DNA of 64,000 bases, from positions 32,001 through 96,000 of IMG/VR virus record IMGVR_UViG_3300040856_003054. The stretch is one strand, 5' to 3'. A program made the translations under genes and the position numbers. Of this stretch, positions 1 through 64,000 are shown piece by piece. Position 1 is the first letter of the stretch. The number at the start of each line of letters is the position of its first letter. The stretch comes from a virus. The notes under the pieces were generated by a model. That model saw only the letters and a list, made by a program, of their open reading frames with translations, was not told where the DNA came from and did not search any database.

Positions 1-1
1 T

Positions 2-3000
2 CTCCGTAAGACCAAAATTCGTCCAAAGTATATTCCAAATCCTGAGAATGATAATATTGAAAGATCTGCAATTTTCAGAGTAACTGGTGCATGTTACTTT
101 TGGCAGTATTCAATTCTTGATGGTGATCCAAGTAGCGTAGTATATAAAGATTATACAACTAACACATTTGTTCCTAACTTCTCTCACCACAAACTCACCT
201 GTTTTGAGTATGCTGATGGAACTAATCCAGTAGATATTGATGATGCTTTCCTAACTTATAGTACAACCAGAACTGATCTGGACATTTACTATGAGAAGGT
301 AGGACTTGCATATGGTCCTTCTTCTGGACGTGAAATCGAACCAGATTATCCTTCATCTTCACTTGATATTCAACCAAAGATTGATGAATTTCGTATTGTT
401 GGTCCAACAGGCGGTGAAGTTGGTATCAGTAGCATCAGAGCAGGTGATGGAGTAACATCATCCACAGTGATCACTGTCACAACTACTGATGTATTTGAGC
501 AACTTGCTGTTGATACTGCAATTCAAGTTAATGGAATTACTGCAACTGGATATGATGGTCAGTATGTTGTAACTGATGTTGTTAGTGCAAATGAATTTAA
601 GTATCAGGTATCTTCTGCACCTTCAAATCCACTTCCAACACCAACAGGAGCAACAGTAAATCTTTCTGTTGATACAGTTTCTTCTGCTTCTCCATATATC
701 TTTAACGTATCACTAAGATCCGTTTATGGTATGTGTGGTCTTCATGCAGATGGAGATAAGGCAGATGGATTCAAGTCAATGGTTGTTGCTCAATTCACTG
801 GAATTGGACTACAAAAAGATAACAATGCATTTGTAAAATATGATCCAAATAGTGGAACATATAAGGATTCCACTTTTGCTGGAAATGAGAACATTCATAG
901 TGATTCATTAGCAGTTTATAAACCAACATACGAAAACTACCATATTAAGTGTTCAAATAATTCATTCCTACAGATTGTTTCTGTATTTGCGATTGGATTT
1001 GCACAACACTTTGTTGGAGAAACTGGTGGAGATCAATCAATCACCAACTCTAACTCTAACTTCGGTGCTAAATCACTGATTGCATCTGGTTTCAGAAAGG
1101 ATGCATTTTCTAGAGATGATGTTGGTTACATTACTCATGTCATTCCACCAAAAGAACTCACTACTCCAACTACAAACATTGAATTTGATGCAATTGATGT
1201 TGCAGCAACTGTTGGAGTTGCATCAACCAATCGTCTATACTTATATAATAGAACTAACGAAGACGTTAGACCGGATAATGTTATCGAAGGATATCGTATT
1301 GGTGCAAAAGAAAATGATTCTATTCAGTGTCTGATCTCTCAAGGTGGGTCACCTATTGAGTATTCGGCAAGAATCATTATTCCTAATACTCAATTTACAT
1401 CTGATGAAGTAACTTCAGAAAAGAAATTTGTAGTAGGAAGATCTTCAGGTATCAATAGCATTTCTTCTAACGTTATTACTCTTACAAGACCACATAGTTT
1501 TATTGAAGGTGAATCAATTCGCTTCTTAAGTGATACTGGACAACTTCCTGATGGACTTGAGAATAATAGAATTTATTACTCAATTACTAGTGGCATCAAC
1601 ACAGATCAAATTAAGGTTGCAAAGACACTTAATGATGCGCTAAATGACCAAGAACTTACGATTAATAATAAGGGTGGATCAATCAATGTAGTTTCTAGAG
1701 TTTCTGACAAGAATTCTGGAGACATTGGACATCCAATTCAATATGATTCTTTACAAAGTCAATGGTATATTAACGTTGCAACTGCATCAACTGATAATAA
1801 TCTATACTCAACTATTGTATCTCTTGGTTCTTCTGTTCTTGGTGCCGCAACTCCAAGAACTTATATCACAAGACAACCAGATACAAGAAACCTTGCAGAT
1901 ACAATTTATAAAGTTAGATATGTAATTCCTTCTGGTTCTGGTATCACTTCTGCAAGACCTCCAATTGATGGATTTGTTATTCAGGAATCTGGTGATACTT
2001 CAGGAGCAACAAATGCTGAGGTTCAAAGTTACTTCAGTCCAACAACAGTTTCTCTGTCAAATGTAAGTGAGCAAAGAAACTTCAAGTTCATTTCAAATGT
2101 AACTTGGGATGGTACTTTTGCATATTATCAAACTGAACTTCCTCATAATCTATCTGTAGGATCTGTTGTTGAAGTTCTGAATGTAACCAGTACAAATAAC
2201 ACGACTGGTATTGCAAGTGCTGCATTTAACAATACATTTAATGTTGTCGGTGTCAGTAGTGCCAAGTCATTCCAAGTTGCTCTTGGAGAGAATCCTGGAA
2301 CGTTCACAAACGATCTTTCAAGTAGAACAACGTCTCTTCCAACATTTAGACGTAAGAGATTTAACGATACCTATTACATCTATCGTTCTCAAGAGATTCA
2401 ACGATATGTTCCAGGTGAGCAAGATGGTGTCTATCACTTAGTTGTTCTAAATGCATCTAACAAACCAACAGTAACACCATTCTCTGGACAAAACTTCTCA
2501 CAACCTGTTCAGAATCTATATCCACAAACCAATCGTGATAATCCTGCATCTGATCCACAGGAATCTGTGTCTTATGCAGTAGCAACTCCAGTTGGTCAGG
2601 TTGTAATTGATGATCCAAAGCACAGTGTTACAAAAGAAACAATTAACAAGAATCTAGATGATATTAATGTAGGTTTTGGAATTACTAATATTGTTTCAAA
2701 TGTAGCAGGAACTGCACATACCATCTATACAAATATTGATCATGGACTAAACAGAATCACATCAGTAAGTATTGCAAGTAGTGGTACTGGTTATGGTAGT
2801 GGATCTGCAGTATCACTTTATAATGCACGTCTTGTAGGATTTGCTGGTTCTACAACAGGTAACTATGCAACTGCAAGAATTACTGTTGATGGAATTGGTG
2901 GAATCACTGCTGTCAAGATTATGGACGGTGGTTCTGCATATGGTATTGGTAATACTCTTGCTGTTGTCGGTGTTGCAACCACTGCAGGATTTGTACAAGG

Positions 3001-5404
3001 TTATGTTACTGTTACTGATATCTATGATAACACTGGTGATGTAGTCAGAATTACTGGCGTATCATCTGAATCACTATCACACTATAACCAACTCTATAGA
3101 GTCACTTCTGTTCCTGTTGGAGCAACTAAAGAAATCATCGTTGCTTCTGCATCAACAGTTGGTAATGCACATACAACAGGAATCGGTGCAGATTTAACAA
3201 CAGATGCTTTTGGATATCTTACTGGTGAAGCACTCAATGTAACTTCTCTTGTTTATGATAATGTTTCTGGTCTTGCAACAGTTACGACTGCACAGAGACA
3301 TGGACTTCGTGTTGATAACAAGGTTCGTATTGCAGGTGCTGATAATGCCTTCTATAATCGTGATTTTATTGTTACTAGAAATACTGATCTGAATAATTTT
3401 GTAATGAATATTGGTGTCGGAACCAATGTTCCCTCAACTTCTGGAACCATTTATGTTTACAGAAATGGTATTACTTCAAATGAAGGTAATGTGACAATTG
3501 AGAATGAAAATCTTGGTGGTCGTCAGGTTGTAGAATATGCAGGCATTACTACAACACTATCTGCAGTTATCTCAAGTGCATCTACTACTGATATTGAGAT
3601 TCAAGATATTTCCACACTAGATATCAACATTGGTGATTATCTGTTGATTGATGATGAAATTGTAAGAGTTAAGACAACTGTAACTGCAAATCCAATCTCA
3701 GTGTTCAGAGGTGTTCTTGGAACAAGAGCAACGACGCATGTTATTAATAGTGTGGTTAGAAGAATTCGCGTAAATCCCGTTGAGTTTAGAAGAAACTCTA
3801 TTCTTCGTGCATCGGGTCATACCTTTGAGTATCTTGGTTATGGTCCTGGTAACTACTCAACTGCGCTTCCTGAAAGACAGGATAGACAACTTTCTTCAGC
3901 AGAAGAATTTCTATCACAATCCATCAAGTATGATGGTGGTATCGTCGTTTACACTGGTATGAACAGTGATGGCGACTTTTATATTGGTAATAAGAAAGTC
4001 AGTTCTGCAACAGGTCAAGAAGAAGTATTTGATGCACCAATTCCTACAGTTACTGGTGAAGATATTGCACCAACTGGAGTTAGTGTTGGATTTGATGTTC
4101 TTTCACCACTTGAGGTTTCGATTAGTCGTTCACTCAGAGTTGAAGGTGGTCCAGATAACAACATCATTTCTGAATTTGATGGACCTGTTATTCTAAACAA
4201 CAAACTGACTTCCACATCTGATAAAGGTATGGAAGCGGCGTCAATCTTCCTACAAGGTGATGCTACAGTTTCTAGAAAGTTCACGGTAGGTATTACAACT
4301 CCTTCACTTTCTGGTAATCCTGGTGATGTTGTTTATAATGCAAGACCTGATCGAGGGGGAAATCTTGGATGGGTTTATACAAATCAAAACGACTGGTATC
4401 GTTTTGGATATATAAGTCTATCTCAAGATAAAAATATAGCAATTTTTGATCAGGTTGGTGTTGGAACAACTGCAAGAATTCCTGGTGATAATACTTTCCA
4501 AGTCGGTTCAGGTTCTTCTGAGTTCTTTGTCAGCGGATCTGGTGAGGTTGGTATAGGAACAACTTCAACTCAAGGATATAAAGTATTTGTTGATGGTAGT
4601 GTATATGGAACATTCGTTGGAGATGGTGCAGGATTAACAAATCTTGATAGTATTTGGGCAGAAGATCTAACTTCAAACTGGATATACACTAGAGATAATG
4701 TAGATTTTAAAGTCGGAATTGGTACAAGCATTGGAGTTACAGCACAACTTGAAATTGCAGGAACTGCTGCAACATCACTTTATGTAAAAAATGGATCAAG
4801 ATTTATTTCCACAGCAAACTTTGAATCTGAAGTTTCTATTGGTGGAACTTTAACTGCTACCAAGTTTAGGTTAGATAGTCCTACAAGTGGGTATATTCGA
4901 AGTGGAGTTACTACATCATCAATTATCCATGTTGGAACTTCAGGAACAACATTCAATGCAAGTGTTTCTACTGGTAATGTTGGTATTGGAACTTCTGTTG
5001 CCAGAGCAAAACTTGATGTAGAAGGAACTGTAAGATTTAAAACTTACTTTGAAGCGGTACATCAATTAAGCATAAGTTCTGGTGTGGTTACGGTAGATTT
5101 ATCTAAAGCAAGATCATTTACATTAAATGTAAATGAAAATATTACTCAGTTCACACTAACTAATCCACCAACAGATGCTACATCATTTACACTCAAGATA
5201 ACCCAAGATTCTACTGGTGGTCACAATGTCGGTATTGATACATTCAAGACATCAGGTGGTGTTACTATTCCTGTATATTGGCCAGGTGGTGGTGTTCTAC
5301 CTATTGTTACGACGACAGCAGATAGAACTGACATCTATTCATTCATGACTTTTGATGGTTGTAGTTCTCTCTATGGTGTAATTGGAGGTCAGAACTTCTC
5401 ATGA
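2..5404 (+). CDS. Large tail fibre / virion structural protein (5'-truncated by the window edge)
   Basis: Frame appears open from base 2 (LRKTKIRPKYIPNP...). Thr/Ser/Gly-rich beta repeats, VGIGT motifs and a C-terminal WPGG..P..TTTA...DIYSF domain typical of cyanomyovirus fibres. Confidence 0.85.
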   Translation, partial: LRKTKIRPKYIPNPENDNIERSAIFRVTGACYFWQYSILDGDPSSVVYKDYTTNTFVPNFSHHKLTCFEYADGTNPVDIDDAFLTYSTTRTDLDIYYEKVGLAYGPSSGREIEPDYPSSSLDIQPKIDEFRIVGPTGGEVGISSIRAGDGVTSSTVITVTTTDVFEQLAVDTAIQVNGITATGYDGQYVVTDVVSANEFKYQVSSAPSNPLPTPTGATVNLSVDTVSSASPYIFNVSLRSVYGMCGLHADGDKADGFKSMVVAQFTGIGLQKDNNAFVKYDPNSGTYKDSTFAGNENIHSDSLAVYKPTYENYHIKCSNNSFLQIVSVFAIGFAQHFVGETGGDQSITNSNSNFGAKSLIASGFRKDAFSRDDVGYITHVIPPKELTTPTTNIEFDAIDVAATVGVASTNRLYLYNRTNEDVRPDNVIEGYRIGAKENDSIQCLISQGGSPIEYSARIIIPNTQFTSDEVTSEKKFVVGRSSGINSISSNVITLTRPHSFIEGESIRFLSDTGQLPDGLENNRIYYSITSGINTDQIKVAKTLNDALNDQELTINNKGGSINVVSRVSDKNSGDIGHPIQYDSLQSQWYINVATASTDNNLYSTIVSLGSSVLGAATPRTYITRQPDTRNLADTIYKVRYVIPSGSGITSARPPIDGFVIQESGDTSGATNAEVQSYFSPTTVSLSNVSEQRNFKFISNVTWDGTFAYYQTELPHNLSVGSVVEVLNVTSTNNTTGIASAAFNNTFNVVGVSSAKSFQVALGENPGTFTNDLSSRTTSLPTFRRKRFNDTYYIYRSQEIQRYVPGEQDGVYHLVVLNASNKPTVTPFSGQNFSQPVQNLYPQTNRDNPASDPQESVSYAVATPVGQVVIDDPKHSVTKETINKNLDDINVGFGITNIVSNVAGTAHTIYTNIDHGLNRITSVSIASSGTGYGSGSAVSLYNARLVGFAGSTTGNYATARITVDGIGGITAVKIMDGGSAYGIGNTLAVVGVATTAGFVQGYVTVTDIYDNTGDVVRITGVSSESLSHYNQLYRVTSVPVGATKEIIVASASTVGNAHTTGIGADLTTDAFGYLTGEALNVTSLVYDNVSGLATVTTAQRHGLRVDNKVRIAGADNAFYNRDFIVTRNTDLNNFVMNIGVGTNVPSTSGTIYVYRNGITSNEGNVTIENENLGGRQVVEYAGITTTLSAVISSASTTDIEIQDISTLDINIGDYLLIDDEIVRVKTTVTANPISVFRGVLGTRATTHVINSVVRRIRVNPVEFRRNSILRASGHTFEYLGYGPGNYSTALPERQDRQLSSAEEFLSQSIKYDGGIVVYTGMNSDGDFYIGNKKVSSATGQEEVFDAPIPTVTGEDIAPTGVSVGFDVLSPLEVSISRSLRVEGGPDNNIISEFDGPVILNNKLTSTSDKGMEAASIFLQGDATVSRKFTVGITTPSLSGNPGDVVYNARPDRGGNLGWVYTNQNDWYRFGYISLSQDKNIAIFDQVGVGTTARIPGDNTFQVGSGSSEFFVSGSGEVGIGTTSTQGYKVFVDGSVYGTFVGDGAGLTNLDSIWAEDLTSNWIYTRDNVDFKVGIGTSIGVTAQLEIAGTAATSLYVKNGSRFISTANFESEVSIGGTLTATKFRLDSPTSGYIRSGVTTSSIIHVGTSGTTFNASVSTGNVGIGTSVARAKLDVEGTVRFKTYFEAVHQLSISSGVVTVDLSKARSFTLNVNENITQFTLTNPPTDATSFTLKITQDSTGGHNVGIDTFKTSGGVTIPVYWPGGGVLPIVTTTADRTDIYSFMTFDGCSSLYGVIGGQNFS

Positions 5405-7752
5405 GTCCTATTTCAGTAAATCTATCAAGAAAAATACCAACTGGTTTAGAAATAAATGGTCCAATATTGAGTTTTATTCAACAACCAGAATCTTTTTCTG
5501 CTTGTAGTGGAAATATATCAACCAGTTTTGTTGGATTTGCAACAGCTCTTTTTCCTGAGCAAACACCAGCAAATCCAGCACAAAATATAGGATCAATTGG
5601 TTATCAGTGGTATGAAGTTGGTGTTGGACCACTTTCTGACTCTGAAAGGATTGTTGGATCTGCAACTAGTTTTCTTACACTGGTCAATTTAACAAGCCCA
5701 GATGATAGTGAAAGAGAATTCTTTTTGAGAGCAACTCATAATGGAAGTGGATATGGTATTGGAAGTTCAACTCCAATAGCACAAAATAGTCCACTTGACT
5801 CTAACATTGTATCTCTAACAATTTTTCCAAGCATATCAATATCAACTCAACCTATTGATCTAACCGTTGGTATTGATAGATTTGCTGAGTTTACAGTTGG
5901 TGTTGATCTAAGTGATACTAGACAAGGAAATCTTTCCTATCAATGGACTTTAAATGGAAGTAATTTAGTTGATTCTACAAATGTTCAAGGGTCCAATACA
6001 GACACTCTTAGAATTCAGTCACAAAATGTTGGAATTAATACTGTTCAAGTAATTGTTACTCACCCAACTTCATGCATATCTCCACTATATTCTGAAGTTG
6101 TCTCCTTTAATGTTGTTGAACCTAGAGAAATTCTTAGGTTAGAAGGTATTACAAATTCATCAACTGCTATTGTTCAGGATTATGATTTATCAAATGGACA
6201 ATTTGAGTTTGATTATAGGAACTTTGATTCAAACTTAGTATATCTTTCTTTTTACTCTTTGGAAAAACCCATAGAATTAGAATTAGATCTTTATGGTGCA
6301 AAGGGTACTAATAATGGATCTTATATTGGTGGAAATGGTGGATACTCCAGAATCAGAGTGAATATGGATAAAAATGAAGAATTTATTTTTTCTGGATTTG
6401 CTGGAGGATCTCTTTCATTATATCGAAAATCAAAATTAATTGCTACTGTTGGCGCTGGCGGGGATGCTGGATCTGCAGGGAATGGTGGTTCTGGCGGCGG
6501 CGTAAATCTTTCTGGTATTGCTGGTGTTGGTAAAGATGGTGGTGCAGGAGGTACTCTTAAATCTGCTGGGCAACTAACTCTCAATGGAACTTTTGGATCA
6601 AAATATACTGGTTCGTTGTTACCAAAAGCATCTACACCAAGTGGAGGAGTAACAATTTCATGTAGTAAAGGAGATTATTGGGTAAACAGAGGATTTTCTC
6701 CTTGCACAGATATTGGCACTCAAAAGTTTTATCTGTCATCTGGAACAGAAGTTACAAATACTTCTTCAATCACTAGGGGATTTAAGGCAGGATATACTGT
6801 AACATCTACCGGTGGATTGGGATTAGTTGGTGGAGGTAATGGTGGAAATGGTGCTACTGGAGGAAGTGGGGGAAGAAATGGTGCTGGTGGTGGAGGGGGA
6901 TCAGGATATACTGATGGTTCATCGGAAATTGTTAGAACATTGACTGGAGAGAGTACAAACACGACTCCTTTAATTCTTGTTCGTTCTCGTACATTTGTAT
7001 TTGATGTTGAATTTGATATTGAAATGTGGGGAGGAAAAGGTGCCGATCAAGGAATATTCCCAGACCTTCTCGATCCAAATAGTTCACAAAGAAAAGGTGG
7101 ACTTGGTGGATATACAAAACTATCAATGATTGTTCCTTCAAATTATACCTTACAAGTTAGACCATCTTACTATGCAGGTGGTGCATGGGGAGGTGGAGTT
7201 GCCTCTGGATTTGGAATACAGGATGAATGGATGTCAGTTGTTGGTGGTGGAGGAGGTGCTGGATCTTCAACATTATTCAGTTTCAATCCAGTATTTCCGG
7301 GCCCATTATCTTTAGGAGTCAGTCCTGGAGGTGCTGGATCTGGTGGATATGGATCTGGAGATCCTGCAAAAGGAGAAGATGGATCTGGATGTAGCGGAAC
7401 TGAACCCTCAAGAGATTTACTCTTTGGGGGAAGAGCAACTGGAGGTGGTGGAGGTGGAGCACCAAGAGGATTGGCCAATGGTGAAGTTTCTCCGTGCAGA
7501 GGATTTTGGTATGATCCAGGTGGAAGTGGATCTGGTGGATCGGGTGGTGGAGGAAATATAAGAATCTATAAAGATCAATCAATTCTTGATGGATACTTAA
7601 ATCTATTCTCAGATATTAAAATGACATATGTTACTCATTCAAATGGAGTAAGTAGTGCAGCAAAAGTTAGAATTACCAATAAAGAAACTGGAAATTTTGT
7701 TGACTATACAACTAACTCTGATGTTCCTCTAGTTGATATAAGTAATTTTTAA
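5401..7752 (+). CDS. Ig-like plus glycine-rich tail/adhesin-like protein
   Basis: Two Ig-like units (QP..., YQW..., S..V.L.V) followed by two Gly-rich GGxGG domains. ATGA overlap with the upstream gene. Confidence 0.75.
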   Translation: MSPISVNLSRKIPTGLEINGPILSFIQQPESFSACSGNISTSFVGFATALFPEQTPANPAQNIGSIGYQWYEVGVGPLSDSERIVGSATSFLTLVNLTSPDDSEREFFLRATHNGSGYGIGSSTPIAQNSPLDSNIVSLTIFPSISISTQPIDLTVGIDRFAEFTVGVDLSDTRQGNLSYQWTLNGSNLVDSTNVQGSNTDTLRIQSQNVGINTVQVIVTHPTSCISPLYSEVVSFNVVEPREILRLEGITNSSTAIVQDYDLSNGQFEFDYRNFDSNLVYLSFYSLEKPIELELDLYGAKGTNNGSYIGGNGGYSRIRVNMDKNEEFIFSGFAGGSLSLYRKSKLIATVGAGGDAGSAGNGGSGGGVNLSGIAGVGKDGGAGGTLKSAGQLTLNGTFGSKYTGSLLPKASTPSGGVTISCSKGDYWVNRGFSPCTDIGTQKFYLSSGTEVTNTSSITRGFKAGYTVTSTGGLGLVGGGNGGNGATGGSGGRNGAGGGGGSGYTDGSSEIVRTLTGESTNTTPLILVRSRTFVFDVEFDIEMWGGKGADQGIFPDLLDPNSSQRKGGLGGYTKLSMIVPSNYTLQVRPSYYAGGAWGGGVASGFGIQDEWMSVVGGGGGAGSSTLFSFNPVFPGPLSLGVSPGGAGSGGYGSGDPAKGEDGSGCSGTEPSRDLLFGGRATGGGGGGAPRGLANGEVSPCRGFWYDPGGSGSGGSGGGGNIRIYKDQSILDGYLNLFSDIKMTYVTHSNGVSSAAKVRITNKETGNFVDYTTNSDVPLVDISNF

Positions 7753-7754
7753 TT

Positions 7755-7762
7755 ATAAATAG
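7755..7762 (+). promoter_or_regulatory. T4-type late promoter TATAAATA
   Basis: Consensus about 40 nt upstream of ORF 7803, followed by an AAAGG-TAGG...CCT-CCTTT hairpin. Confidence 0.7.
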
Positions 7763-7802
7763 TTAAAATTAAAAAAGGTAGGCGCTCTCCTCCTTTAAGC
7801 AA

Positions 7803-8291
7803 ATGTCAAAAAGTAAAAAACATTTTTATGTCTATTATTCCTATGAACCGTGGGGAAGAGGTTATATAGGAAAAAGAGAATGTTGGTGTACTCCAGAAGA
7901 AGATGTAAAATACTTTGGTAGTTTTAGAGATAAGACATTTAAACCAACAGAAAAAATTATATTGGAAACATTTAGTAATGTAAATGATGCACTTAGTGCC
8001 GAATCTATGCTGCATTTTTTTTATGATGTAGATAATAATTCTCATTTTGTTAATACTTCAAAACAAACGACTACTAAATTTTATTTTAGTGCTTCCGGTA
8101 AAGATCATCCAAGATATGGAAAAGTAACTCCAAAAGAAGTTCGTGAAAAGCAAAGTAAAAGTATGATGGGTAAAAACAATCCAATGTATGGGAAAAAAAG
8201 ATGTCATAATGAAGAAACAAGATTAAAAATCAGCAAAAAAGTGAGAGAATATGAATTAAGAAAACTTCAACATCAATCTGGAGGTAACTAA
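7803..8291 (+). CDS. Free-standing GIY-YIG (Seg-like) homing endonuclease with NUMOD3
   Basis: FYVYYSYEPWGRGYIGKR motif; GKNNPMYGKK..H.EETRLKIS NUMOD3-like repeat; AT-rich. Confidence 0.8.
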   Translation: MSKSKKHFYVYYSYEPWGRGYIGKRECWCTPEEDVKYFGSFRDKTFKPTEKIILETFSNVNDALSAESMLHFFYDVDNNSHFVNTSKQTTTKFYFSASGKDHPRYGKVTPKEVREKQSKSMMGKNNPMYGKKRCHNEETRLKISKKVREYELRKLQHQSGGN

Positions 8292-8293
8292 TC

Positions 8294-10672
8294 ATGTCTG
8301 TCAATAAGAATTTTGCCATAAAAAATGGTTTGGAGGTAAATACCAAACTCATTCTGGCAGATGCTAATACAAATAAGGTAGGTATTGGTTCTACTGGTCC
8401 AAGATTTGAACTAGATGTTGCTGGCGGTATTGGTGCAACAGATCTTTATGTTAGTGGAATTTCTACAGTCATTTATGAGTTTAATGTAGGAACTGATGGT
8501 AACGTTCTTACTGTTTTAGGTGTTGGTGGTTCTGTTGGTGTCGGAACTGCTCTCCCAGGTTATCTACTAGATGTAAGATCTCCTGTAAGCACTGGACAAA
8601 CAGCACTTTACGTTTATGGTGACTTAGGTGTAAGTGGCGATCTTAATATTGATGATATCAATCTAGATCAAGCTAATATTAATAGATTATATGTAGCACA
8701 AAATCTTGACATAACTGGATCAGGAACTCTAAATGTTGGTGGAATAAGTACATTTAATGGTTATGTAGATATAAACTCTAATACTGACATCTTAGGAACT
8801 CTAAATGTTGGTGGAATAAGTACATTTAATGGTTATGTAGATATAAACTCTAATACTGACATCTTAGGAACTCTAAATGTTGGTGGAATCACTACAATTA
8901 CCGATGTTACAGATTCGACTTCTCCAAATAGTGGATCACTTGTAGTAGATGGTGGTCTTGGTGTTGAGAAATCTGTTTATATTGGACAAAATCTTAATGT
9001 TCTTGGTAATGTTTCAGTCGCTGGAACATTTTTTACTGTTAATACTCAAGATGTCTATATTGCAAACAAAGACATCATTCTTGGATTTACAACTAATCCA
9101 ACTCCAAATGATGATACTGCGAATCATGCTGGTGTTGCAATTGCGTCAACTGAAGGAAGTCCTTTAATACCTTTTTCAGCATCTGGAATTAACACACTTC
9201 CAGATACTTACAAACAATTAATGTGGTTCAAGAGTGGAACTCTTGGATTCTCCACTGATATGTTTGGATTTAATTATGGTCTTGCTATTGGAACTACAAC
9301 AGTATCTGATGGTATTCGACTTGCTGTTGGATCTGACATAAGAATTACTGATGATACAATCAATACTGTTAATCTTAATGTCAACGGTATTGTTACATCT
9401 ACCTCAGGTATTGCAACTTATTATGGAGATGGACAATATCTTAATCTAAAGAATAGTTCATATGCTGGTATTGGTATTGGAACCACTGGTGGCACTGTTG
9501 GATATGGAATTACTTTCCTGGATTTTAAAGGTGCGGGTGTTTCTACCACACAATATAATTCAATCACTGGAATTGCTACTATCTTCTTTGAAGGTGGCGG
9601 TGGTGGTGGATCTATTAGTATTAGTACAGTCGCACCAACTTTACCAGGTTCCGGTGACTTGTGGTATAGTCCTGATTATGGAAGAACATTCATTTATTAT
9701 GATGAAACTGCAGTTGGATACGGAACAGATGCATATTGGGTTGATGCTGCTCCATTTAATCAAGGAATTAATGGTATTCTTGCTGGAGTTGCGTTCTCTA
9801 CTGGTAGTGCAACTTCTCCAAGTTTATATTTTGAAGGCGATGTTCAAACTGGTTTCTTCTCACCAACATTAGGGGAATTTACAGTAGTATCTACTGGTTC
9901 TTCCATATTAAATGTAAATTCTGGTGGAATTATTGTAACTGGTATTGCAACTGTTCCTTCTTTGAGTGTAACTAATGATGCGACGGTTGGTGGTGCATTA
10001 ACTGTCACTGGAAACTTTACTGTAAATGGAACTACAACAATTATTGACACAGTAAATTTAGTTATTGAAGATAAAAATATCAGTATTGGTTCAACTTCTG
10101 CAGCAACAGATTTAACAGCTGATGGTGGTGGAATTACAATTTTTGGTTCGACTGATAAGACCTGGACTTGGGAAAGAGATACTGGATGCTTTGAATATTC
10201 TGATCCAAATAAGTTTAAAGGTGTTGTAGAAACTGTAGCAGTTGGTGCAACTTATGACTTAGGTGGTGGTAAAGTTATTCTTGAGTTAGATGTCAGAAAT
10301 GCAACGACATATACTCACAGTTTAGCAAATGGTAGTGTAGGTATTGTATCCTTTAAGAATATGCCTGCTGATACTGGTGTTCAAAACGGTAGTACAATTA
10401 CTGTTTTATTCACTCAAAACGCAACAGGAACTGGCAATACTACTGGAGATGTTGGTGTTGGAACTGATTGTACTGTGATTGGTTATGAAGACGGAGCATC
10501 AGTTGTAGGAGTTACTACAGTTGCATTGGTAGGATCTGGTACAACTGTAACTCTTTCAGAAACTGCAAATGATGTAGATTTTGTATCATTCTTTATTCAT
10601 TATAATGGTGGTACAAATACTGATGATGCAAGTTATAAGATTTATGCCACCAAGAACGGTGGATTCCGCTGA
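8294..10672 (+). CDS. Tail fibre-like structural protein
   Basis: N-terminal KNF..KNGLEV, VGIGT repeats, GNFTVNGTTT..DTVNL.IEDK and ADGGGI motifs. Confidence 0.8.
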   Translation: MSVNKNFAIKNGLEVNTKLILADANTNKVGIGSTGPRFELDVAGGIGATDLYVSGISTVIYEFNVGTDGNVLTVLGVGGSVGVGTALPGYLLDVRSPVSTGQTALYVYGDLGVSGDLNIDDINLDQANINRLYVAQNLDITGSGTLNVGGISTFNGYVDINSNTDILGTLNVGGISTFNGYVDINSNTDILGTLNVGGITTITDVTDSTSPNSGSLVVDGGLGVEKSVYIGQNLNVLGNVSVAGTFFTVNTQDVYIANKDIILGFTTNPTPNDDTANHAGVAIASTEGSPLIPFSASGINTLPDTYKQLMWFKSGTLGFSTDMFGFNYGLAIGTTTVSDGIRLAVGSDIRITDDTINTVNLNVNGIVTSTSGIATYYGDGQYLNLKNSSYAGIGIGTTGGTVGYGITFLDFKGAGVSTTQYNSITGIATIFFEGGGGGGSISISTVAPTLPGSGDLWYSPDYGRTFIYYDETAVGYGTDAYWVDAAPFNQGINGILAGVAFSTGSATSPSLYFEGDVQTGFFSPTLGEFTVVSTGSSILNVNSGGIIVTGIATVPSLSVTNDATVGGALTVTGNFTVNGTTTIIDTVNLVIEDKNISIGSTSAATDLTADGGGITIFGSTDKTWTWERDTGCFEYSDPNKFKGVVETVAVGATYDLGGGKVILELDVRNATTYTHSLANGSVGIVSFKNMPADTGVQNGSTITVLFTQNATGTGNTTGDVGVGTDCTVIGYEDGASVVGVTTVALVGSGTTVTLSETANDVDFVSFFIHYNGGTNTDDASYKIYATKNGGFR
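8722..8889 (+). repeat. Perfect 72-bp tandem repeat, about 2.3 copies (GTLNVGGISTFNGYVDINSNTDIL)
   Basis: Identical units begin at 8723, 8795 and 8867. Confidence 0.95.
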
Positions 10673-10684
10673 TAAGAGGTAGAT

Positions 10685-11857
10685 ATGGCTCCTATTTTTA
10701 CTGGTTTTAGATTTGGGTTTGGTTCTGGTGGTGATGCAATTGTAAATAATTATTTTGGTGATGGTAGTGATGGTGCATTAAACACTAGTGGAAATGTCAC
10801 ATATACTGTATCAAATAAATCTGGAAGTTATGATGGAGACACCGTTGTATTACAATATTCTTCATTAACTGTCAATACTGGTCACATTTTAACAGTTGAT
10901 CAACCTTGCAGGGGATTAGTAATTTATGTTAATGGAAATTGTACTATAAATGGTACAATTAGTATGACATCAAAAGGTGGAAAATCCGATCCGACTTTGA
11001 GTGGGGGTAGTGATTCGTCAACAGTAAGTCCACTAGGTCTCAGGTGGATATTTAAAACACCTACACCAAATGGAGATTCTTTAACCATATCACCAGATCT
11101 TTATTCTGGTTGTGGAAACTTACTCAGAAGTGTTGCAGGTTCTGCTACTCCCATTTCTGATGGAACTATAATGGGAATATCAAGAGATGGATATGGACAA
11201 CCATCTAGACCAGGTGGAGATTCTGGTGGTTTTAATGGAGTATCTTGGACATTTACAAATCCATTTATAGTTGGGTCCGGTTCTGGTGGTGGTGGTGCTT
11301 CACTTCAAAATGGAGCTCCTTATCCTGGAACGGCTGGTGAAGGTGGTCTTGGTGGATGTTTTAGTGGAGGTGCTGGCGGCGGTGCTGCTGGTGGTCCTCC
11401 CTTTCCTGGACCTCTACCAGGCGGTGAAAACTATGGTGGGGCCGGCGGAGCTGCTTATGTTGGAACTAGTTATGCTCCTGCTTATGGTGCAGGTGGTGTT
11501 GGAAATCCTCCTGGAGCTAATGGTGGAGGAACTCCATCTCCTGTAACATCTTATGGAACGGGTGTTGGTGGAATGATAGTTTTAATTGTAGGCGGCACTT
11601 TGACACTTGGTGCATCTGCAAGTATTCAGGCAAAAGGAATCAGAGGACAAACCGTAAATCCTCCTGTTTATTATGGGAAGCCAGGTGGAGCGTCTGGAGG
11701 TGGAAATATAATGATAGTTGCAAAATCTTTCAGTGGTGCAACAGCAGGATCTTATGTTGGTGCAGACCCAACAAGTAAAATTGATGCCGATGGAGGTAGT
11801 GGCAATCCTGGCGGTAATGGTGGTAATGGAGGAATTTTGCTAGCGGAAGTTACCTAA
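10685..11857 (+). CDS. Glycine-rich tail/adhesin-like protein
   Basis: YFGDGSDG motif, extensive GGxGG tracts, GGGNIMIVA. Confidence 0.75.
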   Translation: MAPIFTGFRFGFGSGGDAIVNNYFGDGSDGALNTSGNVTYTVSNKSGSYDGDTVVLQYSSLTVNTGHILTVDQPCRGLVIYVNGNCTINGTISMTSKGGKSDPTLSGGSDSSTVSPLGLRWIFKTPTPNGDSLTISPDLYSGCGNLLRSVAGSATPISDGTIMGISRDGYGQPSRPGGDSGGFNGVSWTFTNPFIVGSGSGGGGASLQNGAPYPGTAGEGGLGGCFSGGAGGGAAGGPPFPGPLPGGENYGGAGGAAYVGTSYAPAYGAGGVGNPPGANGGGTPSPVTSYGTGVGGMIVLIVGGTLTLGASASIQAKGIRGQTVNPPVYYGKPGGASGGGNIMIVAKSFSGATAGSYVGADPTSKIDADGGSGNPGGNGGNGGILLAEVT

Positions 11858-11875
11858 GATAAATGTAAAAATTAT

Positions 11876-11904
11876 TTGACACTTCTAGAAAGTTTCTATA
11901 TAAT
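11876..11904 (+). promoter_or_regulatory. Consensus sigma70-type promoter TTGACA-N17-TATAAT
   Basis: Perfect -35/-10 with a 17-nt spacer, upstream of the oxygenase pair. Confidence 0.85.
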
Positions 11905-11937
11905 AGCGTTGAAGACATTATAGGGAGATGAAATCCG

Positions 11938-12558
11938 GTGGCGATGCAATCAATCTGGTACTACACTGACTTAAATCCAGAAATCATAGATATTCTGGAA
12001 CGAGACCTTTCAGAAAAGTTCGAAGAGCAAATGGCGGACAGTCGTTTACACGGCGACGCATTAAACAAAGATAAAAGAAACTCACAAAACGCCTGGATTC
12101 CAACAACTCATTGGGTTGGTGGATTTGTATGGCATTATATTGAACGAGCAAACCGTGAGAACTTCCTGTATGACCTCCGTTGTATTGATGGAGAATCTAT
12201 GCAGTTCACTAAGTATAGTGAAGGGCAGTTCTATGGTTGGCATAATGATGCAGGACTTGCGACTCAATACAAACCTGTAAGTGTCGGTAATCGTCAAGAT
12301 GGTCTTGCACAAGATTTCTTGAATGAGAACATTGAACTTGTGCGTAAACTTTCATTTGTGGTACAACTAAGTGACCCTGATGATTACGAGGGTGGCAACC
12401 TGCAACTTCTTGATGAGGCAGGACAGAGTTACATTGCACCTCGTAAGCGTGGCACTGTGATTCTGTTTGATTCTCGCACACAACATAGAGTTCTTAAAGT
12501 TACAAAAGGAACCCGTAAGTCACTGGTTGGCTGGACGGTGGGCTCGCGTTGGAAATAG
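11938..12558 (+). CDS. 2OG-Fe(II) oxygenase (prolyl-4-hydroxylase-like)
   Basis: WHND (HxD), RKLS, YEGG.L and HRV..VTKG.RKSLVGW motifs. Confidence 0.9.
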   Translation: MAMQSIWYYTDLNPEIIDILERDLSEKFEEQMADSRLHGDALNKDKRNSQNAWIPTTHWVGGFVWHYIERANRENFLYDLRCIDGESMQFTKYSEGQFYGWHNDAGLATQYKPVSVGNRQDGLAQDFLNENIELVRKLSFVVQLSDPDDYEGGNLQLLDEAGQSYIAPRKRGTVILFDSRTQHRVLKVTKGTRKSLVGWTVGSRWK

Positions 12559-12594
12559 GACCCCGATGGAAGTAACACTATAAGAGGTTAAATT

Positions 12595-13317
12595 ATGGCA
12601 GAACAAATGAGCGAACTGCAACTGATGATGCAGGAAAGGATGAATACGGGAACTGCATGGACTCGTAACGAATCCTTTGAAAAGAATGGATATTTGGTGA
12701 TTAAAAATCTGTGGGACCCAGAAGAACTTTATCATCCTCTTCCACAAGAACGTGGACAGATGAACTGGTGGGGTAAAAAAATGGACCAGTTTACTCATAG
12801 TGAAGTGGAAATGCAAGTTGAAGGTTCACTTGCGCGTTATTGGCACCCACAATACCGTCAGATTCATTGTGGTATTCGCACAAAACTAGAAGAAGCACTG
12901 GGTCGTAAACTTTATAATACTTATTATTACGATCGCTACTACTTCCCAGGTCAGGAACTTACACGTCACGCAGACCGTGATGCTTGTGAGATTTCAGTAA
13001 CAGTTCATATCAGCACTAACCTAGAAGGAAATGATGGTGATTGGCCTATCTGGATTAAAACTCCCGATACCTATGCTGATAAGAAAAAGACACAAGTTCT
13101 AGTTCCTGGTGAGAATCGCTCTGTGATTCTGAAAGCAGGTGACGGAATGGTTTACAAAGGTTGCGAACGCCCACACTGGCGTGATGTGATGCCTGATGCA
13201 AAAAGACGTAAGAAACTGTTTGGTAAGAGTCCTGAACTTTACTATCACCAAATCTTTTTTCATTATGTCTTACAAGATGGCCAACGTGCTCAATGTGCTT
13301 GGGATCGTGCCCGGTAG
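12595..13317 (+). CDS. 2OG-Fe(II) oxygenase-like protein
   Basis: L.RHADR.ACEIS, GD...YKGC...HWR and QIFFHYV motifs. Confidence 0.85.
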   Translation: MAEQMSELQLMMQERMNTGTAWTRNESFEKNGYLVIKNLWDPEELYHPLPQERGQMNWWGKKMDQFTHSEVEMQVEGSLARYWHPQYRQIHCGIRTKLEEALGRKLYNTYYYDRYYFPGQELTRHADRDACEISVTVHISTNLEGNDGDWPIWIKTPDTYADKKKTQVLVPGENRSVILKAGDGMVYKGCERPHWRDVMPDAKRRKKLFGKSPELYYHQIFFHYVLQDGQRAQCAWDRAR

Positions 13318-13392
13318 AGATAAATAATATGACTGACTGGTTGTCACTATTGTAGTCGAATAAATAACTAAAAGAGATTATAGCGAAAAGAA

Positions 13393-14148
13393 GTGGCACT
13401 TAATTTTCCTAGTTCTCCTACCATAGGAGATGTTTATACCGATACAACATCAGGGTTCTCCTATGAGTGGGACGGTACTGTATGGAAGAGTTATACACCA
13501 GCAAGTTCAAGTAATATTAGAGTATTAGATGATATTTCTGGTTCTTTTAATGGAAGTCAAAATACATTTTCACTTACTGTTTTAGGAACAGCATTAACAC
13601 CAACAAATGCACAACAACTTAGAATAGTTCTTGGTGGTGTTGTGCAGGGCCCAGGTACTGATTACACCGTAAGTGGTTCAAGTATATCTTTTACAACACC
13701 TCCAACAGGAGGTCTTTCTTTCTCTGGAGTATCTTTAGGACCTTCAATTCCTGTAAGTGTTCCTGGTGATGGAACTGTAACACCTGCAAAATTATCAACA
13801 GGTGGACCTTTTTGGAATACAAATGGGGATCTTTACATTGCTGGTATTAATACTATTCAGACATTAGATGTCAATGGTTCCGCTGATTTATCGCAATTAA
13901 ATGTAACTGGAGTTTCCACCGTTGGTATTGTCACTGGTGCGACTTATTATGGTGACGGATCAAACCTAACTGGTGTCATCAGTGGTGTAGGAATTGCAAC
14001 CGAATCCGGACTTGTAGGATCTGGAGCAACAGTTCTTGACTTTAGGGGAGCAGGGATTTCTACAGTCACTGTTTCTTCTGGTATTGCAACCGTTAATATT
14101 GAGGGTGGTGATGTTGGAATTAATCCTATTAATTATATTATATTTTAA
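13393..14148 (+). CDS. Tail fibre-associated structural protein
   Basis: MALNFPSSP..GD, LDDISGSFNG and YYGDGSNLTG motifs; TAAATA upstream. Confidence 0.75.
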   Translation: MALNFPSSPTIGDVYTDTTSGFSYEWDGTVWKSYTPASSSNIRVLDDISGSFNGSQNTFSLTVLGTALTPTNAQQLRIVLGGVVQGPGTDYTVSGSSISFTTPPTGGLSFSGVSLGPSIPVSVPGDGTVTPAKLSTGGPFWNTNGDLYIAGINTIQTLDVNGSADLSQLNVTGVSTVGIVTGATYYGDGSNLTGVISGVGIATESGLVGSGATVLDFRGAGISTVTVSSGIATVNIEGGDVGINPINYIIF

Positions 14149-14174
14149 TTCTAAATAAAATAAAGTAGAAAAAA

Positions 14175-14549
14175 ATGGCAGCACCAAACATAGTTAGAGT
14201 ATCTTCAATTATTGGGATGACGACAGCAGTAGGATTAAGCACTACTACAGATGTTGTTTTTCTTTCAAATGGAGCTTCTAGTGGGAAGGTTTTTAAAATT
14301 AATACGATAACAGCAACAAATATTGATGGAACAGATAATGCAGATATTACTGTGAGATATAATTTATCTGCAGCGGGTGCAGGTAGTTCTGTTCCTATTG
14401 CATATACTATTAGCGTTCCTGCAGATTCTTCTCTTGTTATTATTGGAAAAGATACACCAATGTATCTTGAAGAAAATAGGTCACTCACTGCACAATCATC
14501 TGCAATAGATGATATTGCTATTATGTGCTCGTATGAAGAAATTTTTTAA
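14175..14549 (+). CDS. Conserved virion structural protein
   Basis: MAAPNIV...YLEE...SYEEI family; TAAATA upstream. Confidence 0.65.
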   Translation: MAAPNIVRVSSIIGMTTAVGLSTTTDVVFLSNGASSGKVFKINTITATNIDGTDNADITVRYNLSAAGAGSSVPIAYTISVPADSSLVIIGKDTPMYLEENRSLTAQSSAIDDIAIMCSYEEIF

Positions 14550-14570
14550 TATAATTGAGGAAATAAAAAA

Positions 14571-15440
14571 ATGACCAAATATGTAGGAAATTATATTGGA
14601 TTTTCTAGTAATCCAAGCTTATATCAAGCTAGTGGTATTTGGAATAAATTTAATCAATATTTTTATAAAAAATTAAAGAGTTGGCCATATGCTGATGTTT
14701 ACATTGGTGGTGGTGAAGTTGGAATAACTTCTTCTGTCGATAATTATAATTATATTGCATTTAAATCTCCTGGATTTTTAAATGTAGCAAACATAAATCC
14801 CCAGGTTTCAATTGATTATTATGTTATAGCTGGAGGTGGTGGTGGTTCAGGTGGCGGTGGTGGTGCAGGTGGTGTTATATCTGGAACTATTCCAGGAGCA
14901 TCTATTGGAATAGGATCCTATCCGGTAACAGTTGGTGCTGCAGGAAATCCTAGCACCATAATTATTGGAACTGCATTTACCGCAACTGCTGGAGGTAGTG
15001 GAGGATCATATGGATGCGGTGGTAACGGAGGGCCTGGAGGTTCTGGAGGGGGTGGTAGGGCATATTGTGGTGGTGGCCCAAACCCTGCAGGAGCAGGAAT
15101 TCCGGGGCAGGGCAATCCGGGAGGAGATGGGAATACTTCACCACCTTATGGTGGAGGTGGCGGTGGTGGAAAAGGTGCATCTGGTCAGCCTGGAGGAAGT
15201 CATCCTTTAGGTGGAATTGGTGGTGCAGGTATTGGATACACTCAATTTCCTGCGTCCGTTGGTACTCCAGGACCAGATCCAAGCAGAAGATATTTTGCGT
15301 CTGGTGGAAGTGGAAGATCTGATTCTGGCGCTAGAAGTCCTGTTGGTTATGGAACTGGACCAAATAGTGGGGGTGGTGGTAGTGCAGGAGGCGAAGCTGC
15401 AGGATCTGGTATTGTTATAATTAGGTGGTATTTTAATTAA
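14571..15440 (+). CDS. Glycine-rich tail protein
   Basis: IDYYVIAGGGGG...GGGGAGG and a C-terminal GSGIVIIR.Y. Confidence 0.75.
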   Translation: MTKYVGNYIGFSSNPSLYQASGIWNKFNQYFYKKLKSWPYADVYIGGGEVGITSSVDNYNYIAFKSPGFLNVANINPQVSIDYYVIAGGGGGSGGGGGAGGVISGTIPGASIGIGSYPVTVGAAGNPSTIIIGTAFTATAGGSGGSYGCGGNGGPGGSGGGGRAYCGGGPNPAGAGIPGQGNPGGDGNTSPPYGGGGGGGKGASGQPGGSHPLGGIGGAGIGYTQFPASVGTPGPDPSRRYFASGGSGRSDSGARSPVGYGTGPNSGGGGSAGGEAAGSGIVIIRWYFN

Positions 15441-15813
15441 AATATATTGGTTTCCAGTTGTCTAATTCATTATCCCAAATATAATCAGTAGCACCTTCTT
15501 TTGGTTTTTCTATAGGTGGTTCCCATTCTTTTTTCTCCGTATTTAGAATCCAAGAATCGTCCTGTTTTGGTGGAATAAACGCATCTAATTCATCACTATA
15601 AGAGTAACCAGGCCAAGCAAACTTACTTCTAAAATTGTTATTAAAACTTGTTTGTATCCAACGATCACCTACTGATTCTGAAATTGTAGAATAAAGATGT
15701 GGTAATGCTCTTTCTTCATGTTCTACACCATTCTCATCAGTAATCATCTCATTTGGAATTGGAGTTACATAAGTAACAATATTGTCAGCATTAACTCTTG
15801 CGTAGTGTGCCAT
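15433..15813 (-). CDS. Putative tail-fibre assembly/chaperone-like protein (paralogue of 16660)
   Basis: MAHYARV...WIQTSFNNNFR...DAFIPP...W..WEPP. Minus-strand TAAATA at 15847-15852. Confidence 0.8.
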   Translation of the reverse strand: MAHYARVNADNIVTYVTPIPNEMITDENGVEHEERALPHLYSTISESVGDRWIQTSFNNNFRSKFAWPGYSYSDELDAFIPPKQDDSWILNTEKKEWEPPIEKPKEGATDYIWDNELDNWKPIYFN

Positions 15814-15858
15814 ATTTAAATATAATGCATATAAATTTCTAAAAATTATTTAGACCCC

Positions 15859-16548
15859 ATGTTACTTTATTCATATAAAGGAAAAGAACCTGCTCCTTTA
15901 CCAAATCGTATTCGCATGAAAGATGGATCTACAAAGACCTCATTGAATAAATTAAGCAAAAAAGAACTGGAATCTATTGGTTTTTTTGGTCCAATTTTAA
16001 AACCAGAGTATGATAAAGACACTCAAAGATTATATTGGAATGGAAATGAATATGAAATTTCTGACTTAACTAAAGAAGAACTTTCAATGAAAATAGAAAA
16101 TATTAATTATATTAATTTTTGGGAAAAATTTATTAAAACTAATTTTTTTCAAAAACTTCGTAGAGAATCATTAGAATCATCCTTTAAAAATATAATATAT
16201 ACGGAATTAATTTCTATTTTTTGTGAAGCAAGATTTGGAACTCCAAATATTAAAGAAATTCAAAAATATATAGATATTCTATTCTTTGTTTATGAATTTA
16301 CAGAAGAAGAAATTGAAGATCTAAAAAAAAATTTAAAAGAAACAAATTTGAGTTTTCAATATGAAATACCAAGTCAAGAATATATTCTATCAAATACTTA
16401 TAATGTAAGTTTAAATAAAATTATACCAATATCACCATTTCCTTCCTGGATTTTTATAAATGATAAGTGGGAAGCACCAATTCCTTATCCCAATGATGGA
16501 AAAATTTATAAATGGAAAGAAGAGTATAAAAGTTGGATAGAATTGTAA
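15859..16548 (+). CDS. Hypothetical protein with tail-chaperone-like C-terminus
   Basis: C-terminal PFPSWI....WEAPIPYP..GK.Y.W.E....W motif; AT-rich. Confidence 0.7.
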   Translation: MLLYSYKGKEPAPLPNRIRMKDGSTKTSLNKLSKKELESIGFFGPILKPEYDKDTQRLYWNGNEYEISDLTKEELSMKIENINYINFWEKFIKTNFFQKLRRESLESSFKNIIYTELISIFCEARFGTPNIKEIQKYIDILFFVYEFTEEEIEDLKKNLKETNLSFQYEIPSQEYILSNTYNVSLNKIIPISPFPSWIFINDKWEAPIPYPNDGKIYKWKEEYKSWIEL

Positions 16549-16659
16549 ATAATTACCTTTTCTTTTTATTAGATATGCAAAATAAGTAAAATAATAAATT
16601 CTATCAGAACTTCATAGTTCTAAATACTTTCACGCTAACATTTATTCATATAGAGGACT

Positions 16660-17079
16660 ATGGCCCATTTTGCCCAGATTGATGAAAATAATGTAGTTAC
16701 TCAAGTTATCGTTGTGAGTAACGAAGATACTTCTGATTCTAATGGAGTAGAAGTAGAAGAAATCGGAGTTGCATTTTGTAAGAAACTCCTAGGTGCTGAT
16801 ACTCGCTGGAAGCAAACCTCATACAATAACAGTATTAGAGTTCGCTATGCTGGTATCGGTTATATCTTCTCAGAAGAACTCAATGCATTTATCCCACCAC
16901 AACCTTTTGCTTCGTGGATTCTAAATGAAGAAACTGCTGATTGGGAATCACCACTCGGAGCAGCACCAGAACTCACAGAAGCAGAGATTGAAGCTCGTTC
17001 ATTCTATAAGTGGGATGAAGAAAATCTGAAGTGGGTTCTAGAAACACCTCCAGCACCCGAAGAAGCACCTGCTGAATAA
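16660..17079 (+). CDS. Putative tail-fibre assembly/chaperone-like protein
   Basis: MAHFAQID...WKQTSYN...YAGIGY...AFIPPQPF.SW; GAGGA RBS; TAAATA at 16621. Confidence 0.8.
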   Translation: MAHFAQIDENNVVTQVIVVSNEDTSDSNGVEVEEIGVAFCKKLLGADTRWKQTSYNNSIRVRYAGIGYIFSEELNAFIPPQPFASWILNEETADWESPLGAAPELTEAEIEARSFYKWDEENLKWVLETPPAPEEAPAE

Positions 17080-17084
17080 GAATC

Positions 17085-17112
17085 AAAAGGAGGTCTTAAA
17101 CCTCCTTTTTTA
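17085..17112 (+). terminator. Intrinsic terminator
   Basis: AAAAGGAGGT-CTTAA-ACCTCCTTTT plus T-tract. Confidence 0.85.
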
Positions 17113-17138
17113 TTATCTAAATATTTAAAAAAAGACAA

Positions 17139-17474
17139 ATGGCAGCAGTCATAGCAGAAAACTTTGTAATGCAACAAGGAGAAGATTTCTTTAAGGATTT
17201 CGTTTTAACAAATCCGGATAAATCTTTAGTTGGAGTATCTTCATATACATCATCTGCATATATGGCAAAGTATGCAGGGGATACTACAACATATCCATTT
17301 ACCGTTGGTATTACAACAAGTACAAGCACCATTCGTATTTCAATGGCAAATACAGTGACTGCTGCTCTTGATTCTGGTAGATATTATTATAATGTCTTTA
17401 CTGTTGATGGTAGTTCTCAAAAAGTCAAACAAAGAGAGGGTAGTATCATTGTCAATGCGTCTGTTTTGAGTTAA
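17139..17474 (+). CDS. Small virion structural protein
   Basis: QGEDF...L.SGRYYY.V...REG.I.V family; late promoter upstream. Confidence 0.65.
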   Translation: MAAVIAENFVMQQGEDFFKDFVLTNPDKSLVGVSSYTSSAYMAKYAGDTTTYPFTVGITTSTSTIRISMANTVTAALDSGRYYYNVFTVDGSSQKVKQREGSIIVNASVLS

Positions 17475-17517
17475 AATAAATATCTAAACAGTAGTTAAAT
17501 TATATAAGTGGCACTTA

Positions 17518-17575
17518 AGACACTTCAAAAACTGGCACACCAACCTTCCAGAACACCACTGGAAGGTTTTATAGT
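17518..17575 (+). promoter_or_regulatory. Palindrome-type early promoter (first of about 25 copies)
   Basis: AGACACTT-CAAA-AACTGGCAC, spacer hairpin CCTTCCAG/CTGGAAGG, TATAGT 31 nt downstream. Confidence 0.75.
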
Positions 17576-17597
17576 ATCTGGAGACACACAAAGACCG

Positions 17598-17708
17598 ATG
17601 AGGTACTCCACACTAGACAGATTGATTTTTGTCACATCCTTCGTCTGGATGATCCACTGGGGTGTTAAAGTATCCGAAGTGGCAATCAATGCTCTGATGT
17701 TGCCTTGA
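17598..17708 (+). CDS. Small hydrophobic hypothetical protein
   Basis: First ATG after the promoter motif. The ORF-track start at 17508 lies upstream of the promoter. Confidence 0.5.
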   Translation: MRYSTLDRLIFVTSFVWMIHWGVKVSEVAINALMLP

Positions 17709-17761
17709 CTCTACATAAAAGGACTTGATGATGCTTTCATTATACACCAGCGGGTACAACT

Positions 17762-18190
17762 ATGTACTCCCTTGACATCACTGGTTATGGTGCTCGTAAG
17801 AGACGCTGTGAGGACGCTGTAGCATGGTTCCTACAGAAATACCTACCCAGACATCATATCTACATTGAAATGCTTCACAGAGGTCTCCGTAGAGAGCAAT
17901 CCTATGGGTATTGTTCTGTGTCTGGTGCTATCTACAAACCAAGAGAGTTTCTGATTGAGATTGATCCTAAACTTGATCTTGAACTTTATACAAAAACAAT
18001 TCTACATGAAATGATTCACCTACGTCAATGGGTATCAGGAACACTCAAAGAGCGTAGGGGAAAGATGTACTACAAAGACATCAAGTGTGAGGATCTGGAT
18101 TACTGGGAACAACCTCATGAGATTGAAGCACATGGTCTTGAGGAATCCTATTACCACGACTACTTGACAGATACCCATCAATCCGTCTAG
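17762..18190 (+). CDS. Zinc metallopeptidase-like protein (HExxH)
   Basis: TILHEMIHLRQW and Y...PHEIEA motifs. Confidence 0.8.
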   Translation: MYSLDITGYGARKRRCEDAVAWFLQKYLPRHHIYIEMLHRGLRREQSYGYCSVSGAIYKPREFLIEIDPKLDLELYTKTILHEMIHLRQWVSGTLKERRGKMYYKDIKCEDLDYWEQPHEIEAHGLEESYYHDYLTDTHQSV

Positions 18191-18193
18191 AAT
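18164..18193 (+). promoter_or_regulatory. sigma70-type promoter TTGACA-N18-TAGAAT
   Basis: Near-consensus boxes upstream of ORF 18250. Confidence 0.6.
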
Positions 18194-18249
18194 CACCTTT
18201 GTGAGGGTTGATAGAAAAGCTTTAAGAACCTTTAAGACACTTTAAAACA

Positions 18250-18453
18250 ATGATGAAGACCAAGAAACAACTGATTAATGTTCAACCCAAGAGTTCCAAG
18301 GCACGCAATAGGTTCATCAACCAAATGGATTCTCTTCACGCAATGGAAGTGGAGCAGGAAACTGATAGTCAACTCTTTGTCGTTTCTATCAATAAGAAGT
18401 ACTGTTTCTGGTTGAATAAGGAGAATGATTCTAACTGGGAAATTATCAAATAG
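18250..18453 (+). CDS. Conserved cyanophage hypothetical protein
   Basis: V.PKSSKA.NRF.N.M...FW family. Confidence 0.7.
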   Translation: MMKTKKQLINVQPKSSKARNRFINQMDSLHAMEVEQETDSQLFVVSINKKYCFWLNKENDSNWEIIK

Positions 18454-18458
18454 ATAGT

Positions 18459-18644
18459 ATGATTGGATTACTTGCCACAACTATTATCAGTTGCAGTGAT
18501 GCTGTAAGAATTATCAACCGAATTTCAAATGTAATTGGTCTTTCTTATCAACAAAAAATTGAACTGATTCAAGTTATCAATCAACATATTCCAACTTGTC
18601 CCATTAAAATTATTTCTGATGAAAGACCAGAATCCAGTACCTGA
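18459..18644 (+). CDS. Hypothetical protein
   Basis: ORF in a tightly packed operon. Confidence 0.6.
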   Translation: MIGLLATTIISCSDAVRIINRISNVIGLSYQQKIELIQVINQHIPTCPIKIISDERPESST

Positions 18645-18825
18645 TAACGAATCCAAAGATGTAAAGTGGAATCGTGGATTGGACCTTTTTATAGAATCAG
18701 TTCATAAACCTGATAGTGAGCTTCGCCAAGCAGCCCACGACCAACGCTGTTACAATGAACTCCTAGAAGTTCGTGGCACAGTGCTAGAGTACCTTCATAC
18801 ATTAAGAAGGTATGAGTGGCAATGA
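18619..18825 (+). CDS. Conserved cyanophage hypothetical protein
   Basis: WNRGLDLFIESV.KPD..LR motif. Confidence 0.7.
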   Translation: MKDQNPVPDNESKDVKWNRGLDLFIESVHKPDSELRQAAHDQRCYNELLEVRGTVLEYLHTLRRYEWQ

Positions 18826-19058
18826 CAACGCAATACATTTACCTGATTATATTTTTTTGTATAGGATATTTGATTGTTACTGATGCGTCAGTTGCTAAAG
18901 GTTTTTATTTACTCATACAAGTCTTAAAGATTCAGTATGAGAAATACAGATGGATTATTATACATCATCCAAAGACACCTTGGGCGCGTTATTCAATGCA
19001 TCGACGTTCTATGAAACTTGCAGAAGAACTGATGAAAGAACTTGAGGACAGACAATAA
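18822..19058 (+). CDS. Small membrane protein
   Basis: N-terminal hydrophobic helix; ATGA overlap. Confidence 0.65.
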   Translation: MTTQYIYLIIFFCIGYLIVTDASVAKGFYLLIQVLKIQYEKYRWIIIHHPKTPWARYSMHRRSMKLAEELMKELEDRQ

Positions 19059-19103
19059 ACTGTCACAACACCACTTGATTTTCTTGTCAAGTGCTCTTAT
19101 AGT
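19046..19103 (+). promoter_or_regulatory. Palindrome-type early promoter
   Basis: GGACAGAC-AATA-AACTGTCAC, hairpin CACTTGA/TCAAGTG, TATAGT. Confidence 0.7.
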
Positions 19104-19127
19104 ATAAACATTGAAACACCTTTAAAA

Positions 19128-19595
19128 ATGTCTTATTCTGCTGAAGTCAAATTTTCTTTTGACGCTACTTGGACACCATCTTATAGTTCTTCATTTAATG
19201 ATGAGGATTTTATTCCCGAAGAACACTATCTGATTACTGCACCTGCTGCGGATTTGAACGCAAAGCAGTATTTCAAACTGTTTGAGAAGTTCATGCTCTG
19301 TGTGGGTATGAATCCTGCCAGTATTCGTAGTGGTGCAATGTCTCTGGTGTTTAATGATTGGACCAGTGAAGAAGAACAACGCAAGGTTTGTAAGGAATAT
19401 GAACTGACGATGGATGAAGACCTTGATAAGAAGTTTGAAGAATGGAAAGTGCGTGAAGAAGAGATTGCTCGTCTTCAAAAGATTACTGAGGAAACGATTG
19501 CTAAACACTATCAACAATCAGAACCAAAAGTTAAAGGTGATTGGGAATATACTGATGAAGAAGTGAAGCAAATGAACATGGAGAGTGGACAATGA
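19128..19595 (+). CDS. Hypothetical protein
   Basis: ORF directly after the promoter. Confidence 0.7.
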   Translation: MSYSAEVKFSFDATWTPSYSSSFNDEDFIPEEHYLITAPAADLNAKQYFKLFEKFMLCVGMNPASIRSGAMSLVFNDWTSEEEQRKVCKEYELTMDEDLDKKFEEWKVREEEIARLQKITEETIAKHYQQSEPKVKGDWEYTDEEVKQMNMESGQ

Positions 19596-19861
19596 AACTG
19601 ATTTCCTTTAAGCATCGTGAGGATTATGGTGATGAGTGGTATGTTCAAATCCTTCATAACAAACGCTGGGCACTACTTCAAGCATCAGTTTCTTGGAATG
19701 AATTTGCTGCTTGGCCTTATATTCAATTAAAATCAGGTAATGGCAGTCTATTGAATCTTATGTTCTGGGCTTATAAGTTTGGATTTGATATTGATGTTTT
19801 TTCTAGGACCTGGAACTTTGAATACCTTAATGAACTTGATGAGGAAGAAGAAACTAAATAG
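19592..19861 (+). CDS. Hypothetical protein (similar to 22831)
   Basis: ATGA overlap; aromatic-rich. Confidence 0.65.
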   Translation: MKLISFKHREDYGDEWYVQILHNKRWALLQASVSWNEFAAWPYIQLKSGNGSLLNLMFWAYKFGFDIDVFSRTWNFEYLNELDEEEETK

Positions 19862-19865
19862 AAGT

Positions 19866-19916
19866 GCCTTAACTGACCGCAATCTGTAAGGTGGGAGGAG
19901 AGAAATCTCCTCCTTT
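19866..19916 (+). ncRNA. Putative endonuclease-associated antisense sRNA, copy 1
   Basis: TAAATA at 19855; stem GCCTTA/TAAGGT; AACTGACCGCA complementary to leader TGCGGTTAGTT; terminator GGAGGAGA-GAAA-TCTCCTCC-TTT; second TATAAATA at 19921. Confidence 0.65.
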
Positions 19917-19956
19917 GTAATATAAATACTAATGCGGTTAGTTTAAGAGTAGAACT

Positions 19957-20853
19957 ATGGTAAATCCATATAGATTTTATACCTATGCCTATTTGCGTGA
20001 GGATAGAACTCCTTACTATGTTGGTAAGGGCACTGGAAAGAGAATATATTCAAAAGAAAAAAATATAAATCTCCCCAAAGATAAATCAAGAATAATCTTC
20101 CTCAAACAAAATATAACAGAAAAAGAAGCATTTAAGCACGAAATCTATATGATTGCCGTGTTTGGTAGAAAAGATTTAGGAACTGGTATTCTTTATAATA
20201 GAACTAATGGTGGTGATGGAATAAGTGGATTTAAACATAGTCAAAAATCTAAAAATGAAATGAGTGAAAAAAGAAGAGGTAAAAATAATGCATTTTATGG
20301 TAAAAAACATTTACCAGAAACAATAAAAAGATTAAGTGAAAATAAGAAAGGAAAATATGTTGGAGATAAAAATCCTTTGTTTGGTAAAAAACATTCACAA
20401 GAAACAAGAAATAAAATAAGTGAAGCAAATGCTGGAAAATATGTTGGAGATAAAAATCCTTTTTATGAAAAAAATCACTCACAAGAAACAAAAGATAAAA
20501 TAAGTAGAGCAAATAAAGGAAGAGTTCTATCTATTGAACTAAGAAATGAAATGAGTAAAAGAGTAAAAGGTGAGAATAATCCTATGTTTGGAAAAAATCA
20601 CTCACAAGAAACAAAAGATAAAATAAGTAAAGTAAGTAAAGGAAAAACTTGCTCCGATGAAATAAAACAAAAAATATCTTCCACACATAATAAACTTCTG
20701 CGTTTTATATCACCGACTGGAGAAGTTATAGAGGAATTCACTACAATTACTAAATTTTGTAAAAAATATAATTTACATAAATCCAATTTGATTAAATTGA
20801 TGAAAGGAAAAAGTAAAACTTGTAAAGGATGGACACTTTACAAACTGGAATAG
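19957..20853 (+). CDS. Free-standing GIY-YIG homing endonuclease with NUMOD3 repeats
   Basis: FYTYAYLREDRTPYYVGKG; repeated NP.(F/Y)GK.HSQETK.KIS; C-terminal HTH-like tail. Confidence 0.85.
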   Translation: MVNPYRFYTYAYLREDRTPYYVGKGTGKRIYSKEKNINLPKDKSRIIFLKQNITEKEAFKHEIYMIAVFGRKDLGTGILYNRTNGGDGISGFKHSQKSKNEMSEKRRGKNNAFYGKKHLPETIKRLSENKKGKYVGDKNPLFGKKHSQETRNKISEANAGKYVGDKNPFYEKNHSQETKDKISRANKGRVLSIELRNEMSKRVKGENNPMFGKNHSQETKDKISKVSKGKTCSDEIKQKISSTHNKLLRFISPTGEVIEEFTTITKFCKKYNLHKSNLIKLMKGKSKTCKGWTLYKLE

Positions 20854-20887
20854 GACACACCAAAATCTTGTATGAATGTCCTATAAT
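20831..20887 (+). promoter_or_regulatory. Palindrome-type early promoter overlapping the endonuclease 3' end
   Basis: GGACACTT-TACA-AACTGGAAT, TATAAT at 20882. Confidence 0.7.
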
Positions 20888-20914
20888 GACTTCATATACA
20901 ACAAAACCAATCCT

Positions 20915-21184
20915 ATGAGATTTAGAAACATAGAATTTAGATGGAGTAAATGCAACAACAAGTATGAACTCGTCAAGTGGAATACTCCAACAGAAGATAG
21001 TTTCTTCAAAGATCCAACTTGTTATGTGATTGCCTTCTTTGATAAAGACAAAGAGGGTTATAATATGAGAACTATATCTTCAAGATTTTTTGAAGATAAA
21101 GATGCATTCGTAGTGGGAAAATACGCAATTGAGTTTCTCAACGAAACTTTTGAAATTGAAAGACAAGAAGAAGAACTTAAATAA
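20915..21184 (+). CDS. Conserved hypothetical protein
   Basis: MRFRNIEFRW...; first ATG after the promoter. Confidence 0.7.
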   Translation: MRFRNIEFRWSKCNNKYELVKWNTPTEDSFFKDPTCYVIAFFDKDKEGYNMRTISSRFFEDKDAFVVGKYAIEFLNETFEIERQEEELK

Positions 21185-21192
21185 ATAAAGAT

Positions 21193-21248
21193 GCTTATGT
21201 GTGTCGCAACCAGAAGCAAAGATGGGGTGCTTTCGGGCACCTTTTCTT
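21193..21248 (+). ncRNA. Putative endonuclease-associated antisense sRNA, copy 2
   Basis: TAAATA at 21182; stem TGCTT/AAGCA; GTGTCGCAA complementary to leader TTGCGACAC; terminator GGTGC-TTTCGG-GCACC-TTTT; TATAAATA at 21250. Confidence 0.65.
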
Positions 21249-21285
21249 GTATAAATAGTATTGCGACACAACATAAAGCAGAACT

Positions 21286-22014
21286 ATGGAACTCAAAGAG
21301 TATCATTATGTCTATTATTCCTATGAGGAATATGGTAGAGGATATTTTGGTAGTAGAACTTGTAAATGCCTACCAGAAGAAGATATAAAGTATTTTGGTT
21401 CTTTTAGTGATAAGACATTCAAACCAACTCAAAAAATAATACTCAAAAGTGATTATGCTACAAGAGAAGAGGCATATGCCGATGAGATTATTTTACAACA
21501 ATACTACAAAGTAGTGGAAAATCCACACTTTGCTAATAGAGCATATCAAACTTCTTCAAAATTTCATAATGGAATGACGACAGAAAAAGCAAAAGAATTG
21601 GGAAATAAGACAAAAGAACTTGGTGTAGGTATTCATTCACTTACTTACGAACAAAGGAGTGAATATGGTAAAAAATCAACCGAAATAGCAAAAAAACTTG
21701 GTGTTGGACTTTATGGTTTTACAAAAGAACAAAGAAGTGAAAATGGTAAAAAATCAAAAGAACTTGGTGTTGGTATTTTTTCTTATACAAAAAAACAATT
21801 GAGTGAAAATGGGTTTAATGGTGGAAAAAAAGCATATGAAATGAAAGTTGGGGTTCACGCACTTACCAGAGAACAAATGAGTGAAAATTCTAAGAAAGTT
21901 GCCTCGCAAAAATGGAAATGTCTTGAAACTGGTTTCATTTCTAATGCTGGGGGACTTGCTTGTTATCAAAGAAAAAGAGGAATAGACACCTCCAAAAGAA
22001 TAAGATTATCATAA
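21286..22014 (+). CDS. Free-standing GIY-YIG homing endonuclease
   Basis: HYVYYSYEEYGRGYFGSR; C-terminal LGVG...T.EQ.SE.GKK repeats. Confidence 0.8.
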   Translation: MELKEYHYVYYSYEEYGRGYFGSRTCKCLPEEDIKYFGSFSDKTFKPTQKIILKSDYATREEAYADEIILQQYYKVVENPHFANRAYQTSSKFHNGMTTEKAKELGNKTKELGVGIHSLTYEQRSEYGKKSTEIAKKLGVGLYGFTKEQRSENGKKSKELGVGIFSYTKKQLSENGFNGGKKAYEMKVGVHALTREQMSENSKKVASQKWKCLETGFISNAGGLACYQRKRGIDTSKRIRLS

Positions 22015-22071
22015 GACACTTGGGAAACTGGCACAAGGGCATCTCCACAGGTGCCCTTTTTGGTCTATAAT
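22014..22071 (+). promoter_or_regulatory. Palindrome-type early promoter with terminator-like spacer hairpin
   Basis: AGACACTT-GGGA-AACTGGCAC, AAGGGCAT/GTGCCCTT-TTT, TATAAT at 22066. Confidence 0.75.
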
Positions 22072-22092
22072 GACTTCATAAGAAACAAACCG

Positions 22093-22401
22093 ATGATTGA
22101 AATCACATTTACAAGAGAAGAACTCCGTCATCTTTATGATGTTCTTCTTAGAAATAATCTTCAAGTCAAGCAATCAGTAATGAATAAAATTGATGAAGAA
22201 CTTATTGCCGATGAAATCTATGAACTTCTTGGTGATCTTGAGTGTTTGGATCCTACTCTTGATGAGGAATGGCAGAACAAACTATGGTATGATGACCCAG
22301 AAGATGAGCACACTATTGCTGTGAAACGAAACCGTGACCTGTGGAATCGTCAAACGATTGCTGAGCTCAAAACTCTTATTGGTAAACTTGAAGAAAAATG
22401 A
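22093..22401 (+). CDS. Hypothetical protein
   Basis: First ATG after the promoter. Confidence 0.65.
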   Translation: MIEITFTREELRHLYDVLLRNNLQVKQSVMNKIDEELIADEIYELLGDLECLDPTLDEEWQNKLWYDDPEDEHTIAVKRNRDLWNRQTIAELKTLIGKLEEK

Positions 22402-22571
22402 ACTACCTCTGCCTTGTTGATGGTCTTGTAGAATACGCCAGCACTTCTGAAAGTTCCTTTGCTCATTACCAACTGATGTATGCCGAAGAACACCAAGATG
22501 CTGATGTTCAGTATCTCACACTGACTGATGAAGAGTATGATGCCATGTTCCCTGTGGAGGATGAAGAATGA
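22398..22571 (+). CDS. Small acidic hypothetical protein (57 aa, not in the ORF track)
   Basis: MNYLCLVDGLVEYA...; ATGA overlaps at both ends. Confidence 0.65.
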   Translation: MNYLCLVDGLVEYASTSESSFAHYQLMYAEEHQDADVQYLTLTDEEYDAMFPVEDEE

Positions 22572-22828
22572 CTAACTGGAAAAAACTTATTCAACTAGAA
22601 ATGAATAGTTTTGATGAAACCTTTGATGATGTTGTGAGTTCTACTCTTACAAAAGAAGAACTCCTTGAAAATTTTGATGATGGTTATGGAGGAAGTGAAG
22701 GAGTTTCATTTACTCTTTGGACTACTAATCGTGTTTATTTCCCTGCGGTCTATGATGGTGCTGAATGGGTAGAAAGTGTATCACGCAATCCTGACGGAAA
22801 ACCAACACCTCATATTGGAGGACAATAA
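22568..22828 (+). CDS. Conserved phage protein
   Basis: FDDGYGG.EG..FT.WT..RVYFP..YDG.EWV.SV.RNP. Confidence 0.75.
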   Translation: MTNWKKLIQLEMNSFDETFDDVVSSTLTKEELLENFDDGYGGSEGVSFTLWTTNRVYFPAVYDGAEWVESVSRNPDGKPTPHIGGQ

Positions 22829-22830
22829 AA

Positions 22831-23076
22831 ATGAAACTCTTTCAATACGATAAAAAAGTTTGGGAAAATGGTGAAACTGACCGCACTTGGCAGTTTGGCA
22901 TCTTCAACAATCGTTCATTACTTTGGGTGAATTATGAAAATCCCAGTAGTTTAGTTCATAGTAATGGTGGATTTCACATCATGCTCTCATTTTTTACTTC
23001 TTCTTCTCTTTTTGGAGTAGATTTTCAAGTTGGTAAATTTGGTTTAAGTTTTCATTTCTTTACTGAATACTGTTGA
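22831..23076 (+). CDS. Hypothetical protein
   Basis: GGAGG RBS. Confidence 0.6.
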   Translation: MKLFQYDKKVWENGETDRTWQFGIFNNRSLLWVNYENPSSLVHSNGGFHIMLSFFTSSSLFGVDFQVGKFGLSFHFFTEYC

Positions 23077-23088
23077 GGAGTGGGATGA

Positions 23089-23289
23089 ATGAAAGTTTAT
23101 GATTACCGAATTGTAGAGAAACTTAATGTGGATACTATGAAACCTTATTTCATAATTCAAAAATACAATCTTCTTACACAAGAATATAACCTCCACTCAA
23201 ATGCACGTATTCAAACACTTGAAGAAGCACAAGAAGCAATACGACTAATCAGGAAATACAAAGAACCTATCTATCATTATGTGAAATGA
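23089..23289 (+). CDS. Hypothetical protein
   Basis: GAGGAG RBS. Confidence 0.65.
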   Translation: MKVYDYRIVEKLNVDTMKPYFIIQKYNLLTQEYNLHSNARIQTLEEAQEAIRLIRKYKEPIYHYVK

Positions 23290-23594
23290 CTAACACCGCA
23301 TACCAAATCTGGGAAGCATTCAAAGCAGAACTTACACAACCAGCAACAGATGATATGAAAGAAGCACTGGCATCTTCTATTCGTACTCTTGCAGAATTTG
23401 AAGACATCAAACCAGTTTCTGTTGGACCTTGTGATGATACTTATGGTAGATGGGATAGAATAGAAACTATATCTCAGCAAGATTATAACTACGAAAAAGC
23501 ATTAACAATAAAAAAATCACAAGTATCTACTTACAGAAAAATTCTTAGTATTGCTGATGAACTTGAAAACCTAAACACTTTGGAGATTAACTAA
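23286..23594 (+). CDS. Hypothetical protein (paralogue of 26936)
   Basis: AY..WEAFKAEL...TDDMKEALASSIR shared with 26936. Confidence 0.7.
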   Translation: MTNTAYQIWEAFKAELTQPATDDMKEALASSIRTLAEFEDIKPVSVGPCDDTYGRWDRIETISQQDYNYEKALTIKKSQVSTYRKILSIADELENLNTLEIN

Positions 23595-23932
23595 TGAAAT
23601 TTAATTATTATACAGAAGTTTTAAAAAATACATACTGTGAAGAATATAATTTTCACTTCATTTTAACCGAAGATGAAATTAGAAGGAATCTTCATACACG
23701 AGGACTTACTCTTAATTCTATATATGGTTTATTTCCACCAGATTCTCCTGATGATTATAGAATGAGAGCATCCATAGAAATTATTAGGGACTCTCTTTAT
23801 GGTGAGAATGTTGATTTAGGTATTGACTATAAGAAGAAGTATGAGGAACTTGTAGAACTTCTTGAACCATGTAAAATTGATGATATGCCCCCAAAAACAA
23901 CATTAAAAATGATTCTAAAATATAACAAATGA
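23594..23932 (+). CDS. Hypothetical protein
   Basis: TAATG overlap. Confidence 0.6.
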   Translation: MKFNYYTEVLKNTYCEEYNFHFILTEDEIRRNLHTRGLTLNSIYGLFPPDSPDDYRMRASIEIIRDSLYGENVDLGIDYKKKYEELVELLEPCKIDDMPPKTTLKMILKYNK

Positions 23933-24108
23933 GTTATCGTTGGTTAAAAACAGAAGACCTAGAAAATGCTATTAGGCATCAAAACATTATTAATTCCAGA
24001 GTGAAACGAGGAGAGATTGAACAACCGACAGAATATTCTTATGTTGTGTGTGGTTGTGGTGATCCAGGATGTGGATTTATGAGTATTCATACAAAAGACA
24101 ATCCTTGA
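23929..24108 (+). CDS. Small Cys-motif protein (CGCGDPGC; 59 aa, not in the ORF track)
   Basis: ATGA overlap; open to TGA at 24108. Confidence 0.55.
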   Translation: MSYRWLKTEDLENAIRHQNIINSRVKRGEIEQPTEYSYVVCGCGDPGCGFMSIHTKDNP

Positions 24109-24152
24109 ACTGCCCACTGACCTCCCAAAGGTCGGTGATTTTCCTGTATAAT
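24096..24152 (+). promoter_or_regulatory. Palindrome-type early promoter
   Basis: AGACAATC-CTTG-AACTGCCCA, hairpin CACTGACC/GGTCGGTG, TATAAT at 24147. Confidence 0.7.
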
Positions 24153-24175
24153 GATTTCATACACAAATAACCCAA

Positions 24176-24667
24176 ATGAAGCACAAACTTCTCCAGAACA
24201 TCACTGAATATCGCAACTGGGCATGGTATGTCTATCAGTATTGGTATAACCATAAAAGTACCTTAACTCTATCAATTCTTGCGACTGATAAGGATCGTGA
24301 TGTTCGTTGTTGGGTTGCAAAACACCCAAACACAACAACAGAAACTTTAACAGTTCTTGTGACTGATGAGTATTGGGATGTTCGTTATTGGGTTGCACAA
24401 CACCCAAACACATCACAAGAAACTCTAGCAATTCTTGTGACTGATGAGGATTGGGTTGTTCGTTGTGCGGTTGCACAACACCCAAACACATCACAAGAAT
24501 CTCTAGCAGTCCTTGCGACTGATAAGTATCCTGTTGTTCGTATTTGGGTTGCACAACACCCAAACACATCACAAGAAACTCTAGCAATTCTTGCGACTGA
24601 TATGGATTCTGTTGTTCGTCGTTGTGTTGCAAAACTCCCACCCACATCACAAGAAACAGACTCTTGA
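24176..24667 (+). CDS. Leucine-rich-variant (LRV)/HEAT-like repeat protein
   Basis: About five 26-aa repeats LA.L.TD....VR..VA.HPNTS.E, seen as 78-bp DNA repeats. Confidence 0.85.
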   Translation: MKHKLLQNITEYRNWAWYVYQYWYNHKSTLTLSILATDKDRDVRCWVAKHPNTTTETLTVLVTDEYWDVRYWVAQHPNTSQETLAILVTDEDWVVRCAVAQHPNTSQESLAVLATDKYPVVRIWVAQHPNTSQETLAILATDMDSVVRRCVAKLPPTSQETDS

Positions 24668-24743
24668 ACTGAATATGAAACAGTATGATGTCCCGAAGAA
24701 ACTCATTGAGTCTTCACAAGATGAGTCTCTTAAGGGTATTATG

Positions 24744-24800
24744 TGACACCTAAAGAACCGACCACTGACCTCCCAAAGGTCGGTGATTTTGTCGTATAAT
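24744..24800 (+). promoter_or_regulatory. Palindrome-type early promoter (near-duplicate of 24096)
   Basis: Shares CCACTGACCTCCCAAAGGTCGGTGATTTT with the 24096 copy; TATAAT at 24795. Confidence 0.7.
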
Positions 24801-24825
24801 ACTCTCATACACACAAACAACCCAA

Positions 24826-25104
24826 ATGACTTCCAAAATTCCTGCTTGTAAGAATTGTAAGCATTTTCAAGAAAGTCCTGATGAGATTTTCAGCACTTGT
24901 GCCCTTTATCAGTATGAGAAGGTTGATTACTTCAACGGCAAAGTGAGTGAGTATAATTGTCTTGCTCTTGCTATGAGGGACAGTGAAGACCATTGTGGTC
25001 GTGAAGGTAAGGACTTTGAGATGAAAGAGTTTGTAGAAGAGGAAGAAGATATTTCCTTCTGGGAATACTTCAAAGGATTTTTCACAAAGAGTTGGATGTT
25101 TTGA
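24826..25104 (+). CDS. Cys-rich hypothetical protein
   Basis: CKNCKHF...C...C...R....CGREGK.F. Confidence 0.7.
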   Translation: MTSKIPACKNCKHFQESPDEIFSTCALYQYEKVDYFNGKVSEYNCLALAMRDSEDHCGREGKDFEMKEFVEEEEDISFWEYFKGFFTKSWMF

Positions 25105-25106
25105 TT

Positions 25107-25283
25107 ATGACTGTTGCTGAAATCATTGAGAAACTCCATCAGTATCCACCTGATATGAGAGTTGAAATTACTGATGGATATAAGCTTCATTTCTATAGAG
25201 GTGATTTTGCTTTTCAACTCTTTGAGGGTGATGATGGAGAAACTTTTGTAGATATTGGTATTGGAGGATTTGATTATGACTGA
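25107..25283 (+). CDS. Hypothetical protein
   Basis: MTVAEIIEKL..YP.DM.V motif. Confidence 0.65.
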   Translation: MTVAEIIEKLHQYPPDMRVEITDGYKLHFYRGDFAFQLFEGDDGETFVDIGIGGFDYD

Positions 25284-25467
25284 ACAACAAGAAACATTTC
25301 TCATTAACAAACTCAAAGAAATTGCAGGTCAAAAAACTTGCTATGAGATGTATGGAGACTTTTATGATGCTGTTCCACAAGCATCAACAAGAATTTTTAC
25401 TGATGGAATTGATTATGGTAAAATCAATCTTTGTAGAGAACTTTTGAAAGATTTGGGTGATGATTGA
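25276..25467 (+). CDS. Hypothetical protein
   Basis: GGAGG RBS. Confidence 0.6.
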   Translation: MTEQQETFLINKLKEIAGQKTCYEMYGDFYDAVPQASTRIFTDGIDYGKINLCRELLKDLGDD

Positions 25468-25809
25468 CTTTCTCAAAGGATACCTATCCGTCATTATACT
25501 ATCTCTACTGATAGGCAAAGCAATTGTTCTTTCCACACCACCAGAATCTAAAGTTCATAATTGTATTCCAGCACAAAAAACTATTGTAAAATGACTAACG
25601 AAAAAATACTTGAACTTGCTGATGAATTGGAGGCACTCTAAATGAAAAACCTTGCTAACACTATTTTTATTTTAGTTTGGGTTACGGGTATGGTATTATC
25701 TCCCAATCTTCTTCTTAAAGGTGTCGCATTCTTTTTCCCACCATATTCACTTTGTGTTGTGGTTGAAAGAGTGATTACAACTTATGCTCCAGAACTTCTC
25801 AAATAATAT

Positions 25810-26022
25810 ATGAATAACCAAGAAGCAACAGCATCATTAGTTGCTACATTTTTTGCTATACTTTGTCTTGTTAGTTCTGCCTTTGGACTTCTCAATATGG
25901 GTTCTTATTTTGGAGCAAAAGAAGCAAAAAATCAAACCACAATTGAATGTATAGAAACACCTGAAAAATGTAAGCAAAGGTATGAGTATCTTAAACTTCG
26001 TGAAAAACTTGGAGAAAACTGA
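25810..26022 (+). CDS. Small membrane protein, CxExPxxCKxxYxYLKL family
   Basis: TM helix plus Cys pair; paralogous to 27365 and 27549. Confidence 0.7.
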   Translation: MNNQEATASLVATFFAILCLVSSAFGLLNMGSYFGAKEAKNQTTIECIETPEKCKQRYEYLKLREKLGEN

Positions 26023-26103
26023 TGAACTGGATGTGATGTTTAATGCTGGATGGGATGAATGTCTCAAAGAGATTGATGCTATTTGTGATGAATTGGAGGA
26101 ACT

Positions 26104-26346
26104 ATGAAAGAACAAGCACAAATAATAAGAGAAGTAGCACGACAAGCACTTTACAGCACTCCTAACGACCAAGAGTGTGAAGTCCCCATTATGGTTGCTA
26201 CTCTTAAAAATCTTCGTGAGCAACTTACCCTCCCATACGGTGCTAGTGTTTGGAAGGATGAAAAAGGTATGTGGTATGATGCTGGACGAAAAGATTGCCT
26301 AAAAGAAATTGATGGTATTATTGATGAATTGGAGGCACTAAAATGA
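26104..26346 (+). CDS. Hypothetical protein ending DELEALK
   Basis: GGAGG RBS. Confidence 0.65.
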   Translation: MKEQAQIIREVARQALYSTPNDQECEVPIMVATLKNLREQLTLPYGASVWKDEKGMWYDAGRKDCLKEIDGIIDELEALK

Positions 26347-26540
26347 CAAAACTCTACAATCGTCCTATGAACTTCTTTGAGAAACTTCATAGTGGTTGGT
26401 GGTGGATTGGGCAAATTTTTGGGGAATGGTGTTATACTATGTTTGACAAAAATGGAGAAGAGTTTGGAGGTTTCTTCTTTTATCTTCAAAGTGATTATGT
26501 TGCTTATGAACAGGATATGTATTACCAGGACACTTTCTAA
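26343..26540 (+). CDS. Hypothetical aromatic-rich protein
   Basis: GGAGG RBS; ATGA overlap. Confidence 0.6.
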   Translation: MTKLYNRPMNFFEKLHSGWWWIGQIFGEWCYTMFDKNGEEFGGFFFYLQSDYVAYEQDMYYQDTF

Positions 26541-26584
26541 ACTGGTACAAGACCTCACCACAAACCCTGTGAGTGCCTTATAAT
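26528..26584 (+). promoter_or_regulatory. Palindrome-type early promoter
   Basis: GGACACTT-TCTA-AACTGGTAC, TATAAT at 26579. Confidence 0.7.
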
Positions 26585-26607
26585 ACTCTTATACACACAG
26601 AAACCTG

Positions 26608-26928
26608 ATGACTGAACTTACTCCCGAAGCACAAACAGTTGTGGATGCTTATGAGCAAACTACTGATAAGTATGCTGCTCTTGCTGCTGTTCTTTGTGCT
26701 GCTATTGATATTGTAGTTCCTGAAGAAGCAGAGGCACCGAAGGCACAGTTTGATTGTCCTCCCCATAAGTTATACAGTTTTAGAAAAGATGAGGAAAGGT
26801 GGGGATATGACCATAAAGACTATTTGAGGAGGCAATTTGCTCAAAACAAACTGGATATTCGTTGGGAACAACGGCAACAAACTCGTGCTTTGATGCTTGC
26901 TATTATTACTGAACTTGAGATTAAGTGA
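26608..26928 (+). CDS. Hypothetical protein
   Basis: MTELTPEAQ.V.DAY...ALAAVL family. Confidence 0.65.
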   Translation: MTELTPEAQTVVDAYEQTTDKYAALAAVLCAAIDIVVPEEAEAPKAQFDCPPHKLYSFRKDEERWGYDHKDYLRRQFAQNKLDIRWEQRQQTRALMLAIITELEIK

Positions 26929-26935
26929 ATGACTA

Positions 26936-27145
26936 ATGACTGACGCAGCATACAAAGTTTGGGAAGCATTCAAGGCAGAATTGATTGTAGAACCCACAGA
27001 TGATATGAAAGAAGCACTAGCATCTTCTATTCGTGAGGTTGTTATTGAAGTAATACTTAAGTATATGCAGTATGCCGAATGGGAAATAGTCAATAAAATT
27101 ATGGAAGATATTAATGAACTTGCTGATGAATTGGAGGCACTATGA
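26936..27145 (+). CDS. Hypothetical protein (paralogue of 23286)
   Basis: Shared N-terminal ~33 aa; ends ADELEAL. Confidence 0.7.
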   Translation: MTDAAYKVWEAFKAELIVEPTDDMKEALASSIREVVIEVILKYMQYAEWEIVNKIMEDINELADELEAL

Positions 27146-27363
27146 AATTTGACCCAGATTGGATACTTTTGACTATCCCTGTTTGTGTAATCGTTGCTGC
27201 TGGTGTTCTCACCTATGATGCTCAACAACAACGAGTAACATTCCAACAAACATACAACAAGAACCTGGAGTGTCGTCAATCACTCAAAGGACAAACGATG
27301 GCAAGAGTGAATGAAATTTGTGGTCCTGTTCCACAAATCAAAGATTTTACTGGGGGAAACTGA
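27142..27363 (+). CDS. Small membrane protein
   Basis: N-terminal TM segment and two Cys. Confidence 0.65.
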   Translation: MKFDPDWILLTIPVCVIVAAGVLTYDAQQQRVTFQQTYNKNLECRQSLKGQTMARVNEICGPVPQIKDFTGGN

Positions 27364-27364
27364 A

Positions 27365-27559
27365 ATGTGTAAGGTTGAATTGGATGAACTTATTTGTTTT
27401 ATTGTTATTCCATTCACTTTTATGGGTATGATGGCATTTGCTAGCTGGCAAGGATACAAAAAAGGAATGAATGAAACTCTTATTTTGTGTGTAGAAAATC
27501 CCCAACAGTGTAAAACAATTTATGATCATTTGAAGTTGGAGAAAACTGATGTACGATAA
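27365..27559 (+). CDS. Small membrane protein, CxExPxxCK family
   Basis: TM plus LCVENPQQCKTIYDHLKL. Confidence 0.65.
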   Translation: MCKVELDELICFIVIPFTFMGMMAFASWQGYKKGMNETLILCVENPQQCKTIYDHLKLEKTDVR

Positions 27560-27743
27560 TGATAATGGTAAAAGCACTTTTATACTATTTCTTATTTTAG
27601 TCCCTGTAGTCGGTATATTTCTTGTGGGTTCGTCACTAGGTTATGATAATGGTAAGAATACTACCATTAAGTATTGTATTGAGCAACCCAAAGAATGTAA
27701 AACCACTTATGATTATCTAAAACTTCAGGAGAACCAGAAATGA
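27549..27743 (+). CDS. Small membrane protein, CxExPxxCK family
   Basis: TM plus YCIEQPKECKTTYDYLKL. Confidence 0.7.
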   Translation: MYDNDNGKSTFILFLILVPVVGIFLVGSSLGYDNGKNTTIKYCIEQPKECKTTYDYLKLQENQK

Positions 27744-27976
27744 AAGGATGGAAAGACATCTCACAAGAATTAATGGGAGCATACTACACAGACATTGATG
27801 AAGTGAGATTGGGCACGGATAGACCTGCAATTGCGAATGTCCTTAATGAATTAATCAATCAATTCAAAGAGGTTTATGAAATTGATGATCTTCTTGACGA
27901 TGATGGGGATTATCCAGTTGATTTTGTTATTGATGTGCGAGACATTAGAAAACTTATTTGGGAACTCGAAAAATGA
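27740..27976 (+). CDS. Hypothetical protein
   Basis: AGGAG RBS; ATGA overlap. Confidence 0.6.
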   Translation: MKGWKDISQELMGAYYTDIDEVRLGTDRPAIANVLNELINQFKEVYEIDDLLDDDGDYPVDFVIDVRDIRKLIWELEK

Positions 27977-28224
27977 CCATCAATACCACACAAGTTCTTG
28001 AATTTTTATTTAAATTGCAAAAACTTCGTCTCTGTCCAGAAATAACTATCTTTGATGGAAATTTTATTATCCACTTTGATGATGTTCATGGTCGTGATAT
28101 GACTGAAAGTGTTATTATCACAAAAGAAAGTGTTTGGAATGGGTACGGATCGAGTTTTGATAAACTTATCAGTGTTCTTGATAAAAAAATAATGGAGCAA
28201 GAAAATGAATTACATTATACTTAA
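27973..28224 (+). CDS. Hypothetical protein
   Basis: ATGA overlap. Confidence 0.6.
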   Translation: MTINTTQVLEFLFKLQKLRLCPEITIFDGNFIIHFDDVHGRDMTESVIITKESVWNGYGSSFDKLISVLDKKIMEQENELHYT

Positions 28225-28543
28225 AACTGGTTTTGGTAAAGGTATATCTCTTTTCAAATCCACAGAACTAAAAACTTACCACAAAGACGAACTCCCAAAA
28301 GTTCTTTTAACTGTAGGTCAGGAGCTTCTTGATGAAGGGGGATATAATAATGTATATGATTATGAAAGAGATTGCTACCCAGAACCTATTCAAGATAGGA
28401 TTTTGGTTTGTGGAATCTCAACTACTATTGATGGGGAATATATTGGGAATTACATTAGATATCATATCGTTGAAGGTAAAATCAAACAATCTAATGGGGA
28501 ATATGAACTTTACCTCAAACTGAAAGAAAAGTTTGAAAAATAA
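28205..28543 (+). CDS. Hypothetical protein
   Basis: GGAG RBS; ends YELYLKLKEKFE. Confidence 0.65.
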   Translation: MNYIILKTGFGKGISLFKSTELKTYHKDELPKVLLTVGQELLDEGGYNNVYDYERDCYPEPIQDRILVCGISTTIDGEYIGNYIRYHIVEGKIKQSNGEYELYLKLKEKFEK

Positions 28544-28545
28544 CT

Positions 28546-28836
28546 ATGAGAAACTATAAGTTAGAAAAACTCCAAAATGGAGAAACATTCATCACGAGTG
28601 AGAAAGGAAACTCTATGGTTCCTCTTATTCATTCAGGACAAGAACATAAACTATCTCCCGCATCTGTTGAGGATGTAGAAGTCGGAGATATTGTGTATTG
28701 TAAGGTGAATGGAAAGTTTTATACTCATCTTGTAAAAGCAGTAGATACTAACAAAGGTTGCTTGATTGGAAACAATCGTGGTAGGATAAATGGATGGACT
28801 AAAAATGTGTATGGGAAGGTGGTGGAGGTTTTATGA
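28546..28836 (+). CDS. Peptidase S24/S26-like domain protein
   Basis: GNSM.PLI.SG, VGDIVYC and HLVK motifs. Confidence 0.75.
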   Translation: MRNYKLEKLQNGETFITSEKGNSMVPLIHSGQEHKLSPASVEDVEVGDIVYCKVNGKFYTHLVKAVDTNKGCLIGNNRGRINGWTKNVYGKVVEVL

Positions 28837-28894
28837 TTGAACTGCGGATAGTTGAACCAAAAGATGATATATAAGAGTTGGTATAAATAATAAT

Positions 28895-28951
28895 GCTCTA
28901 ATGAGTTCGCATCCATAAGAGTGGAAAAGGTGTCTTCAGGCACCTTTTCTT
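28895..28951 (+). ncRNA. Putative endonuclease-associated antisense sRNA, copy 3
   Basis: TATAAATA at 28882; stem GCTCT/AGAGT; TGAGTTCGCA complementary to leader TGCGAACTCA; terminator AAAAGGTGTC-TTCA-GGCACCTTTT; TATAAATA at 28953. Confidence 0.65.
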
Positions 28952-28990
28952 GTATAAATAGTATTGCGAACTCAATTTAGAAGCAGAACT

Positions 28991-29638
28991 ATGGTAAATT
29001 CTAATAGGTTTTATACCTACGCATATTTGCGTGAGGACAAAACTCCTTACTATGTTGGTAAAGGTAGTGGGGATAGAGCATATAAAAGAAATAGGAAAGG
29101 CATTAAACCACCAAAAGATAAATCAAGAATAATTTTTCTAAAACAAAATATAACCGAAGAAGAAGCATTTAAGCACGAAATCTATATGATTGATGTGTTT
29201 GGTAGAAAAGATTTGGGGACAGGTATTCTCATCAATAAAACTGATGGTGGAGATGGTGCTTCTGGTGCTATAAGAAGTGAAAAATTTAAAAGAAATGTAA
29301 GTCAAGTAAAAACAGGAAATAAAAATATGTTAGGTAAAACTCTTTCAGAAGAAACTAAACAAAAAATAAGTGAAGGGAATAAAGGTAAAATTCCTCATAA
29401 TAAGGGTAAATCGCATTCTGAAGAAACTAAAAGAAAACAAAGTGAAGCAAAGAAAGGTAAAAAAAATTATCTTTCCAAATTGTGGAAAATAACTAAAATT
29501 ACTGGTGAAGAAATTTTAGTATGGGGATTATATGGTTGGGGTAAAGAAAATAATTATCATCATAATGGTTTGTATAGTGTATATACGGGGAAATATAAAA
29601 AGCATAAAGATGTTATAAAAGTTGAAGTTGTGGGATGA
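28991..29638 (+). CDS. Free-standing GIY-YIG homing endonuclease with NUMOD3
   Basis: FYTYAYLREDKTPYYVGKG. Start moved to the AGAACT-ATG shared with its paralogues. Confidence 0.85.
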   Translation: MVNSNRFYTYAYLREDKTPYYVGKGSGDRAYKRNRKGIKPPKDKSRIIFLKQNITEEEAFKHEIYMIDVFGRKDLGTGILINKTDGGDGASGAIRSEKFKRNVSQVKTGNKNMLGKTLSEETKQKISEGNKGKIPHNKGKSHSEETKRKQSEAKKGKKNYLSKLWKITKITGEEILVWGLYGWGKENNYHHNGLYSVYTGKYKKHKDVIKVEVVG

Positions 29639-29695
29639 GGACACTTGAATAACTGGCACAAGAGGGCATCCAGAGGGTCTGTGATGCCCTATGAT
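29639..29695 (+). promoter_or_regulatory. Palindrome-type early promoter
   Basis: GGACACTT-GAAT-AACTGGCAC, hairpin AGGGCATC/GATGCCCT, TATGAT. Confidence 0.7.
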
Positions 29696-29723
29696 AGTAG
29701 GACAAACAAAGGAGGAACTCCAA

Positions 29724-29879
29724 ATGACTGAACTTCAAACAAAAGTTTTCAATGCTGTCAAATCAGGAACTACCGATGAAGAAAAGACATTTCTTGCTAT
29801 TGACGCATTGAGAATGTGGTATTATGAGCAGGGATATTTTGCTCGTGCTTATAGTCTTGAATCGGAGAACCCACAATGA
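29724..29879 (+). CDS. Hypothetical protein
   Basis: AGGAGG RBS. Confidence 0.6.
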   Translation: MTELQTKVFNAVKSGTTDEEKTFLAIDALRMWYYEQGYFARAYSLESENPQ

Positions 29880-30178
29880 TTGGATCAAATATGTTTAACA
29901 AAATTAAAAATGGATTTTATTGGTATAATAATGCTTTTCAATCTTGGAAAGAATTAATGGTCATTGATAAAAATAATACAGAAAAAATTAAAATCCTTTC
30001 AGACCATATTTTTAGCAATATGAATATTATGACTGGATCTATGAAAGTTTCTAGTAAGGATTGGAAAGAAAAATATATTGCAGAGACAGAATTAAGAAAT
30101 AAAGTGTTTCAAGAACAAGTAGTTCAAAAAATTGAAGCCAATAAGAATATCTCGACAAATGAAACTCACAAGAAATGA
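29876..30178 (+). CDS. Hypothetical protein
   Basis: ATGA overlap. Confidence 0.55.
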   Translation: MIGSNMFNKIKNGFYWYNNAFQSWKELMVIDKNNTEKIKILSDHIFSNMNIMTGSMKVSSKDWKEKYIAETELRNKVFQEQVVQKIEANKNISTNETHKK

Positions 30179-30474
30179 TAATGATTGATGTATCTTCTCT
30201 TTCCTATGAGGAAGTCCAAAACTTGGAAAAACAAATTAAAGAATACTATGAGTCCAGAAAAGGACTTCGTGGTTATAAGGTGACTTTCTGTGTCCTTTAT
30301 AATCCAAAAAATCACGAAGAAGATATGCTTGTGAATGTAGAGGATTTTGATGAATGGTTGGTAGATGCTATTCCCGACCAAATTATGGGTCCTTTCAACC
30401 TCAAAAACCCAGAAGAAGTGTTTTTGAAGTCGGTTGAAATTATGAACGATAAAGAAATTGAGGTATTCCAATGA
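30175..30474 (+). CDS. Hypothetical protein
   Basis: ATGA overlap. Confidence 0.6.
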   Translation: MIMIDVSSLSYEEVQNLEKQIKEYYESRKGLRGYKVTFCVLYNPKNHEEDMLVNVEDFDEWLVDAIPDQIMGPFNLKNPEEVFLKSVEIMNDKEIEVFQ

Positions 30475-30670
30475 CTAAATGTATTCGTGACGGAAAACTT
30501 GCCCTTATGTAAAATACGAAGAGATTGAAAAGTGAGTATTCTTGAAGATTTTAGAACTTGGTTGTGGATTATGAAAAATAACTATAATCCACATATGAGT
30601 GAATATTTTTTCAATCGTGTTGGTTCTAACCTTCCAGAACAAACATTTATAAAAGCAGAGGAGATTGAAA

Positions 30671-30826
30671 ATGATTGAAATCAAAAAATCTTATGTCTTG
30701 GAACTAACAGAACAACAAGCAAAAGAACTCTATTGGATTTTGAGAGATGTAGATTTAGAAACTGATAATACACTAAATCTTGTTCATAACGAACTAAAAA
30801 AATTATTTGATACGGGGGTACGATGA
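30671..30826 (+). CDS. Small protein (51 aa, paralogue of 31202; not in the ORF track)
   Basis: MIEIKKSY.L.LTEQQAKELY...HNELKKLFDTGVR; GAGGAG RBS. Confidence 0.7.
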   Translation: MIEIKKSYVLELTEQQAKELYWILRDVDLETDNTLNLVHNELKKLFDTGVR

Positions 30827-31038
30827 CTGAACAAAAACTTATTGAACTCTGGGGAGATGGAAGTGAGTTTGGAATGAATACTCTTGGTGCTGGTGTTATG
30901 ACTGGTGCTCTCAATAATGCCTTTCGTGAGGTTGCTGTAAAGTTTGCTCAACGAGTTGCTGAAATTGAATATGAAAGAGGTTATAATGATGGATGGGGTA
31001 GAGAAAAATATTCTGGACTTGTAGGAGACCCACAATGA
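30823..31038 (+). CDS. Hypothetical protein
   Basis: ATGA overlap. Confidence 0.6.
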   Translation: MTEQKLIELWGDGSEFGMNTLGAGVMTGALNNAFREVAVKFAQRVAEIEYERGYNDGWGREKYSGLVGDPQ

Positions 31039-31201
31039 CCCTTGTAGCAATCTTTCACCATCACTCTCAAAATCTTCCTATTGTAATGGAAGTATCTTCA
31101 ACTGAAAAGTTTCGTGATTGTTGCGATACAATTCCAACTGATTGGGCATACCTGATGAATAAAGAAACTGGAGAAATTACATACACTTATAGGAATAAAC
31201 T

Positions 31202-31372
31202 ATGATTGAAGTCCAAAAGAATTACAAAATTACATTCACCGAAGACCAAGCACGACAACTCTATCGTCTTTTACAATCATCATCAAAAGAATTCTCATAT
31301 GGGGAACGATTTGATGAACTGGGATTTCTTCACGATGAACTACAAAAACTATTTGATACGGGGATACGATGA
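31202..31372 (+). CDS. Small protein (56 aa, paralogue of 30671; not in the ORF track)
   Basis: MIEVQKNY.I.FTEDQARQLY...HDELQKLFDTGIR. Confidence 0.7.
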   Translation: MIEVQKNYKITFTEDQARQLYRLLQSSSKEFSYGERFDELGFLHDELQKLFDTGIR

Positions 31373-31716
31373 AAGTTTATTCACTCTATAATAAAGAAAA
31401 AACATTTCTGGGAGCATTTCCTTCTAGAGATATGTGTGTAACTTATGCAAAGGTTCTACATCCTAATGCAGATGGTTGGGACTACGACATCCTTGAAGAG
31501 TATTTGAATAGGACACCTTATCAAATGTATACTCCTCCTTATACTACACCTAATACTATTCCTTGCGTTTCTCCTAATTCCACAAAGATTGTTCATAACT
31601 CTCATCCTAATGACCCAAAACCTCATTTTGATACTTATGGTGGAGTGAAAGCAGAACCTTATAAAGATGTGAGTTTAAGTTGGTATGGAGGTTATAGGGA
31701 CCATTTGGGATTATGA
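31369..31716 (+). CDS. Hypothetical protein
   Basis: ATGA overlap. Confidence 0.6.
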   Translation: MKVYSLYNKEKTFLGAFPSRDMCVTYAKVLHPNADGWDYDILEEYLNRTPYQMYTPPYTTPNTIPCVSPNSTKIVHNSHPNDPKPHFDTYGGVKAEPYKDVSLSWYGGYRDHLGL

Positions 31717-32003
31717 ACGAAACACTTAATAAGAACCTCACACTCATTCAAGAGGTTGCTACAAAGGCACTTGAAGAACACAAGAATTCCACAGAACGAT
31801 TTGGTGGTGTAAATTATGCTAACTTACGAGTGGTGGATGTATGGGTGAAGTATAGTATTCACGAAGAGGATTTGGAGTATGGTGTGTTGATTGAAGAATG
31901 CTCACCAACTGCTCACGATTTGGAGAGTTATATGGTATTATATCTTGTAGAAAATCTTCCCAAACACTTGGGATTGAATATAGCAGTGGAGTTGGATTGG
32001 TAA
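31713..32003 (+). CDS. Hypothetical protein
   Basis: ATGA overlap. Confidence 0.65.
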   Translation: MNETLNKNLTLIQEVATKALEEHKNSTERFGGVNYANLRVVDVWVKYSIHEEDLEYGVLIEECSPTAHDLESYMVLYLVENLPKHLGLNIAVELDW

Positions 32004-32158
32004 TGACTAATACCCAAAAAGCATTAGAACGAGTTATTATTGAACTTGATAGTTGGTGTGATAATTGGACTCCCACATCTTATAATGACCCTCGCATCAG
32101 TTTGAGACAGATTGCTGACCGTGCCCGTAATGTTTTAGAACAGGAGAAAAATGACTGA
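32003..32158 (+). CDS. Hypothetical protein
   Basis: TAATG overlap; GGAG RBS. Confidence 0.55.
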   Translation: MTNTQKALERVIIELDSWCDNWTPTSYNDPRISLRQIADRARNVLEQEKND

Positions 32159-32597
32159 CTTTCAACCAAAACCACAACATCCCGAAGAAGTTGCCGATGG
32201 ACTTCGTAATGCTTTTAGACAAGCAAAGAAAGATGGTGTGATGGATGCTACTCCTTATATTAAACAAATGACTTATAAAACTGATATTGAAAAAACTGAA
32301 AAAGAAATTGTTGTCTTACAAAAGAAACTTGACCTCCTCAAAGAGATTGAGACACATAAATCTCAACCAAGAATGTATTTTGAACTTGGTGGTAAATTTG
32401 AGATTGTCTCTTATAATGGTGAGAATTATTATCGTCTGGAATATCCAACTGTTGTTATTTGGTATAAGAAAAAGAAACCTGATGCATACCGTTTGATTGC
32501 TGATGGTATGATGCTGGTTCGTATTACTGATGGTGAAACTCATCGTCTTCTTGAAGGACTTTGGTTTAATGAGGTGCGAAAGGGAAATTATGTCTGA
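32151..32597 (+). CDS. Hypothetical protein (shares a domain with 33580)
   Basis: C-terminal YNG..Y.R...TD.ET...LEGLWFN.V module. Confidence 0.65.
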   Translation: MTDFQPKPQHPEEVADGLRNAFRQAKKDGVMDATPYIKQMTYKTDIEKTEKEIVVLQKKLDLLKEIETHKSQPRMYFELGGKFEIVSYNGENYYRLEYPTVVIWYKKKKPDAYRLIADGMMLVRITDGETHRLLEGLWFNEVRKGNYV

Positions 32598-33156
32598 ACC
32601 ATTAAATCATAAATTGGATGTAAGTAAAATCAAAACACTCACAGATGTAAAGAATGTCTTTGAGTGTATGAATTTGTACTCTTATGCTGATGAAGACCAC
32701 GAAAAGTATGAACTTCTCAAAGAATACTTCACACTTCCAAATGAACCACAAGAACTCAAACTTGAACTACCACGCAAATCTTTGGAAGAAATCTCACAAG
32801 AATTTAATGAGAAGATTGATAAACAGATTGAGGATGTAGAATATAAGTTTGAACAACTGAAATATCGTCAAGAGTATCAGTTTAGTAAAAAGATTACCAG
32901 GATTATTGAGGATATTGAGTATGCTCGTGAGAATGGGAGACCCAGAGAAAAATCCACATTGGTTATGAACCATGATTCTCTTTCTGCGAATAGTTATGTT
33001 TCATCTAATTTTGTAATCAAATCAGGTGGTGAAGAAGTTGGATATTATACATTCGGTTCGGGATATTTTAGATATTATAAAAGAGATAAACCGAATTTTA
33101 TAGTGCGTTTTTGTATGAATAAACTTTTAGATTTTAGGTGGGTGGATGAGAAATGA
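32590..33156 (+). CDS. Hypothetical protein
   Basis: Long ORF in the operon. Confidence 0.65.
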   Translation: MSEPLNHKLDVSKIKTLTDVKNVFECMNLYSYADEDHEKYELLKEYFTLPNEPQELKLELPRKSLEEISQEFNEKIDKQIEDVEYKFEQLKYRQEYQFSKKITRIIEDIEYARENGRPREKSTLVMNHDSLSANSYVSSNFVIKSGGEEVGYYTFGSGYFRYYKRDKPNFIVRFCMNKLLDFRWVDEK

Positions 33157-33441
33157 CTTATCCATCTTATTGTTGCCCTAAATGCGGAGAACAGATAGGA
33201 TATATTGGAAGATTTTTTCAGTTTATTCGTATTCCATTACATCGGTGTAAGAAGAAACCTTATAAAGTCAAGGTGGGAAACTTTATTGTAAATGTAAAAT
33301 GACTAAAATCCTACTCAAAATTCTTAAGTTCTTCTTCTCAAATGAACGGGAAGTTTCTCCCGGTGTTTTTTACTTGGGTGGATATCTTTATGAGAACCGA
33401 AATAAACCAACAACACCACCACCACTCAAATTGAAGAAGAG

Positions 33442-33498
33442 AGACACTTGACGAACTGGCACAGGAGCATCCCACAGGTGCTCCTTTTGCCTTATAAT
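33442..33498 (+). promoter_or_regulatory. Palindrome-type early promoter with terminator-like spacer hairpin
   Basis: AGACACTT-GACG-AACTGGCAC, AGGAGCAT/GTGCTCCT-TTT, TATAAT at 33493. Confidence 0.75.
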
Positions 33499-33579
33499 GA
33501 CTTCATACACACAGAAACCTTCCGTATTCCTTTTCCAACTCCTGGAACTAAATGTCCTGAAACTAAACTTGAAATTAAA

Positions 33580-34206
33580 ATGACTGACAAAATCACACTT
33601 GAACTGACAATTGAAGAACTCAAACTGCTTGATAAGTATGTTGAGTATGGTGAGGAAACAAAAGAGCTGTTTGATAAAGTCAAGCAAGCATATCCTCAAC
33701 CAAAAATGGAATATCAACAATCTGGAACTGTTGATAAGGTAGAGTATAATGGTCATACCTATCTTCGTATTGATTATGATAATGATAGTTGGTTTGGTGG
33801 TGTTTGGTGGAAACAAACTATTGAACGACACAAATGTCCTATGAATATCGTTACCGATGATGAAACCAGAAACATCTTGGAAGGTCTGTGGTTCAATCAG
33901 GTAAAGAAAGGTGTGATTGATGAACCAGAGCATTATGATGAAGTAGAGTGGGACGAGAAAGATAATCCAAAACCTATGGATGATGTGGTGAATAGGTTAA
34001 TTGAGAAACATAAATCTCAAAAACTCTGGAATATTTTGTCAAACAAATATGATTATATTTCAGCAACTTGTGATGATATTGTATCCGCAGTAGAAGAATG
34101 GTTGCCTGAACCACAATCTGCCGAAGGATCACAAAATGTAGATACTGAACTACTTGTTGATGGTTTCAACGATTGTGTGCGGAAAATGAAGGAGATGTTG
34201 AGATGA
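33580..34206 (+). CDS. Mosaic hypothetical protein
   Basis: First in-frame ATG after the promoter; shares the LEGLWFN module with 32151. Confidence 0.65.
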   Translation: MTDKITLELTIEELKLLDKYVEYGEETKELFDKVKQAYPQPKMEYQQSGTVDKVEYNGHTYLRIDYDNDSWFGGVWWKQTIERHKCPMNIVTDDETRNILEGLWFNQVKKGVIDEPEHYDEVEWDEKDNPKPMDDVVNRLIEKHKSQKLWNILSNKYDYISATCDDIVSAVEEWLPEPQSAEGSQNVDTELLVDGFNDCVRKMKEMLR

Positions 34207-34430
34207 GATACAATCCAGCAGATTGGGACACCTATTCTTCAAAGCAAAGAAAAGAATGGTATTATAAACCATATGAAGAACAACGAGAGATTATAAACAA
34301 ATCATATCTCTCACTGATTACTGACGAAACTGGTAATCTTGATACTATAAAAATCCTTGAACTCATTATGGATTTACAAGACCGAGTAGAAGACCTTGAA
34401 ATAGAATGTGTGAGGAAGGATTATTATTGA
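34203..34430 (+). CDS. Hypothetical protein
   Basis: AGGAG RBS; ATGA overlap. Confidence 0.6.
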   Translation: MRYNPADWDTYSSKQRKEWYYKPYEEQREIINKSYLSLITDETGNLDTIKILELIMDLQDRVEDLEIECVRKDYY

Positions 34431-34612
34431 TGACTAAACGCAACTTTACGCAAGAACTCTATTATTCCTATTATGAGGATATGGAGGATGGTAGAACAAC
34501 TGAAACGATTGATTATGCTGCTTTGATTGGTATTATCGCAGAGTTGTGTGATAGAATAGAGCAACTTGAAAAAGACAACAACCTCTTAAAATCCTACGCA
34601 TGGGAACAATGA
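34430..34612 (+). CDS. Hypothetical protein
   Basis: TGATG overlap; L.DR.E.LE motif shared with its neighbours. Confidence 0.6.
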   Translation: MTKRNFTQELYYSYYEDMEDGRTTETIDYAALIGIIAELCDRIEQLEKDNNLLKSYAWEQ

Positions 34613-34842
34613 CGAAACTATCACTCAAATGGAAACAAATCTTTGATGAAATCTCAACAGCAGATGAACATGTTGTTGGAAAAATCAATTACTATAACCT
34701 TGCTAGTATCTTGGAAGATTTGTATGTAGAAAATGCTGAACTCAAAGAACGAGTAGAAGCACTTGAAAAAGATAAGAACCAATGGTATCATCCAGAGAGT
34801 AGTGTAGCAATAAACAAAACTTACACTGATGGTTTGCTATGA
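34609..34842 (+). CDS. Hypothetical protein
   Basis: ATGA overlap. Confidence 0.6.
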   Translation: MTKLSLKWKQIFDEISTADEHVVGKINYYNLASILEDLYVENAELKERVEALEKDKNQWYHPESSVAINKTYTDGLL

Positions 34843-35066
34843 CTGAAGAAGACAAGTATGCTCTCAAAGAGTTTCTGCGTGGTGCTGGTGCATTTCTTCT
34901 TGCCTCTGCTGTCTTTCTTGCTTACTTTGCATCTGGTGATAAACCAATCAATGAAGCATCATTTGAAGTGGTTGATAAGTATGATAATCGTTGTAATGTA
35001 ATACGATATACTCCTAATAATTCTGCACGATATGTTTATTTCTTGGATTGTTCATCTAAATACTAA
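34839..35066 (+). CDS. Small membrane protein
   Basis: TM plus FEVVD.Y...C.VIRY.P......YFLDC. Confidence 0.7.
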   Translation: MTEEDKYALKEFLRGAGAFLLASAVFLAYFASGDKPINEASFEVVDKYDNRCNVIRYTPNNSARYVYFLDCSSKY

Positions 35067-35067
35067 T

Positions 35068-35118
35068 GCCTTAACTGACCGCAATCTGTAAGGTGGGAGG
35101 AGAGAAATCTCCTCCTTT
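35068..35118 (+). ncRNA. Putative endonuclease-associated antisense sRNA, copy 4 (identical to copy 1)
   Basis: TAAATA at 35057; 35067-35190 identical to 19865-19988; TATAAATA at 35123. Confidence 0.65.
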
Positions 35119-35158
35119 GTAATATAAATACTAATGCGGTTAGTTTAAGAGTAGAACT

Positions 35159-35854
35159 ATGGTAAATCCATATAGATTTTATACCTATGCTTATTTGCGT
35201 GAGGATGGAACTCCCTATTACATAGGCAAAGGTAAAGAAAATAGAGCATATAAGAAAGTTAAGGGTGAAGTTGGAAAACCAACTGACAAATCAAGAATAA
35301 TTTTTCTCAAACAAAATCTAACTGAAGAAGAAGCATTTAGACATGAAATCTACATGATTGCTGTGTTTGGGAGAATTGATTTGGGAACTGGCATTCTTCG
35401 CAATAAAACTGATGGTGGTGAAGGTTCTACTGGATTAAAAATGTCCGATGAAAGTAAACAAAAGATAAGTAAAATTCATAAAGGTAAAACTCTTTCTGAA
35501 AAACATAAACAAATACTTGAAAAACATAGAGTTAAAAAACATTCCAAACAAACTATAGAAAAACTAAAAAAATCAAAAATAGGAAATAAATGGAATGTTG
35601 GAAGAAAACTTTCAGAAGAACATAAAGAAAAAATAAGAAAATGGAACTTGAATAAAATTGTTAGTGAAGAAACTAAAATAAAAATAAGTCAGTCAAAAAA
35701 AGGAAAACCTCAAAGTGAAAATCAAAAAGAAGCAATTAAAATGTTATGTCAAAAAGTAAGAGGAACAAAATGGTGGAATGATGGGCAAATCAACAAAAGA
35801 AGTGTAGAATGTCCTGGTGATGGTTGGAATTTGGGTAGAGTTAGGTTGTCATAA
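35159..35854 (+). CDS. Free-standing GIY-YIG homing endonuclease with NUMOD3
   Basis: FYTYAYLREDGTPYYIGKG; C-terminal KWWNDG...PGDGW..GR module. Confidence 0.85.
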   Translation: MVNPYRFYTYAYLREDGTPYYIGKGKENRAYKKVKGEVGKPTDKSRIIFLKQNLTEEEAFRHEIYMIAVFGRIDLGTGILRNKTDGGEGSTGLKMSDESKQKISKIHKGKTLSEKHKQILEKHRVKKHSKQTIEKLKKSKIGNKWNVGRKLSEEHKEKIRKWNLNKIVSEETKIKISQSKKGKPQSENQKEAIKMLCQKVRGTKWWNDGQINKRSVECPGDGWNLGRVRLS

Positions 35855-35912
35855 GGACACTTTACAAACTGGCACGGGGGCACTTGAAAACAGGTGCCTT
35901 TTGTTGTATAAT
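35855..35912 (+). promoter_or_regulatory. Palindrome-type early promoter with terminator-like spacer hairpin
   Basis: GGACACTT-TACA-AACTGGCAC, GGCACTTG/CAGGTGCC-TTTT, TATAAT at 35907. Confidence 0.75.
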
Positions 35913-35934
35913 GACTTTATGAAACAAAAATCTT

Positions 35935-36528
35935 ATGACTGATAATCTCCCAGTTCCTGATGATTTGCCTTATTTAAATCTATCTCAAAGTGAATTGGAT
36001 GAATTGAGAAAATCAAAGAAAGAATTAACGGAATATGGTAAACAGAAGTTGAGAGAACTTATCTACAAAGAGGATATGCGAAAAATGGAAGATGCCGCAA
36101 AAGACCTTGTTCATAAAAATCTTACACACGAAGAGATGACCACAGGAGAACTTATGGACACTGAAAAGTTCCAAGAAGAACTTTCTGAACAGAAAGTATT
36201 TGATGCCGATAAGTTTGCGGAGGAAAATAGTATGGTAAGAAATCATCGTATCCTTGACCGATATAACATGTTCTACAATACTGAATGTTCTGGTCTCACT
36301 TGGGGTACACATATCACACCAGAGTTTCAACAGGCAATGGCATTAGAGTGTATGCTTGATGCGTTGAGGTATGAGAACTTTAACCATGAGTTTGATGTTG
36401 TTTCTACTGCTGACATCAATGCACTGATTGATGGATTGTATCAACAAGGTAAAGATTATCTGGAACGAGTGAAGACACTTCAACAACCGTCACAAGAGAG
36501 CACCAAAACTGATTTGGATGCTCTATAA
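35935..36528 (+). CDS. Hypothetical protein
   Basis: ORF after the promoter. Confidence 0.65.
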   Translation: MTDNLPVPDDLPYLNLSQSELDELRKSKKELTEYGKQKLRELIYKEDMRKMEDAAKDLVHKNLTHEEMTTGELMDTEKFQEELSEQKVFDADKFAEENSMVRNHRILDRYNMFYNTECSGLTWGTHITPEFQQAMALECMLDALRYENFNHEFDVVSTADINALIDGLYQQGKDYLERVKTLQQPSQESTKTDLDAL

Positions 36529-36529
36529 T
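36473..36529 (+). promoter_or_regulatory. Palindrome-type early promoter
   Basis: AGACACTT-CAAC-AACCGTCAC, hairpin AGAGCA-CCAAA/TTTGG-A-TGCTCT, TATAAT at 36524. Confidence 0.7.
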
Positions 36530-36552
36530 AGTATTATACACAATCAACCACA

Positions 36553-36810
36553 ATGATTTCTCCTTACAATGTAGTTCCTGGAACTGATATTGTTCATAGC
36601 ATCACTGATTGTTATGAACTCTGTGATGAAGCAGAAGGATGCACTCACACTGTAAAACTTAATGCGGATAATGGTGGTGTTTACTTGGAATCAATAGGAA
36701 AGCAACACGATAGTGAGCACAGAGGTATCACTGAATATATGACTATCTCAAACAAAGAACTTGCTATAGTAGTCGCAAAAAGGATTTTGGAATTGTACAA
36801 CGCAGTATAA
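36553..36810 (+). CDS. Hypothetical protein
   Basis: ORF after the promoter. Confidence 0.65.
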   Translation: MISPYNVVPGTDIVHSITDCYELCDEAEGCTHTVKLNADNGGVYLESIGKQHDSEHRGITEYMTISNKELAIVVAKRILELYNAV

Positions 36811-36818
36811 ATAAAAAT

Positions 36819-36877
36819 GTCTGTTTGGACTGCAATCTCTACGGACAAGATTAGGTGCTCTTTGGGGCACCTTTTCT
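36819..36877 (+). ncRNA. Putative endonuclease-associated antisense sRNA, copy 5
   Basis: TATAAATA at 36806; stem TGTCTGT/ACGGACA; TCTGTTTGGACTGCA complementary to leader TGCAGTCCAAATAGA; terminator AGGTGCTC-TTTG-GGGCACCT-TTT; TATAAATA at 36890. Confidence 0.7.
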
Positions 36878-36922
36878 ATTATAAAGTTTTATAAATAATA
36901 ATGCAGTCCAAATAGAATAGAA

Positions 36923-37744
36923 ATGACTAATCATAGTCCTAGAATTTATGTGTATAAAATCACATTTGAAGAAGTTCCTTATTATTACTATGGAGTCCAT
37001 AAGGAAAATAAGTTTGATGAATACTATATGGGTTCTCCTTATACTCATAAATGGGTTTGGGATTTTTATACACCTAAAAAACAAATACTTCAACTTTTTG
37101 AGTTTAGTGATGAAGGTTGGTCAGAAGCAAACGAAATAGAACAAAGATTGATTAGACCTGTATTCAATACAGATAAATGGTGTCTCAACGAAAATTGTGG
37201 TAGAGTAGTTTCTCTTAATATCTTAAGGGAAAATGGTAAAAAAGTTAGTGAAAAATATTCAAGTATAAATGGTAAAAAGAATGGAAAAAAATCTTATGAA
37301 CTTGGATTAGGAATTCACGGAAGAACCAAGGAGCAAAGAACTGAAGATTGTGGTAAAGGTGGGAAAATAATGGGAGAAAAACATAAAAAAGATGGAACTG
37401 GAATTTTTGCAATTACTTCAGAAGAAAGAACTGAAATCGGTAAAAGAATGGGAAAAATAAATTATGAACTTGGTATTGGTGTTCACGGAAGAACCAAAGA
37501 AAAAATGACCGAAGATGGGAAAAAGGGAGGTAAAATCACAGCAGAAAATCATAAAAGAAATAAAACAGGAATTTTTGGAATAGATGACGAACAAAAAAGA
37601 AAAAATAGTATAAAAGGTGGTAGAAGGACATCCTCTCAAAAATGGATGTGCCTTGAAACTGGTTATGTTAGTAATGCTGGTGGACTTTCTCATTATCAAA
37701 AGAAAAGAAATATAGACACATCTAAAAGAGTTAGAATATCATAA
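36923..37744 (+). CDS. Free-standing GIY-YIG (Seg-like) homing endonuclease
   Basis: IYVYKITF...YYYYGVH...YMGS; C-terminus like that of 21286. Confidence 0.8.
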   Translation: MTNHSPRIYVYKITFEEVPYYYYGVHKENKFDEYYMGSPYTHKWVWDFYTPKKQILQLFEFSDEGWSEANEIEQRLIRPVFNTDKWCLNENCGRVVSLNILRENGKKVSEKYSSINGKKNGKKSYELGLGIHGRTKEQRTEDCGKGGKIMGEKHKKDGTGIFAITSEERTEIGKRMGKINYELGIGVHGRTKEKMTEDGKKGGKITAENHKRNKTGIFGIDDEQKRKNSIKGGRRTSSQKWMCLETGYVSNAGGLSHYQKKRNIDTSKRVRIS

Positions 37745-37802
37745 GGACACTTCTCAAACTGGAACAAGGGCACTTGAACTCAGGTGCCTTTTCTTGTATA
37801 AT
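37745..37802 (+). promoter_or_regulatory. Palindrome-type early promoter with terminator-like spacer hairpin
   Basis: GGACACTT-CTCA-AACTGGAAC, GGCACTTGA/TCAGGTGCC-TTTT, TATAAT at 37797. Confidence 0.75.
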
Positions 37803-37823
37803 GACTTCATACGCAACAAACTG

Positions 37824-38048
37824 ATGAAGTGTAAAACTTGTAAACACTGGAATGGAAACTCACTAGGTATTGGAACTTGTAGTGGTCTTATTCCACAATT
37901 CAAGATTATTCCACTACCCCCTGTGATTGATAAGAAAGGAAACCCACAGAAGAAGAGCAAATTACTTCAAGTGCGTTCTGGAGTCAGTGGTGTGAATAAT
38001 CCTATGACTCCTGCTGATTTTTATTGTAAAAACTGGAGCAACAAATGA
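37824..38048 (+). CDS. Small Cys-rich protein
   Basis: CKTCKHW...C...T..DFYC..W. Confidence 0.65.
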   Translation: MKCKTCKHWNGNSLGIGTCSGLIPQFKIIPLPPVIDKKGNPQKKSKLLQVRSGVSGVNNPMTPADFYCKNWSNK

Positions 38049-38311
38049 AAATCGAATTCAAAGGACACTCACAAACTGACCGAGAAGTAGAACTCTCTCA
38101 ACAAGAATTACATACTCTTTTTGAGATTATGAGAGAAGAGTTCAAAGAACACATCACCTATGCTAGGTTCCGTAATTGTTATTCTCCAACTGCAACTGAA
38201 AAGTCTATCATAGATTTTTGCAATTCTCATAATGTTGACTGTGAATATGATCGTGATAGGGTAGCATTCTTTACTGCCATCCTCAATAACCTCAAGAATC
38301 CTTATCAATGA
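38045..38311 (+). CDS. Hypothetical protein
   Basis: GGAG RBS; ATGA overlap. Confidence 0.65.
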   Translation: MKIEFKGHSQTDREVELSQQELHTLFEIMREEFKEHITYARFRNCYSPTATEKSIIDFCNSHNVDCEYDRDRVAFFTAILNNLKNPYQ

Positions 38312-38484
38312 ACATTACATTTAAGCAGCATATTCTCTTGTTATCAGGGCTTACAGTGTTATATGATAGTGCTGAAAAAGTTGGTAACTCTGAAATGCAA
38401 CACGAAATTCTAGAACTTTCTGAGATTATTCAAGAGTATGCTGAAAGGAGACAAAGAGCAGATGAACGAAGAAAAGAATCCTGA
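38308..38484 (+). CDS. Hypothetical protein (58 aa, not in the ORF track)
   Basis: ATGA overlap; fills the gap between neighbours. Confidence 0.55.
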   Translation: MNITFKQHILLLSGLTVLYDSAEKVGNSEMQHEILELSEIIQEYAERRQRADERRKES

Positions 38485-38644
38485 TGAGATTGTCGTCAAG
38501 GACATTGATATGATTCACTTTGAGATGATGGATGATGGATTTCTCTGGTGCGGAATTTATCATAAGAATGGTCAAGTTGACCACTTTAATATCACATCAA
38601 AGAAGAATAAACTCTCTACTTTATGGATGCCTGATTGTGGGTAA
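38462..38644 (+). CDS. Hypothetical protein
   Basis: NPDEIVV.D....HFEMMD...W.GIY. Confidence 0.65.
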   Translation: MNEEKNPDEIVVKDIDMIHFEMMDDGFLWCGIYHKNGQVDHFNITSKKNKLSTLWMPDCG

Positions 38645-38735
38645 TAAATACTCTTACGATTAAGAAAAGATATAATGTCTCTTGCTCACATCCCTTGGGT
38701 AGTTTATAAATATAAATATAAAAAAATATGATCGT

Positions 38736-40517
38736 ATGGGATTAAACATAGGAATTACCAATGATTACTTATTGAATACCCCTAATGTTGCATCGGCAGT
38801 AGAAAAGTATGTTTTATGGGCAAAAGCAAGGCAGGGAGGTTCTCCTGGTCTTAAACCATCATTAGATTTAGACTTTGCAAGAAATAAGAGTCTTATCGAT
38901 AATGTTACTGGGCAGCAGTTGGTGGATTTCACCCGCGCTAGTAGTGGCACGTATGTCGGCAGCGATGGGCTGATTAAGACGGCGGTGACGAATTTGTTGG
39001 TGCGGAGTGAGGAGTTTGACAGTAATTGGGCAATTTTTGGCCTGAGTGTTACGGCAAATCAAGAGACAGCCCCAAGTGGGCTGCTAGCTGCTGATCTTAT
39101 TTCTATTGCTGGTTCCGGCCAAGGAATTTGGCAATTTATCACATGCACCCCTGGATTACAGTACACAGCGTCTGTTTATGTAAAACTCGGTACGCTTTCG
39201 GCTGCAGACTATAAAATCGCCGTGCGTGACGATACTGCCGGAGTGTTTATAGCAGCAGACATAACACCCACTCAAACACCGTCATCGACCGGCTGGACGC
39301 GAATTTCTTATACAGTGACAGCCCCTGCTGGGTGTACGACGCTTCGCTTTTACCCTTTCCGAAATACGACCAATGTTACGGGAACAATCTACCTCTGGGG
39401 CGCCCAACTAGAGCAGTCGTCTACTGTGGGTGAATACGTCCCCACCACCAGCACGATTAACAGTGCTCCACGGTTTGATCACGATCCCACCACGGGCGAG
39501 AGCTTGGGGCTGTTGGTGGAGGAAAGTAGGACGAATTTGTTGCTGCGGAGTGAGGAGTTTGATGATGCTTACTGGACAAAAACTCTTGTCACAATTGCCG
39601 CAAACGATGACACCGCTCCAAACGGGCAGATTTCCGCAGAAAAGATTACGCCGACCGTAGACAATGGTGGACACTTAGTACGCAGAGATGTTTCTGGCTT
39701 AACAGCAAATGCGGTTTACACGCTGTCTTTCTACGCAAAATCAGCGGGCTACTCAAGAGCCGGGCTGATTATAGGCACGACGGATCTTTCAACTCGGGCC
39801 ACGGCTGAGTTCAATCTTAATGCCGCGTCAGTAACTGCTCAATCAGGCCAATTAGCGACTTCGGTGGAAAGCGTTGGAGGCGGTTGGGTAAAGATTTCGC
39901 TGTCTGCTCAGAACATAAATACTACTACCTACAGATGCGAAATTAGGGTTTTGGGCTTAGGTGGCGTGACTGACTCTTATACCGGAGACGGCACATCTGG
40001 CATCTACCTCTGGGGCGCCCAACTAGAAGCCGGCGCCTTCCCCACCAGCTACATCCCCACCGAAGATGCCACGGTGACCCGCAGTGCTGACGTGGCCAGC
40101 GACACCACCAGAGGCGGCAACATCCGCAGCCTGTTCACGCAGTTCCGCAGCCCTGCATCAGGCACCAGGCCGGTGGTTTCGTTGGACGACAACACCGCCA
40201 ACGAGCGCATCGAGATCCTGACCAGCGGCACTGATCCGAAGCTGCTGGTAACGGCCGGCGGCAGCGCTGTGGCTGATCTGGATGCAGGCACCGTTGTGGC
40301 CAATGTGGCTGCCCGTGCTGCGGCTCGCTTCAACACCGACAACTACGCCATCAGTATCAACGGCGGCACGTCGCAGCTCGATACCTCCGGCACGCTGCCC
40401 ACCGTGAACCGCATCAGGATCGGCAGCAATCAAGCTGACAACTACCTGAACGGCACCATCGCACGGATCACCGGCTGGGACGTGGTGCTGCCCAACCTGC
40501 CACCGATTACCCAGTAG
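38736..40517 (+). CDS. Putative receptor-binding/spike protein with tandem carbohydrate-binding-like domains and a ConA/LamG-like C-terminus
   Basis: PSLDLDFA, FTRASSGTY, PRFDHDP.TGESLGLLVEE.RTN, IYLWGAQLE twice, TSYIPT...VTRSAD; TATAAATA at 38705; mostly GC-rich. Confidence 0.8.
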   Translation: MGLNIGITNDYLLNTPNVASAVEKYVLWAKARQGGSPGLKPSLDLDFARNKSLIDNVTGQQLVDFTRASSGTYVGSDGLIKTAVTNLLVRSEEFDSNWAIFGLSVTANQETAPSGLLAADLISIAGSGQGIWQFITCTPGLQYTASVYVKLGTLSAADYKIAVRDDTAGVFIAADITPTQTPSSTGWTRISYTVTAPAGCTTLRFYPFRNTTNVTGTIYLWGAQLEQSSTVGEYVPTTSTINSAPRFDHDPTTGESLGLLVEESRTNLLLRSEEFDDAYWTKTLVTIAANDDTAPNGQISAEKITPTVDNGGHLVRRDVSGLTANAVYTLSFYAKSAGYSRAGLIIGTTDLSTRATAEFNLNAASVTAQSGQLATSVESVGGGWVKISLSAQNINTTTYRCEIRVLGLGGVTDSYTGDGTSGIYLWGAQLEAGAFPTSYIPTEDATVTRSADVASDTTRGGNIRSLFTQFRSPASGTRPVVSLDDNTANERIEILTSGTDPKLLVTAGGSAVADLDAGTVVANVAARAAARFNTDNYAISINGGTSQLDTSGTLPTVNRIRIGSNQADNYLNGTIARITGWDVVLPNLPPITQ

Positions 40518-40532
40518 TCGGCAACACTAATC

Positions 40533-40682
40533 ATGACTGAAGAACTCCTACCCATCGTTGCTGCAGAAATCGGGAATGGCATTGCTTGTGACCGACCAGA
40601 CAAAGAAACTGCCAGACGAGTTTTAGCCCATGTAGAAACGTGGCTGGCTGCTCAAACCACTACCCCTACCTCTCATGACTGA
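40533..40682 (+). CDS. Small protein in the GC-rich island (49 aa, not in the ORF track)
   Basis: MTEELLPIVAAEIG...; starts with the same ATGACTGAAGAACT as the next gene. Confidence 0.5.
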   Translation: MTEELLPIVAAEIGNGIACDRPDKETARRVLAHVETWLAAQTTTPTSHD

Positions 40683-40983
40683 AGAACTGCTCACACCCCC
40701 CACCCCCACGATGTTCCGCTTCCCAAATGCTGCTGTTGGCATGGCTGCGCTTGATGATGCTGGGCTACTTGATGACGACTTGAATCCCATCACCGCTAGT
40801 CATAACCACGCCCTAGATGTAATCGGCACCATCTCCCGTGGTGGTGAATGGGACGATGAAGGTAATGTCATCACTTCGCCTGAGGTGCTGGAGGGCTTTC
40901 ATTTGAACTACCAAGGACCGCTGCCGGATGGGTGGGACGCTTATGCGGTGTGGCCGGAGCAGCCGGTGAGGGCGTGGGCGTGA
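40675..40983 (+). CDS. Fibre-associated small protein (GC-rich island)
   Basis: ASH.HALDVIG.I...G.WD.EG.VI..P....GFH.N...P..P.R.WA. Confidence 0.7.
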   Translation: MTEELLTPPTPTMFRFPNAAVGMAALDDAGLLDDDLNPITASHNHALDVIGTISRGGEWDDEGNVITSPEVLEGFHLNYQGPLPDGWDAYAVWPEQPVRAWA

Positions 40984-41029
40984 AACTGTCACACACAATA
41001 CACCATAAACCACAAAGACCTGCTATAAT
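40984..41029 (+). promoter_or_regulatory. Early promoter retaining only the right half of the palindrome
   Basis: AACTGTCAC directly after the island; TATAAT at 41024 with 31-nt spacing. Confidence 0.6.
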
Positions 41030-41035
41030 ATCATT

Positions 41036-41272
41036 ATGAAATACCTGAACTCTAAATGGGAAATGATTGTGTGGGGATTTGAACTATTCCAGAATGCAAT
41101 CTATTTTCGGTTGACATTAGAGGATAACATTGATAGATTATCCTTCTTTGAAGAACTCTCTGCTGGGTATATTGAAATGACTGATGAGTATCTAATGTCT
41201 CAACCCGACTTTGACCCATATAATCTATCGGGTAGAGATTCTTATTATTCTTATGTGATGAGTCAAAAGTGA
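41036..41272 (+). CDS. Hypothetical protein
   Basis: ORF after the promoter. Confidence 0.6.
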   Translation: MKYLNSKWEMIVWGFELFQNAIYFRLTLEDNIDRLSFFEELSAGYIEMTDEYLMSQPDFDPYNLSGRDSYYSYVMSQK

Positions 41273-41493
41273 TGGACTTTCCAGTGTTCTTAAATAAATG
41301 GATAATCTCCAATAAGTTTCTTAAGTATACTCCATTCTGGTGGTGGTACAGGTTAATATCTCATCAAGGTTTTCGCTTTGATGATTATTATGTGTGGAAG
41401 GAGTTTTGGATGTCCTTAAATCAAGGATATATGGATATGAACTATAAATGGGAGTTTGAACAATATTGGAGTGTAAAACCTAAACATAAATAA
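41269..41493 (+). CDS. Trp-rich hypothetical protein
   Basis: GTGA overlap. Confidence 0.6.
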   Translation: MMDFPVFLNKWIISNKFLKYTPFWWWYRLISHQGFRFDDYYVWKEFWMSLNQGYMDMNYKWEFEQYWSVKPKHK

Positions 41494-41497
41494 TGAT

Positions 41498-41555
41498 GTC
41501 TGTTTGGACGGCAATCTCTACAGACAAAGATTAGGTGCTTTCGGGCACCTTTTCT
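41498..41555 (+). ncRNA. Putative endonuclease-associated antisense sRNA, copy 6
   Basis: TAAATA at 41487; stem TGTCTGT/ACAGACA; TCTGTTTGGACGGCA complementary to leader TGCCGTCCAAATAGA; terminator AGGTGC-TTTCGG-GCACCT-TTT; TATAAATA at 41558. Confidence 0.7.
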
Positions 41556-41590
41556 ATTATAAATAATAATGCCGTCCAAATAGAATAAAG

Positions 41591-42226
41591 ATGAACTATC
41601 TAAAGATTTATTGTAATCTTATCAGGAAAGCAGAGAATAGAACTCCACCTGAAGGTTATACGGAAAAACACCACATATTTCCTAAAAGTATTTTTGGAGA
41701 TAATGATAGAGTTGTAATATTAAGTGGAAGAGAGCATTATATTGCTCACGCATTATTAGAAAAAGCATTTATAAAAAGGTATGGTGGAAATCACAAAAAA
41801 ACTAAAAAGATGTCTTTTGCTTTTTGGTGTATGAATAACCAAAAATCAAAAAATACTTATTTAAATTCTTATTTTTATGAAAGTTCCCGAATGAGAGTTA
41901 GTGGGGAAAATAATATAGCAAAAGACCCAATTATTCGTAAAAAAATAAGTGAGAAAAAACGAGGAAAAAATCATCATCAATATGGAAAACCACATTCCCA
42001 GGAAACTAAAAATAAGATAAGTAAAAAGAGGAGTGGAAAAAATAATCATATGTCTAAACATTGGAAAATTACATTTTCCAATGGAAATGAAATTGTATTG
42101 TGTGGATTATATAAATGGTCCAGGGAAAATGGATATTGTGCTACTCATATTATTGGAGTTTGTCGTGGAAAAAGAAACTATCATAAAGATATTGTGTCAG
42201 TTGAAGAACTGGCACAAATTTCTTGA
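41591..42226 (+). CDS. Free-standing HNH (Mob-like) homing endonuclease with NUMOD3
   Basis: YTEKHHIFPKS..G.N..VV.L..REHYIAHALL. Confidence 0.85.
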   Translation: MNYLKIYCNLIRKAENRTPPEGYTEKHHIFPKSIFGDNDRVVILSGREHYIAHALLEKAFIKRYGGNHKKTKKMSFAFWCMNNQKSKNTYLNSYFYESSRMRVSGENNIAKDPIIRKKISEKKRGKNHHQYGKPHSQETKNKISKKRSGKNNHMSKHWKITFSNGNEIVLCGLYKWSRENGYCATHIIGVCRGKRNYHKDIVSVEELAQIS

Positions 42227-42252
42227 ATAAAACACTTAAAATATGTTATTAT
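42194..42252 (+). promoter_or_regulatory. Palindrome-type early promoter overlapping the endonuclease 3' end
   Basis: GTGTCAGTT-GAAG-AACTGGCAC, TATTAT at 42247. Confidence 0.65.
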
Positions 42253-42275
42253 GAAGAACACTAAAAAAGAAAAAA

Positions 42276-42506
42276 ATGAAAAATTTTCTGCTCACATTAT
42301 GGTATTTTCCATCACATTTATGGTATAATTATAAATCTTGGAGATATGAGCAAAAATGTATAAAATACTTTGGAGCGAAACCTGAAAAGATTCTTCTACC
42401 AAAAGAACAATTCGATGCTCTTGTAGAACGATTAAATCAACCATCAGACCCTAAAGTAGTTGAAAGATTAAAAGAGATTATGTCTAAAAAGGCTCCGTGG
42501 GAATAA
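42276..42506 (+). CDS. Hypothetical protein
   Basis: C-terminal L....FDAL...L..P......L...M..KAPWE. Confidence 0.65.
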   Translation: MKNFLLTLWYFPSHLWYNYKSWRYEQKCIKYFGAKPEKILLPKEQFDALVERLNQPSDPKVVERLKEIMSKKAPWE

Positions 42507-42663
42507 TGAAAGAATACTTTGAAAAACTAAAAAAGAGAGCAGGAGTTATTATTCTGTTCGGCCAAATGTGTATTATCATCTATCAACTTGGCACATTAGA
42601 ATCAAAGAAGGTTACTATCTGTCAACCTGATACTTACCAGCAACGGATTATTTGTGTAGAGCA

Positions 42664-42837
42664 GTGAACGATAAATCTAAAATCTTCTACAATGTCTGGT
42701 GCAATGCGTACCAAAGACGAACCATATATAAAGGAACCGACAGAGAACACAGAGAGCACGAAACTGTGCGAATGTGTCTTGATATGAAAGATGTAAAGTT
42801 CTACCAATTTGATAGTGAGAGACCCAGATATGTTTAG
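42664..42837 (+). CDS. Conserved hypothetical protein
   Basis: FYNVWCNAYQRR...CLDMKD; GTG start assumed. Confidence 0.55.
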   Translation: MNDKSKIFYNVWCNAYQRRTIYKGTDREHREHETVRMCLDMKDVKFYQFDSERPRYV

Positions 42838-43216
42838 TAAGCCTCTTCTTGGAACCAATACAAAGAAAACTAAACTTTCTTGGATTGAGTATATCTGGAA
42901 CTCGTGTATTATTCAGGGGTGGTATAATTGCTGGTATTCCTTTAAGAACTGGGCCGATTTGATGGGCGATAATTACCAAGAATACGCTTTATTAGTATCT
43001 GATGACCCATTGGAGCAATGTATCTTATATTTCTGGGATAGTTTGGAAGATGAGATTTATCCAAAACACTTTTTGGATAGTTTACTTCAAATGGTAGACG
43101 ATATTGAAACTGGCAAAGAAAAAGTATATCCACTTGATGAAGATTTCTTTGATAGAATGAAAGAACTTACTGATGGTATTGCTGTAAACCTTAACGAAAA
43201 GTTGGAGGAAGAGTGA
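42830..43216 (+). CDS. Conserved cyanophage hypothetical protein
   Basis: WADLM..NY..YALL..DDP..QC..YFW. Confidence 0.7.
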   Translation: MFSKPLLGTNTKKTKLSWIEYIWNSCIIQGWYNCWYSFKNWADLMGDNYQEYALLVSDDPLEQCILYFWDSLEDEIYPKHFLDSLLQMVDDIETGKEKVYPLDEDFFDRMKELTDGIAVNLNEKLEEE

Positions 43217-43217
43217 A

Positions 43218-43604
43218 GTGGGACTTTATGATGAGATTCGTTCTTCTTATGATTTGGGAGAACAATTCACAAATGTAGAAATGCAAACCAAAGGTCTTGC
43301 GTGTGCAATGACTCGTTATTGGATTTCTCCTGATGGTTATTTGTATGAATTGACTTATAGAGAAACTCACGACTTTGCAGAAATTGGTGAAGATGATGAA
43401 AGGTACGATCCTAAAAAGTTATTTTTGAATTTTGAGTGGATTCCAACAGGAAAGAATGGTAAAGTTGAACCGTGTTATGTGACTGATTATGTTGAGGTTT
43501 ATCCTGCAACTTGGAATCAATCTTGGGAATCTTGGCCCCGACTAAAATTACACTTCAAACTGGGAAAACTACAAGATTATGAAAACATCACAGGACAACG
43601 TTGA
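43218..43604 (+). CDS. Conserved phage protein
   Basis: GLYD.IRSSYDL...QTK.L.C.M..YWI.P.G.L; GGAGG RBS. Confidence 0.75.
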   Translation: MGLYDEIRSSYDLGEQFTNVEMQTKGLACAMTRYWISPDGYLYELTYRETHDFAEIGEDDERYDPKKLFLNFEWIPTGKNGKVEPCYVTDYVEVYPATWNQSWESWPRLKLHFKLGKLQDYENITGQR

Positions 43605-43905
43605 ACTATTCCCTTATGAGTCGTTCGGTGTAAGATTAGAACACATAAACGAAAAAAGAATCTGTTGGTTCAAGGACGATTATGAGTTGCAAAAATACCT
43701 AGAAAGGTATAAACTGGATAAGAGAACTATTAAACTTGATTATCGTGATGGAGAACCCACTAAACCCAGTCAAAAACGTAAGAGAAGTGTGGAGCAAAAA
43801 CCTGAACCAAAGAGTAAAGGAAGTTCAGGTACAAGTAAAGGACGAACCACCCGCATGGATCCCACTCGCAACACTACTGGCACTACAAAACGCAAGAAAA
43901 AATGA
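43579..43905 (+). CDS. Hypothetical protein with basic C-terminal tail
   Basis: FP...F..RLE......CWF.....L.KYL.RYKL. Confidence 0.7.
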   Translation: MKTSQDNVELFPYESFGVRLEHINEKRICWFKDDYELQKYLERYKLDKRTIKLDYRDGEPTKPSQKRKRSVEQKPEPKSKGSSGTSKGRTTRMDPTRNTTGTTKRKKK

Positions 43906-44043
43906 CGGAGCAAACTAAACTCATTCTTGCTCTAATGCAGATTGATAATCTTACAAATCTTTTGGAAGGTAATCAATATCAAAAATTTTTATACAGCAAA
44001 TTAATTTCTACGCGAATTGAACTACAGAGGCAATTGAGTCATT

Positions 44044-44259
44044 ATGGAAAGACAGTGGTATGATGATAAAGCATTTTATGTGGAGGGAAAGAAGTATGGA
44101 TTATGGGATTCATATGATAAAGATGGCAAATGTATTATTACCTCACTAACCGAAGAAGAGTGTGTTAAAGCTACGCGATTTATGTTGAAACTCAAACAAG
44201 AGAATAAACTAAATGAAGTAGGGAACACCTATTCTGGCACCGTAGATGGAAAACTTTAG
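44044..44259 (+). CDS. Conserved cyanophage hypothetical protein
   Basis: DD.FYV....GLW.S..KDG...ITSL...Y.G.VDGKL. Confidence 0.7.
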   Translation: MERQWYDDKAFYVEGKKYGLWDSYDKDGKCIITSLTEEECVKATRFMLKLKQENKLNEVGNTYSGTVDGKL

Positions 44260-44455
44260 AGCAGGAAACAATGTAAAATTCATTGGTTGTTCAAAGGAAC
44301 AGATTGCTTGGGGTAATAATGATGACCCCACAGGTATTTTGATTGTGGGTGACAAGTATTATGTGGAAAAGGTAGAAGTTCACTCACAACACACAAAGTT
44401 GACATTGCGAGGAATATGCGGTAGATTCAATAGTGTATGTTTTGAAAAAGTATGA
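44246..44455 (+). CDS. Conserved phage protein
   Basis: Q..WG.NDDP...HSQHTK.......FNSVCFE. Confidence 0.7.
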   Translation: MENFRAGNNVKFIGCSKEQIAWGNNDDPTGILIVGDKYYVEKVEVHSQHTKLTLRGICGRFNSVCFEKV

Positions 44456-44864
44456 CAGTAAGAACTTTCGTTGATAAGAATGGAAATGAGTGGAGTTGGG
44501 AAGAAACTCCAGAAGTCCTTGAAGCACTGAAGAATCTCCATGAAATTAAGAATGACACAAAAACAACAGATGTGGGCTAATATCTTCCAGTGTGCTATTC
44601 AAAGGTCTGATATTTACTTCAAAGAAAAAGATCTAGATCGACACGCAAGAGAACACACAACAGTCACATTAGCACTTCAAAAAGGTGAACAATTTTGGAA
44701 AGAACTACTGTAGAATATCCATACCACGTTCTTGATGAAACAACTCCTTGGAATTCGTGGTTGGAATATTCTGAAATATGTCATCAACTTAATGTTCCTG
44801 GACAACCATCTCTGGGACGTTTTATGTCATTTAGACGTTATTTGAAATCTGCTGGACTATTATA

Positions 44865-45089
44865 ATGATTAAAAGATTTGTCAAATGGTTTATCACACCA
44901 TCAAAAAAACCTATCGTTGAAGATATTGATTTGTATGCTAAAATTGTAGAACTGGAGAATCGTATTGCTAATCTAGAAGAAGAAAACATTGAGACAAATA
45001 ATGTGCTCTATGAACTTGGAAACTCTATTGATGCTGTTGATGTCCGTATAGATATTCTATCACTTGAGACATTTACTAAAAATGTATGA
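44865..45089 (+). CDS. Hypothetical coiled-coil protein
   Basis: RI..LEEEN.E..N.LYEL.N. Confidence 0.65.
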   Translation: MIKRFVKWFITPSKKPIVEDIDLYAKIVELENRIANLEEENIETNNVLYELGNSIDAVDVRIDILSLETFTKNV

Positions 45090-45291
45090 AAATCTATCAC
45101 AGTATGAACGAGCACTCGCAAGGTTTGGTGATAAAGTGGGCCTCATTGCAGGACTTGAAATCGCGGATAAGATCTCACCAGAAGATGCTTATCAACAAAT
45201 CAAGGAACTTTACAAAGAACTTAAGAAACTCCGTAAGAAAGAAAGAAGAATCTGGGGAAATACTGGAATCGGGACTACGAAAGTGCGCTAA
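45082..45291 (+). CDS. Conserved hypothetical protein
   Basis: ERALARFG.KV..I..LE...KIS.EDAYQ.IK. Confidence 0.65.
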   Translation: MYENLSQYERALARFGDKVGLIAGLEIADKISPEDAYQQIKELYKELKKLRKKERRIWGNTGIGTTKVR

Positions 45292-45408
45292 CTGTGGAGA
45301 GGTAAAACCACTTGACATCGAGCACTTTCAGGTGGTAAAATATTTTCATCAGGGATTTTCATTCTACTGCAACGAGTGTAACAAACCCAAACCAAGAGAT
45401 GATTGATT

Positions 45409-46071
45409 ATGACAGACTTTGACTACAAAAAGTATTCACTTGAGAATCTTGAGAAGTGGATGAGTGATGCTTTGATTTCGGCAGAAGCAACACCAAAAGA
45501 AATCTATGATATTATTCACAAAGTCGTAGAAGAAGAGTATTATTATTTCAAACATCAAACTGGTCGTTGTTATGAACTTCTAGCACTTCTGAAAGGTAAT
45601 GGTAAAGAACATCTAACTTGTGATAAAGATGATAAGTCTCCCGAGTGTCAAAATGCCTGGAACGATTTCTGGGAAGAGTATTATTATCCTGAAGAGCATC
45701 AGAAACACACTGAAGAAGTAAAAGATAACGGTATGCGTCCTTGGGGGCATAGTGATTTGGAATACATGATTGCCAATCCAACTTTGACCGAAGATCGTGT
45801 TAGTAACTTTCCTGGAGAGCAATACACTGAAGAAGAACTGAATGCGATGTGTGATTCTGCTAAAAAGGAAGATAAAGTAGTAAAGTGGCAACTACCTGTT
45901 CAAGTTGATGGATTGAGTGGTGAGTGTTTTGTGGAGTTCCCTGATGATTTGTTAGAAGCAGCAAATCTTAAAGAAAACGACCTTGTGAGCTGGATTGACC
46001 GTGGCGACGGTAGTTTTGAATTAAGAAAAGTAACTAAACCTATTGGAATGGAGGAAAGTAAATGTCACTAA
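45409..46071 (+). CDS. Hypothetical protein with C-terminal AbrB/SpoVT-like domain
   Basis: C-terminal FVEFPDDLLEAANLKENDLVSWIDRGDGSFELRK. Confidence 0.7.
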   Translation: MTDFDYKKYSLENLEKWMSDALISAEATPKEIYDIIHKVVEEEYYYFKHQTGRCYELLALLKGNGKEHLTCDKDDKSPECQNAWNDFWEEYYYPEEHQKHTEEVKDNGMRPWGHSDLEYMIANPTLTEDRVSNFPGEQYTEEELNAMCDSAKKEDKVVKWQLPVQVDGLSGECFVEFPDDLLEAANLKENDLVSWIDRGDGSFELRKVTKPIGMEESKCH

Positions 46072-46286
46072 GTAAACAAACACTAGATCATTTATTAGAA
46101 GCAGAGAGTCATCTTCGTGCTGCTATTAAATCCGCTGCTACAAATGAAAAACCTTTAGTAGTTAAACAACTATCACAACTTCTTCTTGATATCGAACAGT
46201 GTAAAAAGTTTGAAGATTTGATGGATATTCTTGAGAATCGTAAACCTGGAAGTAGTGGTTCTTTTGGTTCATTCTTTAATGATTAA
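46062..46286 (+). CDS. Conserved cyanophage hypothetical protein
   Basis: LS.Q....L.EAE..LR.A...AA..EKP.V. Confidence 0.7.
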   Translation: MSLSKQTLDHLLEAESHLRAAIKSAATNEKPLVVKQLSQLLLDIEQCKKFEDLMDILENRKPGSSGSFGSFFND

Positions 46287-46378
46287 AAAGTATTATCACA
46301 CTCTTAAGAGAATATTAAGAAACATCACATCTTGCTTAAATAGTGTTAGGATTTGCTGATAAACGCGGGAGCAAAGGT

Positions 46379-46543
46379 ATGACTCTTCCATCAAAGGGAC
46401 AAAGGAATCTTACTGACGATGAGTGGCAAGAAATGGATGCTCTTAGAAAAGTCATCAGTCAAAGACCACAAGCACTTGTGCCAGAGAAGATGGAAAAGTT
46501 TTCTGAATATATGGTGCGAAGTTTAAGGGAGATGGGAAATTGA
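46379..46543 (+). CDS. Hypothetical protein
   Basis: E..EM.ALR..I...P....P.KME.F. Confidence 0.6.
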   Translation: MTLPSKGQRNLTDDEWQEMDALRKVISQRPQALVPEKMEKFSEYMVRSLREMGN

Positions 46544-46546
46544 TAG

Positions 46547-46574
46547 AGAGGGTCAGCAATGACCCTCTTTTTTT
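46547..46574 (+). terminator. Intrinsic terminator
   Basis: AGAGGGTCA-GCAA-TGACCCTCT plus T-tract. Confidence 0.9.
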
Positions 46575-46599
46575 CTAAATACTTGAAAAGGATAATAAA

Positions 46600-48309
46600 A
46601 TGGTAAAGGGAAACGTTGGCAATACTAAAGAATATGTCCAATGTTTAGCATTTGCTTACTTTGCAAATCACAAATATCCAAACAAAAAAGAAGATCAAGA
46701 AGAACATAAATTATCTTTTTACAATCTTTTTGTCACCTCTTCAGATAGAAAGGAATTTAATATCGAAAAATTAAATCTCCGAGAATATAAAAGTCATTTG
46801 GGTAATAGATTTCCTTATATAAGAACTACAAGAGATTTTAAAACAAAAGTTAATCAAAAAGGAAAGATTACTGCAGATACTACAGTACAAAAAGTATATG
46901 ATGTTGCACTGGAACTTTATAAATCTAAAGTTATTGGTCAAAATTGGGAAAATTATGAATTTTTAGATCAAACTGATATTTTTACACAAACTGTAAAAGA
47001 TGCTGCATTGAATAAAATTAAGGAGGTTTTGGGAATAACCTTTAAACTTGATATGCTTGCAAGTTTTGATATGTTTGTTGTTCATAAGAAAAAAAAGCAA
47101 ACTATATTAAATGAAATAAACACTTATATATTAAATGCAAGTGATTCGACAATATTAAAAAATTATAGTTTAAATCAGCATACTTATAGAACCATATTAA
47201 ATCGTCATTTCAAATCAACGACAAATACAAGGTCTTTAGTGGCAATTTCTCTTAAATTGCCAGGAACTGTTGAACAAAAAAAATATATAAACATAATTGG
47301 AACTGAAAATGTAAAAAAAGAATTATCTGACTACATTGATCCGTATACGAAGTTTTTAACTTTAGCAATATCTTCTAAACCAAATGAATTAAAATCCTTA
47401 ATTGAAAATTTGATAAAAATAGAATATGGTCAATTTAGAACTGGATCAAATGTGTTGACTTGGGAATTGCCAGTAACTTTTAGGTATAAAGTAGCCGCAC
47501 AAAAAGTATTTGGTAGGGATATAGAACCTTTGAGTGACATGGACTATAAGATAGTGTTTCTTGCCCAAGGATATGGTGCTGGATGGAATGGATTTGTTAA
47601 AGTTGGAAAGCAGGGACCACCTTGGACAGGTGGTGGGGCAGCATCAACATTCGAATTTTTTTATGAACAATATCCAGAATACTCTCTTGTTATTCAAAAG
47701 TTGGTGCAGTTAAGAGCAAAAGCTTTCAATTATGTTTTAACTGGTAAAGAAAATGGAAGAATAGATGATTCTACGTTTTCAACTAAATTAAAAACATCTT
47801 ATCGAGCAGCACTAAGAGAAATAACAACTAGAAAAATATTAGTTAATAGTCGTACTGCCAAATATGACAAAATTGAAGAATTTTTTAATCTTTATGATAA
47901 AGAAACTGGTAATAAAGATAGTATAACAATGTACTATGTTGCTGTTATTAATTTGGTTAGAGGAAAAGTTAAATCTTCAATTAAAATAACAGATAATTAT
48001 GCAAGTTTTAGTATGTTCGTTGGACAAAAAAAAGAAAGAAAAGCAACAACGTCTGAAACTCAGGAAAGAATAAAAGCACATTATGCACATGCGCAACTTG
48101 CATGGTTTACTTTCATTGGAGGGAAAAGCTATCAAGCATATCTTAAACAAAGAATGTTTTTGACAATATATGGAGTCATTAGTAAAAAGGGATATAAAAT
48201 TTTCGATTACAACAAAAATATCAGTACTGTTAAAAGTGCAATTACTGCATCAATTAAAAAAATGCCCAAAGCAGCATTTGATTCTGCTCCCCACTTGTTA
48301 CTGTCGTAA
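46600..48309 (+). CDS. Large late-expressed basic protein, possible PD-(D/E)xK nuclease
   Basis: TAAATA upstream; E..QC, SFDMFVV and LVAISLK motifs; AT-rich and Lys-rich. Confidence 0.5.
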   Translation: MVKGNVGNTKEYVQCLAFAYFANHKYPNKKEDQEEHKLSFYNLFVTSSDRKEFNIEKLNLREYKSHLGNRFPYIRTTRDFKTKVNQKGKITADTTVQKVYDVALELYKSKVIGQNWENYEFLDQTDIFTQTVKDAALNKIKEVLGITFKLDMLASFDMFVVHKKKKQTILNEINTYILNASDSTILKNYSLNQHTYRTILNRHFKSTTNTRSLVAISLKLPGTVEQKKYINIIGTENVKKELSDYIDPYTKFLTLAISSKPNELKSLIENLIKIEYGQFRTGSNVLTWELPVTFRYKVAAQKVFGRDIEPLSDMDYKIVFLAQGYGAGWNGFVKVGKQGPPWTGGGAASTFEFFYEQYPEYSLVIQKLVQLRAKAFNYVLTGKENGRIDDSTFSTKLKTSYRAALREITTRKILVNSRTAKYDKIEEFFNLYDKETGNKDSITMYYVAVINLVRGKVKSSIKITDNYASFSMFVGQKKERKATTSETQERIKAHYAHAQLAWFTFIGGKSYQAYLKQRMFLTIYGVISKKGYKIFDYNKNISTVKSAITASIKKMPKAAFDSAPHLLLS

Positions 48310-48374
48310 AACTGGCACACCGACGACCCTGTTGGGATTTGGTGTGCTATACTAAGAATGTTCTGAGAATTCCA

Positions 48375-48548
48375 ATGAAATTCCATTTTACCAACAGGGA
48401 AGAAGCAGTTTCGTCGGTGTATGATTCTGTTAGTTTGATTGTTGACTGTTATTCTAAGGATTCTATGTTGGATAATTACCTCGACCAAGAAACGATTGAC
48501 AAATTGAGGTTTATTCTCAACGATATTGGTGAAGGTATCATCAAATAA
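48375..48548 (+). CDS. Hypothetical protein
   Basis: Follows the half-palindrome promoter at 48310-48353. Confidence 0.55.
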   Translation: MKFHFTNREEAVSSVYDSVSLIVDCYSKDSMLDNYLDQETIDKLRFILNDIGEGIIK

Positions 48549-48549
48549 T

Positions 48550-48605
48550 GTTCACTTAAACAACTGGCACACACTCTTGCCACAGCACCTGATTTCTGAT
48601 ATTAT
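48550..48605 (+). promoter_or_regulatory. Palindrome-type early promoter
   Basis: GTTCACTT-AAAC-AACTGGCAC, TATTAT at about 48600. Confidence 0.6.
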
Positions 48606-48626
48606 TACTTTATTGATTCTTAATTC

Positions 48627-49853
48627 ATGCTTTCTCTTCGACCTCAACAGCAAGAGTTTATGTTTCTCTCTGGTCAGCACGATAAGATGCTGACCGTTGC
48701 TCCTACCAGTGCTGGTAAGAGTATTATGATGATTGCTGATGCTCAACGTCAACTGCAAAGCAATCCTGATTCTACAATTCTGATCGTTGCACCAAAACTA
48801 CTTTTGTGCAATCAACTCTCTGATGAGTTTGAGAAGTTTATTCCTAACACTCACATTATTCATATGCACAGTGGAGACACTGAGCACACTCGCATCACTA
48901 ACTTCCTAGAACTTGCTTATCATTGGGAAACAACTCCAGGTTCTAAGACAATCTTTACAACTTATCATTCTCTGCATAAAATTGCACAAGCAGAGATTGA
49001 TATTGATGTGACTTATCTTGATGAAGCACACAATGCAACCAATCGTCGTTTCTTTGATTCTGTCAAAAGTATCAGCAAGAGTTCCAAACGATTCTATTCT
49101 CTGACTGCGACTCCTAAGTTCAGTCAGTCAAGTCGTCCTGGCAATAATGATGCTGAGGTTTTTGGTAGCAAGATCTTCAGTGTCAAAGCACCAGATCTGA
49201 TTGAGAATGGTAGCATCCTTGCACCTAAGGTTTCTGTTGTGCAAGTATCTGCTGCACGGGAAAAGGATAGTGCAGCAGAACGAGACTTCTATACTCTCTG
49301 TGATACTATTCTCAATGAGGATGACATGGATAAAGTTCTGGTTGTTGCACCAAATACTAAGGTTTTGAATCAGATGCTATCAACCACTGCTCTCATTCCT
49401 GAGATGCGGAACAATGGTTATGATGTGCTTTGGATTACTTCAAAGCACGGTGCCTTTGTGAATGGTAAGAAAGTTGCGAGGTCTGAGTTTCTTCATACTC
49501 TTTCCGAATATGGTGCAGATCCTTCTCGCAAATTTGTTGTCTTCCACATTGGTATTCTGACTGAAGGTATTAGTGTGCCTGGTATTCAATCCTGCATCTT
49601 TATGCGAAATCAGAACTTTGTGTCTACTGTGCAGAGTATTGGTCGTTGCATCCGTGTACATCAAAAAGACACTGAACGTATGAAGAATGGGAACTTGATT
49701 CCTGGTGATTTTGATAACTATGTCAAACCTTTTGGTAAAGTTGTGATTCCAGTGTATAATAATCGTGTTGGTATTGCTACTGCACGTCGAGTTGAGAGTG
49801 TTGTGCAGGAAGTATTTGTCAACGGTAATTTTGTTGCTGATTATGTAAAATGA
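48627..49853 (+). CDS. Superfamily II (DEAH) helicase
   Basis: PTSAGKS, LDEAH, TAT, LTEGISVP and QSIGRCIR motifs. Confidence 0.9.
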   Translation: MLSLRPQQQEFMFLSGQHDKMLTVAPTSAGKSIMMIADAQRQLQSNPDSTILIVAPKLLLCNQLSDEFEKFIPNTHIIHMHSGDTEHTRITNFLELAYHWETTPGSKTIFTTYHSLHKIAQAEIDIDVTYLDEAHNATNRRFFDSVKSISKSSKRFYSLTATPKFSQSSRPGNNDAEVFGSKIFSVKAPDLIENGSILAPKVSVVQVSAAREKDSAAERDFYTLCDTILNEDDMDKVLVVAPNTKVLNQMLSTTALIPEMRNNGYDVLWITSKHGAFVNGKKVARSEFLHTLSEYGADPSRKFVVFHIGILTEGISVPGIQSCIFMRNQNFVSTVQSIGRCIRVHQKDTERMKNGNLIPGDFDNYVKPFGKVVIPVYNNRVGIATARRVESVVQEVFVNGNFVADYVK

Positions 49854-50026
49854 GTTCTAAATCTGGATTTATAACATCTGATAACTATGCTGCAGTACCT
49901 TGGGGAAAGAGGTATGTTATCCTTTACAATGGACAGCAGTTGACTGATGTAAAAACTGTCCTTCAAGCACAAAAGTTTATCAAGCAGCACCGTACCACTC
50001 CTCAAAGTGGCACAGTGTTTGTTTGA
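49850..50026 (+). CDS. Small conserved protein (58 aa, not in the ORF track)
   Basis: GFIT.D.YAAVPWG...I.YNGQQL; ATGA overlap. Confidence 0.6.
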   Translation: MSSKSGFITSDNYAAVPWGKRYVILYNGQQLTDVKTVLQAQKFIKQHRTTPQSGTVFV

Positions 50027-50049
50027 TATCCCTTCTTTTACTCTATAAT
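49993..50049 (+). promoter_or_regulatory. Palindrome-type early promoter
   Basis: TACCACTC-CTCA-AAGTGGCAC, TATAAT at 50044. Confidence 0.6.
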
Positions 50050-50072
50050 TACTTTGTCCTCCACCAAAAACA

Positions 50073-52358
50073 ATGCAAAGAAAAAATCTTTGGGACCAAA
50101 TCATTTCCCAAGCAATTCCTTCAGATAAAAACGGTGTTCTTTTTCTAAATCAAGAAATCAAAGATCTTGCAGACAAATATCCTTGCGGATTTTATGGTTT
50201 TACTAAACTCAGTGCATTTCTCAACAATGAATATAAGTGTGGTCAAACTGAAAAGTTTGCTGCTGAGAGGGTTCATGATCAACGTACAGCATCTGAACGC
50301 GAAGAGTATGTAATTGTTAGTTGGATTCCATCTCCTCTTGCAAAGATTAGTTCTCAGGATCAGCGTATTCTTCTTGAACTGCACAATCTCAAGCGTTGTA
50401 CCTTGAGTAATGTTCTGGACTCTAATCGAACTTCAAAAGAGTGGGCAGTATTTCCTGATGATAATCCAGAGGAGATCTGGAGGAAGTATCTTGGTAGTAA
50501 TGCAACCAAATTTGATCTTGGACTGACCATTTGGCAACTTGAAGCGATGGATCAGATCTTTACCTTTCTTGGTGAAGGTAAGAAAAAGATCATGGCAGAA
50601 CTTGCTGCGCGATTTGGTAAGACTCTGGAATATCTTTCCTTGTTTGTTGCCAGCAAGTACAAAGTTATGGTTGTCGGAACCTATTACTTGACTGCACTCT
50701 CTTCCTTTGAGAAAGAGGTTTGTCGATATAAAGAGTTTTCTGATTTTGTTGTCCTTGAATTAGGATCGGAAACTTTTGAAGAAGATTTTGAGTATAATCT
50801 CAATCAGAATAAAAAGATTGTTGTTCTTGTCTCTCTTTGTGGTGATAAAGAAGTTGACCATAGTGTGCGCAACCAAAACGCATATATCATTGAACAATTC
50901 TCCAACAAAATCACCATCATTGATGAAGCAGACTATGGAGCACATACCGAGAGTTGTGTTCCCTTTGTAAATCGCATTGGTCACGGCGCACCTGTAATTC
51001 TCACTACAGGAACCAATAGCGAACGTGCAAGGGGTTTCCATACTGATGTTGATGCTTTCTTCAGGGTTACTTACCTTGATATGCTCATGAAAGCAGGTAC
51101 AAAACTGAGGATTAAAAATGCGATTGTCAATCAATTTAAGCGAGCAGATAAATTTGAAAGGAATCTTGCAAAGGTTCAATTCTATCGTTATGATTGGAGT
51201 CGCTTTTTGTCTTATATTGATGGTCATGAAGTAGAACTCAATCCTTCATTTGCAAAGTGTTCCACAGATGTTTGTAAAAATTCTGGATTCTGGATTGGTC
51301 TATATCAATCCTTCATGGGCGTAAGTCCAATTATGGATGTAAATGATTATAGTCTCTTTAATTGTCTTGAGAACGACACTGCAAAATCAGTTATCCAATT
51401 TACAAGTATGGATAATAAACAGTTGGATGCTCTTGAATCTATTGCAAAACCAATTCTAGATTCTCGCTATGATGTTTATGCTATTCATGGGGAAAAAATC
51501 AAAGGGAAAGACGCAGAACAATTTGTGAAGGATAAGATTCGAATTGCAGAATCTAAGGGCAAACATGTTTGGATTATTGCATGTAATATGTGCCAACGTT
51601 CCTTTAGTATTCCTGAGATCAATGTTGTCATTCTAACCTATGATAATGGTGACACTGGCGCCACTGTGCAAAAAATGAGTCGTGCTTTGACTGCTGGTGA
51701 CAGTAGAAAAATTGGTCACATTGTCTCTATTTCGATTGATGGAAGTAGAGATGATAAAGTTACCACAATGATTATTGATACGGCAAAAGAAGTTGCTGAT
51801 CATGAGGGAATTGATGTTGTTACTGCACTTCGTAAAGTCATGAAGTCTCTTCCAATTTTCCAAATGGGAGAGGATGGTTATAATATTCGACTTGAACCTG
51901 ATGAGTATTCTAAGGAAATTTTCTCATCCTCTAATTCTCATCAACTTATTACCAATAATGCAAATTTTTTCCTGGATGATAATGGATATGAAGTTCTGTT
52001 AAAGTGTTCCAATGTCATCAAAAAACTTGATAAAAACAAAGTAGATGCTGCATTTGAACCTGGGAAAACTTATTTAACAAAAAGGGAGAATAGTCCTTCC
52101 CAAAGGACTAAAGATGAGATTGCAGAACTTCGTAAAACTCTCAGGAACATTGTAGATCGCATTGATTATTGTGTTCGACAGATTTCTAAAGTTGAACGTA
52201 AGATTGATTATGCAAAGTTTGTTTCTATTCTAGAGCAGAAGAAGTATGTGAGTGAAATCATTGGCATTGATTCTTCTGAACTACAAATTCTTGTGAATGA
52301 CAATTACATTTGTAAAGATCTCTTTTCAATCTATCTTGAATGTGTGGTGAGCAAATGA
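50073..52358 (+). CDS. Restriction-enzyme Res-like SF2 helicase with N-terminal T5orf172/GIY-YIG-like domain
   Basis: N-terminal YKCGQT....ERV.DQ...D..I...L...EW; helicase motifs ARFGKT, IDEAD, TTGT, FSIPEI and QKMSR. Confidence 0.75.
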   Translation: MQRKNLWDQIISQAIPSDKNGVLFLNQEIKDLADKYPCGFYGFTKLSAFLNNEYKCGQTEKFAAERVHDQRTASEREEYVIVSWIPSPLAKISSQDQRILLELHNLKRCTLSNVLDSNRTSKEWAVFPDDNPEEIWRKYLGSNATKFDLGLTIWQLEAMDQIFTFLGEGKKKIMAELAARFGKTLEYLSLFVASKYKVMVVGTYYLTALSSFEKEVCRYKEFSDFVVLELGSETFEEDFEYNLNQNKKIVVLVSLCGDKEVDHSVRNQNAYIIEQFSNKITIIDEADYGAHTESCVPFVNRIGHGAPVILTTGTNSERARGFHTDVDAFFRVTYLDMLMKAGTKLRIKNAIVNQFKRADKFERNLAKVQFYRYDWSRFLSYIDGHEVELNPSFAKCSTDVCKNSGFWIGLYQSFMGVSPIMDVNDYSLFNCLENDTAKSVIQFTSMDNKQLDALESIAKPILDSRYDVYAIHGEKIKGKDAEQFVKDKIRIAESKGKHVWIIACNMCQRSFSIPEINVVILTYDNGDTGATVQKMSRALTAGDSRKIGHIVSISIDGSRDDKVTTMIIDTAKEVADHEGIDVVTALRKVMKSLPIFQMGEDGYNIRLEPDEYSKEIFSSSNSHQLITNNANFFLDDNGYEVLLKCSNVIKKLDKNKVDAAFEPGKTYLTKRENSPSQRTKDEIAELRKTLRNIVDRIDYCVRQISKVERKIDYAKFVSILEQKKYVSEIIGIDSSELQILVNDNYICKDLFSIYLECVVSK

Positions 52359-53200
52359 CTTTTCTTACTATTGAACAATACCAAAAGTATTTCTCCTGTG
52401 ATGAGAATACTTTGATTCTTGGTTCTCCTCAAATTGCACTAATTGCCGATCTTCTTGGTGAAAAGTTTGTCTATGCTTCTACCATTGATGATGTGAATAA
52501 GAAGTATGATCGGGTTTTGATTGATGTTGAGGAGGGGAAACAATATCGTAACATCAAACAAAAAACTGAGAAAACATGGTACAATGATGCTGTAAAGTGT
52601 CTGAGTAAGACTGGTGTATTGATTGGAGCATTTCCAAGGAAAGTTTGCTCTTCATTTTCCTCTTCCACTCAAGCACATCGAAGAGGTGTTATCAAACAAT
52701 CTGGTTATGATATTACCATGATTGAAAACGATAGAATGATTGTGAAAAATAATTCACAGTCTCTCTCTACCATTCAATATGGGAACAAGACAATTACTTT
52801 GGACACTAAAAAAGTACCAATCCTTCACACATACAACGAAAAGCATTATAATTACTTAATGCAAACTGATCTCTCAAAATCTATTGAGAAATACTCTCTT
52901 CCAGGTAAAAAAATTCGCAACATTGAAGGAGACAAAAAGGAAATAAATGAGATGGGTAAAGAAGGTCTATTGATCTTCACAAATTGTCGCTCTCTTAAAG
53001 TTATTAAACTTGAAGATGTTGATAAATTGAGTTCCGCTGCAGATTGTCATTTGTTCCCATCTGTAAAGGAAAGAGATCTCTACTATAATGCTCTTTTGTC
53101 TCTAAAGGTTCAAGAATTTGCAATGAATCTTTCTCATTATCAACCAATCAATGTTAAAATGAGATCATACCTGTTCAATCCAAATATTTTTTCGCTGTAG
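52355..53200 (+). CDS. Degenerate N6-adenine methyltransferase-like protein
   Basis: KYDRVLIDVEE in place of FD...NPPY, then AVKCLSKTGVLIGAFP; ATGA-coupled to the helicase. Confidence 0.4.
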   Translation: MTFLTIEQYQKYFSCDENTLILGSPQIALIADLLGEKFVYASTIDDVNKKYDRVLIDVEEGKQYRNIKQKTEKTWYNDAVKCLSKTGVLIGAFPRKVCSSFSSSTQAHRRGVIKQSGYDITMIENDRMIVKNNSQSLSTIQYGNKTITLDTKKVPILHTYNEKHYNYLMQTDLSKSIEKYSLPGKKIRNIEGDKKEINEMGKEGLLIFTNCRSLKVIKLEDVDKLSSAADCHLFPSVKERDLYYNALLSLKVQEFAMNLSHYQPINVKMRSYLFNPNIFSL

Positions 53201-53204
53201 TTTT

Positions 53205-54041
53205 ATGAAATATACATCCACAAGTTTATATCGCTATGCTGGTGGTAAAAACAAAATGAAAGATGAGATCATTAAGATCATTGATGAGGTTCATCCAAAT
53301 CTAGAAAGAATGATGTCACCTTTCATGGGTGGTGGATGTATCGAACTCTCACTTGCAGCAAGAGGTGTAAAGGTTCAAGCATATGACTTGTTCCGACCTC
53401 TTGCTGATTTTTGGGAGATTCTTACAACTGAAGGTGGAAAAAGAATTGCAGAAGAAGCAGCAAAGCACTATCCAGTGAGAGATAGAGAACACTACAAATC
53501 ATTTCTACCACTGCTTGAGAGTGACGATAAGTTCACTCGGGCGTGGTCTTTTTATATTTCTATCAAATGTGCATTTAGCGGAGATCTTGGTCACACATCA
53601 GAATCATCAAGAAAGAATCTCTGTGCTGCGAGTTTGATTAAACTTGCAGGATTCCATAATCCAAACTTCTCATTCTCTTTTGGAGATTGCTTTGAGACAA
53701 TACCAAAGCATCAGAATGACTTTTTATACTTGGATCCACCATACTATAAGACAACTTCATACTATTATGGTATTGATGGAAGCACACATGAAGGATTCAA
53801 TCACGATAAACTTGCAGAGATCTTGAAAGAACATGAAGGTGGATTTGTGATGTCTTATGACAACACAGATTATCTCAAAGAACTCTACAAGGATTGGACA
53901 GAGTTTCGCTATCTTGAATTTGATTATCAGATGGCGGGTGATGTAAGTCGTAGGGGTAAAAAGACCGAACTTATTCTCATTAAAGAACCCAAAATCAAAC
54001 CAGAATCTAATGTAAATGTCTTGGAGAGTTTATTGTATTGA
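53205..54041 (+). CDS. dam: DNA adenine methyltransferase (D12/Dam class)
   Basis: RYAGGK, SPFMGGG, YLDPPY, F.HDKL, SYDN and TELILI motifs. Confidence 0.9.
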   Translation: MKYTSTSLYRYAGGKNKMKDEIIKIIDEVHPNLERMMSPFMGGGCIELSLAARGVKVQAYDLFRPLADFWEILTTEGGKRIAEEAAKHYPVRDREHYKSFLPLLESDDKFTRAWSFYISIKCAFSGDLGHTSESSRKNLCAASLIKLAGFHNPNFSFSFGDCFETIPKHQNDFLYLDPPYYKTTSYYYGIDGSTHEGFNHDKLAEILKEHEGGFVMSYDNTDYLKELYKDWTEFRYLEFDYQMAGDVSRRGKKTELILIKEPKIKPESNVNVLESLLY

Positions 54042-54098
54042 GGACACTTGGAGAAGTGTCCTACAGGTGCTTGAGGGGGTCGCAGGAGACCCTATAAT
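54041..54098 (+). promoter_or_regulatory. Palindrome-type early promoter (perfect 9-4-9 copy)
   Basis: AGGACACTT-GGAG-AAGTGTCCT, TATAAT at 54093. Confidence 0.8.
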
Positions 54099-54124
54099 AC
54101 AAAGGTAATCGACAGGACACTTCA

Positions 54125-54538
54125 ATGGCGACCAGAGGAAGAATCGGCATCGAACTCAAAAATGGTTCGGTGCTTTCTGTTTATCACCATTGGGACTCAT
54201 ATGAATCTTGGTTGGGTCGTATTCTGAACACTCACTACAACACCCGTCAGAAAGTTGCTGAACTAATTGATGGGGGTGATATGAGTTCCTGCTGGTCTGA
54301 TGATCGTTGGGATGATAGTGCTGATGGTTCTTATGGTCCTCAATACTACTCCCAAAGGGGCGAAGATCGCCCACCACGACTTGATGCTAACCTTGCAGAG
54401 TATTTGCTCCCTGATGGTGCAGAAGAGTTCCACTACATTTTTCGTAACGGTGAATGGGTGTGCTATAATATGAATCAGTTTGATGATTCCAAACTACCTG
54501 AAATCGTCGAAATTCCTTCTGCTGCTCTTTACGTTTGA
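54125..54538 (+). CDS. Conserved phage protein (TR.RIG...SVYHHWD.Y family)
   Basis: Motif match; YYSQRGE, EEFHYIF. Confidence 0.8.
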   Translation: MATRGRIGIELKNGSVLSVYHHWDSYESWLGRILNTHYNTRQKVAELIDGGDMSSCWSDDRWDDSADGSYGPQYYSQRGEDRPPRLDANLAEYLLPDGAEEFHYIFRNGEWVCYNMNQFDDSKLPEIVEIPSAALYV

Positions 54539-54546
54539 ACATTATC

Positions 54547-54789
54547 ATGGAAACTATGGAATTGAACGAAACCAACTATTGCGATCAGCAACCTGTCACA
54601 GTGGAGTTTACTTTTGAAGAACATGATCTTCTCAATGACATTCTGTGTCATGCTTCTGATGGAATGTATGTAGCATGTCCAAATTATCATGAACTTCCAG
54701 AAGATTCTGAATTTGTGCAACGATTCAAGATGCTTGAACAACTCAGGCATAAATCTAATCAACTTTGGGCACAACGATTTGGTAACTGA
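54547..54789 (+). CDS. Hypothetical protein
   Basis: ORF in the operon. Confidence 0.6.
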   Translation: METMELNETNYCDQQPVTVEFTFEEHDLLNDILCHASDGMYVACPNYHELPEDSEFVQRFKMLEQLRHKSNQLWAQRFGN

Positions 54790-54792
54790 TTC

Positions 54793-54984
54793 ATGAAAAC
54801 TTCTACTGCTCTTGGTGTTGCTTTTGGTGTACTTGTTCTTGCTGTTGCAGGACTATTTTTCCAAGCATGGATACTTGGAATTATTCTTTCTTGGTTTAGT
54901 GTCTCGTTGACATTCTGGCAAAACTTTCTTATTATTCTTCTTGCCAATATGATTACTTACAACTCTGGAGGTTCTTCTAAGTGA
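54793..54984 (+). CDS. Small membrane protein
   Basis: Hydrophobic; LTFWQ motif. Confidence 0.65.
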   Translation: MKTSTALGVAFGVLVLAVAGLFFQAWILGIILSWFSVSLTFWQNFLIILLANMITYNSGGSSK

Positions 54985-55223
54985 ATCGTAAATATGTCGC
55001 ATCATTTGTATTAGGTTTTCTTGCTATTATTGGATGGAATGTGTTTCTAATCCAACGCGATGAGCGACTTTATGATTCATACTATCGCGCAAAAGCGATA
55101 GAGAATCTTCAGAAACCTCCATCTGCAGAGATTCGGTGATTTACTTTCTTCTCATCTCTGCAGCATTTGGATGGTGCTTTACTGTCCTATTCTCAAAACA
55201 CTTCAACTATCTGGACGAGAACA

Positions 55224-55361
55224 ATGATTCCCAAAAGCATCCGTGACCTTATCAAAAAAGCAGAAATGGACAAAGTAGCAGAAGAGTTTTGGAAAGAGAT
55301 TGAGGCAGAAGCAGCGGCAAGAGAAGTAACCGTAGAATACTATTTGGCCGAGTTCTATTAA
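55224..55361 (+). CDS. Small conserved protein
   Basis: E.EAA..EVTVEYYLAEF. Confidence 0.6.
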   Translation: MIPKSIRDLIKKAEMDKVAEEFWKEIEAEAAAREVTVEYYLAEFY

Positions 55362-55362
55362 C

Positions 55363-55391
55363 TTGACAAGCAACACTTTTAATTCTAAACT
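55363..55391 (+). promoter_or_regulatory. sigma70-type promoter TTGACA-N17-TAAACT
   Basis: Near-consensus boxes with a 17-nt spacer. Confidence 0.6.
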
Positions 55392-55414
55392 TGAGAGGTA
55401 ATTTACACAAACAA

Positions 55415-55654
55415 ATGGCACAAAAGTTCTTGTATATCGTCGATCACTTTTGCAACTTTCCCCGTTCAGAATATGGTGGAATTTGGAATGTTATTGCAGA
55501 AGATGACGATGAATGTTTCGATTTGATTAAAGATTATGATGATGGTTTCAACGAAGAATATTATGTAAATCTTCGTGAAAAAGTAGTCAATGCAAGAACT
55601 TATGCTCTTGCTGAAGATGTAGAATCCACTATTGTTGAAAGTTTCACCACCTGA
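55415..55654 (+). CDS. Conserved cyanophage hypothetical protein
   Basis: LYIVD....FP.SEYGG....IA..D.EC; GAGG RBS. Confidence 0.7.
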   Translation: MAQKFLYIVDHFCNFPRSEYGGIWNVIAEDDDECFDLIKDYDDGFNEEYYVNLREKVVNARTYALAEDVESTIVESFTT

Positions 55655-55813
55655 TTATGACACAAAATGTTGCCCACTCGAACAAAATGTTGGTTGATTT
55701 GAAAGAACAATACCAAGCACAAATCAGTCGCCTTCAGAATAAAATCAGTGAGCAAGAGCAGGAAATCTTGAAACTTAAAACACTGATTTCTCTTCTATCT
55801 GTTGAAAGAGAAT

Positions 55814-56104
55814 ATGACGTGTGAAGTTCCTCCTCTACCCTATTCCCCCCCAGAGGGGTATTTTTATGAAGCAGAAGAGTTCAAGAGGAATGTTGTTAGT
55901 ATCTGGTTATGTAATACTCACAAGTTTGTCTATAATGGTGGTGTTCAAACCAGAACTATTCACTCTTTTTACAACACCAAAACCAGAGAATACTTTGCCC
56001 CAATCAATAGTAAGACCATTGGTGCTTGTGTAAATATCAAGGAAACGCGGAATTACTCTGCGATGCCGATTAAATATATCGGATTGGAGCAGTTCTTTGT
56101 ATGA
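55814..56104 (+). CDS. Conserved cyanophage hypothetical protein
   Basis: PPEGY.Y....FKRNV.SIW...APINS...YSAM. Confidence 0.7.
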   Translation: MTCEVPPLPYSPPEGYFYEAEEFKRNVVSIWLCNTHKFVYNGGVQTRTIHSFYNTKTREYFAPINSKTIGACVNIKETRNYSAMPIKYIGLEQFFV

Positions 56105-56367
56105 CAGAATACATTCCAAAAATCAATGATTATGTTGTATGGACAAAAGGTGTTGAAGGTTGGATTTATTTTGTGGATGAAGAATACATCACCATTGAGT
56201 ATATTGTTCGCCCAAAAAATAAAGTAAACTATCGCGCTTGTCCTATTCATGCAAATGAAAGATTGCTTGTGGTTTGTTATAAGGAACAATGGAACGAATT
56301 AGAATACATCAAGTCCCGTCAATCAATCTATGAAGAAGAGGAAAACTGCTTGGCGATTGTAAGTTAG
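56101..56367 (+). CDS. Conserved cyanophage hypothetical protein
   Basis: Y.P...DYV.W....EGW.YF...YITIE. Confidence 0.7.
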   Translation: MTEYIPKINDYVVWTKGVEGWIYFVDEEYITIEYIVRPKNKVNYRACPIHANERLLVVCYKEQWNELEYIKSRQSIYEEEENCLAIVS

Positions 56368-56371
56368 TATT

Positions 56372-56419
56372 GTGGGCAGCAACATTGCGGGGGCGTAAGG
56401 TTGTGTAAGTCCCACTTTT
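56372..56419 (+). ncRNA. Variant antisense stem-loop upstream of the HNH endonuclease (copy 7)
   Basis: Outer stem GTGGG/CCCAC plus TTTT, inner stem CAAC/GTTG, loop TTGCGGGGG complementary to leader CCCCCGCAA after TATAAATA at 56424. No upstream TAAATA seen. Confidence 0.45.
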
Positions 56420-56450
56420 ATGGTATAAATAATAATACCCCCGCAAAAGA

Positions 56451-57227
56451 ATGATGAACTATCTAAAAGTTTATTGTAACCTCATCAGGAAAGCAGAGAA
56501 TAGAACTCCACCTGAAGGTTATACGGAAAAACATCATATATTTCCAAAGAGCATTTATGGAAATAACAATAGAGTTGTAATTTTCACTGCAAGAGAGCAC
56601 TATATTGCTCACGCATTATTGGAAAAAGTTTGTATCCAAAGGTATGGATTGAAAGATAAAAGAACTATAAAAATGATTTATGCCCATAGTGGAATGAAAG
56701 GTAATAATGGTTATATCAATTCCACTTTATATGAAGGTGCAAGAAAAAGAAGAAGTGATAATATGAAAGGAAAACCTTTGTATATTCCAACTGAAAAGCA
56801 TAAAGAAGAAATCAGACAAAGAAGATTGGGAACCAAAGCATCCGAAGAAACAAAAAGAAAAATGAGCGAATCGCATAGAGGTAAAAAATGTCCTCCAAGA
56901 AGTGAAGAATGGAAAAAAAGGGTGGGTGAGAGAATGAAAAAATATGTTGGAGAAAAAAATCCTTTTTATGGAAAAAAACATACAGAAGAAACTAAAAGAA
57001 AGATAAGTGATTCGAAAAAAGGTAAAAAGTATGATAAGAAAATAATAAAAAAATCAAAATACTTATGCAAAGTTAAAAATTCCAAAGGAGAAGTATTTTC
57101 TACCACAAATTTAAAAAATTTTTGTAGAGAAAATAATCTAAACCCCAGTTGCATGTATAGAATAATATCTGGCAAACAAATTCAACATAAAGGATGGGAA
57201 ATTGTTGAAAGAATTAAAATAGAATGA
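56451..57227 (+). CDS. Free-standing HNH homing endonuclease with NUMOD3 repeats
   Basis: YTEKHHIFPKS...TAREHYIAHALL; NPFYGKKHTEETKRKIS. Confidence 0.85.
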   Translation: MMNYLKVYCNLIRKAENRTPPEGYTEKHHIFPKSIYGNNNRVVIFTAREHYIAHALLEKVCIQRYGLKDKRTIKMIYAHSGMKGNNGYINSTLYEGARKRRSDNMKGKPLYIPTEKHKEEIRQRRLGTKASEETKRKMSESHRGKKCPPRSEEWKKRVGERMKKYVGEKNPFYGKKHTEETKRKISDSKKGKKYDKKIIKKSKYLCKVKNSKGEVFSTTNLKNFCRENNLNPSCMYRIISGKQIQHKGWEIVERIKIE

Positions 57228-57493
57228 AAAAGAAAAAAGGATTTCTTTATTATGTTTACTGTGCTTTGGGTGAAAAATCTCATCCACATTGCAACAAAAC
57301 AGCAGATAGAGTTGCTCTTATTCGTTTATTGATTACTCTACAAATTTTAATCACTAATGGTTTTATTGTTGCTAATGCCATCCGACATTGGAATGATAAA
57401 ACAACCATCCAAGTTGTGATTGATTCTTCAACTCTTCCAGAATATCAAACACCAGAAGCAATAAAAACTAATAAATCCTTTGAGTTCGAATAA
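57224..57493 (+). CDS. Conserved cyanophage membrane protein
   Basis: ALGEKS......AD.VA.IR......TN.FIVA..IRHW. Confidence 0.7.
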   Translation: MKKKKGFLYYVYCALGEKSHPHCNKTADRVALIRLLITLQILITNGFIVANAIRHWNDKTTIQVVIDSSTLPEYQTPEAIKTNKSFEFE

Positions 57494-57512
57494 ATAATCA
57501 AAAACAAGAAAG

Positions 57513-57929
57513 ATGCTGACATTTAGAGAGTTCTACGAAATCTGTGAAGGTAAGAAACCTGATACTCCTCCACACGCAGTTCCTGGGACTGTGAATAGAG
57601 ATTCTAGTGGCACTCTAACATATACTCTTCAGCGTTATGATGGACCAAAGGTTAAACCATCAAAGAAAGAAATTGAGAACCAAGTATTAGACCAGAGTGG
57701 TAGAAACAAAGTAGAAAAACATGCCAAGAGAGTGGCAAAGTCAATTAAAAAAATTGAAGAAGATATTGAAACAAGACGTAGAGAGTTGAGACAGAGACAA
57801 AAAGATCAAATGTCAGCACAAAGAGAACGTGTTGCAGGTTATCATGCAGCACAACAAGAGAAAAAAGAAAAGGAATCAGAAAGAGAAGAACTTAAAAAAG
57901 AAATCAAGAGAGAACTCAAGGACAGTTGA
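57513..57929 (+). CDS. Putative capsid internal protein with capsid-targeting N-terminus
   Basis: MLTFREFYEICE resembles the T4 CTS (MKTYQEFIAE); TAAATA at 57491. Confidence 0.6.
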   Translation: MLTFREFYEICEGKKPDTPPHAVPGTVNRDSSGTLTYTLQRYDGPKVKPSKKEIENQVLDQSGRNKVEKHAKRVAKSIKKIEEDIETRRRELRQRQKDQMSAQRERVAGYHAAQQEKKEKESEREELKKEIKRELKDS

Positions 57930-57976
57930 GGAACCGTCCACCATTCTCACACAAGCACCTTAATCTCCTGTATATT
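57920..57976 (+). promoter_or_regulatory. Palindrome-type early promoter
   Basis: GGACAGTT-GAGG-AACCGTCCA, TATATT at 57971. Confidence 0.65.
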
Positions 57977-58136
57977 ACATTTGTTCAGTTGAGGAACACC
58001 AAATGAATCACTTTGATGATATTCAGGTTGAAGAACTTGAAAACTTTGACTTTTGTTTTGATGGTCTCTTCGATGAAGAAGAGAAAGATGCACAATCTTT
58101 CAACTCTTACCTGAACTCTAACATTGATTATTGATT

Positions 58137-58343
58137 ATGACTGACACTGTTAATGTTCTTCCTCACATCCGAGAACTGAAAGATACTTGGCGTCGTCAAG
58201 ATTTCAGTTTCACTAAATCGCAGAAAGAAGAATACGATCTCTTGATTGCTGCTCGTCGTGAAAGGGTAAAACAACATTATAAAGAAGGAAAAGTTTGCAC
58301 AATCAGCAAATCTGCAATGGACAAACTTAAAGAAGATAACTAA
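58137..58343 (+). CDS. Conserved cyanophage hypothetical protein
   Basis: EL...WR.QDF..T..Q...YD.L..ARRERV. Confidence 0.7.
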   Translation: MTDTVNVLPHIRELKDTWRRQDFSFTKSQKEEYDLLIAARRERVKQHYKEGKVCTISKSAMDKLKEDN

Positions 58344-58351
58344 ATAATGAT

Positions 58352-58409
58352 GCCTGAAGTTGACTGACATCTCTACAGGCAGAGGAGGAGCAGAAATGCT
58401 CCTTTTCTT
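58352..58409 (+). ncRNA. Putative endonuclease-associated antisense sRNA, copy 8
   Basis: TAAATA at 58341; stem TGCCTG/CAGGCA; loop AAGTTGACTGAC complementary (12/12) to leader GTCAGTCAACTT; terminator AGGAGCA-GAAA-TGCTCCT-TTT; TATAAATA at 58411. Confidence 0.7.
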
Positions 58410-58447
58410 GTATAAATACTTAAGTCAGTCAACTTAAGAGCAGAACT

Positions 58448-59140
58448 ATGGTCAAAAATCCATATAGATTTTATACCTATGCCTATTTGCGTGAGGATAG
58501 AACTCCTTATTACATAGGTAAGGGTAGTGGAAGAAGAATATATGATAAAAATGGAAGACCTTGTGGTAAACCGAAAGATAAATCCAGAATTATTTTCTTA
58601 AAGCAAAATCTAACCGAAGAAGAAGCATTCAAACACGAAATCTATATGATTTCTGTGTTTGGTAGAAAAGATTTGGGGACAGGTATTCTTCATAATAAAA
58701 CCGATGGAGGTGATGGAGTTTCTGGGGTAATAGTTAGTGAAGAAACAAGAGAAAAATTAAGAAAATCATCTACAAAATATAATAATGAAGGTCAAAGAAA
58801 ATTGGCAAACAAAAAAACTCATAAAAATTATTATCTAAAGAATAAAGAAAAAATATCACGATACTATAAAGAAAAATATAAGAAAATGAGTTCTGATTTG
58901 GAATGGATGGAGAATCAAAGATTAAAACAAAGAATACCTAAAGAAAATCAAAAAACAAATAGATTGTGGAAAACTTGGAAAATAACTTTCAGTGATGGTA
59001 GAATATTGGAAATGACTGGATTATATAATTGGTGTAAAAATAATGGATATAGTGATGGGTTAGTTTATCAGGTAGCAAAAGGCACCAGAAATAAACATAA
59101 AGATATTGTGTCAGTAGAACAACTGACCACTTACTCTTGA
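58448..59140 (+). CDS. Free-standing GIY-YIG homing endonuclease
   Basis: FYTYAYLREDRTPYYIGKG; C-terminus like those of 41591 and 28991. Confidence 0.85.
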   Translation: MVKNPYRFYTYAYLREDRTPYYIGKGSGRRIYDKNGRPCGKPKDKSRIIFLKQNLTEEEAFKHEIYMISVFGRKDLGTGILHNKTDGGDGVSGVIVSEETREKLRKSSTKYNNEGQRKLANKKTHKNYYLKNKEKISRYYKEKYKKMSSDLEWMENQRLKQRIPKENQKTNRLWKTWKITFSDGRILEMTGLYNWCKNNGYSDGLVYQVAKGTRNKHKDIVSVEQLTTYS

Positions 59141-59165
59141 TTTTATTCCCAATACCCGATATACT
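59108..59165 (+). promoter_or_regulatory. Palindrome-type early promoter overlapping the endonuclease 3' end
   Basis: GTGTCAGTA-GAAC-AACTGACCA, TATACT at 59160. Confidence 0.65.
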
Positions 59166-59186
59166 GAAAATGTCAGATACATAAAA

Positions 59187-60086
59187 ATGACTAAAAATCT
59201 TCACCTTGAACATCCTTGTGATAGCATCCTGACAGGAGATTTAAGTGTCTTGGATTGGTTTCATGAACCCAACTCCACTATCAGCACTAAGATGGATGGA
59301 AGTCCAGCATTAGTTTATGGAACTAATCCTGCAAATGGAAAGTGGTTCTGTGGAACAAAAAGTGTATTCAACAAAATAAAGATTAAAATAGCACACTCTC
59401 ATGAAGAAATTGATCAGTTTTACACTGGGAAGGTAGCAGAAATCCTACATCTTTGTTTTGACTATCTTCCTCGTACAAAATCAATTATTCAATGTGACTG
59501 GATCGGTGTAGGAGGTTCTCAAGAATACAAACCAAATACTATTACTTATCGTTTTCCGCAGGTAGTTAAAGAGAAAATCATTGTCGCACCTCACACAACT
59601 TATGGTGGCGGTGATGATCTCCGTGATGTATTTGCTGCTCCTCTGTGCAGCAAACTAATCAGCACAAAACACTGCAAATTCGTGCAACCTCAAGTGGAAC
59701 TGAATCCTTATCGTGAAGATTTGGAGGATGTGTGTAAGTTTGCCAAGCAAATGAGCACTCTATGTGAGTTTGTGACTGCTCGCAAAGCATTAGAAATCAA
59801 AAAGGAAATAAACAACTGCATTAGGGAGCAACGGGTCGTCAATGAAGATGAAATTGCAGAAAAATGTGATTGTGATAGAAATTTGATTAGGTTGTGGAAG
59901 TTAGTGTATTCAATCAAGACAGACATGTTCATGTTCATTCACGAAATGGATCAGATTGAATGTTCTATCAACGGTGAAGATAGTTTCCATGAGGGTTATT
60001 GTATCTCAAACAAATACGGTATGTATAAAGTCGTAGATAGAGAAGTTTTCTCATACAATAATTTCGTGACACCTAAAACTTGGTAG
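59187..60086 (+). CDS. Conserved cyanophage protein with ligase/nucleotidyltransferase-like motifs (DUF6267-like)
   Basis: KNLHLEHP.D, TKMDGSPA (KxDG), GTKSVFNK, EGY and KVVDR..FS..NF. Confidence 0.7.
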   Translation: MTKNLHLEHPCDSILTGDLSVLDWFHEPNSTISTKMDGSPALVYGTNPANGKWFCGTKSVFNKIKIKIAHSHEEIDQFYTGKVAEILHLCFDYLPRTKSIIQCDWIGVGGSQEYKPNTITYRFPQVVKEKIIVAPHTTYGGGDDLRDVFAAPLCSKLISTKHCKFVQPQVELNPYREDLEDVCKFAKQMSTLCEFVTARKALEIKKEINNCIREQRVVNEDEIAEKCDCDRNLIRLWKLVYSIKTDMFMFIHEMDQIECSINGEDSFHEGYCISNKYGMYKVVDREVFSYNNFVTPKTW

Positions 60087-60094
60087 GTGTCTTT

Positions 60095-60121
60095 AGACCA
60101 CCTTCGGGTGGTCTTTTTTTT
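60095..60121 (+). terminator. Intrinsic terminator with cUUCGg loop
   Basis: AGACCACC-TTCG-GGTGGTCT plus T-tract, abutting TATAAATA at 60121. Confidence 0.9.
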
Positions 60122-60149
60122 ATAAATATCTAAAAAAGTATTGGGTAAA

Positions 60150-60953
60150 ATGGCATCAAATAAGACATTTGCGGAGTTCATGGAGATTTGTGAGAAGTTT
60201 TCGATGGCAGCAGACACATCGAAACCACAATCAGCAAAACCAACTAAACTTCCAAAAAGTCGTGAAAGAAATGTAGGAACGCACGATGATTGGAAAGATA
60301 AAGTACCAACTGAATGGAATGATACGACAACTGAACAAAAAAAGAAAAATAAATTAAGATCAAGAGCAAGTGCAGTTGTTGGTACACAGCAAAGACAAGA
60401 TGTTGAAACTGGTGTAAGAAAAGAGGAAGCACAGTTAGATGAACTTCGTATCACAAGAATGTCGCCAGAGAAGCAAGAAGTAAAGAGACGTGCTAAAAAC
60501 ATCAAAGACATTAGAACAAAGAGAGAAACACTTGCTGCATTGATGAGACATGCAGAACTTCAAAAGAAAGGATTGGCAGATGAAGTTGAGTATGATGGTG
60601 AGAATGTTGATGAAGTATTGATGGTAACTCCTGCAAGAAAGAAACCAACCAAGAAAGTTGTAAAGAGTGTTGTCAAGATAGAAAAACCAGATCCAAGTGA
60701 TCCTGATTATGTAAGAAAGCAGAGAGCATATGTCAAATCAAAGCAGCAAGAGGAAATGGTTGACTATGAAAGATTAAGAAGTGGTGCAGAAGCAGCAACT
60801 GATAGAGCAGCAGCAGTAAAGAAAGCAAAACAACAAAGACAACAAAGTGATGCAGAAGCAGCAAGAAGTGCATTTAGAACAAAAGGTGTTCCATTTAGTG
60901 ATGCAAAAGGTTCTGGTCACATTGTAAATGGTAAGAAAGTATATGCCAGTTGA
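60150..60953 (+). CDS. Putative capsid internal (poly)protein with capsid-targeting N-terminus
   Basis: KTFAEFMEICE; internal LDE/VDE sites; highly charged; late promoter. Confidence 0.6.
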   Translation: MASNKTFAEFMEICEKFSMAADTSKPQSAKPTKLPKSRERNVGTHDDWKDKVPTEWNDTTTEQKKKNKLRSRASAVVGTQQRQDVETGVRKEEAQLDELRITRMSPEKQEVKRRAKNIKDIRTKRETLAALMRHAELQKKGLADEVEYDGENVDEVLMVTPARKKPTKKVVKSVVKIEKPDPSDPDYVRKQRAYVKSKQQEEMVDYERLRSGAEAATDRAAAVKKAKQQRQQSDAEAARSAFRTKGVPFSDAKGSGHIVNGKKVYAS

Positions 60954-61021
60954 GATTCTGTCACATCATCTTGTTTTTTGAGTCAAAATCTGTTATTCTA
61001 ATCAAGTAGCAAAACTTTTTC

Positions 61022-61183
61022 ATGAATCCTTCCGAAATCCGTAAAGTAGCACGACTTCTTGAATATGAAGATGATTGTCGTGCAGCACGTCAGGAGTTTA
61101 TGGAACATGGTGTAAGATTTTATGATAAATTTGGAACTGGTCACATTGTTGATGGTGTGAAGAAATATACTGAGAAGTATTGA
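61022..61183 (+). CDS. Small early protein homologous to the C-terminus of 60150 (53 aa, not in the ORF track)
   Basis: AARQEFMEHGVRFYDKFGTGHIVDGVKKY; follows the palindrome promoter at 60944-60999. Confidence 0.65.
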   Translation: MNPSEIRKVARLLEYEDDCRAARQEFMEHGVRFYDKFGTGHIVDGVKKYTEKY

Positions 61184-61185
61184 GT

Positions 61186-61242
61186 GTGACAATCCGAAAG
61201 GTGTCACCCAAAATGAGCACAGCATCCTAAATCGTGTATTGT
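61186..61242 (+). promoter_or_regulatory. Palindrome-type early promoter
   Basis: GTGACAATC-CGAA-AGGTGTCAC, TATTGT. Confidence 0.6.
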
Positions 61243-61267
61243 ATCTGTATTGAAGCAAATCACTCCC

Positions 61268-61504
61268 ATGCCTTCCTTCATTCAACACACAACCAATCCA
61301 ACCTTTGTTGAAGTTGGTGTAGAGTTCTTTCTTCCCACTGATTCTACTTCCTGGATTCCGAATGGTTTTGACATGGTAGAGTTTTGTGTGGATGCAGATG
61401 AACTCGAAGATGATCGTTATGCTACACTTGAAGAGGTTGCAGAACAATTCTGCAAGAAAATCGGTGTAGTGTTTTCTCAAGTAATCGAATCGGATTTGTG
61501 GTGA
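61268..61504 (+). CDS. Hypothetical acidic protein
   Basis: First ATG after the promoter. Confidence 0.6.
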   Translation: MPSFIQHTTNPTFVEVGVEFFLPTDSTSWIPNGFDMVEFCVDADELEDDRYATLEEVAEQFCKKIGVVFSQVIESDLW

Positions 61505-61586
61505 TTATGGCAACTTGTGGAATCTTAGTGCTCCTTGCATACTCTCTGGGTGCATTGCAAATTATAGTTTTGCATCGACTGCTCAG

Positions 61587-61644
61587 GGACAATCCCTGAA
61601 GTGTCCACCAGACGCACCAGAATCGTCTCTAGTGCGTCTATAAT
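61587..61644 (+). promoter_or_regulatory. Palindrome-type early promoter
   Basis: GGACAATC-CCTG-AAGTGTCCA, hairpin AGACGCAC/GTGCGTCT, TATAAT at 61639. Confidence 0.7.
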
Positions 61645-61672
61645 GACTTTGTTGAATCAAACCACGCAACTC

Positions 61673-61894
61673 ATGGTTTTCCACTATACGACCAACTGGA
61701 AAGAGAATAAGGTGTGCCAGATGTTCATTCAGGAGGTTACACCAGAGTTTCAAGAAGGTGACAACAAATACGTTGCTATTGCTCTCAATCCCGAAACAAA
61801 CAAGAGCATGGTGATGTCGAAACCCCGCAGTCATTATGATACACTGCAATGGGTTCGTAAGTGGTGTGGTTCCTTTTGTATTCTTCCTGCCTGA
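61673..61894 (+). CDS. Hypothetical protein
   Basis: First plausible ATG after the promoter. Confidence 0.6.
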   Translation: MVFHYTTNWKENKVCQMFIQEVTPEFQEGDNKYVAIALNPETNKSMVMSKPRSHYDTLQWVRKWCGSFCILPA

Positions 61895-61925
61895 TTCTTT
61901 TCACTCAACTCACCATCATTTACTT

Positions 61926-62075
61926 ATGACTACCAAAACTTGGGTTGTTAAACTTGAGATTGCGATTGATGAGAATAGTCATCCTCGCAAGTTTATCCCT
62001 GATGCTATTGCTGAATGTCTGAATCTTGAAGAAGGTGAAGACATTATTGATTACAACTTTGTGTGTCTTGATTGA
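61926..62075 (+). CDS. Small hypothetical protein
   Basis: HPRKFIPDAI..CL...EGE.I..Y.F. Confidence 0.55.
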   Translation: MTTKTWVVKLEIAIDENSHPRKFIPDAIAECLNLEEGEDIIDYNFVCLD

Positions 62076-62236
62076 TGAAAAACTATCGAGTTCGTGTTGA
62101 AACTAACGATGGATGTGTCACTATCTGGCATGAGAAATCGAAAGCAAAAAGCGCAGACAAATTGATTCTCAATCGTGTCTACAATCAACTCTGTGGACTA
62201 AACATTAAAGAAATCTCTGTTAATCCTTCTGTTTGA
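62075..62236 (+). CDS. Small hypothetical protein (53 aa, not in the ORF track)
   Basis: TGATG overlap; MKNYRVRVETNDGC. Confidence 0.55.
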   Translation: MKNYRVRVETNDGCVTIWHEKSKAKSADKLILNRVYNQLCGLNIKEISVNPSV

Positions 62237-62239
62237 ATC

Positions 62240-62716
62240 ATGGCAACTTGGAGAGCAAAGTGTTGGTTAGGTTCTTCTTCTGGTTATCAAGAACTGGAAG
62301 TGCAATCTAACACAACCTACGGAGCAAAAGAGCAGTTTAAGAGAATCTATGGTGCAGAGCAAATCATCAACCTTCGGGAAGTTCGTGGAGAATCTACATC
62401 AGGTTCTGGAATTGGTGATGTTGGAGGAACTGTGGGTTTGATTGGTTTGGTTGCACTTTGTTGGGCATTTGTATCATTTACACCGTGGATTCTCATGGGT
62501 TTGGGTGGTGCTTTTGGAACTTGGGTTGGTGAACAAGTAACAGGACAAAGCATCGAAGAGTATAATGAACGTGATGATGGTTTGGGTAACAAACGAGCAT
62601 CAGTTGTTGTTGCGCTTGCTCTCATTCTAGGTGGAATTGGTTTTGTGAAAGGTGATGAAATCAAAAAAGGTTTTGATGCTGATAGTGTTCCTGCTGAGGT
62701 GAAGAAAACTAAATGA
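62240..62716 (+). CDS. Membrane protein
   Basis: Soluble N-terminal domain plus 2-3 hydrophobic segments. Confidence 0.75.
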   Translation: MATWRAKCWLGSSSGYQELEVQSNTTYGAKEQFKRIYGAEQIINLREVRGESTSGSGIGDVGGTVGLIGLVALCWAFVSFTPWILMGLGGAFGTWVGEQVTGQSIEEYNERDDGLGNKRASVVVALALILGGIGFVKGDEIKKGFDADSVPAEVKKTK

Positions 62717-62922
62717 TTATCACACCAGATAAACTAAAACTAATCAATGCACTTTCTGCAGAGTATGAGTATCTGTGCCATGATGACTTTGACCCAGATG
62801 TTGATACAACACCTGAAGAATACAATAAGATGCTGAGAAAAATGTCCTATGAAGAATTGATCGAAGAGGCAAGTATTGGTGAAGAATATACCCTTGAAGA
62901 TTACCTAGGAACTTGGTTATGA
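62713..62922 (+). CDS. Conserved cyanophage hypothetical protein
   Basis: LI.AL..EYEYLCHDDFDPD.D.T.EEY. Confidence 0.7.
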   Translation: MIITPDKLKLINALSAEYEYLCHDDFDPDVDTTPEEYNKMLRKMSYEELIEEASIGEEYTLEDYLGTWL

Positions 62923-63119
62923 ACTACACTGACATCACAACACTTGAGAATTGCCCCGAGTGTGGTGCTAACTGGGTTGATAAACGCATCCCTGAAGAAC
63001 TCTGGGATCGCTATTCTCCTCCCTATTTCTATAGTCGTGTGATAGGAGTTGAGTTGCTCCATGAAGATCGAATCAATCATTGGTTGTGCCCTGATTGTAA
63101 CCACAAGTTTCCCCGATGA
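62919..63119 (+). CDS. Zinc-ribbon protein
   Basis: CPECG...W.CPDC. Confidence 0.7.
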   Translation: MNYTDITTLENCPECGANWVDKRIPEELWDRYSPPYFYSRVIGVELLHEDRINHWLCPDCNHKFPR

Positions 63120-63370
63120 TTTACTCTAACCTCTCAAAGATTCGTCCTAAACTAAGGACAACTGGACGTGTTTCAGGCAATTTCGGAAAATTGAAAGTTG
63201 TCGCTGGTTCATCACTCAATGAGATCGGTGGTGATGGTAACATAGGTGCCACACAAGATGAGTACCTGAATCGTCTTTATTATGCTTTTGATAACACCAC
63301 AGACACTAAACTTCAGCAGTTTCTCTATCAAGAAATCAAAAAGATTCACGTTCAAAGAGGAACCTGGTGA
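63116..63370 (+). CDS. Conserved hypothetical protein
   Basis: SKIRPKLRT.G..SGNFG. Confidence 0.65.
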   Translation: MIYSNLSKIRPKLRTTGRVSGNFGKLKVVAGSSLNEIGGDGNIGATQDEYLNRLYYAFDNTTDTKLQQFLYQEIKKIHVQRGTW

Positions 63371-63423
63371 CAGTTGTAGAAGTGTCACAATAAATGAGCA
63401 CAGAGACCAAAATCATGTATTAT
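63367..63423 (+). promoter_or_regulatory. Palindrome-type early promoter
   Basis: GTGACAGTT-GTAG-AAGTGTCAC, TATTAT at 63418. Confidence 0.7.
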
Positions 63424-63448
63424 TAAAGAGTCAAAGCAATTCAAGCAC

Positions 63449-63802
63449 ATGACTACTGCTTTCGCTGACTTCGTTGCACAGCAAGATGCAAAGAACACAA
63501 TCCAACTTAACATTGTTAAGTATTGTCTGATGCTGTGTGATGCTCTTGGACATGATGCTCCTGATGGGTATCACTACTCTCTAGATTCTTCTGGTCGCAA
63601 GTATCACAAAGTATTCATGCACATTGGTGATCGTAGGGATTCTATTCATGCTTTTATTGATAAGCAAACTGGTTCTGTGTATAAACCAGCAAGTGTAAAA
63701 GCGCCTGCAAAAGGTCAGCGTTACAATGTGCTGAGTATTGAATCTCGTGAGCAAATGTTTGAGCGTTGCGATTGGTCAGGATCTTATCTTTACGCACGTT
63801 GA
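63449..63802 (+). CDS. Conserved T4-like phage protein
   Basis: GRKYHK....S.HAFIDK.TG.VYKPAS.KAPAKG.RYN...DW.G.YLY. Confidence 0.8.
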   Translation: MTTAFADFVAQQDAKNTIQLNIVKYCLMLCDALGHDAPDGYHYSLDSSGRKYHKVFMHIGDRRDSIHAFIDKQTGSVYKPASVKAPAKGQRYNVLSIESREQMFERCDWSGSYLYAR

Positions 63803-63817
63803 TACAAACTAAAGGGT

Positions 63818-63874
63818 GTGACAATCAAATCTCTGGCACACTCGATGGTTTTCCTCCCCAAAATCCTGTATATT
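63818..63874 (+). promoter_or_regulatory. Palindrome-type early promoter
   Basis: GTGACAATC-AAAT-CTCTGGCAC, TATATT at 63869. Confidence 0.6.
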
Positions 63875-63898
63875 AAAAGAGTCAAAAACAACAACGAC

Positions 63899-64000
63899 AT
63901 GACCACTGCAACCGCTTCCCGCACTTTTGTTCATCAGTCTGTGAATAGCAGCGCAATCTCTCAACTCTCTGTGATCTCTGGTGAGATTGAAGGAACCTAT
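63899..64000 (+). CDS. Partial ORF (3'-truncated), possibly KTSC-like
   Basis: MTTATASRTFVHQSVNSSAISQL... Confidence 0.45.
   Translation, partial: MTTATASRTFVHQSVNSSAISQLSVISGEIEGTY

What the first reader, a model, noticed from the sequence alone, without database searches (positions are those of the whole stretch)
19855..59140. Family of late promoter - antisense stem-loop sRNA - terminator - late promoter - endonuclease cassettes, each sRNA matching only its own nuclease leader
SEEN: seven free-standing endonuclease genes (ATG at 19957, 21286, 28991, 35159, 36923, 41591, 58448) share a ~100-115 nt upstream layout. It runs TAAATA-N4-TG; a 5-7 bp stem with a ~15-19 nt loop; a GC hairpin plus U-tract; a second TATAAATA-N4; then a ~20-25 nt leader to the ATG. 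The loop differs between copies but is always the reverse complement of the start of that copy's own leader: AACTGACCGCA/TGCGGTTAGTT (copies 1 and 4), GTGTCGCAA/TTGCGACAC, TGAGTTCGCA/TGCGAACTCA, TCTGTTTGGACTGCA/TGCAGTCCAAATAGA, TCTGTTTGGACGGCA/TGCCGTCCAAATAGA and AAGTTGACTGAC/GTCAGTCAACTT. Mismatches in these cores are G-U wobbles on the + strand RNA, which favours RNA-RNA pairing. KNOWN: T4 endonuclease genes such as I-TevI are silenced in early read-through transcripts by a simple cis hairpin over the RBS, bypassed by an internal late promoter. DIFFERENT HERE: the antisense half has its own late promoter and terminator and is displayed in a loop, so it should be a separate ~50-60 nt RNA. INFERENCE: orthogonal sRNA/endonuclease pairs with type I toxin-antitoxin-like logic, able to act in trans (including on co-infecting relatives). 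A nuclease-associated guide or autoregulatory RNA is a less likely alternative.
Basis: partly seen in the sequence, partly recalled or inferred. Interest (0 to 1): 0.92.

Follow-up and report, generated by a model that had tools for sequence, protein, structure and literature searches.

The report
Two-promoter RNA mask on cyanophage nucleases
Seven selfish DNA-cutting genes in this T4-like cyanophage each carry a movable control module of about 105 bases whose upstream hairpin pairs with the start of the gene's own message; this extends a known phage T4 trick and may also make a small antisense RNA that nobody has yet observed.

Summary
All seven cassettes have the stated layout. The same virus record holds two more outside the window.

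The upstream arm pairs with the first 15-20 nt of the nuclease mRNA, ending 4-6 nt before the AUG. This arm is the 5' half of stem-loop 1 plus its loop.

An 18-mer scan of IMG/VR gave about 100 distinct related cassettes. Arm and leader co-vary strongly: 92.1% of cells are paired against 73.2% in shuffles (0 of 500 shuffles as high). All 10 long-range pairs show compensatory changes.

The masking helix with a nested late promoter is the known T4 I-TevI / Aeh1 mobE design. Dassa et al. 2009 already noted such hairpins in cyanophage-like metagenome loci.

What looks new is the first late-promoter box plus a strong terminator:
- The box is exact in 99 of 100 family members and has the same extended signature as the second promoter.
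- It lies at the left edge of the mobile insert in 6 of 6 occupied/empty allele pairs.
- Together with the terminator it predicts a 53-59 nt two-hairpin RNA.

No RNA data could show this RNA, so trans action is plausible but unproven.

This scan has flagged the same cassette before in at least 17 other genomes. I rate it a new variant of a known kind.

The parts
19855..19956 (+). Control module, copy 1
   Evidence: Coordinates: P1 box 19855-19860; predicted RNA +1 at 19866; stem-loop 1 19866-19892; terminator 19893-19914 with U tract to 19918; P2 box 19921-19928; predicted mRNA +1 at 19934.. R1 hit 75.7 bits. R2 hit.
19957..20853 (+). Homing endonuclease gene 1 (298 aa)
   Evidence: NUMOD3 E 1.7e-36. 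phrog_314 homing endonuclease E 1.1e-25. Sub-threshold LEM-3 GIY-YIG hit in the N-terminal 100 aa.
21182..21285 (+). Control module, copy 2
   Evidence: Coordinates: P1 21182-21187; RNA +1 21193; stem-loop 1 21193-21217; terminator 21219-21248; P2 21250-21257; mRNA +1 21263.. R1 hit 101 bits.
21286..22014 (+). Putative nuclease gene 2 (242 aa)
   Evidence: No Pfam or PHROG hit. The N-terminus is 55-59% identical to two other copies, one of which (7803-8291) hits phrog_314. Atlas leads to NUMOD3/GIY-YIG at 0.94.
28884..28990 (+). Control module, copy 3
   Evidence: Coordinates: P1 28884-28889; RNA +1 28895; stem-loop 1 28895-28922; terminator 28923-28950; P2 28953-28960; mRNA +1 28966.. R1 hit 97.3 bits. 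96.5% identical to a site in phage S-SRM01.
28991..29638 (+). Homing endonuclease gene 3 (215 aa)
   Evidence: NUMOD3 E 5.8e-16. phrog_314 E 7.7e-15.
35057..35158 (+). Control module, copy 4
   Evidence: From the stem-loop to the ATG it is identical to copy 1. Coordinates: P1 35057-35062; RNA +1 35068; stem-loop 1 35068-35094; terminator 35095-35116; P2 35123-35130; mRNA +1 35136..
35159..35854 (+). Homing endonuclease gene 4 (231 aa)
   Evidence: NUMOD3 E 2e-11. phrog_314 E 3.6e-13.
36808..36922 (+). Control module, copy 5
   Evidence: Coordinates: P1 36808-36813; RNA +1 36819; stem-loop 1 36819-36846; terminator 36848-36877; an extra TATAAAG; P2 36890-36897; mRNA +1 36903.. One metatranscriptome contig of a relative skips 36792-37817, that is the module plus the gene.
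36923..37744 (+). Putative nuclease gene 5 (273 aa)
   Evidence: No Pfam or PHROG hit. The C-terminal 157 aa are 46% identical to gene 2. Atlas leads only.
41487..41590 (+). Control module, copy 6
   Evidence: Coordinates: P1 41487-41492; RNA +1 41498; stem-loop 1 41498-41525; terminator 41528-41555; P2 41558-41565; mRNA +1 41571.. In the paired core it differs from copy 5 by one compensated change: T to G in the loop and A to C in the leader.
41591..42226 (+). HNH-type homing endonuclease gene 6 (211 aa)
   Evidence: phrog_655 homing endonuclease E 5.2e-34. phrog_12434 HNH endonuclease E 6.3e-13. NUMOD3.
58341..58447 (+). Control module, copy 7
   Evidence: Coordinates: P1 58341-58346; RNA +1 58352; stem-loop 1 58352-58380; terminator 58381-58408; P2 58411-58418; mRNA +1 58424.. 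R1 hit 94.9 bits.
58448..59140 (+). Nuclease gene 7 (230 aa)
   Evidence: Hits phrog_15526 and phrog_10829 (unknown function), shared with genes 1, 3 and 4. 51-73% identical to genes 1, 3 and 4.
56385..57227 (+). HNH nuclease gene with a plain T4-type mask, for comparison (not in the finding)
   Evidence: The arm at 56385-56393 pairs with 56438-46 just after the late box at 56424-56431. There is no first promoter box and no stem-loop 1. The ORF at 56451-57227 is 55% identical to gene 6 and hits phrog_655 at E 1.7e-33.

Best explanation
Each cassette is a portable silencing module that travels with a free-standing homing endonuclease gene.

**Shown by sequence and covariation.** An RNA helix on the + strand joins the 5' half of stem-loop 1 to the first 15-20 nt of the nuclease message. 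It ends 4-6 nt before the AUG and covers the Shine-Dalgarno-like AGAG/AAAG region. A strong terminator and a late promoter (P2) sit between the two arms.

**Inferred.**
- The masking arm reaches its target in two ways. In cis, any transcript that reads through the terminator folds into the mask, as in T4 I-TevI.
- In trans, a late promoter (P1) at the left edge of the cassette, together with the terminator, makes a 53-59 nt two-hairpin RNA.
- The open loop of that RNA seeds pairing with the 5' end of P2 transcripts. Pairing then extends by opening stem 1 and damps translation of the nuclease late in infection.
For: **Helix**
- The full region folds into the long-range helix in 8 of 8 copies tested.
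- RNAalifold on 92 cassettes predicts 10 long-range pairs, all 10 with compensatory changes.
- 92.1% of cells are paired against 73.2% in shuffles (0 of 500 as high) and 43-60% when partners are slid.
- The + strand is favoured in 89 of 90 pairs.

**P1 as a promoter**
- Exact TAAATA at the right place in 99 of 100 family members.
- The base before the box is A 65 / C 31 of 96. T at +5 in 94 of 96 and a purine at +6 in 96 of 96, the same signature as P2, while neighbouring columns vary at 1.1-1.8 bits.
- The same [A/C]TAAATA boxes stand 12-30 nt before many other + strand genes of this record.

**P1 belongs to the cassette**
- In 6 of 6 occupied/empty allele pairs inspected, the insert begins at the box and the empty allele has no TAAATA there.

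**The predicted RNA**
- 88 of 88 distinct predicted RNAs fold as two hairpins starting at nt 1 or 2.
- Stem 1 itself co-varies: position 3 is CG 47 / UA 37, position 5 is GC 31 / UA 30 / AU 11. A purely cis mask does not need this.
- Loop bases are 0.92-0.99 unpaired, and cofolding gains 9-16 kcal/mol in 9 of 9 copies.
Against: - No RNA evidence. The five RNA runs found are assembled contigs and cannot show a start, an end or a small RNA.
- The cis mask alone explains the arm/leader covariation and is the published mechanism.
- A nuclease gene in this same window (56451) manages with a plain mask and no P1 or stem-loop 1.
- P1 and P2 are the same promoter class, so antisense RNA and target would be made together. 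The benefit of that is unclear.
- P1 sits at the very edge of the insert and often supplies or abuts the upstream gene's stop codon. Its conservation could therefore reflect how the cassette integrates rather than transcription.
- Cultured cyanophages checked because their infections have been studied (Syn9, S-PM2, P-SSM2, P-HM2; that RNA data exist for them is my recollection) lack the cassette. No published test exists.
Confidence: 0.5

Rival explanations
1. Cis mask only. The module is the T4 / Aeh1 design with an added insulator terminator. The terminator stops transcripts from upstream, any read-through is translationally masked by the long-range helix, and P2 gives late, unmasked mRNA. 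The first box is inactive, weak or a by-product. Any short RNA it makes has no function.
For: - The layout is identical to the published masks of I-TevI, I-TevII, I-TevIII, segB and Aeh1 mobE.
- It also matches the hairpins with embedded TATAAATA that Dassa et al. found in 15 of 16 nuclease 5' UTRs, 10 of them with the late box.
- The minimum-energy fold forms the long helix in 8 of 8 copies.
- A plain mask without P1 exists in the same window.
- No RNA was seen.
Against: - It does not explain why an exact late-type box with the full initiation signature is kept in 99 of 100 members, 5 nt before the first paired base of stem 1.
- It does not explain why that box travels at the edge of the insert in 6 of 6 allele pairs.
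- It does not explain why stem 1, which competes with the mask, is kept by compensatory changes.
Confidence: 0.38
2. RNA processing site. The 15-19 bp long-range helix in read-through transcripts, or the duplex between small RNA and mRNA, serves mainly as a double-strand RNase (RNase III-type) target. Cleavage separates or destroys nuclease mRNA rather than blocking ribosomes.
For: The helix length and near-perfect pairing are those of a possible double-strand RNase substrate. RNase processing of seg and mob transcripts is known in T4 and Aeh1.
Against: Nothing in the sequence requires cleavage. The helix ends 4-6 nt before the AUG, where simple occlusion suffices. This is a variant of the two readings above, not an exclusive one.
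Confidence: 0.06
3. DNA-level element. The inverted repeat around P2 is a protein operator (for example nuclease autorepression, as for I-TevI), or the repeated promoter and stem-loop units act as recombination cassettes that shuffle genes (PeSL-like).
For: - I-TevI represses its own late promoter through an operator.
- The same leader start occurs with several nuclease classes: 37 distinct 8-nt starts among 93 cassettes, and GCGAACCA occurs with three N-terminal classes.
- Indel joints fall at module edges. The modules are therefore shuffled.
Against: - G-T 'wobbles' are tolerated only in the + strand sense, in 89 of 90 pairs. That points to RNA, not to a DNA palindrome.
- The arms co-vary freely in sequence, which a protein operator tied to a homing site would not allow.
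- Shuffling explains mobility, not the complementarity.
Confidence: 0.04

Closest known systems
Late-promoter-in-hairpin translational masks of T-even homing endonuclease genes (T4 I-TevI, I-TevII, I-TevIII, segB; Aeh1 mobE)
   Same: An RNA helix hides the ribosome site or leader on transcripts from upstream. A TATAAATA late promoter is nested between the arms, so late mRNA lacks the 5' arm. The regulated genes are GIY-YIG or HNH homing nucleases (review passages).
   Different: - Here the 5' arm is itself presented in a conserved local stem-loop.
- It is preceded by its own late-type box and followed by a strong intrinsic terminator.
- The helix starts at the predicted +1 of the mRNA.
- The whole unit is a portable module found before several nuclease classes.
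Hairpins upstream of free-standing endonucleases in cyanophage-like 'fractured gene' loci of ocean metagenomes (Dassa et al. 2009, PMC2677866)
   Same: This is probably the same or a sister element. Hairpins were found in 15 of 16 nuclease 5' UTRs, 10 with TATAAATA inside. Two conserved motifs complement each other, and one allele lacks the nuclease but keeps the hairpin (passages read).
   Different: In the passages I read it is interpreted only as an Aeh1-like translational hairpin. No first promoter, terminator or separate RNA is mentioned ('terminator' occurs 0 times in the main text). Their supplementary figure could not be seen.
c4 antisense RNAs of phages P1 and P7 (Citron and Schuster 1990)
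   Same: As I recall it, the antisense RNA is encoded upstream of, and on the same strand as, its target leader. Its loops pair with the target's ribosome-site region, and related phages differ by matched changes in loop and target.
   Different: The mechanism is recalled from memory; I saw only the reference title. c4 is processed from the same transcript as its target and controls an antirepressor in a temperate phage. Here there would be a separate promoter and terminator, and the target is a selfish nuclease in a lytic T4-like phage.
Type I toxin-antitoxin systems
   Same: A small antisense RNA that blocks translation of a harmful protein's mRNA encoded next to it.
   Different: The proteins here are 211-298 aa nucleases, not small membrane peptides. 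Nothing is known of RNA half-lives. No addiction logic is apparent in a lytic phage.
PeSL mobile regulatory cassettes of T4-type phages (Arbiol et al. 2010; recalled, not read)
   Same: Repeated promoter-plus-stem-loop units lie between genes in plastic regions and are linked to modular shuffling.
   Different: PeSLs carry early sigma-70-type promoters and have no complementarity to a downstream leader. Only the 3' tail of these cassettes, a hairpin followed by TATAAT, looks PeSL-like.

Membership tests
T4-type late-promoter-in-hairpin mask of homing endonuclease genes | An RNA helix that sequesters the leader or ribosome site on transcripts coming from upstream | tested here: met
   The long-range helix forms in 8 of 8 folds. 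There are 10 co-varying pairs. It ends 4-6 nt before the AUG.
T4-type late-promoter-in-hairpin mask of homing endonuclease genes | A late promoter (TATAAATA) between the two arms, so that late mRNA lacks the 5' arm | tested here: met
   TATAAATA lies between the arms in 7 of 7 window copies. In 68 of 98 cassettes the duplex reported by the program begins within about 2 nt of the predicted mRNA +1.
T4-type late-promoter-in-hairpin mask of homing endonuclease genes | The regulated gene is a homing endonuclease | tested here: met
   PHROG homing or HNH endonuclease hits for 4 of 7. NUMOD3 in 4 of 7. Copy 7 is linked by 51-73% identity to copies 1, 3 and 4; copies 2 and 5 only by similarity to other copies.
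T4-type late-promoter-in-hairpin mask of homing endonuclease genes | Translation is blocked early and middle, and released late | not testable with these tools
   Needs infection time courses.
Trans-acting antisense small RNA (P1/P7 c4-like) | Its own transcription start | tested here: inconclusive
   The promoter-like signature is conserved and identical to that of P2, but there are no 5'-end data.
Trans-acting antisense small RNA (P1/P7 c4-like) | A defined 3' end and a discrete RNA species | not testable with these tools
   A GC hairpin plus U tract is present in all copies. The RNA runs are contigs only.
Trans-acting antisense small RNA (P1/P7 c4-like) | An accessible region complementary to the target | tested here: met
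   7-9 loop bases at 0.92-0.99 unpaired. Cofolding gains 9-16 kcal/mol in 9 of 9 copies.
Trans-acting antisense small RNA (P1/P7 c4-like) | Cognate-specific repression in trans | not testable with these tools
   The energy matrix predicts specificity, except for copies 1/4 and 5/6. There is no experiment.
Type I toxin-antitoxin | The toxin is a small, usually hydrophobic peptide | tested here: not met
   The products are 211-298 aa nucleases.
Type I toxin-antitoxin | A stable toxin mRNA and a labile antitoxin RNA | not testable with these tools
   No RNA half-life data.
Any Rfam family | A match to a curated covariance model | tested here: not met
   0 matches at gathering score on the whole window. 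0 matches at E up to 1 on 19800-21300.
PeSL cassettes | An early sigma-70-type promoter with a stem-loop between its -35 and -10 boxes | tested here: not met
   The 5' module carries late-type boxes only. The 3' tail after genes 2-5 has a hairpin followed by TATAAT, which was not analysed further.

The most novel reading that the evidence does not exclude
These modules encode a large, previously unrecognised family of phage small RNAs. Each is a 53-59 nt late transcript with a fixed scaffold (stem, terminator) and a variable loop, and it acts in trans on the 5' end of its own homing-endonuclease mRNA. There are dozens of mutually orthogonal specificities across freshwater and estuarine T4-like cyanophages. 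Modules that outlive their nuclease gene (L049, L114, L106, L073) could then still silence an incoming nuclease of the same specificity.
Probability: 0.4. Interest if true: 0.8.

Novelty: new variant of a known kind. Interest (0 to 1): 0.6.

Why it matters
**Biology.** Homing endonucleases must be kept nearly silent in order to persist. The T4 mask has been the textbook answer for decades.
- A version with its own promoter and terminator on the masking arm would add RNA-in-trans control to the biology of selfish nucleases.
- As far as my searches show, it would also be the first regulatory small-RNA family described for T4-like cyanophages.

**Tools.** The natural set of matched loop/leader pairs on one scaffold is a ready-made library of orthogonal RNA switches.

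**Annotation, even if only the cis reading holds.**
- The covariance models built here mark free-standing nuclease cassettes and their exact left edge in metagenomic phage contigs.
- The family is absent from Rfam.

Tried and rejected
**RNA evidence.** The look-up of sequencing runs gave 5 metatranscriptome runs, all kept as contigs, with shares 0.36 to 0.05. Laying four of them on 19801-39800 gave short, low-depth contigs. They show neither starts nor ends nor a small RNA, so nothing can be concluded about expression of the modules.

**Cultured phages.** Model R1 found no true cassette in five of the six cultured phages searched.
- Syn9 and S-PM2 gave one weak hit each at E about 0.2. On inspection both are just a terminator plus a late box without complementarity.
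- P-SSM2 and P-HM2 gave no hit, and neither did S-CREM1.
- Only S-SRM01 has cassettes, six of them.

**Empty sites by synteny.** BLAST of G000 flanks against S-SRM01 was too diverged to define empty sites. I used allele pairs among the IMG/VR loci instead.

**Protein families.**
- Pfam on the N-terminal 100 aa gave only sub-threshold hits.
- PDB sequence searches for genes 2 and 5 gave nothing meaningful.

**Short-ORF idea.** The [A/G]TG after the first box opens reading frames of 2 to 25 codons or more that are not conserved (read), so I rejected a leader peptide.

**Helix extension.** A 3-4 bp A-U extension of the helix into the first box and the start codon appears in many folds. It is weak, and I do not rely on it.

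In one search my script cut the predicted RNAs of copies 5 and 6 too early, inside the terminator. Their stem-loop 1 and duplex figures stand. Their whole-RNA energies do not. One search gives the correct ends.

**Literature.**
- Five full-text searches and passages of six papers showed the cis hairpin as known.
- None showed a promoter-plus-terminator small RNA for these genes.

Full report
**What is there.** The window is bases 32001-96000 of a 136,140-base IMG/VR virus record, 35.8% G+C, estimated 64% complete. Nearly all its genes are on the + strand.

Each ORF is preceded by the same module of about 105 bases, in this order:
- a late-type box [A/C]TAAATA, called P1 here;
- five bases later, a purine that is the first paired base of a 5-7 bp stem-loop (stem-loop 1);
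- a G+C-rich hairpin with a U tract;
- TATAAATA (P2);
- five bases later, a purine that begins a 20-26 nt leader;
- the ATG.

My covariance model of the whole module (R1) finds these seven plus two more in the same record outside the window. One of those lies directly after a tRNA-like 3' end. Rfam has no match at gathering score on the window, and none at E up to 1 on two copies.

**The pairing.**
- The first 14-18 nt of the RNA predicted from P1 pair with the first 15-20 nt of the RNA predicted from P2. That stretch is the 5' arm of stem 1 plus its loop. The ATG lies at +20 to +26, so the duplex ends 4-6 nt before it.
- Folding the whole region gives this helix, wrapped around the terminator and P2, in 8 of 8 copies tested.
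- In the 9 x 9 matrix for this genome, cognate duplexes are -18.7 to -26.4 kcal/mol and non-cognate ones -3.7 to -15.1. The exceptions are copies 1 and 4, which are identical, and copies 5 and 6, which cross-pair at -20.2.
- In the paired core, copies 5 and 6 differ by one compensated change.

- Together with eight of the record's own copies these gave 105 distinct flanks. Five are unrelated (L010, L021, L034, L045, L065).
- Of the other 100, 99 have an exact TAAATA at the P1 place; L081 has TAATATA instead. Also 99 of the 100 have a complementary leader; L114 does not.
- Cognate duplex median is -22.6 kcal/mol against -10.5 for non-cognate pairs.
- On a MAFFT alignment of 92 cassettes, RNAalifold chose 10 long-range pairs, and all 10 show changes on both sides. 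Examples are CG 47 / UA 43 and CG 51 / GC 37.
- Counting 16 pairs (long-range helix plus terminator) gave 92.1% paired cells against 73.2% in shuffles (0 of 500 shuffles as high). Sliding the partners gave 43-60%. The covariation score was 0.552 against 0.222.
- The duplex is more stable on the + strand than on the - strand in 89 of 90 distinct pairs, so this is RNA of the coding strand.

A model of the upstream half alone (R2) found 23 further modules that were not in my first set. Of these, 22 have a cognate leader and one (L049 600-663) has none. In the window R2 finds exactly the seven.

**What is already known.**
- The review of mobile elements in T4-type phages describes stable structures that hide the ribosome site of I-TevI, I-TevII, I-TevIII, segB and Aeh1 mobE. 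A late promoter is placed so that late transcripts cannot form them (passages).
- Dassa et al. 2009 reported hairpins in 15 of 16 5' UTRs of free-standing endonucleases in cyanophage-like ocean loci. Ten had TATAAATA inside, and two conserved motifs complemented each other. They read these as Aeh1-like translational hairpins (passages).

The masking helix with nested P2 is therefore a known kind of control. The window even holds a plain example: the HNH gene at 56451-57227 has a 9 bp G+C-rich arm before its late box and the complement right after it, with no P1 and no stem-loop 1.

**What is not in those descriptions: P1, stem-loop 1 and the terminator.**
- *P1 looks like a working late promoter.* In 96 distinct upstream halves the base before TAAATA is A (65) or C (31) and never G or T. 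There is a T at +5 in 94 and a purine at +6 in 96. P2 shows the same pattern, while neighbouring columns vary at 1.1-1.8 bits. In the record, TAAATA occurs 97 times on the + strand and 35 on the - strand. 43 of the + strand boxes lie within 60 nt before an ORF start. These include many non-nuclease genes with CTAAATA or ATAAATA 12-30 nt before the ATG.
- *The RNA that P1 and the terminator would make is well formed.* All 88 distinct predicted RNAs fold into two hairpins starting at nt 1 or 2. Stem 1 co-varies on its own (position 3 CG 47 / UA 37; position 5 GC 31 / UA 30 / AU 11). This count is fitted to each minimum-energy fold, and a shuffle control gave 79% paired against 100% observed. A purely cis mask does not need stem 1, which competes with it. 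Predicted lengths in the window are 53-59 nt. The 7-9 loop bases that pair with the mRNA are 0.92-0.99 unpaired, and cofolding gains 9-16 kcal/mol in 9 of 9 copies.
- *P1 belongs to the mobile unit.* Among 79 cassette units with both flanks available, many have counterparts without the insert. In the 6 pairs I inspected, the insert begins at or within 2 nt of P1's TAAATA, and the empty allele has no TAAATA there. In several pairs P1's TAA, or the TGA just before it, is the stop codon of the upstream gene. One metatranscriptome contig of a relative likewise skips 36792-37817, that is P1 through gene 5 and its tail.

**Portability and decay.**
- The same leader start occurs with different nuclease N-terminal classes. 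GCGAACCA, for example, occurs with three N-terminal classes. There are 37 distinct 8-nt starts among 93 cassettes.
- Four alleles keep P1, stem-loop 1 and the terminator but have lost the nuclease gene: L114, the L049 orphan, L106 with its twins L116 and L119, and L073.
- L114, the L049 orphan, the full cassette of L001 and the empty allele of L080 all lie at one genomic site.
- These alleles fit the usual decay of homing genes. Whether the surviving modules do anything is open.

**Weighing.**
- The mask is as good as shown at the sequence level.
- The separate small RNA is a well-motivated prediction, but nothing here shows that P1 fires.
- Its position at the insert edge and its overlap with stop codons leave room for a role in integration instead.
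- Antisense RNA and target would share one promoter class and so one timing.
- I put the dual cis-plus-trans reading at 0.50, cis only at 0.38, a processing-site variant at 0.06 and DNA-level readings at 0.04.
- The type I toxin-antitoxin label fails on the nature of the 'toxin'. The closest trans analogue is the c4 RNA of P1 and P7, whose mechanism I give from memory (title seen).

**Earlier notes of this scan.** One search listed the same cassette in at least 17 other genomes. The follow-up verdicts agree with mine: observation confirmed, sRNA unproven, closest known the T4-type masks. I had formed my reading before opening them and re-tested the claims here. The allele-pair evidence that P1 is the left end of the insert, and the plain-mask gene in the same window, come from my own calls (57, 58, 75, 76) and were not in the summaries I saw.

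Noticed in passing
window 56385-57227: An eighth nuclease gene in the window (HNH type, 55% identical to gene 6) has a plain T4-style mask. A 9 bp G+C-rich arm lies before a TATAAATA box, with its complement just after the box. There is no first promoter box and no stem-loop 1. It gives a natural internal comparison for the elaborate cassette.
   Followed up: partly
window 7754-8291: A truncated nuclease-like ORF of 162 aa is 55-68% identical to the N-termini of two other copies and hits phrog_314. It lies behind a TATAAATA box and what looks like the remnant of a cassette terminator arm. It is probably a decayed cassette.
   Followed up: partly
window 22015-22095, 29639-29725, 35855-35935, 37745-37825: Directly after the stop codons of genes 2, 3, 4 and 5 lies a conserved tail of about 80 bases: GGACACTT...AACTGGCAC, a G+C hairpin with T tract, then TATAAT (TATGAT after gene 3) about 20-25 bases before the next gene's ATG. 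It looks like a second terminator plus a sigma-70-type restart promoter carried by the cassette, similar in layout to PeSL units.
   Followed up: partly
G000 contig 29270-30087 and 99626-100490 (outside the window): Two more complete cassettes with nuclease genes, with distinct loop/leader pairs. The first starts right after a tRNA-like 3' end. In loci L036 and L082 the cassette also follows a tRNA-like end.
   Followed up: partly
L114 3013-3130; L049 600-663 (- strand); L001 1743-2700; L080 6790-6890: One genomic site, before a gene starting M(L/P/V)LPK..., occurs in four states. They are: empty; full cassette; first promoter, stem-loop, terminator and second promoter without leader or nuclease; and first promoter, stem-loop and terminator only. 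The two nuclease-less forms keep an intact stem-loop of the same specificity.
   Followed up: partly
L076 4428-4560 (- strand): A cassette with a cognate leader whose nuclease ORF has an early in-frame stop after three codons. The following codons still read like the start of the YYYTYY class. It is a probable pseudogene behind an intact control module.
   Followed up: no
window 23238-37818 (several joints): Metatranscriptome contigs from relatives join distant points of the window, for example 28837 to 33389, 26606 to 29636 and 27130 to 36807. Several joints sit at cassette or nuclease-gene edges, which suggests that gene order around the cassettes differs between related phages. Many joints have short sides, so they may be artefacts.
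   Followed up: no

Follow-up and report, generated by a model that had tools for sequence, protein, structure and literature searches.

The window analysed here, a 64,000-nucleotide stretch of viral DNA, contains genes with late-promoter motifs, many of them nuclease genes, that repeatedly end at or inside one palindrome, which raises the question of what this palindrome is and whether the genes in front of it are exchanged there. The first-pass annotation had proposed that it is the right-hand recombination joint of an integron-like array, or even a cleavage or homing target, and had set against this the null that operon ends are simply the only neutral sites. The phage is a relative of T4-like cyanophages in which selfish nucleases, together with a few other late genes, end early units.

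The palindrome and the early cassette

The palindrome, GACACTT-N4-AACTGGCAC, is real; it forms the upstream dyad of an early-promoter/terminator cassette that occurs repeatedly. Allowing up to three mismatches, the window contains 14 matches to it where 0.49 are expected, and the exact dyad is present in at least 120 viral contigs. The cassette runs from the 20-bp dyad through a GC hairpin with a T-run, which overlaps the −35 box and the spacer, to a −10 box; all cassettes have the dyad, and the hairpins vary by subtype. Every dyad listed for the window has a −10-like hexamer 29–31 nt downstream, and in a set of 444 dyads 184 of the 207 TATAAT occurrences begin 30 or 31 nt past the dyad. Terminator-like sites number 19 against 8.9±3.5 expected, of which six are hairpins of cassettes and four lie in the 5′ regions of nuclease genes, while the region's best sigma-70-like match (11/12) lies inside the cassette at 35856. 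On sequence grounds we infer that the cassette has promoter and terminator activity and that it would close one early transcription unit and open the next, as a PeSL does.

PeSLs (promoter-early stem-loops) are found in the T4-type phages RB49/phi1, T4/PST and KVP40/nt-1 (Arbiol et al. 2010, PMC2839356; Comeau et al. 2014, PMC4122927). They too are repeats that combine a sigma-70-type early promoter with a stem-loop, are densely spaced in variable early regions and lie at the borders of insertions, deletions and replacements between related phages. Unlike them, the present cassette has a rigid 20-bp dyad 30–31 nt before the −10 box in place of the AT-rich upstream part, and its hairpin overlaps the −35 box and spacer, whereas the PeSL stem-loop lies upstream of the promoter. 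The lineage also differs from the PeSL phages in its relation to T4-like cyanophages; for one cyanophage, S-PM2, PeSL density was judged low (PMC4503421). Related arrangements are thus already known in T4-type phages, and the one described here is a variant with a repeated terminator-promoter cassette.

Late units and the genes in front of cassettes

Twelve late units lie in the window, all on the + strand like the cassettes. Each has a late-promoter motif upstream, which by our reading touches or overlaps the upstream stop codon in eight of the 12, in agreement with the earlier remark that a left-end TAAATA usually overlaps the preceding gene. Unit 1 (19854–20853) has a 5′ regulatory cassette (CTAAATA at 19854 overlapping the upstream stop, GC hairpin at 19893, TATAAATA at 19921) followed by nuclease gene 19957–20853, which has four NUMOD3 domains, an I-HmuI-like domain and a PHROG match to homing endonuclease; its final codons, up to the ORF end at 20853 (WTLYKLE), contain the dyad 20832–20851 of an early cassette (20832–20887) with −10 box TATAAT at 20882–20887. 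In unit 2 (21177–22014), the nuclease-like gene 21286–22014, a paralogue of other nuclease genes, has a 5′ cassette made up of TTAAATA at 21177, which overlaps the upstream stop, a hairpin at 21224 and TATAAATA at 21250. The early cassette behind this gene (22015–22071), resident in relatives, begins at the very next base after the stop with dyad 22015–22034, followed by a terminator-like hairpin (22035–22058) and a −10 box (22066–22071).

Just 1 nt separates stop and dyad in the following three units. Unit 3 (28882–29638), with TATAAATA at 28882 and 28953 and nuclease gene 28964–29638, is followed by a cassette at 29640–29695 (dyad 29640–29659, −10-like TATGAT 29690–29695). In unit 4 (35056–35854), nuclease gene 35159–35854 is preceded by a 5′ cassette with CTAAATA at 35056, which overlaps the upstream stop, a hairpin at 35095 and TATAAATA at 35123. 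The 5′ cassette of unit 5 (36806–37744) has TATAAATA twice, at 36806, where it overlaps the upstream stop, and at 36890, with a hairpin at 36853, and leads to nuclease-like gene 36923–37744. Both units precede early cassettes of a nuclease-linked subtype, one at 35856–35912 (dyad 35856–35875, hairpin 35876–35901 with TTGAAA in its loop and classed as a terminator-like site, −10 box 35907–35912) and the other at 37746–37802 (dyad 37746–37765 with the right-half variant GGAAC, hairpin 37766–37791, −10 box 37797–37802).

Two units adjoin a dyad of which only the right half is present. Unit 6 (38705–40983) is a GC-rich island (50–59% GC) with TATAAATA at 38705, a tail-protein-like gene at 38736–40517 (CBM_4_9; PHROG tail protein, 1.9e-82) and two small ORFs extending to 40983; the cassette 40984–41029 retains half-dyad 40984–40992 and a −10 box at 41024–41029. 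Unit 8 (46544–48309) comprises gene 46600–48309, which has no assigned function, preceded by a terminator hairpin and by CTAAATA at 46575, and its cassette (48310–48353) has half-dyad 48310–48318 and −10-like TATACT at 48348–48353. In two further units the nuclease frame translates the dyad within its coding end. Unit 7 (41486–42226), whose 5′ cassette (ATAAATA at 41486, TATAAATA at 41558) provides the upstream stop and precedes HNH-type nuclease gene 41591–42226, divides a gene into an N-terminal piece (41272–41493) and a C-terminal piece (42276–42506) in which the start is new and a repeat of ~20 residues has diverged; the promoter carried with it (42196–42252) has dyad 42196–42215, read as VSVEELAQ, and −10-like TATTAT at 42247–42252. 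Unit 11 (58340–59140) likewise provides the upstream stop through its 5′ cassette (CTAAATA at 58340, TATAAATA at 58411), and its nuclease gene 58448–59140 reads a degenerate dyad, 59110–59130, as VSVEQLTT, with −10-like TATACT at 59160–59165 (together 59110–59165).

In units 10 and 12 the stop lies within a degenerate dyad. Unit 10 (57490–57929; ATAAATA at 57490 overlapping the upstream stop, gene 57513–57929) runs into a cassette at 57921–57976 (21-nt dyad 57921–57941, −10-like TATATT 57971–57976), and unit 12 (60087–60953; terminator hairpin, TATAAATA at 60121, gene 60141–60953) into one at 60945–60999 (dyad 60945–60964, −10-like hexamer within 60993–60999). Unit 9 (56424–57227; TATAAATA at 56424, HNH-type nuclease gene 56451–57227) is an exception, with a stop that overlaps the start of the next gene and no cassette 3′ of it. 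All the abutting, read-through, half-dyad and internal stop coordinates given by the first-pass annotation therefore hold, as does its single exception, and two of its gene labels are not confirmed: genes 57513–57929 and 60141–60953, which it called internal-protein genes, have, respectively, no PHROG match and only a weak one to a family of unknown function, and the endonuclease genes 21286 and 36923, which have no Pfam, PHROG or PDB match, are rated nuclease-like only through shared domains and a shared 5′ cassette.

Counting the window and its 3′ flank, which adds nuclease gene 67726–68490, there are 13 late units, comprising nine nuclease or nuclease-like genes and four others. A cassette follows 11 of the 13, compared with 13 of 133 ordinary genes (Fisher p = 1.5e-8); the flank gene, just outside the window, joins 56451 as the second nuclease gene with no cassette behind it. 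This concentration of nuclease genes at cassettes could suggest that the dyad, or the stop–dyad junction, is itself the site that the nucleases recognize or cleave, so that they home directly to cassettes. We regard such homing as highly improbable, given that the same dyad stands at the end of nuclease genes whose C-terminal domains belong to three unrelated families, that the 13 cassettes behind ordinary genes persist, though such an enzyme would cut them, and that the spacing from dyad to −10 box is rigid, as for a promoter element. Moreover, free-standing T4 nucleases are reported to cut hundreds to thousands of bp from their own gene (Edgell, Gibb and Belfort 2010, PMC2988022).

The flush position of the stops is a separate matter. 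Ordinary early genes end in the same way, with stop 26540 inside dyad 26529–26548, stop 33451 inside dyad 33443–33462 (hairpin 33463–33485 next) and a perfect-palindrome variant at 54042–54061 directly 3′ of the DNA methyltransferase gene 53205–54041. Across 199 cassettes, 131 of the upstream frames, whatever their kind, have their stop in the interval −5 to +12 relative to the first base of the dyad, and in this genome 10 of the 13 ordinary genes preceding a cassette lie within −13 to +3. Flush or overlapping stops are a general packing habit of the lineage and no nuclease signature, so that flushness alone is uninformative. If illegitimate events place inserts at any position and only those at transcription-unit ends persist, the cassette need have no role in recombination, and because genes already adjoin the dyad, any surviving insert must do so too. 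The equal frequency with which ordinary genes adjoin or overlap the dyad favours such pure selection, as does 56451, which shows that insertion elsewhere occurs.

Cassettes and insert boundaries in relatives

Homologues of 36923 were retrieved without regard to the dyad, yielding 57 related loci, 55 with a readable stop. The dyad lies at the stop in 27 of the 55, and in 17 of these 27 it starts exactly 1 nt past it. Of 38 nuclease genes, 20 are followed by the hairpin subtype with TTGA in its loop, and of 56 other genes, 2 (p = 3e-8, although the Fisher tests overstate independence because the loci are related and partly retrieved via the nuclease itself). The GGAAC right-half variant, which on a cleavage-target reading could be a site-protecting change, is found in 14 of 38 nuclease-linked dyads and 1 of 56 others. 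Over all loci, the downstream flanks of the 22 copies of the nuclease-linked subtype fall into 16 different clusters, and of 802 pairs with similar nuclease 3′ ends just 14 are still similar at +450 nt. Pure selection leaves unexplained both a nuclease-specific subtype in 16 downstream contexts and the uniform 1-nt gap. Six of the 22 linked copies have a downstream flank cluster in common with the cassette before gene 35935, and copies of the subtype with no nuclease gene exist too, for example before the L058 relative of 35935; common descent from a single locus may therefore account for some of the association.

Gene 21286 is missing from the same slot in L016, L030, L053 and L096, and at these four empty sites the upstream stop adjoins the same cassette that follows 21286. 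The alignment places 21286 exactly between the upstream stop codon and an already-present cassette. For 58448 there is one empty site, in L025, where a cassette with the full dyad separates the same two neighbours; 46600 also has one, in L030, with the same neighbours, the L025 slot being occupied by a 25%-identical gene. The neighbours of 56451 are adjacent without the nuclease in L058. Boundaries in relatives do not scatter away from the palindrome, and at empty sites the inserts lie exactly between stop and dyad. The part of the null that survives is that ordinary genes adjoin the dyad alike; since the stop touches the dyad in the 21286 empty sites, no other neutral position existed there.

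The pieces 41272 and 42276 are one ORF in L058, L067, L044 and L178, and in the first three the gene split here by 41591 is intact, with no cassette at that place. The split hints that the target of the nuclease lies inside the neighbouring gene, contrary to homing at the dyad. L178 has an 85%-identical copy of nuclease 41591 at a different position; the left end and the dyad are common to both, divergence begins right after the dyad, and the L178 nuclease frame continues to a stop inside the −10 box. A promoter arriving with the nuclease inside a gene, the L178 homology break and a left-half-only dyad remnant after the nuclease stop in L126 are likewise not accounted for by selection at unit ends, an explanation that we consider distinctly less than probable but worth keeping in view.

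Homology breaks fall right after the dyad or at its centre. A crossover just past the dyad is indicated by two comparisons (the 21286 empty sites and L178), one of which hinges on a single-base difference. Breaks at the centre recur as right-half-only dyads (40984, 48310, and also in L025 and L165), the L126 remnant and in-frame fusions (41591 and 58448), and could point to an integron-like, site-specific system in which a dyad-binding protein catalyses or directs exchange there. Like integron attC/attI arrays, the region has small genes separated by imperfect palindromes. Unlike them, it has palindromes at a fixed distance from promoters, and each cassette bears its own promoter, which integron cassettes do not; the 136-kb record, estimated to be 64% complete, yielded no integrase and no other tyrosine or serine recombinase. 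In addition, stops are commonly placed in the N4 centre, so the half dyads may be mere coding overlap. An integron-like array, as first suggested, is thus scarcely credible for this phage.

Routes of insertion and free-standing nucleases

Taken together, we consider it fairly probable that the palindrome is an early-promoter dyad, that late units come to lie before cassettes and that exchange occurs within the cassette. Late units mostly start with a terminator-like hairpin and a late promoter of their own, so that an early promoter immediately behind them would make their presence tolerable; this tolerance may be why 11 of the 13 stand directly upstream of a cassette. The comparison with relatives shows two routes. 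By one, a nuclease gene is inserted precisely after a stop codon and before a cassette already resident there; by the other, the gene takes its cassette, or the dyad at the least, along to new locations, among them the interior of a gene. As the dyad is in all cassettes and the hairpins are variable, homologous crossovers would tend to fall in or next to the dyad, and ordinary homologous recombination between cassettes could make it a right-hand joint without a dedicated recombinase. The earlier joint idea is partly supported in this form, by the boundaries at stop and dyad and the breaks after or within it, with homologous exchange within the cassette as the simplest route, as proposed for PeSLs. 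Cassette-free junctions retain the same neighbour in 129 of 636 observations and cassette junctions in 13 of 162; gene order is poorly kept throughout the region, and cassettes are therefore not the sole break points.

The units resemble the free-standing homing endonucleases seg and mob of T4 and its relatives, which Edgell, Gibb and Belfort (2010, PMC2988022) describe as intergenic and variably present, with late promoters, an RNA hairpin over the ribosome-binding site, promoters of downstream genes embedded in or adjoining the nuclease coding end, and one case of a split host gene. Set against that description, the present phage has a single, repeated type of cassette as the downstream promoter, a distinct subtype of this cassette moves with the nuclease genes, and nuclease frames enter the dyad in frame, in L178 as far as the −10 box.

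A repeated unit of dyad, hairpin and −10 box

The palindrome singled out in the first-pass annotation can be written GACACTT-N4-AACTGGCAC, a 20-bp imperfect dyad, and the window contained 14 matches to it at three mismatches or fewer, compared with 0.49 expected. Perfect forms of either half also exist, for example at 54042–54061 and in the tandem arrays of three loci fetched from related viral contigs (L049, L055 and L100), and the exact dyad was present in at least 120 viral contigs. The dyad belongs to a larger repeat unit, the cassette, in which it is followed by a GC-rich hairpin with a T-run and then by a −10 box. After dropping dyads lying 60–400 nt or nearer to a locus end and exact duplicate contexts, TATAAT started 30 or 31 nt past the dyad in 184 of 207 occurrences (444 non-redundant dyads from the genome and all fetched loci); among the 155 exact matches listed, it lay 26–34 nt after the dyad in 83. 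Hand curation of this genome listed 27 cassettes in the interval from 19 to 70 kb (window coordinates).

In 20 kb, consensus scans found 19 terminator-like sites where 8.9±3.5 were expected, six of the 19 being cassette hairpins, and placed the best promoter-like match (TTGAAA-17-TATAAT) in the cassette at 35856, with its −35 box within the hairpin loop. A simple promoter scan showed no overall enrichment (85 sites vs 76±10). From the fixed distance to the −10 box, the terminator-like hairpins and the promoter-like match, we infer that the cassette may act as a combined terminator and early promoter. Dyad-plus-promoter units also occurred in tandem in L049, L055, L100 and L113, at a spacing of ~58 nt and with TTGACA shortly past the dyad, some of them carrying a near-palindromic variant based on the right half of the dyad. 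At 24668–24825 of the window, a 158-nt gap contains a possible ORF of ~23 codons whose stop shares bases with the beginning of a dyad-like element, and this element precedes a second copy of the hairpin found at 24115.

The window corresponds to bases 32001–96000 of one 136,140-bp viral record estimated to be 64% complete. A near-identity DNA search of a phage collection found nothing, and protein searches returned distant cyanophage relatives only, at 48–59% identity; the best matches of the helicase at 48627–49853 (Synechococcus phage S-SRM01, 47.7% identity) and of the protein at 59187–60086 (SynMITS9220M01, 59% identity) were both from T4-like cyanophages. Beyond ~17.5 kb almost all genes, the majority of them small, lie on the + strand, and the small early proteins of the window had relatives of ~50–65% identity in many of the fetched contigs, in strongly reshuffled order. 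The island at 38736–40983 has 50–59% GC in a genome of ~35% GC and looks like a recent import; a doubled late promoter precedes its coding sequences, which comprise a gene for a tail-protein-like product that has a carbohydrate-binding domain, plus two small ORFs.

Late-promoter units and ordinary genes at the cassettes

The first-pass annotation had placed the ends of nearly all late-promoter inserts at or inside the palindrome, and its coordinates were all borne out. Four stops (22014, 29638, 35854 and 37744) abut the dyad at 0–1 nt, three nuclease frames, ending at 20853, 42226 and 59140, read through it, two units (ending at 40983 and 48309) abut a dyad reduced to its right half, and two stops (57929 and 60953) fall inside degenerate dyads. 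Late-promoter motifs preceded 12 of the 12 units in the window and, by inspection, overlapped or touched the upstream stop codon in 8 of them. When the thirteenth unit (67726–68490), just outside the window, was included, a cassette followed 11 of 13 late units, compared with 13 of 133 ordinary genes (Fisher p = 1.5e-8).

The flush ends themselves were general. Upstream open frames of at least 50 codons stopped at −5 to +12 of the first base of the dyad in 131 of 199 non-redundant cassettes, with peaks immediately ahead of the dyad, on its two opening bases and at the N4 centre. In this genome 13 ordinary genes, a DNA methyltransferase gene among them, precede a cassette, and 10 of these stopped within −13 to +3. 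Since flush stops are the rule for all genes at these dyads, they are by themselves no evidence of a joint; what is special to the late units is their concentration at cassettes, not the abutment. Neighbouring genes were kept in 13 of 162 observations at cassette junctions, five of the 13 being a fused gene, and in 129 of 636 at junctions lacking a cassette; gene order is poorly conserved throughout the region, cassette or not.

Eleven nuclease or nuclease-like genes, named here by their start positions, are related to one another; they lie within 19957–59140 of the window and at −2605 to −1913, 7803–8291 and 67726–68490 (window coordinates). They combine at least three N-terminal and at least three C-terminal domain families in different pairings, which suggests domain shuffling within one genome. 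NUMOD3 was found in five of the eight nuclease-like proteins of the window that were scanned, and the same five matched PHROG homing-endonuclease families. The matches of protein 58448 were limited to PHROGs of unknown function that are common to those homing-endonuclease-matching proteins, while proteins 21286 and 36923 had no family match in Pfam or PHROG and nothing meaningful in sequence searches of solved structures.

All 11 genes have in common a 5′ unit of ~100 nt. A late-promoter-like motif and one arm come first, followed by a GC hairpin that has a T-run; then come a second late promoter (inner motif TATAAATA) and, immediately ahead of the start codon, the complementary arm. Judged from its sequence, we read this unit as a probable T4-type late promoter lying inside a hairpin that would hide the ribosome-binding site, an arrangement described for T4 in passages of PMC2988022. 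The arms vary between copies yet remain complementary within each copy (36806–36922 compared with 41486–41590; also L178:2090–2195). The late promoter and leader of gene 46600 (46575–46600) are nearly identical in L025 (reverse strand, near 10950), where the proteins are only 25% identical.

Empty sites and cassettes that accompany nuclease genes

In four related loci (L016, L030, L053 and L096), the stop codon of the relative of gene 20876–21184 touches the dyad of the same cassette that follows nuclease-like gene 21286 in the window, indicating that 21286 was inserted exactly between this stop and a resident cassette. Similarly, the neighbours of nuclease 58448 are separated by a full cassette in L025, and in L030 a cassette lies directly behind the neighbour of gene 46600; in L058 the neighbours of nuclease 56451 are adjacent, without a cassette. 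The slot upstream of gene 20876 held a cassette without a nuclease gene in some relatives and no cassette in others, and therefore has no bearing on whether cassette and nuclease travel together. The slot after 38462 showed a −10-like box and no clear dyad in L058, so it was not counted as an empty site. Four sequencing runs, all made up of contigs, were also compared over 19500–38500, and among the 15 joints listed, of 74 in total, none came from a contig joining an empty site. Several joints between two cassettes, or between a gene end and a nuclease 5′ cassette, in run X5 had short sides and a likeness below 95 and were set aside as cross-matching of repeats or relatives. In run X6, RNA contigs matched early genes for the most part and nuclease genes scarcely at all, a pattern that was set aside because contigs give no measure of expression.

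Homologues of 36923 were fetched regardless of the dyad in 57 loci, 55 of which had a readable stop after two run-off frames were dropped. A dyad lay at the stop in 27 of these 55, starting 1 nt after it in 17 and at 2 nt in 5, and abutting directly in 2; the remaining 28 had no dyad at the stop and ended in other contexts. The left half of the dyad alone was retained after the nuclease stop in L126, and the left half with a shortened promoter in L127. A hairpin subtype with a TTGA loop followed 22 of 43 nuclease genes and 8 of 373 other genes across all loci, and in loci chosen without the dyad it lay behind 20 of 38 nuclease genes compared with 2 of 56 others; the right-half variant GGAAC showed a similar bias (14 of 38 vs 1 of 56). 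The downstream flanks of the 22 nuclease-linked TTGA copies belonged to 16 different clusters. The subtype also occurred without a nuclease gene, in particular before the L058 relative of gene 35935, and 6 of the 22 linked copies had a downstream flank cluster in common with the window cassette before gene 35935.

Nuclease 41591 and its relative in L178 were compared after dropping 2 of 45 loci in which the nuclease frame ran off the end. The L178 copy, 85% identical, follows the intact form of the gene that 41591 splits in the window. The two copies agree in their left boundary, at the late-promoter motif, and in the dyad; immediately past the dyad they diverge, the L178 copy having a different cassette body. 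The L178 frame (L178:2196–2855) crosses the right half of the dyad and the entire cassette body and stops within the −10 box. More broadly, among 103 nuclease 3′ ends, only 14 of 802 similar pairs remained similar to +450 nt. The query had a dyad in 651 pairs, and for 641 of these the alignment broke off at −30 to +99 relative to the start of the dyad; as the pairs are not independent and cassettes are alike anyway, this result shows only that downstream contexts differ. The loci display two routes to the arrangement: in one the nuclease gene is inserted before a cassette already resident, and in the other it arrives together with a cassette.

In the window, the nuclease unit at 41486–42226 cuts a small early gene into two pieces, 41272–41493 and 42276–42506, which in L058, L067 and L044 belong to a single reading frame uninterrupted by a cassette; intact relatives lie at L058:3284–3619 and L178:1764–2087. 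The downstream piece uses a new start and repeats, in diverged form, ~20 residues from the region of the break. The split gene and its repeat hint that nuclease 41591 may have its target in the neighbouring gene.

Proposed mechanism and relation to known systems

Most late units appear to open with a terminator-like hairpin and to have an early promoter directly behind them; with such a hairpin in front, early genes behind the unit would need a new early promoter. Because the dyad is found in every cassette type while the hairpins differ, the crossovers of ordinary homologous recombination would tend to fall within the dyad or next to it. Recombination between cassettes with such a crossover would correspond to the idea put forward for the promoter-early stem-loop (PeSL) cassettes of T4-type phages, as given in parts of PMC2839356 and PMC4122927. 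The suggestion that the palindrome is the right-hand recombination joint is partly upheld, in so far as the dyad marks the joint, as seen in the empty sites and the break after the dyad in L178; a crossover point just past the dyad comes from two comparisons only, the empty sites of 21286 and L178.

The stronger proposals made for the palindrome fared less well. It is unlikely to be a nuclease cleavage or homing target, given that three different C-terminal domain families end there and that 13 cassettes are kept behind ordinary genes; moreover, free-standing T4 nucleases are reported, in passages of PMC2988022, to cut far from their own gene. An integron-like array is also disfavoured. Integrons have an IntI-type tyrosine recombinase and promoterless cassettes ending in attC, neither of which is present here: tyrosine (PF00589) and serine (PF00239) recombinases had no match in the record, estimated to be 64% complete, and each palindrome lies 30–31 nt before its own −10 box.

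A more far-reaching scheme, which we regard as rather improbable, is that the nuclease genes are composite mobile modules, with a late-promoter and hairpin cassette on the left and, on the right, a portable early-promoter dyad serving as a universal downstream homology arm, so that they could hop to any of ~27 cassettes or carry the promoter into a new site, even splitting a gene. If true, such a portable arm would explain the spread of 11 related nuclease genes within one genome and point to a way, open to testing, in which aquatic phages could shuffle genes. To our knowledge, a cassette-hopping form of homing has not been described for free-standing endonucleases.

The cassettes resemble PeSLs in combining a sigma-70-like early promoter with a stem-loop and T-run (here with a −10 box at a fixed 30–31 nt, predicted from sequence), in being concentrated as many copies in a variable early region (here 27 between 19 and 70 kb) and in lying at the borders of indels or replacements between related phages (here the empty sites and the L178 break). 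The PeSL stem-loop lies just upstream of the promoter, with an AT-rich region before it, according to figure legends in PMC4122927; unlike it, the hairpin here overlaps the −35 box and spacer, and the conserved dyad is upstream. Mini-circles formed by recombination between flanking cassettes are a further PeSL feature. In cyanophage S-PM2, PeSL density was judged low in a portion of PMC4503421. The nuclease genes in turn resemble free-standing homing endonuclease genes in being present or absent between conserved neighbours (empty sites for 21286, 58448 and 56451) and in the putative late promoter in a hairpin over the ribosome-binding site, the sequence features of which occur in 11 of 11 copies.

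PeSL cassettes (excerpts of PMC2839356 and PMC4122927) and promoters embedded in the coding ends of the T4 seg and mob genes (excerpts of PMC2988022) are already in print. In the portions of the PeSL and T4 homing endonuclease literature covered, we did not meet late-promoter nuclease units so tightly paired with a single type of repeated cassette, the nuclease-linked cassette subtype or nuclease frames fused into the dyad. The present data carry the idea of promoter–terminator cassettes as points of exchange beyond coliphages and vibriophages, to a lineage akin to the T4-like cyanophages. They also suggest a way for selfish nuclease genes to be accommodated in the tightly packed transcription programme of a phage.

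A full-text search with the right-half string and 'phage' found no paper printing the dyad, the matches listed all being on 'macrophage'. The perfect right-half palindrome, the one form searched, occurred at 15 loci in cellular genomes of mixed bacteria, none in a cyanobacterial record; by a rough estimate this is about the number expected by chance, and it gives no hint that precisely this site is used by a host. The site of a PlmA-type host regulator, CGRE1, is a palindrome of 21–22 nt starting 55–57 nt upstream of the transcription start, as stated in a section of PMC6191309. By our own count the dyad spans about −62 to −43, the comparison with CGRE1 being one of position, not of sequence.

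Follow-up and report, generated by a model that had tools for sequence, protein, structure and literature searches.

A putative portable control head with a covarying RNA helix ahead of homing-endonuclease genes of T4-like cyanophages

The 64,000-nucleotide window analyzed here, part of a 136-kb viral record, carries two similar segments on its + strand, copy 5 (36806-36922) and copy 6 (41487-41590), each lying directly before a nuclease gene. The order of parts is the same in both: a TAAATA box, a hairpin with a first arm (X), an intrinsic-terminator-like element, a TATAAATA late-promoter sequence (P2), a second arm (X'), 6 nt, and the ATG. Copy 5 opens with an outer late-promoter-like box, P1 (TATAAATA, 36806-36813), within which the ORF upstream of it (36553-36810) has its stop codon. 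Local hairpin 1 (36818-36847; TGTCTGT ... ACGGACA) follows and presents arm X (TCTGTTTGGACTGCA, 36820-36834) in the MFE fold of the predicted short RNA. Between the arms lie the terminator-like hairpin and T run (36853-36879, the hairpin itself being 36853-36872), a 10-nt insert that resembles a decayed promoter copy (TATAAAGT, 36880-36889), and the inner putative late promoter P2 (TATAAATA, 36890-36897). Arm X' (TGCAGTCCAAATAGA, 36902-36916) would open the late leader, with 6 nt between its end and the ATG. The insert is absent from copy 6 and has counterparts in 27 of 75 homologues. Farther upstream, a sigma-70-type promoter sequence (35884-35912; 11/12 matches) precedes ORFs at 35935-36810, which run up to the terminator of copy 5. 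The corresponding parts of copy 6 are P1 (CATAAATA, 41485-41492), hairpin 1 (41497-41526; TGTCTGT ... ACAGACA), arm X (TCTGTTTGGACGGCA, 41499-41513), the terminator-like hairpin and T run (41533-41557; hairpin, 41533-41550), P2 (TATAAATA, 41558-41565), and arm X' (TGCCGTCCAAATAGA, 41570-41584).

The gene following copy 5 (36923-37744, + strand; 273 aa) had no Pfam or PHROG match. Its AF2 model (mean pLDDT, 78.7) combines a beta-beta-alpha-beta-alpha N-terminal domain with helical repeats, and the modeled product matches GIY-YIG domains best, the best seven VIA rows all being GIY-YIG-type nucleases or listed as related. Superposition on the I-TevI catalytic domain (1mk0) gave a Z of 7.8 and an rmsd of 2.7 over 82 aligned residues, compared to a Z of 4.4 to 5.0 for UvrC domains; Foldseek returned an E-value of only 0.72. 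Invariant columns include Y, YYG, E73, and N89, which may correspond to the I-TevI catalytic residues. As a prior sequence-only reading had proposed, copy 6 precedes an HNH protein (41591-42226, + strand; 211 aa), a homing endonuclease with NUMOD3 motifs (phrog_655, homing endonuclease, 5.2e-34; phrog_12434, HNH endonuclease, 6.3e-13; Pfam NUMOD3, 6.2e-12) and no match to a Pfam HNH model at E <= 0.01. The proposal that the cassette moves independently of the nuclease was borne out as well: a single arm sequence is found ahead of up to four nuclease N-terminal types, and the nucleases of copy 6 and cassette 7 are related (82% DNA identity from 41584 and 56447, respectively; family D9) while their cassettes differ.

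Aligned with each other, copies 5 and 6 gave 95 matches, 8 mismatches, and 15 gap columns, 10 of which are the 36880-36889 insert of copy 5, confirming the near identity previously described. The matched base change described with it is also present: T36831/A36905 of copy 5, located in the loop (GGACTGCA) and the leader (TGCAGTCC), respectively, are replaced in copy 6 by G41510/C41573 (loop, GGACGGCA; leader, TGCCGTCC). The 3' arm of hairpin 1 reads ACGGACA (36841-36847) in one copy and ACAGACA (41520-41526) in the other, a swap of U.G for U-A opposite TGTCTGT. The pairing is longer than that reading saw, with 15 contiguous pairs, TCTGTTTGGAC[T/G]GCA with TGC[A/C]GTCCAAATAGA, and this 15-bp helix overlaps the 5' arm of local hairpin 1. 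A search with a 26-nt probe degenerate at the variable base returned copies 5 and 6 and nothing else, and no shuffle matched (0/100). We rejected the possibility that the two are sister copies that diverged within this genome: the columns beyond the helix core show 20/99 differences between them, against 5/98 and 5/88 between copies 5 and 6, respectively, and relatives in other phages. The T:A to G:C difference is one among many compensated switches in a polymorphic helix core.

A helix of 8 to 15 bp occupies the X/X' place in 10/10 nuclease cassettes of the record, and all 10 have, between the arms, TATAAATA, a late promoter by sequence consensus (4 nt before X' in copies 5 and 6); the nine remaining TATAAATA sites of the record have helix scores of <= 8.0. 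Cassette A (19853-19956) has the layout of copies 5 and 6 with other arms (AACTGACCGCA / TGCGGTTAGTT), and cassette D (35055-35158) has arms identical to those of A. The arms are TGTGTCGCAA / TTGCGACACA in cassette B (21180-21285), TGAGTTCGCA / TGCGAACTCA in cassette C (28882-28990), and AAGTTGACTGAC / GTCAGTCAACTT in cassette 8 (58339-58447). Cassette 7 (56372-56450; TTGCGGGGG / CCCCCGCAA), also on the + strand like all of these, carries its arm in the loop of the terminator hairpin itself and has neither an outer box nor a separate hairpin 1. Another genome, L151, likewise holds one arm twice, ahead of different nucleases. Among other viral contigs, the helix score was >= 10 in 104/111 usable instances and >= 8 in 109/111. 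At least about 200 stretches of viral contigs carry the module (at least 119, plus 92), as does the cultured Synechococcus phage S-SRM01.

We measured covariation in an alignment (A2) of 75 distinct relatives of copies 5 and 6. The pair singled out by the sequence-only reading is G:C in 31, C:G in 25, and U:A in 19, with at least seven compensated switches on otherwise identical arm backgrounds; uncompensated changes, far from frequent, number 0/75, which upholds the earlier view that the pairing is under selection. Across the homologues the helix is 98.7% paired, with both-sided changes at 8/15 pairs, in 171 cells. In none of 500 shuffles was the paired fraction, the cell count, or the covariation score as high as in the real alignment, and slid controls were 35 to 51% paired. 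The non-Watson-Crick combinations among 1,125 cells comprise 93 G.U (at 8 helix pairs), 8 A.C (at 2), and 7 others, and this excess of G.U over A.C points to RNA of the + strand, rather than a DNA palindrome, as the pairing partner.

The same alignment constrains the surroundings of the helix. The inner promoter sequence is TATAAATA in 71/75 homologues. The outer TAAATA box is invariant (75/75) at 3 to 4 nt from hairpin 1, in the form NATAAATA in 62 and NCTAAATA in 13; the C at box position 2 that sets the latter apart also occurs in 4/10 cassettes of the record. Hairpin 1 is paired in 95.1% of cells, and its pair 22:50, which lies outside the long helix, covaries (GC 55, AU 13, GU 7, A.C never). 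Hairpin 1 and the long helix compete for arm position 4, where the pair of the long helix is intact in 75/75 and that of the hairpin is broken in 22/75. The nearly fixed scaffold carries 26 distinct arms, with almost no unpaired intermediates. Even between scaffolds that differ at 0 to 4 columns, cores differ at 2.2/9 positions and only 38% share a core (core-scaffold correlation, r = 0.10 to 0.14), an uncoupling that hints at selection on the address itself. Core diversity, at 0.40 per site, equals the 0.40 of the freest spacer columns and thus shows no overall excess over neutral change.

The best explanation for copies 5 and 6 is that they are a portable control head of ~100 nt for free-standing homing-endonuclease genes of T4-like cyanophages. 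We lean toward a T4-type leader mask acting in cis, in which the nuclease is translated only from transcripts of the inner late promoter. A + strand transcript that started upstream and passed the terminator would carry both X and X', which would fold into the 15-bp helix over -7 to -21 of the nuclease start and block ribosome entry. Transcripts from P2 would begin within X', lack X, and have an open, translatable leader. With upstream transcripts masked and P2 transcripts open, the nuclease's own late promoter would dictate its output, whatever the site into which the cassette has moved. The predicted folds fit this scheme: for read-through RNA, the MFE prediction closes the long-range helix around the terminator (-44.5 and -39.9 kcal/mol for copies 5 and 6), and by itself the late leader stays almost unfolded (-4.3 and -5.6 kcal/mol). 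So do the helix in every nuclease cassette of the record and its low scores at other TATAAATA sites, the almost complete, G.U-tolerant pairing, the preference for the long helix at arm position 4, and the position of the sigma-70-type promoter, which would drive into the ORFs ending at copy 5's terminator.

T4 and Aeh1 provide precedent. Passages of PMC2988022 describe, for T4 I-TevI, I-TevII, I-TevIII, and segB and for Aeh1 mobE, an inhibitory hairpin with a late promoter so placed that late transcripts lack it, and likewise such promoter-in-hairpin masks for T4 genes e, soc, and 49. By analogy, the best reading is that the module elaborates this known trick of leaving endonuclease genes untranslated except from their own late promoter. 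As those passages present them, the T-even masks would share with the module an inhibitory RNA structure formed only on upstream-started transcripts, the late ones lacking the 5' arm, and the control of selfish nucleases of the GIY-YIG (for copy 5, GIY-YIG-like) and HNH kinds. Unlike them, the module has arms 50 to 70 nt apart that enclose an intrinsic terminator, a 3' arm that sits at the extreme 5' end of the late leader and covers neither a Shine-Dalgarno sequence nor the ATG, a 5' arm housed in a separate conserved hairpin that follows a second late-promoter-like box, and a head that is one mobile unit with a polymorphic core, common to at least four nuclease types.

Several features sit less easily with a mask in cis. 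The predicted helix ends 6 nt short of the ATG and covers no clear Shine-Dalgarno sequence, and a good terminator between the arms means that transcripts carrying both may be few. The invariant, precisely spaced outer box and the covarying hairpin 1 pair are left unexplained, and the uncoupling of core from scaffold hints at a role for the address. Judged by its motifs, the outer TAAATA box with the hairpin and terminator may also release an antisense RNA of ~60 nt. We regard it as possible, but doubtful, that such an RNA acts in trans: P1, as a late promoter or an RNase site, would yield the ~60-nt RNA (hairpin 1 plus terminator), whose loop and 5' arm would bind the P2 mRNA at its 5' end and impose a threshold for translation of the nuclease. 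Each distinct helix core would then define its own specificity group, and the arrangement could coexist with the cis mask. Its strongest form, which we offer tentatively and think improbable, makes the cassette a two-gene unit: a late ~60-nt antisense RNA would titrate the nuclease mRNA 5' end, the polymorphic 6- to 9-nt core would be an address kept diverse by selection, cyanophages would hold dozens of largely orthogonal sRNA/leader pairs, and silencing by co-infecting phages or co-resident cassettes would reach no further than nucleases that share their address. The prevalent outer box form, NATAAATA, is the late-promoter consensus given for S-PM2 in passages of PMC2984593, and the box-spacer-TG layout echoes that of P2. 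The stop codon falls outside the box in 31 of the 71 cassettes preceded by a long ORF, so that providing a stop is not the sole reason for the box's conservation; C at box position 2 and the absence of both box and hairpin 1 from cassette 7 weigh the other way. The short RNA is predicted to fold as two hairpins, the second terminator-like, with the arm exposed (-27.2 and -24.7 kcal/mol for copies 5 and 6), and pair 22:50 covaries, yet hairpin 1 is mismatched in 22/75. Cognate duplexes within the genome (-19.6 to -28.1 kcal/mol) are stronger than most non-cognate ones (-6 to -15 kcal/mol). The 5x6 cross-duplex, however, still reaches -20.2 kcal/mol, versus -24.9 and -26.4 kcal/mol for the cognates, and equals the cognate strength of cassettes 7 and c9; one pair therefore gives little thermodynamic discrimination, and the earlier suggestion that a single paired change creates a new specificity group finds no support in the energies. 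The 26 arms uncoupled from their scaffold favor an address, against which stand the unexceptional core diversity and the arms repeated within one genome (A and D here; two in L151).

Antisense specificity derives from loop bases in the ColE1 (RNA I/RNA II) and R1 (CopA/CopT) incompatibility groups and in type I toxin-antitoxin pairs such as hok/sok, where the two RNAs are transcribed from the two strands of a single DNA segment, so that one mutation alters both. The candidate RNA resembles these in being short and structured, with a terminator and a loop that complements a potentially harmful gene's leader, and paired base changes would alter its specificity. The arms of the module are two separate segments of the same strand, so that, unlike in those systems, each switch needs two changes. 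Covariation shows pairing and is silent on what the pairing does, and the predicted 15-bp helix around a terminator hairpin could also be a processing or stability element, such as a double-strand RNase site at which read-through RNA is cut between the upstream and nuclease genes. T-odd and T-even phages use such sites. We consider this quite unlikely, given that fifteen base pairs are short for RNase III, that the 3' arm sits exactly at the place required for ribosome binding, and that cleavage leaves unexplained why X' is fixed at the P2 transcript start. It is more improbable still that the arms, an inverted repeat 50 to 70 nt apart, are a DNA-level recombination or replication signal or owe their complementarity to template switching without any RNA function. 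Template switching can copy a change between arms in one step and could speed compensation, but the G.U-rich mismatch spectrum is unexpected for pairing of DNA or of the opposite strand, and the 3' arm always lies 3 to 6 nt behind the late promoter, just before the ATG.

Homing endonucleases shape which alleles win in phage co-infection, and to our knowledge control of their expression has been little studied outside T4 and its close relatives. Read as a cis mask, the module would put known logic into a portable, self-insulating head exchanged between no fewer than four nuclease types. Compensatory evolution can be followed in its helix core as in a natural experiment. Should the short RNA act in trans, the cassettes would constitute a natural library of orthogonal RNA regulator/leader pairs and a new layer in phage-phage competition. 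The cultured carrier S-SRM01 puts the question within direct experimental reach.

Two further phage systems invite comparison. Passages of PMC2984593 describe CfrI of cyanophage S-PM2, an antisense transcript of ~225 nt that runs on the opposite strand across a nuclease gene and psbA; like the module's candidate RNA, it is a non-coding RNA of a T4-like cyanophage with a link to a homing endonuclease gene, and unlike CfrI, the module has both partners on the coding strand. The mobile regulatory cassettes of T4-type phages known as PeSLs (promoter-early stem-loops; PMC2839356), as presented in passages of PMC4122927, are, like the module, short conserved terminator-plus-promoter units bordering shuffled gene modules. 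The module differs in its late promoters and arm pairing, the latter unmentioned in the PeSL passages of PMC4122927, where the terms "late promoter" and "cyanophage" occur 0 times. We rejected the head as a PeSL cassette; it carries TATAAATA late boxes, and the sigma-70 units are found behind nuclease genes instead. Such PeSL-like units, each a terminator plus a sigma-70 promoter sequence, lie at 35876-35912 and 37766-37802.

The virus record behind the window holds 136,140 bases at 35.8% G+C (the window being its bases 32001-96000), and because its only named DNA relatives are the Synechococcus myoviruses S-SRM01 and S-WAM1, we read it as a T4-like cyanophage. Two near-identical control heads, each preceding a nuclease gene, lie exactly where the sequence-only reading had placed them, copy 5 at 36806-36922 and copy 6 at 41487-41590; when aligned, they match in 95 columns, mismatch in 8, and have gaps in 15. 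Both begin with an outer TAAATA box (TATAAATA at 36806 in copy 5 and CATAAATA at 41485 in copy 6), followed after 4 nt by a 7-bp hairpin, hairpin 1 (36818-36847 and 41497-41526), a terminator-like G+C-rich hairpin with a T run, called by consensus scan (36853-36872 and 41533-41550), an inner promoter, P2, of sequence TATAAATA (36890 and 41558), and a 15-nt arm, X', situated 4 nt after P2 and 6 nt before the ATG. Arm X comprises the 5' arm of hairpin 1 and half the hairpin loop, and X' is the reverse complement of X except for a single G.U pair. Their sequences are TCTGTTTGGAC[T/G]GCA (X) and TGC[A/C]GTCCAAATAGA (X'). Ten of the gap columns are a single insert in copy 5 (36880-36889), between terminator and inner promoter, that resembles a decayed promoter copy (TTATAAACTC). 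Such inserts, 10 to 16 nt long and with this sequence or variants of it, occur in 27/75 homologues, which suggests tandem duplication of the promoter region.

Homologous heads were collected from viral contigs in two scans. Scan 1, anchored on the terminator 3' arm and the promoter only, covered at least 119 stretches and gave 120 instances, 9 of which were excluded as too close to the locus end; among the 111 usable instances, the score of the helix between the arms was ≥10 in 104 and ≥8 in 109. Arm pairing was missing from two instances. One, L105, is an unrelated site; the other, L047, we considered as an empty (virgin) site and rejected as such, since it derives from a locus of the L056 type that has lost its nuclease gene. 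Set against L056 (3886-4460), L047 (reverse strand, 1989-2060) carries a natural deletion from the fourth base of the leader arm to near the nuclease 3' end that left hairpin, terminator, and promoter standing. Scan 2, anchored on the hairpin 3' arm and spacer only, with neither arm fixed, covered 92 stretches and gave 90 usable instances, which reduce to 75 distinct 5/6-type cassettes, both window copies included. Within the record, the layout is present at all 10 nuclease genes, 8 of them in the window, with differing arm sequences; the best arm helices of these cassettes span 8 to 15 bp and always lie 3 to 6 nt past TATAAATA, and the other nine TATAAATA sites score ≤8.0 on the same measure. 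A search of the record by terminator arm found no solo hairpin-terminator units lacking P2 and X'.

In the alignment of the 75 cassettes (A2), the long helix of X with X' is paired in 98.7% of cells, and both sides have changed at 8 of its 15 pairs (171 cells). In 500 column shuffles, neither the paired fraction nor the cell count nor the covariation score ever rose to its value in the real alignment, and sliding the partner by 1 to 3 columns lowered pairing to 35 to 51%. The change in step between loop and leader that had first drawn attention to the two copies proved to be the twelfth pair of this helix, T36831:A36905 in copy 5 and G41510:C41573 in copy 6, and the accompanying G-to-A change in the 3' arm of hairpin 1 is real as well. 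Across the alignment this pair is G:C in 31 cassettes, C:G in 25, and U:A in 19; of 19 backgrounds whose arms are otherwise identical, 6 contain two or three of these states, which implies at least seven separately compensated switches. The proposal that the pairing is under selection is borne out: frequent uncompensated changes here would speak against it, and not one of the 75 cassettes is unpaired at this position. The state A:U was never seen at this pair (A2 columns 34:118) in the 75 cassettes, and the adjoining pairs 32:120 and 33:119 are near-fixed (70/75 and 73/75) without obvious constraint.

Non-Watson-Crick combinations among the 1,125 cells comprise 93 G.U, 8 A.C, and 7 others, these being counts of sequences rather than events, with one G.U state (45 sequences, pair 26:126) clearly inherited; 8 of the helix pairs show G.U, and 2 show A.C. 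This bias argues that the selected pairing is that of coding-strand RNA, because neither a DNA palindrome nor RNA of the other strand would favor G.T over A.C.

A short RNA bounded by the outer box and the T run is predicted to fold into hairpin 1 plus terminator (-27.2 kcal/mol for copy 5 and -24.7 for copy 6), for RNA running on into the gene the predicted fold is instead the 15-bp long helix enclosing the terminator (-44.5 and -39.9 kcal/mol), and the late leader alone is nearly open in its predicted fold. Hairpin 1 has support of its own, because its second pair, which lies outside the long helix, covaries (GC 55, AU 13, GU 7, A.C 0). At arm position 4, for which the two structures are in competition, 75/75 cassettes keep the long-helix pair and 22/75 lack the pair of hairpin 1; the partner in this column was fixed by the search pattern of scan 2 but free in scan 1, whose TCTAT variants (L034, L042, L045, L046, and L059) show the same unrepaired C. 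Because this position favors the helix and the scan 1 instances agree, the long helix is, as judged from the alignments, kept more strictly than hairpin 1. Two further candidates within hairpin 1 were rejected: a small peptide (ATG at 36817, 25-codon frame), because many homologues have ATA or GTG in place of its ATG and indels in the spacer disrupt its frame, and an inner GGA:UCU helix in the loop, where arm positions 8 to 10 vary and CTCT is constant.

The layout of the head is that of the masks of T4, in which, according to PMC2988022, only RNA initiated at upstream promoters folds into the inhibitory structure and the late promoter is sited so that late transcripts escape; the genes listed there with such masks are I-TevI, I-TevII, I-TevIII, segB, and Aeh1 mobE. 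TATAAATA and NATAAATA are late promoter motifs of T4 and cyanophage S-PM2 (PMC2984593). By analogy, the logic of the head is T4's. A mask, however, seems to leave the invariant outer box unexplained. Together, the outer box, hairpin 1 with its covariation, and the terminator that follows look like a gene whose ~60-nt RNA product would be complementary to the start of the late mRNA, the small RNA of the sequence-only reading. The outer TAAATA is kept at fixed spacing in 75/75 cassettes (matching NATAAATA in 62/75), partly independently of a role as stop codon, since in 31 of the 71 cassettes whose upstream ORF is long, that ORF does not end in the box. Against such a gene, position 2 of the outer box is C in 13/75 homologues and in 4/10 cassettes of the record, cassette 7 has neither outer box nor hairpin 1, and one arm may occur twice per genome, as in cassettes A and D of the window and in two cassettes of L151.

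A sigma-70-type promoter (35884-35912, 11/12 matches) lies upstream of the ORFs at 35935-36810, a stretch that ends at the copy 5 terminator, and a terminator-promoter unit also lies downstream of the copy 5 nuclease gene (37766-37802). On the basis of these flanking units and the T4-mask layout, we interpret the head as a module that insulates itself: its terminator would halt incoming transcription, the mask formed by X and X' would silence leaked read-through RNA, P2 would be the sole source of translatable mRNA, and the unit after the nuclease gene would restart early transcription. Late transcripts of T4 begin ~6 nt after the box. Upstream of cassette 6, transcription may be late rather than early, given two overlapping TATAAATA boxes at 38705-38718, which precede an ORF at 38736-40517 (593 aa, tail-protein-like, phrog_5939, 1.9e-82). 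The units of terminator-like hairpin and sigma-70-type promoter (TTGAAA/TTGAAC-17-TATAAT) at 35876-35912 and 37766-37802 stand directly after nuclease stop codons, with a conserved GACACTT...AACTGG element in front, and recur as repeat families D13/D15 at 20877, 22061, 24142, 24790, and 33488; they resemble the PeSL units of T4-type phages. Metatranscriptome contigs (four runs, depth 1 to 7) cover ORFs upstream of both cassettes and carry neither ends nor strand, so that their stops at 36842-36854 (X6, X9, and X24) and 41501-41521 (X6 and X9) are evidence neither way; the nuclease ORFs have no listed contig, an uncovered part counting as no finding.

Outside the polymorphic core of the helix, copies 5 and 6 differ at 20/99 columns, and each has relatives in other phages that differ from it at only 5/98 (copy 5) and 5/88 (copy 6). 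They are thus not sisters, as a change of one into the other would have it, and their compensatory difference represents two alleles from a polymorphic cassette population. Duplex energies within the record range from -19.6 to -28.1 kcal/mol for cognate arms, and most noncognate ones lie at -6 to -15; the 5-by-6 cross-duplex reaches -20.2, against -24.9 and -26.4 for the cognate ones, so one pair costs 5 to 6 kcal/mol and leaves a cross-duplex still equal to some cognate ones. Diversifying selection on the core, sought as excess diversity, was not found, core and freest spacer columns both standing at 0.40 per site. Coupling between core and scaffold, the rest of the head, is almost nil (r = 0.10 to 0.14), and in 40 cassette pairs whose scaffolds differ at 0 to 4 columns, the cores differ on average at 2.2/9 positions and are identical in 38%. 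This uncoupling could reflect selection favoring diverse addresses and, equally, homogenization of the scaffolds by recombination.

That the cassette moves independently of the nuclease is supported by the sharing of one arm among different nucleases, TCTGTTTGGACGGCA preceding four N-terminal types and one variant; counted across all 75 cassettes, 37 are of type A, 21 of B, 10 of C, 4 of D, and 3 are other. The assignment of the two nucleases to different superfamilies is likely right. The copy 6 product has profile matches to homing endonucleases, HNH, and NUMOD3, and the GIY-YIG call for copy 5 stands on fold only: its family (1,922 database proteins) has no Pfam domain, its modeled N-terminal domain is beta-beta-alpha-beta-alpha, and the best structural matches are GIY-YIG domains with middling scores (top, I-TevI 1mk0, Z 7.8, rmsd 2.7 Å, 82 residues). 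A sequence search of the PDB gave no match at E ≤ 0.1 for either nuclease. Two tandem 168-nt repeats with 70% identity occupy 37271-37606 of the copy 5 nuclease gene, where the model has repeated helix pairs, and some homologues are mislabeled at source as "general stress protein YciG."

Rfam gave no match at gathering score over the window and none at E ≤ 1 for 36700-37000, and no description of the module was found among the hits examined in the open-access literature. In the S-SRM01 genome paper (PMC8557907), the words promoter, terminator, and small RNA do not occur. What is new in the head is that its helix encloses a terminator, that it has an additional box and hairpin, that it is portable between families of nucleases, and that its core is polymorphic. 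Cultured S-SRM01 carries the module at NC_070963.1 48434-48535 (L187 1501-1602), where the arms pair over 16 bp ahead of a gene annotated as an HNH endonuclease, and the inspected annotated stretch of that genome has no feature for it; the promoter pattern occurs at six places in the genome, counted as pattern matches rather than checked cassettes. Elsewhere in the window, 24265-24654 holds four tandem 78-nt repeats with 81 to 87% identity (family D6), and large ORFs at 6455-15200 hold long glycine-rich GGTGGT-type repeats (family D1, 35 copies) like those of cyanophage structural or fiber proteins.
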